Of a stretch of 45,343 nt of DNA, positions 1-45,343 are shown one piece after another; position 1 is the first letter of the stretch, and the number at the start of each line of letters is the position of its first letter. Below the pieces are notes generated by a model. That model saw nothing but the letters and a program-made list of their open reading frames with translations, was not told the DNA's origin and made no database searches. The position numbers and the translations under genes are program-made. Origin of the DNA: Gemmatimonadaceae bacterium (lineage in GTDB: Bacteria; Gemmatimonadota; Gemmatimonadetes; Gemmatimonadales; Gemmatimonadaceae); contig DASZNJ010000030.1 in assembly GCA_035551575.1 (NCBI GenBank), positions 1-45,343 on the forward strand, read 5' to 3'.

Positions 1-111
1 CGAGTTGACCCCATCACCTTGGCTACGCGAGCGGAACCCCACGCCTGCTGACGCGCCATCCTCACACACAAAGTTCCTGATAAGGCCCCCTGAAAGCCCA
101 CGAGGGATGAG

Positions 112-170
112 GTCCCTCGTCCCTCGTCCCTCGTCCCTCGTCCCTCGTCCCTCGTACTCCCTCGTCCCTC
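112..170. repeat. Tandem heptanucleotide repeat (GTCCCTC)n. Six perfect head-to-tail copies at 112-153, one interrupted unit at 154-163, one more copy at 164-170. Degenerate copies continue at 201-217 and 282-320.
   Basis: Read directly from the sequence. The complement strand reads (GAGGGAC)n, i.e. GGG tracts spaced by 4 nt. ACGAGGGA (101-108) is inverted relative to TCCCTCGT (113-120). Confidence 0.9.
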
Positions 171-276
171 GTGAAGTACGCCGCACGGATCAACGGCGCC
201 ACTCCCTAGTCCCTCGTCTGTAGGTGGCCCACGTCCCACCATCCCTCATCGCGCCAGTCGCCTTAGGCGACCGCGC

Positions 277-1200
277 TCACCCCTCGTCCCCCGTCCGTCC
301 CTTGTCCCTGGTCCCTCGTCCGAACGCTTCATCGAGAAACCCGACCACAACGGCAGCGTACCGCGGGGATCTCGGCACCGTCCAGTGGTTCGCATCCTCG
401 ATCAGCTCCAGCCTCGCCCCCGGACTCGCGTCGGCGAGTCGCTTCGCGTGGTGCAGCCCGATCTGCTTGTCCTCCGTCCCGTGCATTACCAGCAGCGGGG
501 CGTGCACCTCGCCCATTCGAAGGAGTGGCTTCAACCGGGCGGGCTCCCAGACGATGATCGGCTTCCAGAACCGGTACACCGCCTTCATCATCGCGGCCGC
601 CGGATACCCCTTCGCGGCGAGCCACTCCTGCGTTCCCAGGATCGGATCGGACGGCGACCCGACCGTCACGATCGCGCGCGGCACCAGCCCTTCCGCCGCG
701 CCCTCGGCGGCCGCGAGGATCGCGGCGGTCCCGCCTAACGAGTGACCGGCGAGCGCGATCCCCGGAGCGCACTCCGCGCGCGCGTGTGCCCAGCGCCAGA
801 TCGCGAGCAGGTCCTCGACGAAGTGGCGCACCGACGCGAACGCAGCCGGATCGCTCTCACCGTGGCCGAGCGTGTCGAAGACCGCGACGTGGTAGCCGGC
901 AGCGACGAGCGGACGCGCGTAGGCGAGCATGTCCGAGGCGTGCGACTGCCAGCCATGCGCGAAGAGTACGGTGGGCGCGGCACCTGCCGAGGCATGGATC
1001 AACGCGCCGCGGAGCATTCCCTCGGGGCGCGGGACGTTGATGGGCGTCGTCGGGAAGCCGAGCGTCTCGGGTTTCCTGTCGCCCCGGCGTCCCTTCGCGC
1101 GGAGGAAGCTCCGGGCGAAGCCGCGCACCCACAGGTATCCTGTCACCAGAGCGAGAAGCAGTGCGCATCCGACGGCGGCACCGATCGTCGTTCGATTCAT
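277..1200 (-). CDS. Alpha/beta-fold serine hydrolase with an N-terminal membrane anchor
   Basis: 307-aa ORF. It has an N-terminal hydrophobic helix (AAVGCALLLALVTGYLWV), an HGW oxyanion region, a GHSLGG nucleophile elbow and late HGTED and NHW motifs consistent with an Asp/His triad. The last ~15 residues (GRGTRDKGRTGDEG) are encoded by decayed heptamer repeats. Confidence 0.8.
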   Translation of the reverse strand: MNRTTIGAAVGCALLLALVTGYLWVRGFARSFLRAKGRRGDRKPETLGFPTTPINVPRPEGMLRGALIHASAGAAPTVLFAHGWQSHASDMLAYARPLVAAGYHVAVFDTLGHGESDPAAFASVRHFVEDLLAIWRWAHARAECAPGIALAGHSLGGTAAILAAAEGAAEGLVPRAIVTVGSPSDPILGTQEWLAAKGYPAAAMMKAVYRFWKPIIVWEPARLKPLLRMGEVHAPLLVMHGTEDKQIGLHHAKRLADASPGARLELIEDANHWTVPRSPRYAAVVVGFLDEAFGRGTRDKGRTGDEG

Positions 1201-1270
1201 CAGTGAGCTTCGTTTGTGGCGCGCACTTGAATTCGCCCCAGTGCGCGGTCATCTTTTGCCTGCTTCGCGC

Positions 1271-1288
1271 TTGTGAAAATCTTCACAA
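1271..1288 (+). promoter_or_regulatory. Candidate CRP/FNR-family operator: perfect palindrome TTGTGAAAATCTTCACAA (TGTGA-N6-TCACA)
   Basis: Perfect 7-bp inverted arms in the AT-richer intergenic region, centred about 61 nt upstream of the actA ATG (1341). It is the only TGTGA-N6-TCACA in the window. Confidence 0.4.
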
Positions 1289-1340
1289 AGTCGAGTAATC
1301 CATTCGGCTTTCTCGATCGCCTCAATTCTACCAGGTTGCG

Positions 1341-1874
1341 ATGATCACGAAAGGGAAGTGGGCGGCCATTCCCGGGCTCGTCGCTCTCGCTGCGTGCGCC
1401 ATTTTTCTCTCGGCGTACAGTGGAGCGTCGTCCCCGCAGGGAGCGGCACCAGACCAACCCGTCGCCTACCCCCACCCGGTGCACGTGAAGACACTGGGGA
1501 TGAACTGCCTCTACTGCCACTTCTCGGCGAACAAGTCGCCGGATCCGGGCATGCCCGCGGTCGGGACCTGCATGGGCTGCCACACGGTGGTCTCGCCGCA
1601 GAAGCCGGAGATCAAGAAGCTCGCGGCCTACTATTACAAGAATCAGCCGGTGCCGTGGGTGCGCATCCACAAGGTCCCGGAGTACGTGCACTTCCCCCAC
1701 ATGCGTCACGTGAACGCCGGCGTCACCTGCCAGGACTGTCACGGCCAGGTCCAGGACATGGCGAAGGTCTACCAGGCCAGCTCGCTCAACATGGGGTGGT
1801 GCCTGAACTGCCACATCGGAAACTACAAGCCCGAGTTCAAGGCGCGCTACGACTGCGCGACCTGTCACTACTGA
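1341..1874 (+). CDS. actA: Alternative complex III subunit ActA, pentahaem cytochrome c
   Basis: N-terminal signal/anchor plus five CXXCH motifs (CLYCH, CMGCH, CQDCH, CLNCH, CATCH). First gene of an act-type operon. Confidence 0.9.
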   Translation: MITKGKWAAIPGLVALAACAIFLSAYSGASSPQGAAPDQPVAYPHPVHVKTLGMNCLYCHFSANKSPDPGMPAVGTCMGCHTVVSPQKPEIKKLAAYYYKNQPVPWVRIHKVPEYVHFPHMRHVNAGVTCQDCHGQVQDMAKVYQASSLNMGWCLNCHIGNYKPEFKARYDCATCHY

Positions 1875-1978
1875 TCGACCCGAGCGGGCCCGCTGCCTAA
1901 CGCCAGCGAGCCCGCTCGCCGCACCGCCCGGCAGCATCGTTCCGCAGTCTGTCCGACTCTCTCTCGTCCCTCATCGCA

Positions 1979-4900
1979 GTGTCAGAGAACGCACCGCCAC
2001 AAGGAACCACTCCTCGCCGCGAGTTCCTCAAGGTTCTCGGCGTCGGGACCGCGACCGTCGCTGCCGTCGGCTGCGGCACGGATCACGTCGAGCGTCTGAT
2101 CCCCTACGTCCATCACCCGGATCAGACCGTCCCCGGCGTCTCGACCTACTACGCGACCACCTGCCGTGAATGCTCGGCCGCCTGCGGGGTGATCGCCGAG
2201 ACCCGCGACGGGCGCGCGATCAAGCTCGAGGGAAATCCCGAGCATCCGCTCTCGCGCGGCGCGATCTGCGCGCGCGGGCAGGCTGCGCTCCAGGGGCTCT
2301 ACAACCCCGATCGCTTCCGCGGTCCGATGATCCGGAAGAACGGGAAGCTCGAGCCGGTGAAGTGGCAGGAGGCGCTGCAGCTCTTCTCGCAGAAGCTCGG
2401 CGAGACGCAGAGCCGCGGCCAGGGTGGCAACGCGGTGTTCATCAACCAGCACGAGAGCGGGTCATTCCCCGGCTTCCTCGACGGCTGGCTCGCGGCGAAC
2501 AACCTCCCCGCGCATGTCAGCTACGATGCCGAGGCGGAGAGCGCGACGATGGAAGCGAACCGCCAGAGCTACGGCGTGTCGTGGCCGGCGCTGCGCTTCA
2601 GCGCGGCGAGGTTGATCGTCTCCTTCGGCGCGGACTTCCTCGACGGGTGGGGCGCGTCGGTCCCGCAGCAGCTCGACTTCGCTGACGCGCGCGCGAAGCT
2701 CGACGACGCGCCGCGCTTCATCTACGTCGGCGCCCGCCGCTCGCTCACCGGGCTCAATGCCGACGAGTGGGTGCCATGCAAGCCGGGCACCGAGCAGATC
2801 GTCGCCCAGGCGTTGAGCGGCGCGATCGCCCCGGCCACCGCGGCCCAGCAGTGCGACGTTCCCGCCGAGCAGCTGTCGCGGCTGGCGCGCGAGGTCGCGG
2901 GGGCGAGGCCGTCGCTCTTCCTCGCCGGCGGCAACGGCGCGACCGCGCTCGAGCTCGCACAGACGGTGAACCGGATGAACCAGAGCGCCGGCAACGTCGG
3001 CGTCACCGTCCTGCCTGGCGAGGCCCTGACCGGCTTCGAGGGAATGGGCGGCTTCGGGGAGCTGTACGACGTCGTCCAGCGAATGGAGCGCGGGCAGGTC
3101 CCGCTGCTGATGACCCGCGGCGCGAACCCGGCGTTCACGGTGCCCGGCTTCGCAGCGGCGATGGCCAGGGTGCCCTTCAAGGTCAGCTTCTCCTCGTACC
3201 CGGACGAGACGGCGGCGATGGCCGACCTCGTCCTGCCGGACAACCACGCGCTCGAGAGCTGGGGCGATGCCCAGCCGATGCGCGGCACGATCTCGCTGCA
3301 GCAGCCGGCGATGGAGCCGGTGTTCGACACCCGCGCCACCGCCGACGTCCTGATCCAGGCGGCGAAGGCGAACCAGGCGACGGCGAGCCGCTACACGCAG
3401 GCCGACTATCGCGCCTGGCTCTTCGGGCGCATTCCCGGCGGGCAGTCGGCGATCACCAGCGCGCTCCCGCGCGGAGTGATGGCGGGCGCGCTACCTAACG
3501 CGCCGGCGGCGCGGCGGGCCCCGGTCCGCCTCAACGCCCCGGCCGCCAGTGGCGACTACTTCTTCGTCACCTACTTCTCGCCGACGCTCGGCGACGGCCG
3601 CGGCGCGAACAAGCCCTGGCTGCAGGAGCTTCCCGATCCGGTCTCGAAGATCTGCTGGCAGACGTGGGTCGAGGTTCATCCGCTCACGGCGAACAAGCTC
3701 GGCGTCACCAATGGAGACGTGGTCGAGGTGAAGACGGCGGGCGGCTCGGTGAAGGCGCCCGTCTACCTGTTCCTCGGCATTCGCCCCGACACGATCGCGA
3801 TCCCGCTCGGGCAGGGACACACCGAGTACGGGCGCTACGCGAAGGGGACCGGGGTCAATGCGGCGGCGATCCTGCCGTTAGGCACCGACGGCGCCGGCGG
3901 CCGCGTCGGCGTGACGAAGGCCAGCCTGGCAAAGGCTGGCGAGGAGGTCGCGCTCGTCTCGACCGAAGGTTCGGCGCGCCAGCACGGCCGCGGCATCGCG
4001 CAGGCGATCGTCGCCGGGCGCGGCGGGCTGCTCGCCAGCGCGCAGGGCGCCGAGCATGCCGGCGGGGTCGCGCCGACGGGGGATGCCGCCGAGAGCCCCG
4101 AAGCGCAGGCGGGGCACGAGGGCGCGCAGGGCGGCGAGGAGCACATGCCCGGCGACGCGAGCCACGCCTTCCTCCCCGGCCTCCGGTCCCCGGTCGCCAA
4201 CGACGCGCAGGGTGACCTCGGCGACCCGACGTCGAAGGACCGCGGGATGTACGACCCGAAGCACTGGAGCGGGATGGCGAGGCGCCGCTGGGCGATGACG
4301 GTCGACCTCGCCCGCTGCACCGGCTGCTCGGCGTGCGTCACCGCCTGCTATTCGGAGAACAACATCCCGACCGTCGGCGCCCCGCACCAGGGCCGCGCGT
4401 TGGGCCCCGGCTTCCCCGATTCGCACTGGGACACGCGTCCGGGGGCGAACATCGTGAAGGGGCGCGAGATGAGCTGGCTCCGCATCGAGCGCTACTTCGA
4501 AGGCGGGGAGGGGAACGGGACGACCTTCGACGGCGACTTCGAGACGCGCTTCACCCCGATGCTCTGCCAGCACTGCGGCAACGCGCCCTGCGAGCCGGTC
4601 TGCCCCGTCTACGCGACCTACCACGCGCCGGATGGGCTCAACGTCCAGGTCTACAACCGCTGCGTCGGCACGCGCTACTGCTCGAACGCCTGCCCGTACA
4701 AGGTCCGCTACTTCAACTGGTTCGGCTACGGCGAGCCGGCGCGCCGGCAGTACGCCTTCCCCGAGCCGCTCAACTGGCAGCTCAACCCGGACGTCACCGT
4801 CCGCGGGAAGGGCGTCATGGAGAAGTGCACCTTCTGCGTGCAGCGCATCCGTGAAGCGGAGAACCGCGCGAAGCTCGAGGGGCGCGAGGTGCGGCCCGAC

Positions 4901-5128
4901 GAGTTCACGGTGGCGTGCGCGCAGGCCTGCCCGTCGCGCGCGATCACCTTCGGTGACGCCGCCGACCCGGCGTGGACGGTGGCCCGGCTCGCGCAGGACC
5001 GGCGCGCGTACCACGTCTTCGAAGAGCTGAACACCTATACCGCGGTGGTCTACTTGAAGAAGGTCAATCACCCCGGGGGCAGCGTCGTCGCCGCCGGTGC
5101 GCCGGCAACGGCCGCGGAGGCACGCTGA
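1979..5128 (+). CDS. actB: Alternative complex III subunit ActB: molybdopterin-oxidoreductase-like domain fused to a 4Fe-4S ferredoxin-type domain
   Basis: Twin-arginine motif RREFLKVLG. N-terminal CRECSAAC..C cluster motif. C-terminal Cys clusters CTGCSACVTAC, CQHCGNAPCEPVCP, CVGTRYCSNACP and CTFCVQR..CAQACP. The 1049-aa size and position match ActB. Confidence 0.9.
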   Translation: MSENAPPQGTTPRREFLKVLGVGTATVAAVGCGTDHVERLIPYVHHPDQTVPGVSTYYATTCRECSAACGVIAETRDGRAIKLEGNPEHPLSRGAICARGQAALQGLYNPDRFRGPMIRKNGKLEPVKWQEALQLFSQKLGETQSRGQGGNAVFINQHESGSFPGFLDGWLAANNLPAHVSYDAEAESATMEANRQSYGVSWPALRFSAARLIVSFGADFLDGWGASVPQQLDFADARAKLDDAPRFIYVGARRSLTGLNADEWVPCKPGTEQIVAQALSGAIAPATAAQQCDVPAEQLSRLAREVAGARPSLFLAGGNGATALELAQTVNRMNQSAGNVGVTVLPGEALTGFEGMGGFGELYDVVQRMERGQVPLLMTRGANPAFTVPGFAAAMARVPFKVSFSSYPDETAAMADLVLPDNHALESWGDAQPMRGTISLQQPAMEPVFDTRATADVLIQAAKANQATASRYTQADYRAWLFGRIPGGQSAITSALPRGVMAGALPNAPAARRAPVRLNAPAASGDYFFVTYFSPTLGDGRGANKPWLQELPDPVSKICWQTWVEVHPLTANKLGVTNGDVVEVKTAGGSVKAPVYLFLGIRPDTIAIPLGQGHTEYGRYAKGTGVNAAAILPLGTDGAGGRVGVTKASLAKAGEEVALVSTEGSARQHGRGIAQAIVAGRGGLLASAQGAEHAGGVAPTGDAAESPEAQAGHEGAQGGEEHMPGDASHAFLPGLRSPVANDAQGDLGDPTSKDRGMYDPKHWSGMARRRWAMTVDLARCTGCSACVTACYSENNIPTVGAPHQGRALGPGFPDSHWDTRPGANIVKGREMSWLRIERYFEGGEGNGTTFDGDFETRFTPMLCQHCGNAPCEPVCPVYATYHAPDGLNVQVYNRCVGTRYCSNACPYKVRYFNWFGYGEPARRQYAFPEPLNWQLNPDVTVRGKGVMEKCTFCVQRIREAENRAKLEGREVRPDEFTVACAQACPSRAITFGDAADPAWTVARLAQDRRAYHVFEELNTYTAVVYLKKVNHPGGSVVAAGAPATAAEAR

Positions 5129-6552
5129 TGGCCGCCCGCGACTACGACACGACGACGGTCCCGCTGCGCACCAACATCGCGTCGGCGGACATCCAGCTTC
5201 CCGCGGTCCACGACTACGAGCAGGTCGACCGCGAGATCGCCGGGACGCTGACGCCCTCCTTCGGGTGGTTCGGCGCGTTAGGCGTCGCCGTCCTCCTCTT
5301 CCTCTGGGGGGCCGGCGTCTGGATCTACCAGATCTACTGGGGGCTCGGCAACGCCGGCTACACCCCGCCGGTGATGTGGGGCGTCTACATCATCACCTTT
5401 GTCTTCTGGGTCGGTATCGGCCACGCCGGCACCCTCATCTCGGCGATTCTCTACCTGTTCCGCGCCGGCTTCCGCACGACGATCTACCGCTGCGCCGAGG
5501 CGATGACGGTGTTCGCGGTCATGACGGCGGGGCTCTTCCCCATCATCCACATCGGGCGGCCGTGGAAGTTCTTCTGGCTCATCCCGTACCCGAACTGGCG
5601 GCTGATCTGGCCGCAGTTCAAGAGCCCGCTGGTGTGGGACGTGTTCGCGATCCTCACCTACCTCACGATCTCGAGCACCTTCCTCTACGTCGGCCTCATC
5701 CCCGACATCGCGACGCTGCGCGACCGTGAGAAGAACCCGGTTCGCAAGCAGATCCTCGCCGTGCTCTCGTTCGGCTGGCGGAACTCCGATCGGGAGTGGC
5801 GCAACTTCACCCGCGCCTACCTCTTCCTCGCCGCCTTCAGCACGCCGCTCGTGCTGTCGGTGCACTCGGTCGTCTCCTTCGACTTCGCGATGGCGGTCAC
5901 GCCGGGGTGGCACGCGACGATCTTCCCGCCCTACTTCGTCGCCGGCGCGATCTTCTCCGGCATCGGGATGGTCTTCACGATCATCATCCCGATCCGGAAG
6001 TTCTTCAACCTGAAGCACTACGTCACGCTGAACCACATCGACGCCGCGGCAAAGCTCTGCCTGTTCACGTCGTGCGTCGTCGGCTGCGCCTACATGCTCG
6101 AGTTCTGGGTGGCGTGGTACAGCGGCAACGCGGTCGAGCAGGACTACTTCTGGAACCGTGTCTTCGGGCAGTGGTGGTGGGCCGCGTGGATCATGCTGAT
6201 CTGCAACATGATCCTCCCGCTCTCGCTCTTCTCGCAGAAGCTGCGGCGCAACACGATCTGGCTCTTCATCCTGTCGCTCTTCATCAACCTCGGGATGTGG
6301 TTCGAGCGCTTCGTGATCGTCGTCCCGTCGCTGAGCCACGAGTTCGAGCCGTGGCAGTGGACGCACTACACGCCGAGCTGGGTCGACATCTCGCTGCTCG
6401 TCGGGTCGTTCGGGTGGTTCTTCATGTGGTTCCTGCTCTTCATCAAGCAGCTCCCGGTCGTCGCCATCTCCGAGGTCAAGGAGATCGTCCCGCCGAAGAT
6501 GCTGCACGCGCACAGGCCGCACGGCGCGGCCGCTCACGGGGGGGCGCACTGA
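5128..6552 (+). CDS. actC: Alternative complex III subunit ActC, NrfD/PsrC-like polytopic quinol-interacting membrane protein
   Basis: The ATG at 5128 overlaps the actB stop (TGATG). Highly hydrophobic multi-TM protein rich in W and F. The ORF-track extension back to 4972 lies inside actB and is not credible. Confidence 0.85.
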   Translation: MAARDYDTTTVPLRTNIASADIQLPAVHDYEQVDREIAGTLTPSFGWFGALGVAVLLFLWGAGVWIYQIYWGLGNAGYTPPVMWGVYIITFVFWVGIGHAGTLISAILYLFRAGFRTTIYRCAEAMTVFAVMTAGLFPIIHIGRPWKFFWLIPYPNWRLIWPQFKSPLVWDVFAILTYLTISSTFLYVGLIPDIATLRDREKNPVRKQILAVLSFGWRNSDREWRNFTRAYLFLAAFSTPLVLSVHSVVSFDFAMAVTPGWHATIFPPYFVAGAIFSGIGMVFTIIIPIRKFFNLKHYVTLNHIDAAAKLCLFTSCVVGCAYMLEFWVAWYSGNAVEQDYFWNRVFGQWWWAAWIMLICNMILPLSLFSQKLRRNTIWLFILSLFINLGMWFERFVIVVPSLSHEFEPWQWTHYTPSWVDISLLVGSFGWFFMWFLLFIKQLPVVAISEVKEIVPPKMLHAHRPHGAAAHGGAH

Positions 6553-7052
6553 TGCAGGGGATGATGGGAGTGTTCCGCGAGCTCGACGCCGCGACCGAAA
6601 CGGTAAGGGCCCTTCGCGCGGACAAGATCCACAAGATCACGGCCTACACGCCGACGCCGCGCCACGAGTTCGAGGAGGCGTTCGGCGATCCGCCGAGCAA
6701 CGTCCGCAAGTTCACGCTGATCGGCGGGCTCCTCGGCGCGACCTTCGGCTGGTGGATCGCCATCTGGTGCTCGACGTACTGGCCGCTCGTCGTCGGCGGG
6801 AAGGCGGTCGCGTCGTGGATCCCGTACACGATCTTCGGCTTCGAGGTGATGGTGCTCATCGGCGGGCTGTCGACGGTGTTCGGCATGTTCGCGCTGGTGC
6901 GGATCCCGCGGCTGGTGACGACCGTCGGCTACGACGAGCGGTTCAGCCAGGGGAACTACGGCGTCTTCGCCGAGGGGACGCAGGAGCAGATGCGGAGCAT
7001 CGAGGAGACGATGCGCCGCCACGGTGCCGTGGAGGTGCGCGGTGCCCGCTGA
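6552..7052 (+). CDS. actD: Alternative complex III subunit ActD (DUF3341-like, two TM helices)
   Basis: The ATG at 6552 overlaps the actC stop (TGATG). About 166 aa, with a soluble N-terminal part, two hydrophobic helices and a C-terminal soluble part. Position in the operon fits ActD. Confidence 0.8.
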   Translation: MQGMMGVFRELDAATETVRALRADKIHKITAYTPTPRHEFEEAFGDPPSNVRKFTLIGGLLGATFGWWIAIWCSTYWPLVVGGKAVASWIPYTIFGFEVMVLIGGLSTVFGMFALVRIPRLVTTVGYDERFSQGNYGVFAEGTQEQMRSIEETMRRHGAVEVRGAR

Positions 7053-7077
7053 CCAGATGGCTCACCCGGTTCACTTC

Positions 7078-7905
7078 ATGAAGACCACACGCCGCCGGCT
7101 CGCCCGCGCGCTGGTGTTCGCGTTAGGCGCGTCGGCGGTGTCGGCCTGCTCCTGGTTCACCGACTTCAAGGACCAGCCGGACATCGACCCGTGGCAGTCG
7201 CCGGCGGACACGATCGGCGCCCGCGGCAATCCGCAGGGGTCGGTCCCGCTGAGCGGGATCGTCGCCCCCGCCTACGTCGCCTCGTACGCCAACGGCGGCA
7301 AGGTGCTCGACGACACCCTCGCCGCGCTCCGCAACCCGGTCGCCGCCGACGCCCGCTCGCTCGACAACGGCCGGAAGTACTACCAGATCAACTGCGCCGT
7401 CTGCCACGGGGTGGCGGGCGGCGCGGCGCCGGCCGCCCCCGGCGGCGGGGCGTTAGGCGATGGCCCGGTCGCCGGCCCGACGTACGGCCTCTACCCGCCG
7501 AGCCTCCGCACCGACCGGGTGCGCGGCTTCAGCGACGGCTACCTCTGGGGGATCATCCGCAACGGCCGCGGGCTGATGCCCTCGTACGACCGCATCGAGG
7601 AGATGGACCGCTGGGACGTCGTCAACTACGTCCGCGCCCTGCAGGCGCCCAACGTCACCGTCCCGACGACACCTGCCGGCACCCCCGGCCAGACCGGGCG
7701 CACGGTACCCGGCTACACCCGGACCGCCCCGACCGTCCCATCACCCTACGTCCATCCTGATGGCCGCGTCAGCGGCGAGGCCTACGGCCGCGCCGACACG
7801 ACGGGACCCGATACCACCACCCGGGGTGAAGTCGCCCGGCCAGCCGGGCCGGCGCCCGCGCCAGCCGGCGACGGCCAGAACCCCACGCCGGAGACGCACC
7901 AGTGA
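7078..7905 (+). CDS. actE: Alternative complex III subunit ActE, monohaem cytochrome c lipoprotein with a long Pro/Thr-rich C-terminal tail
   Basis: Signal peptide with a lipobox-like VSAC, and a single CAVCH haem motif. The start is ambiguous (7057 or 7078). The C-terminal ~90 aa are low complexity. Confidence 0.8.
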   Translation: MKTTRRRLARALVFALGASAVSACSWFTDFKDQPDIDPWQSPADTIGARGNPQGSVPLSGIVAPAYVASYANGGKVLDDTLAALRNPVAADARSLDNGRKYYQINCAVCHGVAGGAAPAAPGGGALGDGPVAGPTYGLYPPSLRTDRVRGFSDGYLWGIIRNGRGLMPSYDRIEEMDRWDVVNYVRALQAPNVTVPTTPAGTPGQTGRTVPGYTRTAPTVPSPYVHPDGRVSGEAYGRADTTGPDTTTRGEVARPAGPAPAPAGDGQNPTPETHQ

Positions 7906-9227
7906 GCGCGCGCCACGGACACCTCTTCTCGCGCGAGGAAGTCGCCGAGATCTCGGAGCGCCCGGTCTCGGCGCTCCCCGCCCGCGCCTCGCTCGCGCTG
8001 GCGGCGATCGGGTTGATCGCCTTCGTCGCCGGGGTTTTCATCGCCCCCGACCGCGCCTGGCGCGCGCTCCACTTCAGCTGGCTCTTCTTCGCCGTGATCT
8101 CGTCGGCGGGAGTGATGTTCACCGCGATCCAGCGCATCACGACGGCGCGCTGGTCGCGGTCGACGATCCGCTTCGTCGAGGGCTACGTCGCCTTCATGCC
8201 GGCGGCCTGGCTCATCCTCGCGCTGCTCGTGCTGGTCGGCCGCGGCCACGTCTTCCCGTGGTTCAACGAAGTGCCGCCGGTGCGGGAGAAGGCGATCTGG
8301 TTCCAGCCGGCGTTCTTCATCGCCCGCACGTTGGGCGTGTACCTCCTGCTGACGATCCTCAGCGTCTGGTACATCTGGTCGTGCGTGCGGCTCGACGTCG
8401 GGATCCTCAACGAGTGGGGCGCGAAGTGGGCGGCCGGCATCCGCAAGCGGATGCGCGATGGCTTCGGTGACGAGCGGCGCGAGCTGCACTCGACGCACTC
8501 GATGCAGGGCAAGCTCGCCGTCGCCCTCGCATTCATCTTCGGCTTCGGCTGGTGCTCGCTGGCGTTCGACCTGTCGATGGGACTCGACATCCACTTCCAG
8601 AGCACGCTCTACGGCTGGTGGTTCTTCATGGGCGGGCTGCTCTGCGTCCTGACGAGCATGGCGATCCTCACCCGCTGGTGGCGCACGCAGCTGGCGATCC
8701 CCCACCTGGTCACCGACGTCGACCTTCACGACATCGGAAAGCTCGCCTTCGCGCTGACCGCCTTCTGGGGGTACCTCACCTTCGGGCAGTACCTCGTCAT
8801 CTGGTACGGCAACCTGGGCGAGGAGACGCACTTCATGCGGCTCCGCTTCATCGGCGCCTGGCTCCCGGTCACCCTCATCACGCTCTTCCTCGTCTTCGTC
8901 ATCCCCTTTCTCGGGTTGATGGGGAAGGCGGCGAAGATCTACAACCCGGTGATGCTGGTGATCTCGGCCGGCTCGCTCCTCGGGATGTGGCTCCTCCGCT
9001 ACCTCGAGGTGTATCCCTCGCTGTACGGCGTGGCGACCGCGCTACCGTTCGGCCCGTGGGAGATCGCGATCGGCCTCGGCATGCTTGGCCTGTGGGGCAG
9101 CTGCTACTTCGCCTTCATGAACGCATTTCCGCGGCTGCGCGTGTTCATGCTGACGAGCCCCTACCGCGATGAAGTCCAGGTTCCGGTGGACGCGCGGACG
9201 ATGGAGCCGATCCCGGCGCACGAGTAG
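7902..9227 (+). CDS. actF: Alternative complex III subunit ActF, second NrfD-like membrane subunit
   Basis: The GTG start overlaps the actE stop (GTGA). 441-aa polytopic membrane protein, paralogous in character to ActC. Confidence 0.8.
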   Translation: MSARHGHLFSREEVAEISERPVSALPARASLALAAIGLIAFVAGVFIAPDRAWRALHFSWLFFAVISSAGVMFTAIQRITTARWSRSTIRFVEGYVAFMPAAWLILALLVLVGRGHVFPWFNEVPPVREKAIWFQPAFFIARTLGVYLLLTILSVWYIWSCVRLDVGILNEWGAKWAAGIRKRMRDGFGDERRELHSTHSMQGKLAVALAFIFGFGWCSLAFDLSMGLDIHFQSTLYGWWFFMGGLLCVLTSMAILTRWWRTQLAIPHLVTDVDLHDIGKLAFALTAFWGYLTFGQYLVIWYGNLGEETHFMRLRFIGAWLPVTLITLFLVFVIPFLGLMGKAAKIYNPVMLVISAGSLLGMWLLRYLEVYPSLYGVATALPFGPWEIAIGLGMLGLWGSCYFAFMNAFPRLRVFMLTSPYRDEVQVPVDARTMEPIPAHE

Positions 9228-9321
9228 GGGTGTCAGGGGTCGGGTGTCAGGGGTCACACACGGCGCGAACAGCGAGCGTTAGCGTCCTCGCTGACCCCTG
9301 ACCCCTGACCCCTGACACCTC
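9227..9321. repeat. Long imperfect palindrome built from GGGGTCA-type heptamers; likely bidirectional terminator between convergent actF and trxC
   Basis: Left arm 9227-9256 is GGGGTGTCAGGGGTCGGGTGTCAGGGGTCA. Right arm 9292-9321 is TGACCCCTGACCCCTGACCCCTGACACCTC. The 30-nt arms are complementary with 3 mismatches. The central loop contains its own AGCGAG/CTCGCT stem. Confidence 0.7.
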
Positions 9322-9331
9322 GCCGCCCCGC

Positions 9332-9808
9332 CTAACGGCTGCCGGCTGCCGTCAGCAGCGCTTCCAGCTGCGGCAGGGGCAGCGCCCCCGACGCGCGCGT
9401 CAGTTCCTTTCCGGCGGAGAAGACGATGGACGTCGGGATGCCGCGGATGTTGAACTTCTGCGCGGTCGCCGGCGCGCGGTCGGTGTCGAGCTTGGCGATG
9501 ATCGCCTTCCCGGTGTACTTCGCGGCCAGCGCATCGACCGATGGGGCCATCACCTTGCAGGGGGCGCACCAGTCGGCGTAGAAGTCGACGAAGACCGGGA
9601 CCTCCGACTCGGAGACGGTGCGGGCAAAGCTCTCGTCGTCGAGCTTGAGCGGGCGGTCGAGCAGGATCGGCTTCGCGCACTTCCCGCACTTCGGGCGGTC
9701 CGCGACGCGGCTCGCGTCGAGCCGGTTCCAGGTGAGGCAGAACTGGCAGCGGACGGTCAGCTTCGGGCTGGCGGTCGGTGGGGCGGCGGTTCCGGCATCA
9801 GTCGTCAT
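9332..9808 (-). CDS. trxC: Thioredoxin 2-type thioredoxin with an N-terminal zinc-finger extension
   Basis: WCAPCK active site, preceded by CQFC...CGKC (two CXXC pairs). AGGAGGAG lies 3 nt upstream of the ATG at 9808. The stop is TAG at 9332-9334. Confidence 0.9.
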   Translation of the reverse strand: MTTDAGTAAPPTASPKLTVRCQFCLTWNRLDASRVADRPKCGKCAKPILLDRPLKLDDESFARTVSESEVPVFVDFYADWCAPCKVMAPSVDALAAKYTGKAIIAKLDTDRAPATAQKFNIRGIPTSIVFSAGKELTRASGALPLPQLEALLTAAGSR

Positions 9809-9890
9809 TGCTCCTCCTCTGGAACGTCGTTCTTCACTATATTTCCTGGACGGTGACCCGCACGCGCCATCAGGGAAAACCAGTCGCAAT

Positions 9891-9963
<73 letters not shown>

Positions 9964-9974
9964 CTAGTCGCAAA

Positions 9975-10009
9975 CGAAGGGCCGACGCGAGCTGCGTGTC
10001 GGCCCTTCG
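9975..10009 (+). terminator. GC-rich hairpin downstream of tRNA-Ala
   Basis: CGAAGGGCCGAC ... GTCGGCCCTTCG, a 12-bp stem. No clear U-tract. Confidence 0.5.
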
Positions 10010-10093
10010 CGTCGTATGCCAGGCGAGCCGGGATCGGTTTCGCCGCGCCCGGACCGTTTATCTTTCAGCTCCGACCGCGTCCCGATCGTGGGA

Positions 10094-10876
10094 ATGCGCG
10101 CCAGCCCAGCCGCTCACAGTCGAATGGTTTCATTCGCAGTCGCCGTATTCGCCGCGGCATCGCTCCACGCCGCCTCCCTCGACACCGCGCGTGTCGCTGA
10201 CGACACCGTCCCCGTTGCGCCGGAAACCCTGCACGAGGTCGACACCCTGCCGCCGGCCGACACGGTGCCCGCTGCAACGGTCGCCTTCGATTTCGGCGCA
10301 GGCGCCGCCCCCGGGATGCGCGCCCGGTCGCTCGAGCTCGGGGTCAGCACCGCGCCGAATCCGTACCTCCGCAACCAGCTTGTCGCGACGACGCGGCTTC
10401 GCTTCCTCCGGCGCCCGGACTCCCTGAGCGCGGAGTTCGCGCGGCGCGTGTCGACCAGCGAGCGGATCCCGGTGGTGGAGGTCGAGATCCGGCCCGGCCC
10501 CGGTGGCACGCCCATGGTGGTGCGCATGCACGACGTGCAGGTCGTCTCGACGAAGGTGACCGCCCACGGAGACGACAGCGCGCTGCGGCACCAACGGTTA
10601 GCGCTGACGGAGTCGGTGGCACAGGTGCGTGCCGACCTCGAGGAAGCGCAGCGCCAGCTGACGGTGACCGCGTCGCTGGAGAAGCGACACCTCGCGTCGG
10701 CGGTCGAGCTGGCGCGGGCACGGGGCGCCAGGTCGCTGCTCGAGGCGCGGCTGGCGGTGCAGGAGCAGCGCCTCGCCCTCGTCGAGCACGAGCTCGACGA
10801 CTGGATGCCCTTCGAGGAGGAAGTCGTCCTCGTCGCGGCAAGGGCGGAAGCGGCGACGCGTCCCGGCGCGCGGTAG
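10094..10876 (+). CDS. Hypothetical secreted protein with a C-terminal coiled-coil-like region
   Basis: Signal-peptide-like N-terminus (MRASPAAHSRMVSFAVAVFAAASLHA). The C-terminal heptad-like, Leu/Glu/Arg/Ala-rich segment looks helical. No family recognised. The start is uncertain (10094 or 10124); the track start at 10016 abuts the tRNA terminator. Confidence 0.5.
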   Translation: MRASPAAHSRMVSFAVAVFAAASLHAASLDTARVADDTVPVAPETLHEVDTLPPADTVPAATVAFDFGAGAAPGMRARSLELGVSTAPNPYLRNQLVATTRLRFLRRPDSLSAEFARRVSTSERIPVVEVEIRPGPGGTPMVVRMHDVQVVSTKVTAHGDDSALRHQRLALTESVAQVRADLEEAQRQLTVTASLEKRHLASAVELARARGARSLLEARLAVQEQRLALVEHELDDWMPFEEEVVLVAARAEAATRPGAR

Positions 10877-10896
10877 GCGCGCCGGGACGCCCGCGA

Positions 10897-11460
10897 TCAC
10901 ATCGGCTTCTTCGCGGTCGGCGGGAGCAGCCCGTTGAGCCGCATGTAGATCGCGACCTGGCTGTAGTGGTCCGCCCAATCGGCGGTCGTGATGAACATCG
11001 TCTCCGCGCGAGTCCGCAGCTTCGGGCCGAATACCGGGAACTGCTCGGCGAGCCTGGAGTCGTCGAGGTTGGCGAGCGCCTGGTCGCAGAAGGCGAAGGT
11101 CTCCTTCAGCCGGGCGACGAGGGCGTCCTTGGTCGCCCTCGCGGGCAGCTTGGTCCGGGTCGGTGCCGTGACGCCACCGATCTTTCCGCAGAGGAGGTCA
11201 TTCCCCTGCGCGAGGTGCGCCACGATGTCGGCGAAGCTCATCTGCGCGGCCGTCGGCTTGAAGCCATAACGGTCGGCCGGCATGTCGTCCGCCGCGGCCA
11301 TCAGGTTCTTCCCGGCGTTCTGTGCGTCGGCCTTGAACGCCGCCGAGACGGGGTTGGCGACGGGAGCCGCGGCGGCACGGACAGCGGCGCTGTCCTGGGC
11401 CGCGGCCAGCCGCGGGATGATGGCGACGGCGATCGTCGCGGCGAGAATGCGCGTGCACAT
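10897..11460 (-). CDS. DinB-superfamily (DinB_2-like) protein with a signal peptide
   Basis: Signal-like MCTRILAATIAVAIIPRLAAAQ. FADIVAHLAQGN and ADHYSQV segments are typical of four-helix DinB/YfiT-like metal-binding proteins. Start chosen at the internal Met (11460). Confidence 0.55.
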   Translation of the reverse strand: MCTRILAATIAVAIIPRLAAAQDSAAVRAAAAPVANPVSAAFKADAQNAGKNLMAAADDMPADRYGFKPTAAQMSFADIVAHLAQGNDLLCGKIGGVTAPTRTKLPARATKDALVARLKETFAFCDQALANLDDSRLAEQFPVFGPKLRTRAETMFITTADWADHYSQVAIYMRLNGLLPPTAKKPM

Positions 11461-11585
11461 GTGGGTCGCTCGTGGGAGGGAGACGTTCCGAAGTTGCGCC
11501 CGGGCGGTGCCCTTGTCCAGCGGGATCGTTCGCCGCGGGAGCGGCGGCACTCGCGCCCGTTCCGCGCCGGGAATAACTTCAGCGG

Positions 11586-12071
11586 ATGACCGCTACCACG
11601 TCGCCGATCGCACAGGTCCCCGCCGCCGGCGAGCACGCACCGGATTTCTCGCTGCAGTCCACCTCCGGCGCGACCGTGAGGCTCTCCGGCTTCCGCGGGA
11701 AGTCGCCGGTGCTGCTCGCCTTCTTTCCGCTCGCCTTCACGAGCACCTGCACCGCCGAGCTCTGTGAGTTCAGCGAGAGCTTCGACCGGTACGCGGGGAA
11801 GGGGGTCGCCGTTCTCCCGATCAGCGTCGACTCGGTGCCGACGCTCAGGGCGTTCAAGGCGAAGTACGCGATGAAGACGGAGCTCCTCAGCGACTTCAAG
11901 CGCGAGGCCTCGCGCGCGTTCGGCGTGCTGCGCGAGGAAACGTTCTTCTCGGAGCGCGCCTACTTCCTGGTCGATGGCGATGGCGTCATCCGCTGGATGC
12001 ACGTCGAGTCGAAGCTCGGGGACAGGCGCGACAACAGCGAGCTGTTCGACCGCATCGCCGCTCTTGGCTGA
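11586..12071 (+). CDS. Peroxiredoxin (AhpC/TSA-Bcp/AhpE-like)
   Basis: APDFSL...GKSPVLLAFFPLAFTSTCTAELC carries the PxxxTxxC peroxidatic-Cys motif. 161 aa, thioredoxin fold. Confidence 0.85.
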   Translation: MTATTSPIAQVPAAGEHAPDFSLQSTSGATVRLSGFRGKSPVLLAFFPLAFTSTCTAELCEFSESFDRYAGKGVAVLPISVDSVPTLRAFKAKYAMKTELLSDFKREASRAFGVLREETFFSERAYFLVDGDGVIRWMHVESKLGDRRDNSELFDRIAALG

Positions 12072-12120
12072 GCGCGCGGCGAACCGCCCGCGCTGACGGC
12101 ACGGGCCGCAGCAACCCCTC

Positions 12121-14295
12121 ATGGTCGAGCCGCTCGAGCTCCTCGCCCGCGACGACAAGTGGTCGTTGGGCTGCGGTGACGGGGCGATCTTCGCGCCGGC
12201 GGCGCCGCTCTGGCTGGACGTGCCCGGCTTCTGGGACGGCGGCACGATCTACCAGACGGAGGTCGCCCCGCTGTTCACCGTCGCCGTGCTCGACGAGGAA
12301 GGGAAGGAGCTCGCGCTCAAGCTGCAGTCACGGCGCTGGACACCGGCCGAGCTCACCCTCGAGTACCGGCTGTCCAACGGGGTGACGGCGACCGAGGTGC
12401 GTACCGTCCACCCCGGCGGCGTGTTCATCTCCGAGTGGCGGCTGCGCGCGCTGCGGACGGCGCGCGTCCAGATGGTGGCCTGGACGGCGCAGCCGGACGG
12501 CCGCGCCTCCGCGTTAGGCAGCGGCTGGCCGGGGGCGATCCGGATCGAGCGGCCGGCTGCCGACGCCGACGGCCACGCGACTCCGCTCGTCGTCGAGCTG
12601 TCGATGACGGGGGCGCCGAACAGCTGGGGCGCCTACGTCGGCGCGAGCGCGCAGCCGCATCCTCGCTGGGCGCAGACGCAGTTTCCCGAGCGCTGGCGTG
12701 GCGAGGGGCTGCCGCGCGAGCTGCGCGTCGCGCGCGACGCGACCGGCGGGACGCTCGTCGCCGCCGTGCACCGCGCCTGCATGGTCGGGGGGAACGGCGC
12801 GTCGGCGACCTTCGCGATGCGCGTCGCGCCCGCTCGCGGGGACCTCGCCCCGCGCGAGGCGGCACCCCCGGTTGCCGGTCGGCAGGGAACGTTAGGCGGC
12901 GTCAGCCGCCGCCGCTGGGATGCCCTGCTCGGTGCCGCCCCCACCTTCCGCTGCTCCGACCCGTACCTCGAGACCTGCTACTGGTACCGGTGGTCGGGGA
13001 TCTGGCTCAATGCGGTCACCACCCCCGCGGGCGCGTACCGGGAGCCGGTGCTCTGCGAAGGGCCCGGAGAGCGGCACATGCCGCGTGCGGCGGCGATCGG
13101 CACCGCCGTCCGCGAGCTCCGCTGGCTCGATGATCCGGCGCGGGCGCGCGGGGCGCTGCGCGTCTTTCTCGCGCGCCAGGGCGCCGATGGCGCGCTCCCG
13201 GCGCGCGTACCGCTCGACACGGCCGGGGCGCGCGGATGGGAGCCGGCGCCGTGGGGGGAGGCGCTGGCCGCCCTCGACGCCAGCGCGCCGGACGACGCGT
13301 TCCTCACCGAGGTCTACCGCCCGCTGGCGAAGCATGCCGAGTGGCTGGTGCGCGAGCGCGACCGCGACGCGACCGGGATGTTCGACGCCTTCGCCGACCC
13401 GGCGGCGTCGGAGGGGTCGCCGCGCTTCGCCGGCCGGCCGTTAGGCAGCCCGCTCAAGGCGGTCGAGGCCACCACCTGGGCGTACACGCTCTTCCGCACC
13501 CTTGAGCGCGTCGCGCCCCGCGCCGGCGCGGCCGACGACGTGCTGCGCTGGCGCGTCTTCGCCGAGCGGACGATGCGCGCGGTGCGCGAGAAGATGTGGG
13601 ACCCCGCCGAAGGGCTGTTCCGCGACTTCGACGCCCGGGCCGGCGAGCGCTCCCACGTCCGCGCCGCCGCCGGATTTCTCGTCTACGCGACCGATCTCGC
13701 CAACGCCGACCATCTCTCCGGGCTCGAGCGCAACCTCCTCGATCCCGATCGCTTCTGGACGGCATTCCCCGTCCCCTCTGTCTCGCTCGACGACCTCTCG
13801 TTCACTCCATACGGGGAACGCGGCGGGGAGGGCGATCCGGCGCCGCGCGGCGGGCGGGCGATCCCGTTCACGACCAGCGCGGTGATCGACGCCGCCGCCC
13901 GGGCCGCGGTCGCCTACGCGCCGCACCTGCGAGCCAACGTCGCCACACTCCTTCACCGCTTCATCCGTCTGCTCTTCCACGACGGAGACCTCGGACGGCC
14001 GAACTGCTACCCGGACTACAACCCGTTCACCGGCCACCCGTCGCTTGCCAGCGGCGCTGATGACCACCTGCTCGCCGCCGTCAACGACCTGATCATCCAG
14101 TACGTCCTCGGCATCCGTCCCCACGCGAACGGGATCACCATCGACCCGTTCCCCTTCGCCCTCGACCACGCCGAGCTGCGCGGCGTCCACGTCCGCGGCA
14201 AGGTGCTCGACGTCGTGGTGAACGGGGAACGCGTCACCGTCACCGCCGACGGCGTGAAGCGCGAGGAACGGCTCGGCACGCGGATGGAGCTGTAA
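12121..14295 (+). CDS. Large glycoside-hydrolase-like protein, probably an (alpha/alpha)6-barrel type (GH63/trehalase/debranching-like); family uncertain
   Basis: 724-aa ORF with good codon bias. Acidic motifs (DRDATGMFD, WDPAEGLFRDFD, YPDYNPFTG) and a C-terminal beta-sandwich-like tail (GITIDPFP...VHVRGKVLDVVV) resemble six-hairpin glycosidases. No signal peptide is evident. Confidence 0.5.
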   Translation: MVEPLELLARDDKWSLGCGDGAIFAPAAPLWLDVPGFWDGGTIYQTEVAPLFTVAVLDEEGKELALKLQSRRWTPAELTLEYRLSNGVTATEVRTVHPGGVFISEWRLRALRTARVQMVAWTAQPDGRASALGSGWPGAIRIERPAADADGHATPLVVELSMTGAPNSWGAYVGASAQPHPRWAQTQFPERWRGEGLPRELRVARDATGGTLVAAVHRACMVGGNGASATFAMRVAPARGDLAPREAAPPVAGRQGTLGGVSRRRWDALLGAAPTFRCSDPYLETCYWYRWSGIWLNAVTTPAGAYREPVLCEGPGERHMPRAAAIGTAVRELRWLDDPARARGALRVFLARQGADGALPARVPLDTAGARGWEPAPWGEALAALDASAPDDAFLTEVYRPLAKHAEWLVRERDRDATGMFDAFADPAASEGSPRFAGRPLGSPLKAVEATTWAYTLFRTLERVAPRAGAADDVLRWRVFAERTMRAVREKMWDPAEGLFRDFDARAGERSHVRAAAGFLVYATDLANADHLSGLERNLLDPDRFWTAFPVPSVSLDDLSFTPYGERGGEGDPAPRGGRAIPFTTSAVIDAAARAAVAYAPHLRANVATLLHRFIRLLFHDGDLGRPNCYPDYNPFTGHPSLASGADDHLLAAVNDLIIQYVLGIRPHANGITIDPFPFALDHAELRGVHVRGKVLDVVVNGERVTVTADGVKREERLGTRMEL

Positions 14296-14300
14296 GACAA

Positions 14301-14418
14301 GGGGGTCAGGGGTCAGGGGGTGTCAGGTGCCAGGTGTCAGGAACGACGCTACCGTTCGTCCTTCCCGCCGCGGCCCTGCCGCCGTGCCTGACTGCTGGCC
14401 CCTGGCACCTGACCCCCC
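14301..14418. repeat. Second GGGGTCA-type heptamer palindrome, between the convergent hydrolase-like gene and hsp20
   Basis: Left block 14301-14341 is GGGGGTCAGGGGTCAGGGGGTGTCAGGTGCCAGGTGTCAGG. Right block 14387-14418 is CCTGACTGCTGGCCCCTGGCACCTGACCCCCC. A perfect 13-bp pairing joins GTCAGGTGCCAGG (14322-14334) to CCTGGCACCTGAC (14401-14413), with flanking G5/C5 and GTCAGG/CCTGAC pairings. Confidence 0.7.
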
Positions 14419-14423
14419 GGCGG

Positions 14424-14912
14424 TTACCGGGAAGCGTTCTCGCCCTCGGCCACCGCGCCCTGCGTGCTCCCGCTGCGCACCTCGATCTTCCGCGGCTGCG
14501 GGATCGCGGCCTTCGGGATGTGGATCGTGAGGACGCCGTGCTCGAACGTCGCGTCGATCTTCGACTCGTCGAGATTCTTCGGCATGCGGAACGAGCGGGA
14601 GAAGCTGCCGTAGCTGCGCTCGACCAGGTGATAGCGGCGCTGCTCGTCTTCCTTGCGCTCCTCATTCTTCTCACCGCTGACGGTGAGGACCCCGTTGTCG
14701 GTCGTCAGCTGGATGTTCTGCGGCGCGACGCCCGGGATCTCGAGGGTCAAGGTCAGTTCGCTCTCGGATTCGCGGATGTCGACCGGCGGCATCCAGTCGT
14801 TCACGCGGGTCGTGCCCGTGGCACCCAGCGCGCTGAGCGTGTCGTCGAAGAGGCGGTCGATCTCGCGGCGCAGGCTCACGGCCGGAGCGGCGATCGCGGT
14901 ACGGTACACCAT
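14424..14912 (-). CDS. Small heat-shock protein, Hsp20/alpha-crystallin family
   Basis: Alpha-crystallin domain (PPVDIRESESELTLTLEIPGV...GVLTVSGEK...ERSYGSFSRSFRMP...ATFEHGVLTIHIPK). AGGAGGG lies 6 nt upstream of the ATG at 14912. The track ORF extension to 15215 is not credible. Confidence 0.9.
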   Translation of the reverse strand: MVYRTAIAAPAVSLRREIDRLFDDTLSALGATGTTRVNDWMPPVDIRESESELTLTLEIPGVAPQNIQLTTDNGVLTVSGEKNEERKEDEQRRYHLVERSYGSFSRSFRMPKNLDESKIDATFEHGVLTIHIPKAAIPQPRKIEVRSGSTQGAVAEGENASR

Positions 14913-15206
14913 AGTCGTCCCTCCTGAATGCTGGCTGTTGGTCGCGGGCAGCGCCCTCGCGCGCCCGACGCCGGAGGGGAAGGCAACCGGCATGCACGTC
15001 CGGATTTGCCAATTCGGCAACCTCGCGGAACCGTCGGCTGCCAGCGTTGCCAGGTGGATTGTCACCGCGGCATAAGTGACGAAAGGCCCTGCTCGTCGGT
15101 CATAATGTCCCGTGCCCGCGCCAGCGAAAAAGCTGGCCTCGCCTGCCGGCCGCGATGATGCGGCGGAAGGCGAAGTCCCGCGAGCCCGGACCCGCACGGA
15201 GCTGCC

Positions 15207-16768
15207 TTGACCCACGCCGCCAGACTGTCGCCCACGAGCGCCCTCAAGCTCGTCACGCCGTCGATCGCCACGATCGCCGACGTCGCGGCGTTGCTGGCGA
15301 CGGGTGACGCCCTCGACCGGGTGGTGCCGAGCGTCCTCGGGATCGTCGCCGAAGCACTCGGCGCGCGTGAGTGCTCGCTCTGGAACATCGACGACACGGG
15401 ACTCTGGCGGGCGTACTCGCTCGGCGACTCCGCGACCACCGTGGACGAGGTGCGCCGGCGGCTCGACGCGAACAGCCTGGTCGGCGACGGCCTCGTCCTC
15501 GCCCGCCTCGCCACCGGCACGCGCGCGTTAGGCGTGGTCGTCGTCGCCCTCGCCCGCGAGGTCACCAACGAGGAGTTCGTCCTCCTCACGACGATCGGGA
15601 CGATGCTCGCCCCCGCGATCATCCACGCCGAGCATTCGCGCCACCTCGAGACCGAGGTCGCGCTCCGCACGCGCCAGATCGAGCAGCAGCGGCGCTTCAC
15701 CGAGCGGATCATCGACTCGATGCCGGTCGGCCTCTACGTGATCGACCGCGAGTTCCGCATCCAGGCGTGGAACCGCAAGCGCGAGACGGGAATGCAGGGG
15801 GTCTCGCGCGAGGAAGCGATCGGGCGGACGATCTTCGAGATCCTGCACCGCCAGCCGGCGGAGCTGCTGCGCAACGAGTTCGAGGACGTGTTCTCGACCG
15901 GGCGGATCGCCGAGTTCCAGATGGAATCCTCGGCGAGCGGCGAGCACCGGACGTATCGCATCACCAAGATCCCGATGCGGGTCAATGATACGGCCGTGAC
16001 GCACGTCATCACGATCGGCGAGGACATCACGGAGTGGCGCGAGGCGCAGGAGCGCTTCGCCCAGGCCGAGAAGCTCGCCGCGATCGGTACCCTCGCCGCG
16101 GGCGTGATGCACGAGATCAACAATCCGCTGGCGACGATCGCGGCGTGCGGCGAGAGCCTGCAGCTCAAGCTCAAGGACCTCGCCGACGCGGGGAAGGATG
16201 TCCCGCAGGAGTCGGGCGACTACCTCTCGATCATCGAGCAGGAAGTGCATCGCTGCAAGCGCATCGTGAACGGGCTGCTCGAATTCAGCCGCCCGCGCGC
16301 CGCCGGGAAGGAGCTCGTCGACCTGAACGAAGTGATCGAGAAGACGCTCTTCCTGCTCAAGCACCACGCGAGCTTCAAGAAGATGTCGATCGAGCTCGAT
16401 CTCGACCGGACCGGCCGCCCGATGATCGAGGGGAACGCCGAACAGCTCATCCAGGTGTTCATGGCACTGCTGCTGAACGCGACCGACGCGATGGGCGAGA
16501 ACGGCCGCGTCGGGCTGCGCACGAGGGCCGCGACCAACCCGGGCGACATGGTCACCGCCGAAGTCACGGACGAGGGACACGGTATCAAGCGCCAGGAACT
16601 GCAGAAGATCTTCGAGCCCTTCTTCACGACGAAACCGCCGGGCCGCGGCACCGGGCTCGGGCTCTCGATCTGCTACGGCATCGTCGCCGAGCATGGCGGC
16701 CGCATCGAGGTGGACAGCCTCCCCGGCCAGGGCAGCACCTTCCGCATCTTCCTCCCACGGGGCGCCGC

Positions 16769-16772
<4 letters not shown>
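15207..16772 (+). CDS. Cytoplasmic sensor histidine kinase (GAF-PAS-HisKA-HATPase_c), NtrB/AtoS-like
   Basis: H-box HEINNPLATI, N-box LLLNATDAM, G-boxes DEGHGI and GTGLGLSI. PAS-like segment IDSMPVGLYVIDREFRIQAWN. There are no TM helices. The only available start is TTG at 15207. Confidence 0.85.
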
Positions 16773-18124
<1,352 letters not shown>

Positions 18125-18133
18125 TCTCGCGCT

Positions 18134-18159
18134 GCCTCGTGTTTTGTCTCGCACGAGGC
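18134..18159 (+). terminator. Hairpin downstream of the NtrC-type regulator
   Basis: GCCTCGTG (18134-18141) pairs with CACGAGGC (18152-18159); the 10-nt loop begins TTTT. Confidence 0.45.
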
Positions 18160-18258
18160 GGGACTACCCGGCCAGGAAGGCACGGGGCAGGCAGCTCCTG
18201 CCACGCGGCATGCTGCAGGGACATGCGGCAGGTCGCATGAGGCAGGATCCACGGCCAG

Positions 18259-18315
18259 GGTGCTGCGACGGCGGTGCTGCGACGGCGGTGGCTGCGACGG
18301 CGGTGGTGCGACGGC
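18259..18315 (+). repeat. Four tandem 14-15 nt direct repeats (GGTGCTGCGACGGC consensus) upstream of the OmpR-family regulator
   Basis: Units at 18259-18272 and 18273-18286 are identical. Units at 18287-18301 (1-nt insertion) and 18302-18315 (1 substitution) are variants. The array ends 47 nt before the ATG at 18363. Confidence 0.85.
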
Positions 18316-18362
18316 GTCGACGCCACTAGCGAACCACGGCGCACGACGAGACACTACGTCCC

Positions 18363-19031
18363 ATGAAGATTCTCGTCATCGAGGACGACCCGACCGTCGG
18401 CCAGTTCGTGAAGCGCGGGCTCGAGGAACAGCGGTGGGGGGTCGAGCTGGTCGCTGACGGCGAGGAGGGTGAGCAGCGCGCGTCGTCCGGCGCGTACGAC
18501 CTCGTCATCCTCGACATGCGCCTTCCCGGCAAGTCGGGACTCGATGTGCTCACCGCGCTGCGCGGCCGCGGGTTCGAGCGGCCGATCCTCGTGCTCACGG
18601 CGCAGGACGCCGTCGATTCGAAGGTCTCGACGCTGCGCGCCGGGGCCGACGACTACGTGACGAAGCCCTTCGCCTTCGAGGAACTGCTCGCCCGCGTCGA
18701 GGCGCTGGCGCGGCGGCCGCGGGCGATCGCGTCGGCGACGCTGCGCGTCGCCGACCTCGAGCTCGACCAGACGACGCACGAAGTGCGGCGCGGCGGCGAG
18801 CCGATCGAGCTCACCCCGAAGGAGTTCACCGTGCTCGAGTACCTGATGCGCCACACCGGTCGCGTGATGAGCCGGACGCTCATCACCGAGTATGCGTGGG
18901 GCTATCACTTCGATCCGGGCACCAACATCGTCGACGTCGTGATCAACCACCTCCGCAAGAAGATCGACGCGAAGCACGAGCGGAAGCTGCTGACCACCGT
19001 TCGCGGGGTGGGGTACGTCGTCAAGGCGTGA
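18363..19031 (+). CDS. OmpR/PhoB-family response regulator, CusR/CopR-like
   Basis: Receiver domain (MKILVIEDD...DLVILDMRLPGKSG) plus a winged-helix output domain (LTPKEFTVLEYLMRH...VVINHLRKKID...TVRGVGYVV). Confidence 0.9.
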   Translation: MKILVIEDDPTVGQFVKRGLEEQRWGVELVADGEEGEQRASSGAYDLVILDMRLPGKSGLDVLTALRGRGFERPILVLTAQDAVDSKVSTLRAGADDYVTKPFAFEELLARVEALARRPRAIASATLRVADLELDQTTHEVRRGGEPIELTPKEFTVLEYLMRHTGRVMSRTLITEYAWGYHFDPGTNIVDVVINHLRKKIDAKHERKLLTTVRGVGYVVKA

Positions 19032-19083
19032 GCCGGTCGGGCGCATGAGCGCCGCGTCGCCACGCGTCACCGCCTGACGTTCG

Positions 19084-20604
19084 ATGCCGACGGTCCGCGC
19101 CCGACTGACGACGGCCTACGCGTTCGCCCTCGCTGCGACGCTGATCGCCTTCGCCATCGCCCTGCTCGTCGCGCGCCGTGCCGGCGCCTATCGCGAGCTC
19201 GCCGAGCGCGTGCAGGCGCAGGCGGCGGCGGTGCTCGAGGTGGTGCGCACCACGGAGGAGGAAGGGCTCCCTGTCACCGTCCGGAGCGACAGCACCGTCG
19301 GGCCGGTCGTCACGCCGCAGCTCTCGAAGAAGCTGCAGGGGGTCGGGGACTACGTCCTCATCCTCGACGCGAGCGGGCGCGCCCTGTACGCGTCGTTCTC
19401 CGCGGTCAACCTCGGCTTCGACGACTTCGCCAGGCTGCAGCAGGCCGCGCTTCAGGCGCCGCTCAACGGGCCATCGCAATTCGTGCAGCTCGACTCGGTG
19501 CGCCTCCTGCTCGTCGCGCAGCCGGACACCACCCAATCGCAGGTCGCGCGGATCGCGACAGCGGTGGACACCAGGCCGGCCGACGAGGCGCCGCGGGCGC
19601 TGGCAACGTCGCTGCTCGGCCTCGTGCCGCTGTTCCTGCTGCTTTCCACCTTCGCCGCGTACTTCATTTCGGGGCTGGCACTCCGCCCGGTCGAGTTGAT
19701 CATCAACGAGGTCGAGGCGATCACCGACGGACGCAGCCTGCACCGGCGCCTCCCCGCCGACATGGGGGGCGATGAGCTCGGGCGGCTCTCGAACACGTTG
19801 AACGAGATGATCGCCCGGCTCGAAACCTCGTTCGGCGCGCTGCGCCGCTTCACCGCCGACGCGAGTCACGAGCTCAAGACCCCGCTGACCGTGCTCCGCG
19901 CCGACGTCGAGCGGGCGATGAACCCGCGCTCCTCCCACAACGAGCAGCTCGTCGCGCTCGAGGAGGCGCTGCAGGAGACCGCGCGGATGACCGATCTCGT
20001 CGATTCGCTGCTGACGCTGGCGCGCGCCGACGAGGGGCGGTTCGAGATCGTGACGGAGCCGATCCACCTCGAGCCGCTCACGCGCGAGGTGTTCGAGACC
20101 GCCGTCATCCTCGGCGAGGATGCGGGACTCGAGGTCGGGCTGCCGGTAATCGAGGACGCGGTGGTGCTGGGCGACCGGACCCGCCTTCGCCAGCTGTTCC
20201 TGAACCTGATCACGAACGCGATCAAGTACACTCCGCGCGGGGGACGAGTGGAGGTCGCGCTGAGCCGGCGGACGGGGGAGGCGACGTTCACCGTACGCGA
20301 CACCGGAATTGGAATCGCCGCCGGGGACCTTCCCTACGTCTTCGAACGTTTCTGGCGGGCCGACCGGGCGCGCTCGCGCCAGGCGAGCGGGGATGCGGGT
20401 GCTCCCGGGCGCGGCGGGTTCGGGCTGGGGCTGTCGATCAGCCAGTACATCGCGCAGGCGCATGGCGGCTCGCTGACGGTGCAGTCGCGCCTCGGACGCG
20501 GCAGCGTCTTCACCGTCGCCCTCCCCCTCGCCGATGAGGGGGCCGCGGCTGGCAGGGGGGACCCGGGAGCGGGGATTTCTAACTCCGCGTTCACGAACTC
20601 TTAA
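19084..20604 (+). CDS. Membrane sensor histidine kinase (two TM helices, HAMP, HisKA, HATPase_c), CusS/BaeS-like
   Basis: H-box FTADASHELKTPLT, N-box NLITNAIKYT, G-boxes DTGIGI and GFGLGLSI. Periplasmic loop of about 150 aa between two hydrophobic helices. Confidence 0.88.
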   Translation: MPTVRARLTTAYAFALAATLIAFAIALLVARRAGAYRELAERVQAQAAAVLEVVRTTEEEGLPVTVRSDSTVGPVVTPQLSKKLQGVGDYVLILDASGRALYASFSAVNLGFDDFARLQQAALQAPLNGPSQFVQLDSVRLLLVAQPDTTQSQVARIATAVDTRPADEAPRALATSLLGLVPLFLLLSTFAAYFISGLALRPVELIINEVEAITDGRSLHRRLPADMGGDELGRLSNTLNEMIARLETSFGALRRFTADASHELKTPLTVLRADVERAMNPRSSHNEQLVALEEALQETARMTDLVDSLLTLARADEGRFEIVTEPIHLEPLTREVFETAVILGEDAGLEVGLPVIEDAVVLGDRTRLRQLFLNLITNAIKYTPRGGRVEVALSRRTGEATFTVRDTGIGIAAGDLPYVFERFWRADRARSRQASGDAGAPGRGGFGLGLSISQYIAQAHGGSLTVQSRLGRGSVFTVALPLADEGAAAGRGDPGAGISNSAFTNS

Positions 20605-20697
20605 TCTTCTTAATGTTCCTGTAGCACGCTGCCGGTGTAATTTGACGCACGAGGCTTGCATTGAGCCATTGGCGTCAACTCACCAGGGCCCGGTCGC

Positions 20698-21411
20698 ATG
20701 TTCGACAACCTGCTCGAGACGAAGAAGAAGAAGGAACGCACGCTCGGCGGCACGATCATCAGCGTCGTGATCCACGCGGTCGCCATCGGCGCCGCCGTGT
20801 ACGGCACGCTGAACGCTCATGAAGCCATCATCCAGAAGCCGAAGGCGGAGAAGGTCGACTTCGTCGAGGTGAAGAAGGAAGAGCCGAAGCAGGAGCCCGA
20901 GAAGGCTCCGCCGCCGCCGGAAGTGACGGTCGCGCCGCCCCCGCCGAAGGGGTTCCAGGTGCTGGCCGCTCCGGTGAACATCCCGGACGTCATCCCCGAC
21001 ATCGACCTGTCGAAGAAGGTGACCGATGAAGCGGACTTCTCCGGCAAGGGCGTCGCCGGTGGAGTCGGCCGCGGGGTCGTGGGCGGCACCGGCTCGGCGA
21101 ACAACGAGGGCGCGTACTTCGAGTTCCAGGTCGAGAAGACCGTTCTCCCGAACCCGAACAACCCGTCGCCGACCTACCCGTCGATGCTGCAGACGGCTGG
21201 CGTCGAAGGGCGCGTGCTCGCGCAGTTCGTCGTCGACACGTCGGGCAAGGCCGACATGGGCACCTTCAAGGTGCTCGAGACGTCGCACGAGCTGTTCTCG
21301 CAGGCGGTCCGGCAGGCACTTCCGCGAATGCGCTTCTTCCCGGCCGAGATCGGGGGCAAGAAGGTTCGCCAGGTCGTGCAGCAGCCGTTCACCTTCGCGA
21401 TCGGCAAGTAA
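20698..21411 (+). CDS. tonB: TonB-family energy transducer
   Basis: N-terminal anchor helix (GGTIISVVIHAVAIGAAVYG), a Lys/Glu/Pro-rich linker (KAPPPPEVTVAPPPPKG) and a TonB C-terminal domain (YPSMLQTAGVEGRVLAQFVVDTSGK...FFPAEIGGKKVRQVVQQPFTF). Confidence 0.85.
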   Translation: MFDNLLETKKKKERTLGGTIISVVIHAVAIGAAVYGTLNAHEAIIQKPKAEKVDFVEVKKEEPKQEPEKAPPPPEVTVAPPPPKGFQVLAAPVNIPDVIPDIDLSKKVTDEADFSGKGVAGGVGRGVVGGTGSANNEGAYFEFQVEKTVLPNPNNPSPTYPSMLQTAGVEGRVLAQFVVDTSGKADMGTFKVLETSHELFSQAVRQALPRMRFFPAEIGGKKVRQVVQQPFTFAIGK

Positions 21412-21516
21412 CCGCGGTTCACCCGCGCGCGGCGCGGGACAAGTGTTCGTCACCCGTTCGTCAGTCGTCACCCACGTCGCCGTCAGGCGCGCCATTCACC
21501 CGAGGATTCACGTCGT

Positions 21517-22257
21517 ATGAGTCTGTCCCTGCTCGACCTCTGGAAGTCGATGGGCCTGTTCGCGAAGGGCATCGTCGTGGTGCTCTTCATCATGTCCCTC
21601 TGGTCGTTGACGATCGCGATCCAGAAGTGGTGGGCCCTCCGCGCGGCACGCCGCGAGACGATGAAGTTCACCCCCGAGTTCTCGCAGTTCCTCGAGGAGG
21701 ACAACATCACCGAGGCGATCAAGCTCGCCGAGGGGTACAAGAAGTCGCACGTCGCCCGCGTGCTTGGCGGCGCGCTCGGCGAGGTGAAGCCGTTGATCCA
21801 GGACGGCTCGGTCACGGTCGCCGACATCAACTCGGCTGAGCGTGCGGTCGAGCGCAACATGCTCCTCGAAGTGACGGACCTGAAGCGTGGCTCGGGGGTC
21901 CTCGCGACCGTCGGCTCGACGGCGCCGTTCGTCGGGCTGCTCGGCACCACGATGGGTATCGTCAACGCCTTCACGGCGATGGCCGCGACGGGCTCGGGCG
22001 GTCTGGCCTCGATCGGTTCCGGTATCGCCGAGGCGCTGATCACGACGGCGTTCGGCCTCATCGTCGCGATTCCGGCGGTGTGGGCGTACAACTACTTCCA
22101 GACGAAGGTCGACAACCTGTCGGCCGAGATGACGTATGTCTCGAAGGAGTTCATCGACTACCTGATCAAGGGCGTATCGGGCGAGTTCGGCCGGTCGCGC
22201 TTCACCCGCGAGTTCAACCCGCAGGGCCCCGGCAACAGCAACCCGATCAGCAAGTAA
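21517..22257 (+). CDS. exbB: MotA/TolQ/ExbB-family proton channel
   Basis: Three TM helices with the conserved stretch APFVGLLGTTMGIVNAF...GIAEALITTAFGLIVAIPA. Confidence 0.9.
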   Translation: MSLSLLDLWKSMGLFAKGIVVVLFIMSLWSLTIAIQKWWALRAARRETMKFTPEFSQFLEEDNITEAIKLAEGYKKSHVARVLGGALGEVKPLIQDGSVTVADINSAERAVERNMLLEVTDLKRGSGVLATVGSTAPFVGLLGTTMGIVNAFTAMAATGSGGLASIGSGIAEALITTAFGLIVAIPAVWAYNYFQTKVDNLSAEMTYVSKEFIDYLIKGVSGEFGRSRFTREFNPQGPGNSNPISK

Positions 22258-22287
22258 CCGCGACATACTGAGGAAGGAGGATTTCCG

Positions 22288-22770
22288 ATGGCGATGTCCG
22301 CGGGCAGTGACAGCGGGAGTGTCAAGGCGGAGCCGAACGTGACGCCGATGATCGACGTCATGCTCGTGCTGCTCATCATCTTCATGGTGGTGGCGCCGGC
22401 ACTCCTCGCGGGGTTCAATGCGAACCCCCCGGAAGGGCAGAACCTGAAGGCGCATCCGGTCGATGAGGAGACGGACCAGACGTTAGGCATCGACAAGGAT
22501 GGCAACTACTACCTGAACAAGCAGCCGATCCGGTACGAGGACATTCCGGCGCGGCTGCAGCAGATCTACTCGGCACGGACCGAGGACAAGGTTCTCTACG
22601 TGAAGGCGGACAAGAACCTCGACTACGCGAAGGTGCTCGACGCCCTCGACATCGCCGGGAAGGCCGGGGTCGCGATGACGGGGATGATCTCGGATCAGAC
22701 CCCGGGCACGACGTCCACCGTCGCCGGTGACAACCCGACGCCGGCGCCGGCACCTGGAGGAGCGCACTGA
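22288..22770 (+). CDS. exbD: ExbD/TolR-family biopolymer transport protein (copy 1)
   Basis: NVTPMIDVMLVLLIIFMV anchor motif. Strong RBS GGAAGGAGG upstream. Confidence 0.9.
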   Translation: MAMSAGSDSGSVKAEPNVTPMIDVMLVLLIIFMVVAPALLAGFNANPPEGQNLKAHPVDEETDQTLGIDKDGNYYLNKQPIRYEDIPARLQQIYSARTEDKVLYVKADKNLDYAKVLDALDIAGKAGVAMTGMISDQTPGTTSTVAGDNPTPAPAPGGAH

Positions 22771-23186
22771 TGGCGATGAGCACAGGTGGTGGCGGCGGGC
22801 TGACGAACGAGATCAACGTCACGCCGATGATCGACGTGCTGCTCGTGCTGCTGATCATCTTCATGGCGGCGCTGCCGTCGATGCGGAAGGCGATCGACCT
22901 CCAGCTCCCCGACCCGACGCCGAGCACGGCACCGACGAACTCGCAGATCAACCAGATCGTGATGGAGCTCGGGCCGAACGACTACTTCGCACTCAACAAG
23001 GAAGTGGTCCCGAAGGCGAACCTCGCGGCGCGGCTGAAGGAGATCTACACGGGGCGTCCGGAGAAGATCATCTTCGTGAAGGGTGATCCGAAGCTGAAGT
23101 ACCAGGACGTGATCTGGGCGATGGACGTAGCGCGCGGTTCCGGCGTGAAAGTCATCGGCGTCCCGCCAAAGGACGCGGCGAAGTAA
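22770..23186 (+). CDS. exbD: ExbD/TolR-family biopolymer transport protein (copy 2)
   Basis: INVTPMIDVLLVLLIIFM motif. The start overlaps the preceding stop (TGATG). Confidence 0.9.
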   Translation: MAMSTGGGGGLTNEINVTPMIDVLLVLLIIFMAALPSMRKAIDLQLPDPTPSTAPTNSQINQIVMELGPNDYFALNKEVVPKANLAARLKEIYTGRPEKIIFVKGDPKLKYQDVIWAMDVARGSGVKVIGVPPKDAAK

Positions 23187-23321
23187 GGGCCCCCTTCGCC
23201 GCCGTCAGGCGGAGCGTCGTGGCGTGACGAACTGGTGATCTGGTGCGGCGGACGAACCTTTCGGGGGCGTCCGCCGTATCATTTCGGCCGGGGACGAAGC
23301 ACTGATGAGCGCGGAGCTGCG

Positions 23322-24182
23322 ATGAGCGAGAGCGGTCCGTTCGACGAGCAGACAGGAGAGCGCGAGAGCTGGCGCGAGCCGGGTCCCGCCGCGGTACGCC
23401 CGCGCCTGAGGCTGCCGACGAAGTTGCCGCGGCCGGCTGGCGCGCGCGAGCGGAGCCGGATCAGCGCGCTCATCTCGTTCGCGCTGCACGCGCTGATCAT
23501 CGGGCTGCTCGTCCTCCCCGCGCTCCTCTCGCCGAGCGTACGCTCCGCCCTCGCGACGGGCGCTGGCGGCGCCGGCCCGGCCGGGGGCGGCGGCGGGAGC
23601 GGCGGCGTGTTCGGGACGCGCGAGACGCTTCGCTACGTGCGCGTCGCGCCCGAGCCCGTCCCCGCGCAGGCCACGCCGGTGCCGGTACCCGTGCCGAAAC
23701 CCGTGCCCCCGAAGCCAGCCGAGGTGAAGCCGCCGACCCCCCAGGTCGAGCCGCAGGCCACGCCACCGCCGACCGACGCCGCGCCGGCGACAGGGGGCGC
23801 GGCCGGGGCCGGAAACACGAGTGGCAGCGGGGGAGCAGGTCCGGGCAGCGGCGGGGGGACCGGCTCCGGGATCGGCACAGGCACGGGGAGCGCGAACGGC
23901 CCCGGGACGGGCGGGGGAGCGGACAGCGTGTATCCGCCGCAGCCGACACAGGTCTTCATCCCACCGACGCCGATTCCCTCGAAGATCCGCCCCTTCACCC
24001 TCGTCGCGCAGTTCGACGTCGACTCGAGCGGGAAGGTGCTGAGCGTCGACTTCAACGAGACGCGCGACGGCGGCTACAACAAGAAGCTGCGTGAACAGCT
24101 CGCGCGCATCCGGTTCCGCCCCGCCGTGAAGCGGGACGGCACCCCGATCCGCGCGACGGCGCAGATCGAGTACGACATGTAG
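23322..24182 (+). CDS. Second TonB-like protein with a Gly/Pro-rich linker
   Basis: Anchor helix ISALISFALHALIIGLLVL, a long Pro/Gly-rich spacer, and a C-terminal TonB_C-like segment (VAQFDVDSSGKVLSVDF...IRFRPAVKRDGTPIRATAQIEY). Start chosen at the internal ATG 23322. Confidence 0.7.
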   Translation: MSESGPFDEQTGERESWREPGPAAVRPRLRLPTKLPRPAGARERSRISALISFALHALIIGLLVLPALLSPSVRSALATGAGGAGPAGGGGGSGGVFGTRETLRYVRVAPEPVPAQATPVPVPVPKPVPPKPAEVKPPTPQVEPQATPPPTDAAPATGGAAGAGNTSGSGGAGPGSGGGTGSGIGTGTGSANGPGTGGGADSVYPPQPTQVFIPPTPIPSKIRPFTLVAQFDVDSSGKVLSVDFNETRDGGYNKKLREQLARIRFRPAVKRDGTPIRATAQIEYDM

Positions 24183-24335
24183 CTGGCGCGAGGGCGTGGT
24201 AAATCCGCTCTCATTATAGCCGCCATTCGCTCTGGCCAACCCCAGCGGTCGCCGCTACATTGACGCGACCGTAAACCGCGTCGCGGCATCGCCTTCCCGC
24301 TGCCGACGCTCCGCCCGACATCGAGGAAATCCCGG

Positions 24336-25874
24336 ATGAGCAGCGTAGCCGCCGCGCCCGACGCGGTGACCGACACGCAGCCCGAATTCGTGAAGGCGCT
24401 GACGTTGACCGACGCGACGATGCTGGTCGCGGGGTCGATGATCGGCTCCGGGATCTTTCTCGTCTCCGCCGACATCGCGCGCCAGGTCCAGTCCCCCTTC
24501 TGGCTGATCATGGCCTGGGTGCTCTCCGGCGTGATGACGGTGCTCGCCGCACTCGCCTACGGGGAGCTTGCGGCGATGTACCCCAGGGCCGGCGGCCAAT
24601 ACGTCTTCCTCAGAGAGTCCATGGGTCCGCTCATGGGCTTTCTTTACGGCTGGACCCTGTTCGTCGTGATCCAGACCGGCACCATCGCCGCCGTCGCCGT
24701 CGCCTTCGGCAAATTCCTCGGCGTGCTCTGGCCGGCGATCTCGCCGGACCGCTACGGCTGGTTCCCGCAGGCCGACGTCTGCTCCGCGGCGTTAGGCTGC
24801 CGCGACGCGGCGACGCAGAGCATCCAGCTCGGGCTCACCCCGCAACGGCTGGTCGCGCTGATCATGATCTGGGTGCTGACCTGGGTGAACCTGCGCGGCG
24901 TTCGCGAGGGAAAGCTGGTCCAGACGACGCTGACCACCGTGAAGACGCTCGCGCTCGCCGGGCTGATCATCCTCGGCCTCACCGTCGGGCGCAACGCGAC
25001 GGCGCTGCAGGCGAACTTCGGTGCCGGGAACTTCGGCGGATTCTCCGGGATCACCGGCGCCTTCGTGCTTGCCTTCGGCGCCGCGATGGTAGGCTCGCTG
25101 TTCTCGAGCGATGCGTGGAACAACGTCACCTTCGCCGCCGCCGAGGTGAAGAACCCGCAGCGCAACCTCCCGCGCGCGCTGTTCTTCGGCACGGGTCTCG
25201 TCTGCCTCCTCTACATCGTCGCCAACTTCGCCTATCTCTCGGTGCTGCCTCTCCACGGCGACCCTGCCGGTGCCGACGTGATGCAGCGCGGGATCATGTA
25301 CGCGACGCAGGACCGCGTCGGCACCGCCGTCGCCGAGACGATCTTCAGCGGCTACGGCGCGACGATCATGGCGGTCGCGATCCTGATCTCGACGTTCGGC
25401 TGCAACAACGGCCTCATTCTCGCCGGGGCGCGCGTCTACTGGGCAATGGCCCGCGACCGGCTGTTCTTCCGCCGCGTCGGGCGGCTCAACGCGAAGCATG
25501 TCCCGGCGGCCGGGCTGATCGCGCAATCCATCTGGACGAGCATCCTCTGCCTGACGGGGACGTACAACCAGCTGCTCGACTTCGTGATCTTCGCGGCGCT
25601 GCTCTTCTACGTCGCGACGATCGCCGGGCTGTTCATCCTCCGCCGGCGGCTGCCTGACGCGCCGCGGCCGTACCGCGCCGTGGGCTACCCGGTGCTCCCC
25701 GCTCTCTACATCATTCTCGCGGCGGCCGTTGCCGTCGTGCTCCTGATTGCCGACAAGACGCGCACGCAGGCCTTCTCCGGGCTCGTGCTCGTGCTGATCG
25801 GTGTTCCCGTGTACTTCCTCTGGCGCCGCGTCGAGGGGCGCGGCCCGGCGCAGGTACCTGACGGGCGCGCCTGA
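24336..25874 (+). CDS. APC-superfamily amino acid permease
   Basis: 512 aa, about 12 TM helices. N-terminal LTLTDATMLVAGSMIGSGIF motif typical of APC transporters. Confidence 0.85.
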   Translation: MSSVAAAPDAVTDTQPEFVKALTLTDATMLVAGSMIGSGIFLVSADIARQVQSPFWLIMAWVLSGVMTVLAALAYGELAAMYPRAGGQYVFLRESMGPLMGFLYGWTLFVVIQTGTIAAVAVAFGKFLGVLWPAISPDRYGWFPQADVCSAALGCRDAATQSIQLGLTPQRLVALIMIWVLTWVNLRGVREGKLVQTTLTTVKTLALAGLIILGLTVGRNATALQANFGAGNFGGFSGITGAFVLAFGAAMVGSLFSSDAWNNVTFAAAEVKNPQRNLPRALFFGTGLVCLLYIVANFAYLSVLPLHGDPAGADVMQRGIMYATQDRVGTAVAETIFSGYGATIMAVAILISTFGCNNGLILAGARVYWAMARDRLFFRRVGRLNAKHVPAAGLIAQSIWTSILCLTGTYNQLLDFVIFAALLFYVATIAGLFILRRRLPDAPRPYRAVGYPVLPALYIILAAAVAVVLLIADKTRTQAFSGLVLVLIGVPVYFLWRRVEGRGPAQVPDGRA

Positions 25875-25906
25875 CGCGCGCCGCTTCACTCCTCTTCACC
25901 GGTAAC

Positions 25907-28093
25907 ATGACTTCATCGCAGTCGACCCTGCTGTGGATCGTCCTCGGATGCAGCGTGTTCGCGCTGTTGTTCGCCACATGGCTCGCCCGCTGGGTGCTCG
26001 CCCGCGGACGCGGAACTCCGGAGATGCAGCGCATCTCCAACGCGATCCAGCAGGGCGCCGAGGCATACCTGGCGCGCCAGTACAAGACCATCGCGATGCT
26101 GTCGATCGTCGTCGCCATCCTGATCGGCGTCGGCTACGGCTATTTCCGCGCGACCACCGAGCATGATCCGGTGAGCAGCGCGAAGACCCTCGCCCTCTAC
26201 GTCACCGGCTCCTTCCTGCTCGGCGCGATCAGCTCCGGCATCGCCGGCTTCATGGGGATGTGGATCTCGATCCGCGCGAACATCCGCGTCGCCTCGGCGG
26301 CGATGACGTCGCTCAACGGCGCGCTGCAGACCGCGCTGCGCGGGGGCGCGGTGTCCGGACTGTTCACCGTCGCGATGAGCCTTCTCGGCGTCGGCGGGCT
26401 GTTCGCGCTCCTCGATGCGTTCCCCCCGGCCGGGATCTCTCCCGACCAGTGGGCTACCAGGATCCCGTTCCTGATCGTCGGCTACGGCTTCGGCGCGTCG
26501 TTCGTGGCGCTGTTCGCGCAGCTTGGCGGCGGGATCTACACCAAGGCGGCGGACGTCGGCGCCGACCTCGTCGGGAAGGTCGAAGCGGGGATTCCCGAGG
26601 ATGATCCGCGCAACCCGGCGGTGATCGCGGACCTCGTCGGCGACAACGTCGGCGACTGCGCCGGCCGTGGCGCCGACCTCTTCGAGTCGACCGCCGCCGA
26701 GAACATCGGCGCGATGATCCTCGGCGTCCTGCTCTACGGCCAGTTCGGGGTGAACGGGATCCTCTTCCCGCTCGTGATCATGGCGTTGGGCCTCGTCTGC
26801 TCGATCGTCGGCGTGATGACGGTCAGCACGAAGGAGGACGCCGATCCGATGGCGGCGCTCAACCGCGGCTACTACGTGACGGCGGCGCTGGTGACGGTGG
26901 CGTTCTTCTTCGCGACGAGGTGGCTGCTCAACCCGGCGAGCGCGCCTGACGCCTGGTGGCACTACTTCGCCTGCGGGTTGATCGGGATCGCGACCTCGAT
27001 CGCCTTCGTCTTCATCACGCAGTACTACACCGAGTACCGCTACCGTCCCGTGCTCGGCATCGCCGAGGCGAGCCAGACGGGGCCGGCGACCAACATCATC
27101 GCCGGCCTCGCGGTCGGGATGGAGTCGACGGTCCTCCCGGTGATCGTGATCGGGATCGCGATCATCGCCAGCTACACGTTAGGCACGACCAGCGGACTGG
27201 TGAACGCGGCCGGCGAGCCGATCGGCGGGCTGTTCGGCACGGCGGCGGCGACGATGGGAATGCTCGGCACGTGCGGCTACATCCTGGCGATGGATGTCTT
27301 CGGACCGATCACCGACAACGCCGGCGGGATCGTCGAGATGTCGCGGCAGCCGGAGAGCGTGCGCGACAAGACCGACCGGCTCGACTCCGTCGGCAACACG
27401 ACGAAGGCGCTGACGAAGGGCTACGCGATCGGCTCGGCGGCGCTCGCCGCCTTCCTGCTGTTCAGCGCCTACCTCGACGAGGTCCGCAACTACACGGGGC
27501 AGACGCTGCACGTCGACCTGTCGAAGCCGGCGGTGTTCGTCGCCGGACTGCTCGGCGCGATGCTCGTCTTCTGGTTCTCGTCGCTGGCGATGACCGCGGT
27601 GCGCAAGGCGGCATCGAGCGTGATCACCGAGGTGCGCCGCCAGTTCCGCGAGCGCCCGGGGATCATGCAGGGCACCGAGGAGCCGGACTACGCGAGCTGC
27701 GTCGACATCGTCACGGTCGGCGCGCTCAAGGCGATGGTGCTTCCCGGGGCGCTGGTGGTGCTGTTCCCGATCGTCGTCGGGATGACGTTCAAGCACTTCG
27801 CGCCGCGCAACCAGTATCTCGGCGCCGAGGCGGTCGCGGCGCTGCTGATGGTCGGCACCATCGCCGGGATCCTGATGGCCGGCTTCCTGAACAACGGCGG
27901 CGGCGCCTGGGACAACGCGAAGAAGTACATCGAGACCGGCGTCTACGGCGGCAAGCGCTCCGACGCGCACAAGGCGGCGGTGGTCGGCGACACTGTCGGC
28001 GACCCGTTCAAGGACACCGCGGGCCCGTCGCTGCACGTGCTGATCAAGCTGTTGAGCACGATCACGCTCGTGCTGGCGCCGCTGTTCATCTGA
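25907..28093 (+). CDS. hppA: Membrane-integral proton-translocating pyrophosphatase, K+-independent type by motif
   Basis: Signature motifs GGGIYTKAADVGADLVGKVE, DNVGDCAGRGADLFES, GGAWDNAKKYIE and GDTVGDPFKDTAGPSLHVLIKL. GNTTKA carries Lys rather than Ala. Confidence 0.95.
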   Translation: MTSSQSTLLWIVLGCSVFALLFATWLARWVLARGRGTPEMQRISNAIQQGAEAYLARQYKTIAMLSIVVAILIGVGYGYFRATTEHDPVSSAKTLALYVTGSFLLGAISSGIAGFMGMWISIRANIRVASAAMTSLNGALQTALRGGAVSGLFTVAMSLLGVGGLFALLDAFPPAGISPDQWATRIPFLIVGYGFGASFVALFAQLGGGIYTKAADVGADLVGKVEAGIPEDDPRNPAVIADLVGDNVGDCAGRGADLFESTAAENIGAMILGVLLYGQFGVNGILFPLVIMALGLVCSIVGVMTVSTKEDADPMAALNRGYYVTAALVTVAFFFATRWLLNPASAPDAWWHYFACGLIGIATSIAFVFITQYYTEYRYRPVLGIAEASQTGPATNIIAGLAVGMESTVLPVIVIGIAIIASYTLGTTSGLVNAAGEPIGGLFGTAAATMGMLGTCGYILAMDVFGPITDNAGGIVEMSRQPESVRDKTDRLDSVGNTTKALTKGYAIGSAALAAFLLFSAYLDEVRNYTGQTLHVDLSKPAVFVAGLLGAMLVFWFSSLAMTAVRKAASSVITEVRRQFRERPGIMQGTEEPDYASCVDIVTVGALKAMVLPGALVVLFPIVVGMTFKHFAPRNQYLGAEAVAALLMVGTIAGILMAGFLNNGGGAWDNAKKYIETGVYGGKRSDAHKAAVVGDTVGDPFKDTAGPSLHVLIKLLSTITLVLAPLFI

Positions 28094-28101
28094 TCGGCGA
28101 C

Positions 28102-28134
28102 GGCGACGGGGGCGGCGCAACCGCCCCCGTCGCC
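28102..28134 (+). terminator. Perfect 14-bp GC hairpin after hppA
   Basis: GGCGACGGGGGCGG-CGCAA-CCGCCCCCGTCGCC. No U-tract. Confidence 0.55.
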
Positions 28135-28184
28135 GCTCCATTACGGGCGGCCCAGCTCCCGCCCGGTACCAGTTCCCACGACTC

Positions 28185-29714
28185 ATGTCTGGCTTCTTCT
28201 CCCGCAAGCCGATCGCCGCCCTGCTCGCCGAGGGCGAGAACCCGAACGGGCTCCGCCGCGCGTTAGGCGCGGGCGACCTGATCATGTTGGCGATCGGCGC
28301 GGTGATCGGCGCCGGCATCTTCGGGGCGATCGGCACTGCGGCGGCCGGCGAGACCAACGCCGCCGGCGAGGTCGTCCGCAGCGGCGCCGGCCCCGCCCTC
28401 ATCCTGTCCTTCGTCCTGCTCGGCCTGGCCTGCATGCTGGCCGGCCTCTGCTACGCCGAGCTGGCGTCGATGATCCCGCAGGCGGGCAGCGCCTACGCAT
28501 ACTCGTACGCGACGCTCGGCGAGCTCGTGGCCTGGATCATCGGCTGGGACCTGATCCTCGAGTACGCGGTCGGCAACGTCGCGGTCGCGATCTCGTGGGG
28601 CGACTACTTCAAGCGGGTGCTGGCGGCGGTCAACATCCACCTCCCGGATTTCCTCACGACGGGCTACCGCACCGCGCTGCTCAGCTCCGATCCCGCCGTG
28701 CACGGGCTGATGGACAGCGCGCCGCACATCGCCGGGATCCCGATCCTGGTCAACGTGCCCGCCTTCGCGATCGTCGCGCTGATCACCTGGCTGCTGTACC
28801 TGGGCGTCAGGGAGAGCACGCGCGCGAACAACATCATGGTCGTGGTGAAGCTCGCGGTGCTGGCGCTGTTCATCGTCGTCGGCGCAACGCGCATCGACAT
28901 GGCGAACTACCACCCGTTCGCGCCCAACGGGTTCACCGGGATCCACCACGGGGCGGCGATCGTCTTCTTCGCGTACATCGGCTTCGACGCGATCTCGACC
29001 GCCGCCGAGGAGACGAAGAACCCGCAGCGGAACCTGCCGATCGGGATCCTCGCCGGCCTCGGGATCTGCACGCTCATCTACGTGATCGTCGGCGCGGTGC
29101 TCACCGGGATGGTGCCGTACACCCAGCTCGGTGTCGCCGACCCGCTGGCGAAGGCCCTCGACCTCGCCGGGCTGACGAAGATCAGCACGATCCTCTCGCT
29201 CGGCGCCGTCTTCTCGATGGCCGCGGTGCTCCTCGTCTTCCAGTACGGGCAGCCGCGGATCTTCTTCGCGATGGCGCGCGACGGGCTGCTCCCGAAGTGG
29301 GCGGCGAAGATCCATCCCAAGCACCGCACCCCGCACATCACGACGCTGCTCACCGGCGCGCTCGTCGCGCTGGCCGCCCTCGTCGGCGACGCCGGCGAGA
29401 CCTACGACCTCACCAACATCGGGACGCTCTTCGCGTTCGTCCTCGTCTGCTTCGGCGTCCTGATCCTGCGCTGGAAGGAGCCGGATCGTCCGCGTCCCTT
29501 CCGCGTTCCGTTCGTGTGGCTCATCGCGCCGCTCGGCATCGGGGCGTGCGGTTTCGTCATGTGGGGGCTGCCGCGTCACGCATGGGAGCGGTTTGCGATC
29601 TGGCTGGTAATCGGGATCGCGCTCTACTTCGCCTACGGTTACCGCAACTCGACGCTGCGCCGCGGGACGGGTCCCGTTCCGGTCGAGCCCCCAGCCCCCA
29701 TCGAGAAGAACTAG
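28185..29714 (+). CDS. APC-superfamily amino acid permease (cationic amino acid transporter/YfnA-like)
   Basis: LGAGDLIMLAIGAVIGAGIF motif. About 13 TM helices, 509 aa. Confidence 0.85.
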   Translation: MSGFFSRKPIAALLAEGENPNGLRRALGAGDLIMLAIGAVIGAGIFGAIGTAAAGETNAAGEVVRSGAGPALILSFVLLGLACMLAGLCYAELASMIPQAGSAYAYSYATLGELVAWIIGWDLILEYAVGNVAVAISWGDYFKRVLAAVNIHLPDFLTTGYRTALLSSDPAVHGLMDSAPHIAGIPILVNVPAFAIVALITWLLYLGVRESTRANNIMVVVKLAVLALFIVVGATRIDMANYHPFAPNGFTGIHHGAAIVFFAYIGFDAISTAAEETKNPQRNLPIGILAGLGICTLIYVIVGAVLTGMVPYTQLGVADPLAKALDLAGLTKISTILSLGAVFSMAAVLLVFQYGQPRIFFAMARDGLLPKWAAKIHPKHRTPHITTLLTGALVALAALVGDAGETYDLTNIGTLFAFVLVCFGVLILRWKEPDRPRPFRVPFVWLIAPLGIGACGFVMWGLPRHAWERFAIWLVIGIALYFAYGYRNSTLRRGTGPVPVEPPAPIEKN

Positions 29715-29718
29715 GCCG

Positions 29719-31002
29719 ATGCTCAACCGCCTGAAGAAGGTCTCGCAGACGCAGTGGATCATCGTCTCGGTGATCGCCGGGATCGCGATCGGGGTGCTCT
29801 GGCCCGACGTCGCCGGCGAGAAGGGTTTCCACGCCACCGATCTCCGCGTCCTGTCGAACATCTTCCTGCGGATGATCAAATCGCTCGTGGTGCCGCTGAT
29901 CTTCAGCACCCTGGTGATCGGGATCGCCGGCCACGGCGACGACATGAAGCAGGTCGGGCGGCTCGCCTTCCGGTCGATCATCTACTTCGAGATCGCGACG
30001 TCGCTGGCACTGCTCATCGGGCTCGCGGCGGTGAACATCGCCAAGCCGGGCGTGGGCGTCGACCTGTCGCGCGGCGACGAGTCGGCGATCGCCGCGATCC
30101 CGAAGGCGCAGCCCACCCTCGCCGGGGTGCTCGAACACACCGTGCCGCAGAGCTTCGCCGAGGCGTGGGCGAACAACGAGGTGCTGCAGGTCGTGTTCTT
30201 CTCGATCATCTTCGCCGTGTCGCTGGCACGGGTGAAGGGGAAGGCGAAGGCGACGATGCTCGCGTTCTGTGAATCGTTGTCGGAGGTGATGTTCAAGTTC
30301 GTCGCGGTGGTGATGGCCTTCGCTCCCTTCGGCATCGGGGCCGCGATCGCGGTGACGGTCGGGAAGAGCGGGCTCGGCGTGCTCGTGAACCTCGCGAAGA
30401 TGGTCGGCACGCTCTATGTCGCGCTGATCGTCTTCGCGCTGTTCGTGCTGCTCCCCATCGCGCTGATCATGAAGGTCCCGCTGCGGCGCTTCCTCAAGGC
30501 GATCAAGGAGCCGTGGCTGATCGCGTTCACCACGGCGTCGTCGGAAGCGGCGCTGCCTCGGGCGATGCAGTCGATGGAGGCGATCGGGGTGCCGCGGCGC
30601 ATCGTCGCCTTCGTGATGCCGACCGGCTACTCGTTCAACCTCGACGGCAGCACGCTTTACCTCGCGGTCGCGTCGGTGTTCGCCGCGCAGGCGGCCGGGA
30701 TCCACATGCCGATGCGCGACCAGCTCATCATGATGGGGACGCTGATGCTGACGAGCAAAGGGGTCGCGGCCGTGCCGCGCGCGTCGCTCGTCATCCTCGC
30801 CGGCGCCCTGACGCAGTTCAAGCTCCCCCTCGAGGCGATCGCGGTGATCCTCGGAGTCGACGCGATCATGGACATGGCGCGGACCTCCCTCAACGTCGTC
30901 GGCAACTGCCTGGCGACGGTGGTGATGGCGAGGTGGGAAGGGGTGCTCGGCACCGAGGTCGAGCACTCCATCGAGCGGCGAGGCGAGCTCGAAGGGGTGT
31001 AG
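29719..31002 (+). CDS. Dicarboxylate/amino acid:cation symporter (DAACS family, GltP/DctA-like)
   Basis: Family-typical motifs AFTTASSEAALP, PTGYSFNLDGSTLY and DMARTSLNVVGN. Confidence 0.9.
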   Translation: MLNRLKKVSQTQWIIVSVIAGIAIGVLWPDVAGEKGFHATDLRVLSNIFLRMIKSLVVPLIFSTLVIGIAGHGDDMKQVGRLAFRSIIYFEIATSLALLIGLAAVNIAKPGVGVDLSRGDESAIAAIPKAQPTLAGVLEHTVPQSFAEAWANNEVLQVVFFSIIFAVSLARVKGKAKATMLAFCESLSEVMFKFVAVVMAFAPFGIGAAIAVTVGKSGLGVLVNLAKMVGTLYVALIVFALFVLLPIALIMKVPLRRFLKAIKEPWLIAFTTASSEAALPRAMQSMEAIGVPRRIVAFVMPTGYSFNLDGSTLYLAVASVFAAQAAGIHMPMRDQLIMMGTLMLTSKGVAAVPRASLVILAGALTQFKLPLEAIAVILGVDAIMDMARTSLNVVGNCLATVVMARWEGVLGTEVEHSIERRGELEGV

Positions 31003-31119
31003 CTACGAACCCGCACCCTTGCGGGGGGTATCAGGAGGGCTTCAAACGACAGGGCGCCGGCAAGGCGGCTGGTGCCTCTGCGAATCAGTCAGAACGGACG
31101 GGAGCAGCAAGAAACGGAC

Positions 31120-31371
31120 ATGATCAACCCGATCGGCGGTTACACCGTCGATCTCGACCGGCTCGAGCGTGGCGTACAGCTCGTCGCCGAGCGCGCCGGT
31201 TTGCGGCGTTTCCGGGTGACGGGGGGTACGTCAGAGCACTCCCGGGTCATCGCGGCGATCGGCCCGATGGTCGCCCGGCTGCGGCGACACCACGCGCGTC
31301 AGGCGCGAGGCGGGGGCTTAAACGTCCGCCGGGAGCACAGTCCCCTGGACAGTGCTCCCGGCGATACTTGA
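31120..31371 (+). CDS. Possible small hypothetical ORF (83 aa); weak call
   Basis: The first ~55 codons have high third-position GC in this frame. No family, a weak RBS, and the 3' end overlaps a strong hairpin (31331-31359). It may be a gene remnant or not coding. Confidence 0.25.
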   Translation: MINPIGGYTVDLDRLERGVQLVAERAGLRRFRVTGGTSEHSRVIAAIGPMVARLRRHHARQARGGGLNVRREHSPLDSAPGDT

Positions 31372-31550
31372 CCGAGCGGCGCGAAGACGCCGGCCTGCGC
31401 TGCAGAGAGCCTTAGCGGCTCCCGGCGATCCGCGCCGTACGTGGGTCAGTAGACAATGGATCACCTCCTCGCTTTGCGGTGGAACTGTCGGGGCGAACGG
31501 CGAAGTATACACGGGGCATTCCCCCCGGTTCCAGTGTTGCCGCAAAAAAA

Positions 31551-32039
31551 TCAGCGGAGTGGTCGCGCTCGCTGTGCCTCGCTGTCCGCCGCCGGAGGCG
31601 GTGAGCGAAGGGGTGCTCTTCCTCCACACGGCACGCGCCAGGCACGCACCCTCGCGACAGGGGGCGTGACGTTCCCGCGTGCGACGAGCGCGGTGGCGCG
31701 CCCCTCGACGGTATCTCCCGGTGCCGGCGCGCGCGTCGACAGCTCGACCCAGACGCCCACCGGCCACCAGGCGGGGAACAGGAACAGCGAGCTGTCGTCA
31801 GGCAGCGCCTGATCGCTGGCCCAGTCGCGGCCGTCGGGTGCGCGCTGCGCCGAGCCGGCGCGGATCGGCGCGTGGCCCGCCTTCGCCCAATCGAGCTTCG
31901 GAGTGAAGGGGCCGAACGCGAATCCCAGGCAGACCGGCTCGGACGTGCCGCTGCCGGCGGCCTGCGCGCGCGCGACGGTGTGCGGCACGACGAGCGGCCC
32001 GAACACCGCGGCAAGGATGGGAAGAAGGCCCGGTCGCAT
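31551..32039 (-). CDS. Hypothetical secreted protein
   Basis: Signal-like MRPGLLPILAAVFGPLVVPHTVARAQA, followed by a plausible globular segment (CLGFAFGPFTPKLDWAKAGH...LFLFPAWWPVGVWVEL). The C-terminal third is low complexity. The stop is followed by T7 on the coding strand. Confidence 0.4.
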   Translation of the reverse strand: MRPGLLPILAAVFGPLVVPHTVARAQAAGSGTSEPVCLGFAFGPFTPKLDWAKAGHAPIRAGSAQRAPDGRDWASDQALPDDSSLFLFPAWWPVGVWVELSTRAPAPGDTVEGRATALVARGNVTPPVARVRAWRVPCGGRAPLRSPPPAADSEAQRARPLR

Positions 32040-32593
32040 CGGGAATCGGTACACCCCGGTTCCGAGCGAGTGCCGAGATGGAGTCACGGCTGTGCGACGG
32101 GTGGACGATGATCGTCCGCCCCCCCCCGGGCGAGCGCGCCGATTCGGGGCGGGAAGCGCCTGTTCCACTGGAATTCGGCGCCGCGGTCATGAGAGATCTG
32201 GCACTCCTTGCGAGTGACCGGCTCTCGTGCACCCGCGCCAACAGCAGTTGAACCACAGAGCATCGCCGCGCCATTCAACCGGTCGCGGTCCCGCGCAAGC
32301 GCGTACGACGTTAGGGGCACTCCGGGCGAGATCATTCCCCCAGGCGCGCCCCCCCCGGGCCCTCTGGCCCTGCCGTCCCGAGCCTGTCCCCCGGCGGTAG
32401 TTCCCTCTGGTTCAATAGCGTTTGAAGGAAAGGCCATTGAGGATCGACATTTCGCCCTCTCCGGTGGTGCCAGATCCTTTATACTCGCCTTCGGCGCAAT
32501 GCGGCGTTATTTCCGGACCTGCCGAGCCGGCCTGGCCAGGCCGCGCAACCCTTTTCGGGGATCCCCTGTCCCAAGCGTCGACGAGTTGCGCCG

Positions 32594-33157
32594 GTGACCT
32601 CACCTCTCGACGGAGACCGTTTGGAAGACGCGCTGATCGCCCGCGCCCGCGCGGGTGACCCGACCGCCGAGCGCGAGCTGTACGACGCGCATGTCGACCG
32701 GATCTATCGACTCGCCTTCCGCTTCGCCGGCAGCGACGACCTGGCGCGCGACTTCACCCAGGACGCGTTCATCCGCGCCTTCAGCCGGCTGAACGACTTC
32801 CGCGGGGAGTCGAAGTTCTCGACCTGGCTGCACACGATCGCGGTGTCGGTGATCCTCAACGGGATGCGCAAGGTGAAGACGATGCGGCAGCGCGAGGCAC
32901 CCCTTGACGACGCGATGACGTTAGGCACGACCCGCCGCGAGGCGGAGCCGGACCTCAGGCAGCGGCTGGCGGCGGCGATCGCCGCGCTGCCGGAGGGATA
33001 CCGGACGGTGTTCCTGCTGCACGATGCGGAAGGGTACACGCACGAGGAGATCGGCGAGGTGCTCGGGGTCCAGCCGGGCACGTCGAAGGCGCAGCTGTCG
33101 CGGGCACGGGCAAGGCTGCGCGACGCACTGCAGGCCTTCGCTGGAGAGTGGGCATGA
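32594..33157 (+). CDS. ECF (group 4) sigma-70-family sigma factor
   Basis: Region 2 (DRIYRLAFRFAGSDDLARDFTQDAFIRAF...FSTWLHTIAV) and region 4 (LPEGYRTVFLLHDAEGYTHEEIGEVLGVQPGTSKAQLSRAR). GTG start. Confidence 0.9.
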   Translation: MTSPLDGDRLEDALIARARAGDPTAERELYDAHVDRIYRLAFRFAGSDDLARDFTQDAFIRAFSRLNDFRGESKFSTWLHTIAVSVILNGMRKVKTMRQREAPLDDAMTLGTTRREAEPDLRQRLAAAIAALPEGYRTVFLLHDAEGYTHEEIGEVLGVQPGTSKAQLSRARARLRDALQAFAGEWA

Positions 33158-34011
33158 TGAACGACGACCGATTCGACGAGCTGCTGCAGGAGGCCGCGCG
33201 CGAGCACAACAGCGCGCCCGAGACTCCGCGCTCCGAGATGTGGGCCGCGATCGCCGCGGCACGGGGGACCGCGCGCGCCGGGGGCGCGGCGCCAGCGGCG
33301 ACGACGGCACCGGCACCGGTGCGGGTGATTCCGCTCTACACGCGGCACCGTCGCGCGTTAGGCTGGGCGGCCGGGCTCGCCGCGACGCTGCTCGTGGGAA
33401 TCCTCATCGGGAGGGCGACGACGGCACCGGCGCCCCAGTCCCGGGTGGCGGCCACTGCCAAGCCGCCGGCCGCGAGCAACGCCGCGGACGACCCGGGGAA
33501 AATGGGCCCCGGCCCGGTGATCCCGATGCCGACGGGCCCGAGCAACACGGCAGAGGGGTCGGCGATCGAGGTGGCGCAGGTGCCTCACGAAGGGCGTCGC
33601 GAGCCGCCGATCGCCAGCGAGAGCCGTTCGGGAGTCCGGAGCGGGACGCTCGCCCGGCGCGAAGCCGCTCGCGCGGATGCGGCGCCCTACCGCGTCGCCG
33701 CGATGCAGCACCTCGTGACCACCGAGGCGCTCCTCGTCTCGCTGCGGAGCGACGTGCGAGCGGGAAGGAAGGACACGACGATCGCGACGTGGGCCGGCCA
33801 GCTGCTCGGTACCACGCGCATGCTGATGGATTCACCCGCGGGCCGCGACCCGCAATTGAAGCAGTTGCTGGAGGACCTCGAGCTCGTACTCGCCCAGATC
33901 TCGCGCCTTCCGGGCGCGCAGGGTGAGGCAGCCGACCTCGGGCTCATCGACGATGCCGTCCGGCATCGCCAGATCATGACGAGACTTCGGGCGCTTTCGC
34001 CTGACACCTGA
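33154..34011 (+). CDS. Putative single-pass anti-sigma factor (no zinc-binding HxxxCxxC motif)
   Basis: The ATG overlaps the sigma stop (ATGA). Short cytoplasmic N-terminal domain, one TM helix (LGWAAGLAATLLVGILIG), and an extracytoplasmic C-terminal region of about 190 aa with a helical end. Assignment rests on position and architecture. Confidence 0.6.
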   Translation: MMNDDRFDELLQEAAREHNSAPETPRSEMWAAIAAARGTARAGGAAPAATTAPAPVRVIPLYTRHRRALGWAAGLAATLLVGILIGRATTAPAPQSRVAATAKPPAASNAADDPGKMGPGPVIPMPTGPSNTAEGSAIEVAQVPHEGRREPPIASESRSGVRSGTLARREAARADAAPYRVAAMQHLVTTEALLVSLRSDVRAGRKDTTIATWAGQLLGTTRMLMDSPAGRDPQLKQLLEDLELVLAQISRLPGAQGEAADLGLIDDAVRHRQIMTRLRALSPDT

Positions 34012-34024
34012 GAGGGAGAAGAGC

Positions 34025-35506
34025 ATGCGTATCATCACGACCATCGCCATCGCGCTCACCGCGGTGGCGGCGCACGGAGGGACCGCCGATCGTGGCGGGG
34101 TTCCCGCGCCGCGCGCGGCGTACGAGAGCGGGGCAGGCGACAGTGGGGCGCGCGCCTGGGAGCGCGTGTACCGCGAGGATCCCGCCGATTCCCTCTACCG
34201 CGCGGCGCGCGAAGCGCTCAACCGCGGCGAATACAAGCGGGCGGCCGCGATGTTCCGCGACGTGGAGCGCAGGTATCCACAGTCGCAGTACCTCGCCGAC
34301 GCGATGTATTACCAGGCGTTCGCGCTGTCGCGCACGGGGAACGAGCGCGACCTGCGCACCGCGCTCGATGTCCTGAAGGAGCAGCAGCGTCGATTCCCCG
34401 ATGCGCCGAGCGGGACCGATGCCGGGACACTCGCCGTGAGGATCCAGGGGGTGCTCGCGCACCGCGGAGATCCGGAAGCCATGCGGCAGCTCCTGAACGC
34501 GGCGGGTGCAGAAGGCGGATCGGGCGCTGGCGGCGGCGCGGGGAGCGGCGGCGGATCCGCGGCCGGTGGCACCGGCACTGGCGCCGGACGAGGAGGACGC
34601 TCCGGCTCGAGCGCCTGCCCGAGCGAGGATGATGACGACGACATCCGCATGGCCGCGCTCAACGCGTTGCTGCAGATGGACTCGGAGCGGGCGATCCCGA
34701 TCCTCAAGCAGGTGCTCGCCAGGCGCGACGAGTGCTCGGTCGCCCTGCGCCGCAAGGCGGTGTTCCTGGTCGCGCAGAAGCAGAGCGACGAGAGCGCGAC
34801 GATCCTCCTGGATGCCGCGCGCAACGATCCCGACGTCGAGGTCCGCCGCCAGGCGGTGTTCTGGCTCTCCGAGGTCCATTCCGATCGCGCGTTGAGCGCG
34901 CTCGACTCGATCCTCAACAGTTCGAAGGACGAAGAGGTGCAGGAGAAGGCGCTGTTCGCGCTGTCGAACACCAACACCGCTCGGGGCACGGAGATCCTGC
35001 GTGCCTATGCACAGTCGAACGCTCCCGAGGAGCTGCGCGCCAAGGCGGTGTTCTGGCTCGGCCAGTCCTCGCGGCGGAGCTCGGACAACACGGCGTTCCT
35101 CCAGTCGCTGTTCGACAAGACCAGCAGCGAGGAGATCCAGAACGCGGTCATCCAGGCAATGTCGCAGGCCCCCGGGGAGGAAGGCGCGCGCTGGATGCTC
35201 GGCGTCGTGCAGAACACGAAGCAGCCGGTGGAAACCCGAAAGAAGGCGCTCTTCTGGGCGGGGCAGCGGCGCGGCATCGACATCAACACTCTGCTCGCGC
35301 TCTACCCGAAGCTCGACGACCAGGAGCTGAAGGAGCACTTCATCTTCGTGCTCTCCGAGCGCCGTGAGGCAGCGGCCACCGACAAGCTGATCGAGATCGC
35401 GAAGAGCGACAAGGACGTCGAGATGCGGAAGAAGGCGCTCTTCTGGCTGGCCCAGAAGAACGATCCGCGGGCGAAGCAGCTTCTCATGGAGATCATCAAC
35501 CAATGA
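34025..35506 (+). CDS. Secreted TPR(BamD/YbgF-like)-plus-HEAT-repeat protein
   Basis: Signal peptide, then an N-terminal TPR-like segment (YRAAREALNRGEYKRAAAMFRDVERRYPQSQYLADAMYYQAF) and a Gly/Ser linker. About nine ~31-aa repeats follow with the recurring motif [RK]xKA[VL]FWL[GA]Q ... D/E ... V/L. Confidence 0.75.
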   Translation: MRIITTIAIALTAVAAHGGTADRGGVPAPRAAYESGAGDSGARAWERVYREDPADSLYRAAREALNRGEYKRAAAMFRDVERRYPQSQYLADAMYYQAFALSRTGNERDLRTALDVLKEQQRRFPDAPSGTDAGTLAVRIQGVLAHRGDPEAMRQLLNAAGAEGGSGAGGGAGSGGGSAAGGTGTGAGRGGRSGSSACPSEDDDDDIRMAALNALLQMDSERAIPILKQVLARRDECSVALRRKAVFLVAQKQSDESATILLDAARNDPDVEVRRQAVFWLSEVHSDRALSALDSILNSSKDEEVQEKALFALSNTNTARGTEILRAYAQSNAPEELRAKAVFWLGQSSRRSSDNTAFLQSLFDKTSSEEIQNAVIQAMSQAPGEEGARWMLGVVQNTKQPVETRKKALFWAGQRRGIDINTLLALYPKLDDQELKEHFIFVLSERREAAATDKLIEIAKSDKDVEMRKKALFWLAQKNDPRAKQLLMEIINQ

Positions 35507-36777
35507 GGCGATTCATTCATGTCGCGGCCGCGCTCGCGTTAGGTGCGGCGACGGCCGGCGCCCAGTCGCTCGCGCAGCGCATCGCGGCAGCGGGGCAGGG
35601 CGAGATCCGAATGACGTACGCGACGAGGCCTGACGTTTGTGGAGACGGCGGCAGCACGATCGGCCTCGCCGACGCCTTCATGATGTCGTCGTCGATGGAG
35701 TCGTACGGCCGGTGGACGAGCACTCACTGCCGCCCGGGCACGGCGCGCGTGGCGATCGAGGTCGGACCGGCCGGCGTCGAGTCGATCCAGCCGTACGTCG
35801 GAGGGAGCTGGCAGGCGACGGACGGGCACGTGGTCGACCTTGGCGTCGTCTCCGCCCCCGAAGCGGCCAGCTATCTCCTCGGCATCGCCGAGAGGCTGGA
35901 TGGCCGCGCCGCCCCGAACGCGTTGCTCGCGGCGGCGATCGCCGACAGCGCCGACATCAGCGCGCGACTGCTGGCGATCGGTCAGCGGACCTCGAACGCG
36001 TCGGAGACCCGCCGTCGCGCGGTGCACTGGCTCGGCGTCCTCGGCGACGCATCGATGGTGAAGCCGCTGACGGAGCTGGCGAGGACGAGCGGCGATGAGA
36101 AAAAGAGCGTGGGCGAGGCGGCGCTGTTCGCGCTCTCCCGGCTGCCTGACGGCGCGGGGCTGCCGTCGCTGATCGAGCTCGCACGCAGCGCGCCATCGAC
36201 GCGGCTGCGCGCGCGGGCGGTGTTCTGGCTCGGCCAGTCGGATGACCGGCGCGCGCGGGAGGAGGTGCGCGAGATCGCCGCGGACGCGAACGCGCCGAGC
36301 GACGTGCGCGAGCGGGCGGTGTTCGCGCTTGGCCACTCCGACGCTGCGACCACCGACGACTTCCGCTTCCTCCGCGACCTGTTCGGCCGTGCCGACAGCC
36401 GGAAGATGCGGGACCAGATCCTGATGGCGATGTCGCAGAGCGATGACAAGGAAGCCCGACAGTGGCTGCTGTCGGTTGCGCGCGACGAGAACGCCCCAGT
36501 CGAGTCGCGAAAGAAGGCGGTCTTCTGGGCGGGACAGGGCGGCGTCCCGACCGCTGACATCGCCAGCGTCTACGACGCGGTGTCGAATCGCGCCGTGAAG
36601 GAGCACACGATCTTCGTGCTCTCGCAGCGCGACGACAGGGCAGCGACGGAGAAGCTGATGGCGATCGTCAATGGCAACGGCGACCGGGAGCTCCGGAAGA
36701 AGGCGCTCTTCTGGCTCGGCCAGAAGGACGATCCGGCGGTGACGAAGGCGATCTCGGACCTGGTGATGAAGCCATGA
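35503..36777 (+). CDS. Secreted HEAT-repeat protein, paralogue 2
   Basis: The ATG overlaps the upstream stop (ATGA). Signal peptide, an N-terminal Cys-pair domain of about 130 aa, then 8 repeats collinear with the C-terminal half of 34025-35506 (LRARAVFWLGQS, SRKKAVFWAGQGG, VKEHTIFVLSQRDD, LRKKALFWLGQKDDP). Confidence 0.75.
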   Translation: MRRFIHVAAALALGAATAGAQSLAQRIAAAGQGEIRMTYATRPDVCGDGGSTIGLADAFMMSSSMESYGRWTSTHCRPGTARVAIEVGPAGVESIQPYVGGSWQATDGHVVDLGVVSAPEAASYLLGIAERLDGRAAPNALLAAAIADSADISARLLAIGQRTSNASETRRRAVHWLGVLGDASMVKPLTELARTSGDEKKSVGEAALFALSRLPDGAGLPSLIELARSAPSTRLRARAVFWLGQSDDRRAREEVREIAADANAPSDVRERAVFALGHSDAATTDDFRFLRDLFGRADSRKMRDQILMAMSQSDDKEARQWLLSVARDENAPVESRKKAVFWAGQGGVPTADIASVYDAVSNRAVKEHTIFVLSQRDDRAATEKLMAIVNGNGDRELRKKALFWLGQKDDPAVTKAISDLVMKP

Positions 36778-37628
36778 CAGGCCTCGAGCGCTCGGGCCCG
36801 CGCCCGACGGCGAGCTGGTGGAAGCGCAGCGCCGGCGCGGTGGCGCTGGCGGCCCTCACCGCGTCGCCGCTGGCGGCGCAGCAGTCACTCGCCGCGCGCG
36901 TCGCCGCGGTGAAGAACGGCAGCGCTCAGTTCGAGTTTCCCTCGCGCGAGGATGCCTGCGGCGACGGCCGGACGTACATCCGCATCGGCGACTCGATGAA
37001 CGGATACTTCGACTCCGACACCGACCGGTCGAACTGCCAACCGGGACCGGTGCGCATCGTGCTCGACGTGCGCGATGGTCGCGTCGCCTCGCTGCGCGAT
37101 TACCTCGGGCCCGTTCCCGCAGCATCGAGCGGCGTGACAGAGCTCGGCGAAGTATCGGCCGCGGAGGGATCGAGCTTCCTGTTGGGACTCGTTGAGTCGC
37201 AGGGCGGCGGGCGCATCGCCAGCCATACGGTGTTTCCGGCGATGCTCGGCCGCGACGTCGTTGCGTGGCCGACCCTGCTGCGAATCGCGAGGGCCGATGC
37301 CGGCGGAGGACGTCGCCGCCGGCACGACGTCGTCTTCTGGCTGGCGCAATACGCGGCCGCGAAGCTTGCCGGCAGCGATGACCCATTCGCCGCGCGCGGT
37401 GGGCGCGACGAGAGCGGAGACGAGGACGTGAAGGAGCACGCCGTCTTCGCGCTCTCGCAGCTGCGCAACGGAGAGGGAGTCGAGCCCCTCATCCAGGTGG
37501 CCCGCACGAACCGGGACCCGCGCGTCCGCGCCAGGGCGATGTTCTGGCTCGGCGAGTCCGGTGACCCGCGGGCACTCGCCCTCTTCGAGCAGGTCCTCAC
37601 CGGCCACGCGCCGGCACCGCGCGGCTGA
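36774..37628 (+). CDS. Secreted HEAT-repeat protein, paralogue 3 (shorter)
   Basis: ATGA overlap with the upstream gene. The N-terminal domain is homologous to that of paralogue 2 (FEFPSREDACGDGRTYIRIG...NCQPGPVRIVLDV). The C-terminal repeats are VVFWLAQY, VKEHAVFALSQL and VRARAMFWLGESGDP. Confidence 0.7.
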   Translation: MTGLERSGPRPTASWWKRSAGAVALAALTASPLAAQQSLAARVAAVKNGSAQFEFPSREDACGDGRTYIRIGDSMNGYFDSDTDRSNCQPGPVRIVLDVRDGRVASLRDYLGPVPAASSGVTELGEVSAAEGSSFLLGLVESQGGGRIASHTVFPAMLGRDVVAWPTLLRIARADAGGGRRRRHDVVFWLAQYAAAKLAGSDDPFAARGGRDESGDEDVKEHAVFALSQLRNGEGVEPLIQVARTNRDPRVRARAMFWLGESGDPRALALFEQVLTGHAPAPRG

Positions 37629-37629
37629 C

Positions 37630-38277
37630 CTACTGCGCGACCGTCCAGCGGGTGCTCAGGTCGAAGGTTCCCCACTTGATCCTGAGCACTCCGCGGAGGT
37701 CGGCGTAGCCCTCCGCCGGGCGCGCCGAGTCCGGCACGAGGTACATCGTGAGCGACTCTTCCGGTTCGGCCATCGTTCGCACCGTCAGGGGAGTGCGTCC
37801 GAGATCCTTCGATGCGTCGTAATCGGTGCCCCACATCGCCGTGCCGCGGTTGACGATGAGCTGCCAGCCGCTCGAGCGGTAGAGCATGAACAGCGTGTAG
37901 TCGCCGCGCGGGATCTTCAGGTCGCCGAGGGTGATGTCGACGTCGGTATGAAGCGCGGTCGCCGTGTTTGCGCCGAAGCGCCAGACGGTGTCGAGCGGGA
38001 TGAGCCTCCCGGCGACCTGCCGGCCGCGAGCATGCGGCTGTCCATAGCTGATCGCGATCCGCGACGGCCCGGTCAGGCTCGCGTCTTCTTCGTACCAGCG
38101 CGAGCCGATGCGTCGGGCGTTGAGGTGCACCTCGACGCTGGCGAAGCTGCTGGCGGCGAAGCGCAGTGGGGTCTCGGGCGGTCGCTGTGCCGGAGCGGGG
38201 GCCGGCTGCTGAGCCGATGCATCGCGGTGGAAGCCGACGAGCAGCGAGGCGGCGAGCACGGCGACGGGGATTCGCAT
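37630..38277 (-). CDS. DUF2911-like secreted protein
   Basis: Signal peptide MRIPVAVLAASLLVGFHRDASAQ. SYGQPHARGRQV...VWRFGANTATALHTDVDITLGDLKIPRGDYTLF resembles DUF2911. Start chosen at the internal Met (38277). Confidence 0.55.
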   Translation of the reverse strand: MRIPVAVLAASLLVGFHRDASAQQPAPAPAQRPPETPLRFAASSFASVEVHLNARRIGSRWYEEDASLTGPSRIAISYGQPHARGRQVAGRLIPLDTVWRFGANTATALHTDVDITLGDLKIPRGDYTLFMLYRSSGWQLIVNRGTAMWGTDYDASKDLGRTPLTVRTMAEPEESLTMYLVPDSARPAEGYADLRGVLRIKWGTFDLSTRWTVAQ

Positions 38278-38391
38278 GGTCGGGAGGTGGATCGGGTCGC
38301 GGGGGCTGGGAGCGGGAAGCTCGATGTTGCGACGAGCGGTGCACGTCCGCAATATCTGCTTTCAACTTCCTGACCCGACCTGCGGCCCCGC

Positions 38392-40842
38392 ATGCCAAAT
38401 CGCGCACGAATCTTCGCCTCTGTCCTGCTCGCGCTCGGCGCGGGCTGCCGTCCGTCCTCTTCGGGCACGGCCGCCGGCTCCCCGGCCGAGCGCGAGCGGC
38501 TCCCGACGGGACGCTACCTCGACCCGGTCGCGAAATCGACCCGGCTCGCTGCCTCGTTCCCGTTAGGCATCGCGCTCTCGGCGAACGGCACCCGGGCGGC
38601 GATCCTCCTCAGCGGGTTCGGGAGGCAGGGGGTCGAGCTCGTGGATCGCGCGAGCGGGGCAACGCAGTTCGTCGAGCAGCGCGCCGCGTTCATCGGGGTC
38701 GCGATCTCCGCCGACGGGCGCACGGTGTACGCGTCGGGGGGCAACGACGACGCGGTCTATGTCTACGACTGGAGCGGCAGCACCGCGGTGCCGCGCGACA
38801 CGATCCTCCTCGCCCCGCGGCGAACGAAGGGCGACGGCGTGCGCTACCCCGCGGGCATCGCGCTCTCCCCGGACGGGCGCTGGCTGTACGCCGCCGAGAA
38901 TCTCGGCGACTCCCTCGCCGTCGTCGACCTGGCGGCTCGCCGCGTCACGGCCCGCTACGCGGCCGGGCGCTATCCGTATGGCGTGTCGGTTTCCCGGGCC
39001 GGCGACGTCTATGTCTCGGCCTGGGGGGCGAGCACCGTCACCGCCTTCGCACCGCAGGCCGACGGCACGCTCCGAGTCCGGGCGCTCTTCGAGGCCGGAC
39101 GCCACCCCTCGGCGATGCTGCTCGGCGCCGATGACGCGCGGCTCTACGTCGCGTCGGCGAGCACCGATCGGGTGCGCGTGCTCGACACCCGCACCGGTGC
39201 GACCATCGCCGATCTGCGCGATGCGCCCCCGGGCGGACCAGCCGAGGGAAGCACGCCTAACGCTCTGGCGCTCTCCCCCGACGGGGCGCGCCTGTACGTG
39301 GCCGAGGCGGACAACAACGCGGTCGCGATCTTCGACCTGGCGACGGGCGCGCTCGCCGGCCGCGTTCCCACCGACTGGTATCCGACCGCGCTGGCCGCCG
39401 TCGCCGGGGACTCGCTGCTCATCCTCTCCGCCAAGGGGGGACCGCCCGGGCCGAATCCCGGCTACGCGACGCCGCATCGCAAGGATCCGGACTCCCAGTA
39501 CACGCTCGGCCAGCTGTACGGAACGATCGCGGCCATCGCGGTGCCGCGGTCCGGGTCGCCGGCGCTCGCCGACCTGTCGCGGCGCGTCGCGGCCGCGAAC
39601 CTCTGGGCGGGACGCGCGCCGGCCGTCACCCGCGGGTATCCGCCGATCGAGCACGTCGTCTACGTCATCAAGGAGAATCGTACCTTCGACCAGGTGTTCG
39701 GCGACATCCCGCAGGCAGACGGCGACACCTCGCTCGTGTTCTTCCCGCGGACGATCACGCCCAACCATCATGCGCTCGCCGAGCGCTTCGGGATCTTCGA
39801 CCGCTTCTTCGTGAACGCCGAGGTGAGCGCGGATGGCCACAACTGGTCCACTGCCGCGTACGCCACGGATTACCTCGAGAAGACCGTCCAGTCGAACTAC
39901 TCGGGTCGCGGCCGCCACTACGATTACGAGGGGACCAACCGCAGCGACTGGGACCTGGACCGAATGGGGACGGCGATTCCGGACGACGACGTGAACGAGC
40001 CGGCCAACGGCTATCTCTGGGACCTCGCCGAGAAGGCGCACATCACCCTGCGCAACTACGGCGAATTCGTGATCGGCGTCCCGGCGGTGAAGGGTGGCCC
40101 CGCGGCCAGCTACCGGGGGGTCAAGCCATTCCTCGTCCCGAACACGAACCCCGCCTTCCCGGGGTTCGACCTCCACATCCAGGACCAGCGCCGCGCGGAC
40201 ATCTGGATCGCCGAGCTGAACGAGTTCGTGCAGCAGGGCCGCATGCCGGCGCTCGAGATCGTGCGCCTGCCTAACGATCACACCGAGGGGGCGAGCGCCG
40301 GGCGTCCGACCCCGCGCGCGCACATGGCCGACAACGACCTCGCGCTCGGGCGGATGATCGAGGCGCTGTCGAAGACCCCGTTCTGGAAGAACACCGCCGT
40401 CTTCGTCCTCGAGGACGACGCGCAGGACGGCCCCGATCATGTCGATTCGCACCGCTCGCCGCTGCTCGTGATCTCGCCGTGGGCGCGCCCCGGGGTGCAT
40501 CGCCGCTGGGCAAATACCACCGACGTGATCGCGACGATCGCCGAGCTCCTGAAGCTGGGATCGATGTCGCAGTTCGACCACTTCGGCGAGCCGCTGCGCG
40601 ACATCTGGCGCGAGAGCCCGGACCTGAGCCCGTACACCGCGCTCGTTCCCGCGGTCTCGCTCGACGAGCGCAACCCGGCGCGCGGCGTCGGTGCGCGCGA
40701 ATCGTCGCGTTTCGACTTCAGCGCCGAGGACCGGATCGACGACGACCAGTTCAACCGCGTGCTCTGGGCGGTCATCAAGGGCCCGGACGTCCCGTATCCC
40801 GGTGGTCGCGCGGCCCGTGCACCGGAGTGGACACGCCAGTAG
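38392..40842 (+). CDS. Lipoprotein fusing a YncE/YVTN-type beta-propeller to a phosphoesterase (phospholipase C/AcpA family) domain
   Basis: Lipobox-like LALGAGC. The N-terminal half has repeated G..P.G[IV]A[LI]S.DG..[LV]Y[VA] units. The C-terminal half has YVIKENRTFDQVFG and EDDAQDGPDHVDSHRSP, which are phosphoesterase-family hallmarks. Confidence 0.8.
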   Translation: MPNRARIFASVLLALGAGCRPSSSGTAAGSPAERERLPTGRYLDPVAKSTRLAASFPLGIALSANGTRAAILLSGFGRQGVELVDRASGATQFVEQRAAFIGVAISADGRTVYASGGNDDAVYVYDWSGSTAVPRDTILLAPRRTKGDGVRYPAGIALSPDGRWLYAAENLGDSLAVVDLAARRVTARYAAGRYPYGVSVSRAGDVYVSAWGASTVTAFAPQADGTLRVRALFEAGRHPSAMLLGADDARLYVASASTDRVRVLDTRTGATIADLRDAPPGGPAEGSTPNALALSPDGARLYVAEADNNAVAIFDLATGALAGRVPTDWYPTALAAVAGDSLLILSAKGGPPGPNPGYATPHRKDPDSQYTLGQLYGTIAAIAVPRSGSPALADLSRRVAAANLWAGRAPAVTRGYPPIEHVVYVIKENRTFDQVFGDIPQADGDTSLVFFPRTITPNHHALAERFGIFDRFFVNAEVSADGHNWSTAAYATDYLEKTVQSNYSGRGRHYDYEGTNRSDWDLDRMGTAIPDDDVNEPANGYLWDLAEKAHITLRNYGEFVIGVPAVKGGPAASYRGVKPFLVPNTNPAFPGFDLHIQDQRRADIWIAELNEFVQQGRMPALEIVRLPNDHTEGASAGRPTPRAHMADNDLALGRMIEALSKTPFWKNTAVFVLEDDAQDGPDHVDSHRSPLLVISPWARPGVHRRWANTTDVIATIAELLKLGSMSQFDHFGEPLRDIWRESPDLSPYTALVPAVSLDERNPARGVGARESSRFDFSAEDRIDDDQFNRVLWAVIKGPDVPYPGGRAARAPEWTRQ

Positions 40843-40871
40843 CCTGGAGCGCCACCCCCACCGCACCCTCG

Positions 40872-41810
40872 CTACGCGCGCACTGACTCACCGGCCATGA
40901 GTCGCAGCGCGTCGCGCACCGCGCCGCGCGCGGCATCGACGTCCCCGCTCTGCACCTGCGCGCCGGGGACCGCGCTCTTCATCCGCTGCTCGAGGCGCCT
41001 GCGCAGCGGTGCGCCGCGCTTGAGCAGACCGCCGGTGAGCGCGACCGGCACCGCCGCCCGCTCGTCCATGAACAGCTGCCGGGCGAGCGCGCGCACGTGC
41101 AGCACGAGCTCCTCGGCGGCCATGCTCATGATCGCGTTGGCGCGCAGGTCCCCGGCGTCCGCTTCGCTGATCACGGCCGGGGCGAGGGTAGCCAGCGCCG
41201 CCGGCGTCGCCGCCGCGGCCCAGGCGATCAGGTCGTTCACGTCGTTGACCTGCGCGGCGGTGAGGATCGCGCCGGTGAGCGCTGTCTCGGGCTCGCGGCC
41301 ATCGCTCGCCGCGGTCACGACGGAGAGTGCGCGGCGGCCGATCCATGCGCCGCTGCCTTCGTCGCCGATGTTCGGTCCCCAGCCCCCGCAGCGCGCCGTC
41401 GTCCCGGTCGGCCCGCGACCGAAGGCCACGGACCCCGTGCCGGCGATCAGCAACACGCCGACGCCGTCGCTGAAGGCGTCGTCGAGCGCGATCGTCGCGT
41501 CGGCGTGGACGACCACCTCTTCGGCCAGCTCGAGGGCGGCGAGCGCCTGCCAGAGCGCCTGACGCTCCGGCTCCCGCCCGACGCCGGCGACGCCAACGCA
41601 GAGCACGCGGGGGACGATCAGCCCGAGCTCGGCGTCGCCGAGCGCCCGCCTGACGGTCTCGGCGATGACGGTCGCCGAGCGATCGGCCTGCCCCGGGCGA
41701 ACGGCCGAGGCCGGACCGTCCGCCTCGGCGATGGTCCGCCCCGTCTCGTCGGCGACGAGGACACGGGTCTTCGATCCCCCGCCATCCACTCCGACGACGA
41801 TGGCGCTCAT
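40872..41810 (-). CDS. BadF/BadG/BcrA/BcrD-type ATPase, probable N-acetylglucosamine kinase
   Basis: VGVDGGGSKTRV phosphate-1 motif, LIAGTGSVAFG, and GGWGPNIGDEGSGAWIG. The ATG at 41810 overlaps the transporter stop (ATGA). In the track this is the C-terminal 312 aa of an artefactual 1363-aa ORF. Confidence 0.8.
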   Translation of the reverse strand: MSAIVVGVDGGGSKTRVLVADETGRTIAEADGPASAVRPGQADRSATVIAETVRRALGDAELGLIVPRVLCVGVAGVGREPERQALWQALAALELAEEVVVHADATIALDDAFSDGVGVLLIAGTGSVAFGRGPTGTTARCGGWGPNIGDEGSGAWIGRRALSVVTAASDGREPETALTGAILTAAQVNDVNDLIAWAAAATPAALATLAPAVISEADAGDLRANAIMSMAAEELVLHVRALARQLFMDERAAVPVALTGGLLKRGAPLRRRLEQRMKSAVPGAQVQSGDVDAARGAVRDALRLMAGESVRA

Positions 41811-43351
41811 GGTACGCGCTCCGGGCGAGCGGCTTCCGGACCGGCGCCGACCACGCGCGCCGCCCCGAACAGCGACGAGATCCAGCCGGTCGCGACGGTG
41901 ATGACCGTCCCGATCAGGACGTACCACGGCCACGCGATGCCGTTGAAGGGGCCCAGCACTCCCTGCAGCCCCGGAGCGGCGGCGATGAACTGCTTCGAGA
42001 AGACGATCAGTGCCATGACGAAGATCGCGACCGACATGCCGGTGATCGCGTCGCGCTGACGCGCCCGGTGGACGAACAGGCCGAGGAAGAAGCCGCCGAG
42101 CAGCGCGCCGTAGGTGAAGGACGCGATGCCTAACGCGACGACGACCGCCGGCGTCCCGCTCTCCTTGAAGAGCAGGGCGCCGCCGGTGAGCACGACCCCC
42201 CAGGCGAGCGCGAACATCTTCCCCATCCGCAGCGCCCGCGGGCTGTCCGGCCGGTCGCCGGTAATCGGCAGGTAGATGTCGTGCAGCGAGGAGGCGGCGA
42301 GCGAGTTGATCGCGCCGGAGTGCGTGCTCATCGTCGCGGCGACGATCGCCGCAACGATCAGGCCGAGCAGCCCGTGCGGCATGTACTCGACGATGAACGT
42401 CGGGAACACCGCGTCGGGCGCGGTGAACGGACGCCCGGCGAACAGCGCCCAGAGCCCGACCCCGATCATCAGGAAGAGCATGAACTGGAAGAAGACGACG
42501 ATCCCGCTGCCGATGATCGCCCGCTGCGCGTCGCGCAGGCTCTTCGACGAGAGCAGCCGCTGGACGATCAGCTGGTCGGCGCCATGCGATGCCATCGAGA
42601 GGAAGGCACCGCCGATCAGCCCGGCCCACACCGTGTGCGGCTTCGACAGTGTCGTGCTGAAGTCGATGGCGTCGAGCTTTCCCGCCGCGTGCGCCGAGTC
42701 GATGATCTGGCCCCAGCCGCCGGGCACGGCCTGGCCGATGAGCACGACGGCGCTGACCCCGCCGACGAGGTAGACCGTCGCCTGCACGATCTCGGTCCAC
42801 ACCACCGCCCTCATCCCGCCGCGGTAGGTGTAGATGATGGTCAGGACGCCGAGGATGAGGATCGCGACCGGCATGAGCAGCTCGCGCCGGATGGACGAGC
42901 CGAGGATGAGCGCGATGGGGATCGCGGTCGCGAAGACGCGGACGGCGTCGGCCATCGCCCGCGTGACCATGAACACGATCGACGTGAAGCGCCGCGTCGT
43001 CAGCCCGAAGCGCTTCTCGAGGAGGGTGTAGGCCGTCACCAGCTCCCCTTCGTAGTAGCGGGGAAGCAGGGTGTTGGCGACGACGATCCGGCCGAGGATG
43101 TAGCCGGCGGCGACCTGGAGGAAGCCGAGGTTCCCCGCCCAGGCGAGGCCGGGGATGGAGATGAAGGTGAGCGCGCTCGTCTCGCTGGCGACGACGGAGA
43201 ACATCACCGCCCCCCACGGGATCGCCCGGTCGGCGACGAAGTAGTCGCGCGCGTCGCGCTGGCGCCGCCCGACCCAGATGCCTAACGCCGTCGTCCCCGC
43301 CAGGTAGGCGAGGAGGACGACGAGGTCGATCGCCGCGAAGTTCGAGGTCAT
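41807..43351 (-). CDS. Sodium:solute symporter (SSS) family transporter
   Basis: 514 aa, about 13-14 TM helices, with SSF-like segments (YFVADRAIPWGAVMFSVVASETSALTFISIPG, GGMRAVVWTEIVQ). Confidence 0.8.
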   Translation of the reverse strand: MTSNFAAIDLVVLLAYLAGTTALGIWVGRRQRDARDYFVADRAIPWGAVMFSVVASETSALTFISIPGLAWAGNLGFLQVAAGYILGRIVVANTLLPRYYEGELVTAYTLLEKRFGLTTRRFTSIVFMVTRAMADAVRVFATAIPIALILGSSIRRELLMPVAILILGVLTIIYTYRGGMRAVVWTEIVQATVYLVGGVSAVVLIGQAVPGGWGQIIDSAHAAGKLDAIDFSTTLSKPHTVWAGLIGGAFLSMASHGADQLIVQRLLSSKSLRDAQRAIIGSGIVVFFQFMLFLMIGVGLWALFAGRPFTAPDAVFPTFIVEYMPHGLLGLIVAAIVAATMSTHSGAINSLAASSLHDIYLPITGDRPDSPRALRMGKMFALAWGVVLTGGALLFKESGTPAVVVALGIASFTYGALLGGFFLGLFVHRARQRDAITGMSVAIFVMALIVFSKQFIAAAPGLQGVLGPFNGIAWPWYVLIGTVITVATGWISSLFGAARVVGAGPEAARPERVP

Positions 43352-43366
43352 GTCGTGGGGATGGAG

Positions 43367-45310
43367 TTACTCGACGACGTACGCTTCCATCGCGAAGTAC
43401 TCGGCCAGCCCGAGCCGGTCGAGGATCGCGGCGGTGTCCTTGTTGCGTGCCTCGACGCGCTGCCAGAACTCGCGATCGTCGCTCCCCGGGAAGGGGGCCG
43501 AGTCCTTCTGCGACTGGTGCTTGAAGATCGCCTGGATCTTCAGGCGGAGCTCCTCCTGCGACATCGGGACGAGCCACGTTGCTTCCGTGATCGGCCACTC
43601 CTGCCACGCGCCGCGATAGAGCCAGGTCTCCGGCCGCGGGTTGCCGGCGGCCGAGTATTCCTCCAGCGCCATGTCGATCGCCTCCTTGCACATCCGGTGG
43701 GTGCCGTGCGGATCGGAGAGGTCGCCGGCGACGAAGATCAGCTCGGGCTTGATCTCCTCGAGCAGCTCGCGGACGATCGCGACGTCGGCGGGGCCGACCG
43801 GATCCTTGCGCACCTTCCCCGTCTGGTAGAAGGGGAGATTGAGGAAGCGCGCCGCCGACTCCCTGAGGCCGACGGTCTCGATCCCGCTCACCGCCTCCGC
43901 TTCGCGGATGATGCGCTTTATGTCGAGCACTTCCGGGATGTCGACGTCGCCGGGCTTCTTGCTCTCGAGGAAGGCGCGGACCTTGTTCGCCCAGCTGTCG
44001 GCGGCCTTCGCGTCGCCCTGCCCGTTGTGGGCCAGCCGCTGGAGGAAGTCGACGTACCGTCGCACGTCGTGGTCGAAGACGGCGATGTTGCCGCTCGTCA
44101 TGTACGCGACCGTGACGTGGTTCTCGTTCTCGACGAACTTGCGGAGGATGCCGCCCATCGAGATGACGTCGTCGTCGGGGTGCGGCGAGAAGCAGATCGT
44201 CCTCAAGCCCCGCGGGAGCTTGCTCTTGCCGCGGATCTTCGCGCCTAACGCGTTGAAGGTCTCGCCGTTGACCGCGCCGGGGGTGCCGTAGCGCGCGACC
44301 AGCGAGGACATCTTGTGCTCGGCGTAGTCGCGCTGGGTCAGGTGCAGGATCGCGCGCCCGGTCGTCTCGGACAGCCAGACCACCGCGCGGACGGTGAGGT
44401 CCGGCGTCCACTGCACCTCGTCGAGCAGCCACGGCGTCTTGATCCGCGTCAGCTCGGCGGCGGCGGCACGATCGACGTAGAACGTCGTGTTGGCGTGCCC
44501 CTGGAGGAAGGTCGCCGCCACCTCGACGTCCACCTCCCCCTCGACCGCGCGGCTGACGATGAACGCCTTGTGCTCGCCGGTGGCGAGGATCGCGATCTCG
44601 CGCGCCTCGAGGATCGTGGCGACCCCCATCGTCACCGCCTCGCGCGGGACGAAGTCTTCGCCGAAGAAGTCCGCGGCGGCGTCGCGGCGGGTCACCGCGT
44701 CGAGGGTGACGATGCGCGTCCGGCTCTCGGCGCCGGACCCCGGCTCGTTGAACCCGATGTGCCCCGTCTTGCCGATGCCGAGGATCTGGAAGTCGATCCC
44801 TCCGGCGCGGCGGATCTCGTCCTCGTAGCGCCGGCACTCCTCGTCGACCTGGTCGCGCGGGATGTCGCCGCGCGGGATGTGCACGTTCTTCGGGTCGATG
44901 TCGACGTGCTCGAACAGGTTCTCCCACATGAACCGGTGGTAGGAGTGGACGCTGTCCGGCCACATCGGGAAGTACTCGTCGAGGTTGAAGGTCACGACGT
45001 TGGCGAAGCTCAGCCCCTCGTCCCGATGCATGCGAATGAGCTCCCGGTAGACCCCGATCGGGGTCGAGCCCGTCGCGAGTCCGAGGACGGCGCGCTCACC
45101 GGCGGCCTGGCGCTCACGAATGAGCGTCGCGATGCGGTTGGCGACGAGACGGGCGATCCCCTCGTGGTCGTCGACGACGACGGTGCGGATGCGCTCGTGC
45201 GAAACGGTGGTGGCGTGCGGGATAGACGAAAGCCCGCGACTCGGAGTCGAGTCGCGGGCCTCCAGCACGGCACCGGCGTCCGTGCGGACGCCAGAGACCG
45301 GACGTGACAT
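43367..45310 (-). CDS. nagB: Long-form glucosamine-6-phosphate deaminase: NagB domain fused to a C-terminal LmbE/PIG-L-type deacetylase-like domain
   Basis: The N-terminal half has GLATGSTPIGVYRELI, NLDEYF and GIGKTGHIGFNEPGS. The C-terminal half has ICFSPHPDDDVISMGG and LSDPHGTHRMC, as in LmbE-like metal-dependent deacetylases. The exact start is uncertain near the window end. Confidence 0.85.
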   Translation of the reverse strand: MSRPVSGVRTDAGAVLEARDSTPSRGLSSIPHATTVSHERIRTVVVDDHEGIARLVANRIATLIRERQAAGERAVLGLATGSTPIGVYRELIRMHRDEGLSFANVVTFNLDEYFPMWPDSVHSYHRFMWENLFEHVDIDPKNVHIPRGDIPRDQVDEECRRYEDEIRRAGGIDFQILGIGKTGHIGFNEPGSGAESRTRIVTLDAVTRRDAAADFFGEDFVPREAVTMGVATILEAREIAILATGEHKAFIVSRAVEGEVDVEVAATFLQGHANTTFYVDRAAAAELTRIKTPWLLDEVQWTPDLTVRAVVWLSETTGRAILHLTQRDYAEHKMSSLVARYGTPGAVNGETFNALGAKIRGKSKLPRGLRTICFSPHPDDDVISMGGILRKFVENENHVTVAYMTSGNIAVFDHDVRRYVDFLQRLAHNGQGDAKAADSWANKVRAFLESKKPGDVDIPEVLDIKRIIREAEAVSGIETVGLRESAARFLNLPFYQTGKVRKDPVGPADVAIVRELLEEIKPELIFVAGDLSDPHGTHRMCKEAIDMALEEYSAAGNPRPETWLYRGAWQEWPITEATWLVPMSQEELRLKIQAIFKHQSQKDSAPFPGSDDREFWQRVEARNKDTAAILDRLGLAEYFAMEAYVVE

Positions 45311-45343
45311 GGTCGACTTCAGGCGGTGAAGGAGCTACCGCAG

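Follow-up and report, generated by a model that had tools for sequence, protein, structure and literature searches.

The window analyzed here, a 45,343-nt stretch of DNA from an uncultured Gemmatimonadaceae bacterium, raises the question of why a single octamer, CGTTAGGC, recurs throughout its genes and what kind of machinery might read it. A preliminary description had reported 23 exact copies, 15 on the plus strand and 8 on the minus strand. Our recount gave identical numbers, and all coordinates agreed except that of the copy placed at 7449, a typographical error for 7451. The copies are distributed as follows.

733-740, minus strand: sense in the alpha/beta-hydrolase gene (277-1200, minus), TCG-TTA-GGC-GGG being S-L-G-G of the GHSLGG nucleophile elbow
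1895-1902, minus strand: ActA-ActB intergenic region, in a hairpin loop (stem-loop 1882-1917)
3876-3883, plus strand: sense in ActB (1979-5128), CCG-TTA-GGC (P-L-G)
5276-5283, plus strand: sense in ActC/NrfD (5128-6552), GCG-TTA-GGC
7121-7128, plus strand: sense in the ActE cytochrome c gene (7042-7905)
7451-7458, plus strand: sense in the same ActE cytochrome c gene
9330-9337, minus strand: CGT-TAG, last codon and stop of a Zn-ribbon thioredoxin gene (9332-9808, minus)
12512-12519, plus strand: sense in an MGH1-like glycoside hydrolase gene (12121-14295)
12890-12897, plus strand: sense in the same glycoside hydrolase gene, T-L-G
13439-13446, plus strand: sense in the same glycoside hydrolase gene, P-L-G
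15526-15533, plus strand: sense in a PAS histidine kinase gene (15207-16772)
22481-22488, plus strand: sense in ExbD (22288-22770)
24790-24797, plus strand: sense in an amino-acid permease gene (24336-25874)
27177-27184, plus strand: sense in an H+-pyrophosphatase gene (25907-28093)
28261-28268, plus strand: sense in a second amino-acid permease gene (28185-29714)
32919-32926, plus strand: sense in an ECF sigma factor gene (32594-33157)
33356-33363, plus strand: sense in the gene of a 285-aa protein (33154-34011) downstream of the ECF sigma factor
38561-38568, plus strand: sense in an SGL/phosphoesterase gene (38392-40842)
39255-39262, minus strand: antisense in the SGL/phosphoesterase gene, ACG-CCT-AAC-GCT (T-P-N-A)
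40269-40276, minus strand: antisense in the SGL/phosphoesterase gene, CTG-CCT-AAC-GAT (L-P-N-D), extended form CGTTAGGCAG
42128-42135, minus strand: sense in an SSF transporter gene (41807-43351, minus)
43280-43287, minus strand: sense in the same SSF transporter gene
44243-44250, minus strand: sense in a glucosamine-6-P isomerase/PIG-L gene (43367-45268, minus)

These positions agree with the earlier claims that the word lies in the nucleophile elbow of the hydrolase, supplies the thioredoxin stop codon, and occurs once between genes. The hairpin-loop placement of the copy between ActA and ActB recurs in three relatives (L001, L002, and L005), with differing stems. No close inverted pairs of the word or terminator pairs were found in the unbiased loci, and the structured intergenic copy is a single one in a hairpin loop; frequent inverted terminator pairs belong to the Neisseria type and are not general among uptake sequences.

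Shuffling that preserved dinucleotides gave a mean of 0.75 copies and a maximum of 4 in 100 shuffles, compared to the 23 observed in the window. A codon-aware expectation had also been suggested as a check; when synonymous codons were permuted 1,000 times, preserving all protein sequences and the global codon usage, the mean was 0.33 copies and the maximum 3, versus 21 copies within coding sequences (CDS), which upholds the excess at the window scale. The clade sample comprised ~110 kb of unbiased clade DNA together with ascertained metagenome loci. The pool contained 80 copies in 110 kb versus 2.2 expected, and the observed/expected ratio was 31 to 36 under Markov or shuffle nulls. Of 80 species-level relatives, only the five closest (L001 to L005) have a high density, 0.6 to 1.4 per kb (0.5 to 1.4 per kb with the window counted), or one copy per ~1 to 2 kb. 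The word is essentially missing from 74 further Gemmatimonadaceae loci, some of them just as GC rich. The pooled clade density of 0.73 per kb compares with 0.013 per kb in the high-GC outgroups, a 56-fold difference. Copies tend to be spaced more evenly than at random (coefficient of variation [CV] of 0.54 to 0.88 versus 0.84 to 0.95; P = 0.003 in L002). Since a purine occupies position +1 in 73 of the 80 pooled copies, the full word is CGTTAGGCR; no flank conservation past this purine and no flanking AT-tracts were detected in these copies. A dispersed repeat of the REP/MITE type was rejected, given that the 80 copies lack conserved flanks beyond R at +1.

The genome carrying the word has 92% GC at third codon positions (GC3), and TTA accounts for only 22 of the 1,317 Leu codons in the window. 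Nineteen of these 22 belong to CGTTAGGC and one more to CGTTAGGT, consistent with the earlier observation that TTA is nearly confined to the word and that other Leu-Gly pairs use GC-rich codons, such as CTC-GGC (62 occurrences). The gene map and reading frames likewise confirm 19 sense copies read as xCG-TTA-GGC (Leu-Gly) and 2 antisense copies read as CCT-AAC (Pro-Asn), both in the gene at 38392-40842. The sense bias noted in the preliminary description is therefore real within the window, but it is not an intrinsic property of the word: the sites available there in the sense frame and in antisense stand at 58:21, and two counts in relatives gave sense-to-antisense ratios of 45:19 and 57:40, so that 30 to 40% of coding copies are antisense. 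All four stop-free frames are used (43 LG, 17 PN, 2 VR, and 2 LT in the first count; 40 LG, 25 PN, 17 VR, and 15 LT in the second), and the relatives carry copies on both strands, between genes, and as stop codons. An orientation bias within open reading frames (ORFs) is known for DNA uptake sequences of the USS and DUS types (PMC2346458). Orientation changes with the gene strand, and copies of both orientations can occur within one gene (ActB of L001, 3 plus and 4 minus); the counts were 11 plus and 9 minus in L002 and, for the dialect CGTCAGGC described below, 12 plus and 14 minus in L006. At the clade loci, orientation relative to the gene strand revealed no replication-strand polarity.

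The word has also left its mark on the proteome. In the window, 19 of 44 [SPTA]-L-G sites (43%) have been converted to it, and one of them belongs to a catalytic GxSxG motif. The case clearly demonstrates that drive at the DNA level is able to prevail over a codon bias of 92% GC3. Observed/expected ratios were 1.34 versus 0.85 for [SPTA]LG, 1.98 versus 0.98 for PN[VADEG], and 6.4 versus 2.1 for LPNx; the tripeptides encoded by CGTTAGGC are thus raised 1.6- to 3-fold, and uptake sequences approximately double theirs (PMC2817400).

Comparison of orthologous positions shows how sites are gained and lost. (i) Some non-word orthologues carry CTG or CTC instead of TTA, as an orthologue check proposed earlier revealed: L004 and L005 have TCG-CTG-GGC at site 733, which is therefore a synonymous gain, and L002 has GCG-CTC-GGC at site 12512 and keeps sites 12890 and 13439. 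(ii) Site 3876 in ActB is conserved in L001 to L003, with CCG-TCA-GGC (Ser) in L005 and TTA (Leu) in the others. (iii) Gains are both synonymous and amino-acid changing, the sources of the sites being Leu codons (CTC or CTG) or unrelated residues. Outgroups encode GLGV (GGC-CTC-GGC) at site 5276 in ActC, so this gain involved Gly to Ala together with CTC to TTA (GLGV to ALGV); like it, the ActB changes LGEP to LPNA and K/R-P-x-E to L-P-N-E lie at poorly conserved positions. (iv) Sites are kept among close relatives and turned over among distant ones. Between the window and L001 to L003, 14 of 16 comparisons were conserved versus 29% for other A/T-ending codons, these 16 being nonindependent because the three relatives share the same few sites, whereas none of 5 was conserved between the window and L004/L005 at equal word density.

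Variants of the word were found in the window and in a sister lineage, as listed below.

CGTCAGGC, 13 copies within 19072-41655, plus strand: starts 21481, 23203, 31297, and 31796
CGTCAGGC, minus strand: starts 19072, 25549, 25652, 25869, 26944, 35628, 36144, 41557, and 41648
CCTTAGGC: 261
CGTTAGGT: 3493 (minus) and 35537
CGTTAGGG: 32309
CGTTGGGC: 4398, 7647 (minus), 8329, 12164, 26784, and 28922 (minus)

Four near-variants had previously been placed at about 265, 3493, 35538, and 32310, and were recovered at 261, 3493, 35537, and 32309. At 3493 (CTA-CCT-AAC-G), 4398, and 8329 (both TTG-GGC), the orthologous positions hold full copies in relatives, and the one-off variants between 261 and 35544 look like decayed or nascent copies. 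CGTCAGGC differs from CGTTAGGC at position 4, a C/T transition. Its density is 0.28 per kb in the CGTTAGGC clade and 0.047 per kb among outgroups (a ~6-fold difference). In L006, placed as sister of the T-dialect clade by a neighbor-joining (NJ) tree of ActB and ActC, it is present in 26 copies in 23 kb (1.1 per kb), in all frames, where it encodes residues other than those of CGTTAGGC. None of the CGTTAGGC sites of the window is shared with L006.

Dispersed copies of CGTTAGGC are also present in genuine phage segments (L215, L227, L232, L289, L302, and L332; terminase, portal, tape measure, and major head genes). A word pair served to ascertain these contigs; outside that pair the density is ~0.36 per kb.

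Taken together, the codon-aware null, the clade specificity, the spread over several frames and both strands, and the amino-acid-changing gains support selection or drive on the DNA word itself and not on the protein, as the preliminary description had proposed. Among the roles it listed, a DNA-uptake-type sequence fits best; the Chi/KOPS role suffers from an orientation that flips with the gene strand, and short-patch repair from the enrichment of the T variant and the size of the effect. We consider it an even call that CGTTAGGC(R) is an undescribed, lineage-specific, genome-wide self word that behaves like a DNA uptake sequence of the DUS/USS type. Five sequence-level features by which such sequences are recognized were found here: abundance (known uptake sequences run to hundreds or thousands of copies per genome), both orientations, lineage restriction with a dialect, tolerated coding sites with inflated peptides, and accumulation in phages. 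The anatomy agrees point for point, which suggests, by analogy, the uptake machinery as the reader of the word. A DNA-binding part of the transformation machinery would prefer double-stranded DNA bearing the word, word-bearing fragments from relatives would be taken up and recombined more often, and molecular drive or selection for taking up self-DNA, or the two together, would spread word-creating mutations. The word would then build up wherever tolerated, which at 92% GC3 would mean mainly sense xCG-TTA-GGC (Leu-Gly) and antisense G-CCT-AAC-G (Pro-Asn), in addition to stop codons, hairpin loops, and intergenic DNA. We found no uptake or transformation data for any member of the Gemmatimonadota in the literature, and a crude prepilin-motif regular expression had no match in ~430 kb of clade DNA, which at that sampling says little either way. 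Every feature seen is also expected of any strongly favored DNA-protein recognition word.

The last point bears most on a HIP1-like word or a site bound by a nucleoid protein or another DNA-binding protein, in which an abundant protein or an orphan methyltransferase would serve chromosome maintenance, organization, or repair instead of uptake. All of the anatomy of CGTTAGGC fits any strongly selected protein-DNA site, and HIP1 lies within genes, is tied to methyltransferases (PMC4390886), and reaches similar excesses of 15- to 300-fold (PMC5861425). CGTTAGGC, however, is not a palindrome. Contiguous asymmetric 8- to 9-bp targets are unusual for methyltransferases, and we know of no nucleoid protein that requires exact 8-mers in the thousands, with amino acids altered to provide them. 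We regard this alternative as unlikely; its separation from the uptake reading is blurred, since HIP1 itself has now been proposed to enhance transformation (bioRxiv 10.64898/2026.06.24.733823). Somewhat less probable still is a Chi-like hotspot or self marker, at which a helicase-nuclease of the RecBCD/AddAB type would recognize the word, halt degradation, and promote RecA loading, with host and phage both under selection. Chi words are likewise short, asymmetric, overrepresented, and taxon specific, and the phage contigs carry CGTTAGGC; phages that leave the host nuclease uninhibited can have Chi at host-like densities. Known Chi words, however, are co-oriented with replication, and a Chi- or KOPS-type role is disfavored because CGTTAGGC shows no such polarity, flipping with the gene strand and occurring in both orientations in single genes. 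Typical Chi words occur about once per 5 kb at a few-fold excess, far below the ~1 per 1 to 2 kb and ~36- to 56-fold excess of CGTTAGGC, which moreover is made of rare codons, whereas Chi of Escherichia coli is made of common ones. A KOPS, or FtsK-orienting polar sequence, for which a strand skew above 80% that switches at dif would be expected, was rejected on the same orientation counts.

A mutation or repair footprint, left by very-short-patch-type repair or by m5C deamination of CGTCAGGC to CGTTAGGC on all DNA replicating in these cells, phages included, would account for the C/T transition at position 4 between the dialects, the excess of the C form retained in the T clade, and the presence of the word in phages. 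Repair in the Dcm/Vsr case, however, favors the C form at the expense of the T form and yields an excess well under 2-fold, whereas the T clade shows the opposite (T form 56-fold, C form 6-fold) and an excess of 36- to 56-fold. In the orthologous columns, T-word sites come from CTC/CTG or unrelated residues and not from TCA, no window site is common to L006, and the change from CTC to TTA requires two specific substitutions against the 92% GC3 bias. We thus hold such a footprint to be very doubtful. An RNA or translation signal is hardly credible; in this reading, CG-UUA-GGC on the sense strand would act as a bldA-like regulated rare codon or pause site, or would be the target of an RNA-binding protein. 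Such a signal is suggested by the window, where 19 of 21 coding copies share one sense frame and few TTA codons lie outside the word, but this bias matches the 58:21 site ratio. It reflects where the word fits, Leu-Gly being common, because relatives use both strands (30 to 40% antisense), four frames, intergenic DNA, and stop codons; the sister dialect, in all frames, encodes different residues. The available data already contradict this explanation.

Returning to the uptake reading, sequence-specific DNA uptake is, to our knowledge, firmly known in only two proteobacterial families, and we know of no description of uptake self-recognition sequences of the Neisseria or Haemophilus type in the Gemmatimonadota. 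The chances appear balanced that this clade of uncultured Gemmatimonadaceae from soil has sequence-specific natural transformation (CGTTAGGCR, with the sister dialect CGTCAGGC), which would be the first uptake-sequence system outside the Proteobacteria (the still-debated HIP1 aside) and the first in a high-GC genome, with plainly visible effects on codons and proteins, or else that an as yet undescribed type of genome-wide machine reads the word. If the uptake reading is true, this would be a third independent case, in an abundant and almost uncultured soil phylum, indicating that self-preferring transformation evolves repeatedly. The word could then serve as a sequence tag to trace gene flow, species borders, and, because phages carry CGTTAGGC, phage-host pairs in soil metagenomes, and the T/C dialect pair would be a natural experiment for receptor discovery by co-variation.

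Among known systems, the DUS of the Neisseriaceae (core GCCGTCTGAA, read by the minor pilin ComP) resembles CGTTAGGC in being short, asymmetric, present at ~1 per kb in both orientations, and lineage specific, with the same pattern of sister-lineage dialects one or two bases apart (PMC3630211), and in lying within genes at tolerated positions with inflated tripeptides (PMC2817400). The word and the phylum differ, no inverted-pair terminators were seen, the likeness is known here from sequence alone, and CGTTAGGC forces rare A/T-ending codons because the genome is 70% GC. The USS of the Pasteurellaceae (core AAGTGCGGT; Hin and Apl dialects) shares with it a ~9-base core with a weaker flank preference (here R at +1), fairly even spacing, and a base composition atypical for the genome; ORFs contain ~65% of USS copies, in preferred frames and orientations, as is also seen for CGTTAGGC (PMC2817400, PMC2346458), and USS accumulate in temperate Pasteurellaceae phages (PMC6776037), as the word does in phages here. 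Unlike USS, CGTTAGGC has no detected flanking AT-tracts, and the function of USS was established by experiment, while that of CGTTAGGC is read from sequence. Cyanobacterial HIP1 (GCGATCGC), a hyperabundant octamer within genes in tens- to hundreds-fold excess, has presented a similar picture for 30 years while its function stayed unsettled. It is a palindrome, conserved phylum-wide, and the target of known methyltransferases (PMC4390886), whereas CGTTAGGC is asymmetric and occurs in a narrow clade, with a dialect. Chi (e.g., GCTGGTGG in E. coli) is, like CGTTAGGC, an asymmetric, taxon-specific, overrepresented word, of 5 to 8 bases, read by a DNA-processing machine, but it is strand polar with respect to replication, ~5-fold rarer, and composed mostly of common codons.

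An exact search of the window for the word CGTTAGGC and its reverse complement GCCTAACG returned 23 copies in 45,343 bp, 15 on the plus and 8 on the minus strand. This is the count reached in the preliminary description, whose copy coordinates were all right except for 7449, which is properly 7451. In an 8-mer scan of the window no other 8-mer came close to the word in over-representation, and dinucleotide-preserving shuffles gave an expectation of 0.75 copies and a maximum of 4, versus the 23 present. When synonymous codons were permuted over all coding sequences (CDS) of the window, with proteins and codon usage held constant, a mean of 0.33 copies and never more than 3 were obtained, versus 21 present in CDS; codon or dipeptide usage therefore does not account for the excess, which agrees with the original reading. 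Copies were placed on a map rebuilt from gene calls on near-identical public contigs, in which 38 of 38 open reading frames (ORFs) were verified. Nineteen are read on the sense strand as xCG-TTA-GGC; the following were placed differently.

1895: non-coding copy between ActA and ActB
9330: copy whose CGT-TAG ends the thioredoxin gene with its stop codon
38392-40842: two antisense copies (CCT-AAC) within an 816-aa gene

All these assignments, including the 19 sense copies, agree with those originally made. TTA accounts for 22 of the 1,317 Leu codons in the window, and 19 of these lie inside the word and 1 in CGTTAGGT, which bears out the claim that coding TTA is nearly confined to the word. The sole tRNA of the window is tRNA-Ala(TGC) at 9891-9964, and tRNA-Leu(UAA), the decoder of the TTA codon, was not found within it. 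The longest word-free stretches are 15534-22480 (7.0 kb; two-component regulators with TonB/ExbB), 28269-32918 (4.7 kb; a permease end and an SDF transporter), and 33364-38560 (5.2 kb; three HEAT-repeat genes).

The window belongs to an uncultured member of the Gemmatimonadaceae, with a best ActB match of 88% amino acid identity in a species-level genome collection; several soil metagenomes, as well as the metagenome-assembled genome GCA_036758365.1, contain contigs near-identical to it. The enrichment is not confined to the window: five relatives, precisely the closest ones (L001 to L005; 75 to 88% ActB identity), also have the word at high density, 0.63 to 1.40 copies per kb. The word is effectively absent in the 75 other loci, including equally GC-rich ones, and its density of 0.727 per kb in the clade versus 0.013 per kb in high-GC outgroups amounts to a 56-fold difference. 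An assembly artefact was rejected, because assemblies made independently (ENA, NCBI, JGI, and Logan) contain the word as well; the pattern is strong and reproducible across them. The +1 position is a purine in 73 of the 80 copies of the clade pool, so that the word is CGTTAGGCR. When all loci were scanned for 8-mers without bias, L006, the sister of the CGTTAGGC clade in a neighbor-joining tree of ActB and ActC, proved to have its own word, CGTCAGGC, which differs by a single C/T exchange (26 copies in 23 kb versus 1.9 expected; 12 plus, 14 minus). This C form retains a 6-fold excess in the T clade; the T form is absent from L006. No other single-mismatch neighbor was clearly enriched in the clade pool, CGTTGGGC being marginal (7 versus 2.8).

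Per-locus and pooled clade-wise 8-mer scans detected no comparable dispersed word elsewhere in the Gemmatimonadaceae. The pooled scans gave modest excesses only, the best being TCAAGCCG/CGGCTTGA with 19 copies in 49 kb (expectation, 2.5), found in each of the four loci of one subclade with a GC content of about 0.61 (L007, L016, L021, and L027); it may be a weaker, unrelated word of another lineage. Modest palindrome excesses were seen for the HIP1 palindrome GCGATCGC over the whole of L025 (18 versus 5.4 expected) and for CGAGCTCG in L052 (22 versus 7). An apparent own word of L055, CGGGACTC, was discarded because it stems from a local, non-dispersed repeat array at 1665-1840, where 10 repeats of about 17 to 21 nt containing it form two opposed blocks.

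Among the coding copies of the clade pool, Leu-Gly in sense (43) and Pro-Asn in antisense (17, mostly as CTG-CCT-AAC-G) predominate, with Val-Arg in sense and Leu-Thr in antisense at 2 each; 16 further copies are non-coding or unclassified. A word-pair scan of metagenomes supplied about 30 more contigs of the clade, in which each of the four stop-free frames is occupied (40, 25, 17, and 15) and word orientation flips with gene strand. Each of the other two frames includes a TAG or TAA, and the word does serve as a stop codon; in L006, the dialect occurs in every frame and both orientations. About two-thirds of the scan output was noise, arising from low-GC contigs in which a heptamer is repeated in tandem as (GCGTTAG)n; such mimicking arrays, with the variants GCGTTAA and GCGTTGG, were seen in the unrelated, mostly low-GC contigs L102, L135, L151, L164, L186, and L196 (metagenome) and L294 and L333 (viral). 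The sense bias noted initially is present in the window, but it matches the available sites: the window offers 44 [SPTA]-L-G and 14 V-R sites in sense and 13 L-T and 8 P-N sites in antisense, of which the word occupies 19 of the 44 [SPTA]-L-G and 2 of the 8 P-N sites. It is the DNA that carries the signal, rather than RNA or protein. In each of the six loci tested, copies tended to be spaced more evenly than at random, the departure being significant only in L002. No flank conservation suggestive of a mobile element surrounds the copies. The 6.7-kb contig L144 (GC 0.62), which may be a lower-GC clade member, has nine dispersed copies in one orientation throughout; its called genes lie nearly all on one strand, with one short ORF opposite, and most copies were left unclassified by the GC3-based gene caller.

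Codon-aligned columns of ActB, ActC, ActE, and ActF from 81 genomes showed how sites arise. Some gains are synonymous (ACG-CTC-GGC to ACG-TTA-GGC in L001 and L003), and others require residue changes (ActB LGEP to L-P-N-A, ActB K/R-P-x-E to L-P-N-E, and ActC GLGV to ALGV). One-off states, TTG-GGC and CTA-CCT-AAC-G, occur in single genomes where relatives carry the full word, and L005 has CCG-TCA-GGC (Ser) versus CCG-TTA-GGC (Leu) in relatives. Sites are kept among close relatives and turned over among distant ones. Between the window and L001 to L003, 14 of 16 word-TTA comparisons were conserved, although these are not independent because the three share the same few sites, versus 29% for other A/T-ending codons and 56 to 68% identity at four-fold degenerate sites; with L004 and L005, 0 of 5 sites are common despite equal density. 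Among the strain-level relatives L081 to L094 (99.6 to 100% identity) no word site is polymorphic. Tripeptides that the word encodes are inflated in the clade proteome, [SPTA]LG standing at 1.34 versus 0.85, PN[VADEG] at 1.98 versus 0.98, and LPNx at 6.4 versus 2.1, and peptides of the rarely used frames showed no inflation. Taken together, the spread over frames and strands, the amino acid-changing gains, and the codon-preserving null support the proposal that selection acts on the DNA word rather than on the protein.

The non-coding copy between ActA and ActB lies, as GCCTAACG on the mRNA strand, in the loop of an intercistronic stem-loop just past the ActA stop (1882-1917). Equivalents exist in L001 (~1110-1150), L002 (~9895-9930), and L005 (~9935-9965); stem sequences vary between genomes, and the hairpin (minimum free energy of ~65-nt segments, -27 to -37 kcal/mol) and its loop word are retained. 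Other intergenic copies have no obvious stem. Adjoining the stop-codon copy, directly downstream of the thioredoxin gene, is a tandem heptamer, CCCTGAC, of about 3.5 units (9290-9319); the matching position in L002 (~8310-8350) holds a different G/C-rich array (GGTCCCCGGCCCCTG...) and two overlapping word copies.

Most of what a word-pair scan of viral contigs yielded was noise; the remainder included several high-GC contigs with extra dispersed copies. PHROG matches identify six of these as genuine phage segments: L215, L227, L232, L289, L302, and L332. Among their genes are those for terminase, portal, tape-measure, major head, DNA polymerase, and primase. Not counting the pair by which they were ascertained, the word occurs in them at about 0.36 copies per kb, some 27 times the outgroup baseline. 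At 6490-7695, L289 also encodes a DNA methyltransferase (phrog_116, E=1.6e-80) adjoining a primase and an HNH endonuclease.

Several roles can be considered. We judge the chances about even that the word is an uptake-sequence-like self word, which uptake bias together with recombination would maintain. A word linked to a methyltransferase or an unknown DNA-binding protein, in the style of HIP1, is possible but unlikely; the word lacks a palindrome, and the distinction from uptake is itself blurred by the recent claim that HIP1 promotes transformation (bioRxiv 10.64898/2026.06.24.733823). Less probable still is a Chi-like function, contradicted by the density and the lack of polarity, and repair or mutation bias, a footprint of which had been suggested, is very doubtful, being wrong in direction and magnitude. 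An RNA or translation signal, against which strand and frame data speak, has hardly any likelihood and was rejected, as were KOPS and REP/MITE elements. Of the roles originally listed, the uptake type is thus the one favored.

A crude prepilin-motif regular expression, run on a limited sample of ~430 kb of clade DNA, gave no match. Literature searches for the word returned only primers and unrelated matches, and no relevant work on DNA uptake, competence, or oligonucleotide words in Gemmatimonadota; we found no description there of this or any uptake-type word. It is best filed among lineage-specific hyperabundant genomic words.

At the sequence level, the combined anatomy of the word is that of DNA uptake sequences, and every criterion tested supports membership of the DUS/USS class except the Neisseria-specific terminator pairs, no close inverted pairs being seen in the unbiased loci. 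Both (i) occur about once per kb without polarity, here judged from gene strand, (ii) are of unusual base composition for their genome, (iii) have one-base dialects in sister lineages (PMC3630211), here the T form versus the C form of L006, (iv) show frame and orientation preferences within ORFs (PMC2346458), (v) fall on poorly conserved residues, with the encoded tripeptides about doubled (PMC2817400), and (vi) are found in phages, uptake sequences accumulating in the temperate phages of their hosts (PMC6776037) and this word in the PHROG-identified segments.
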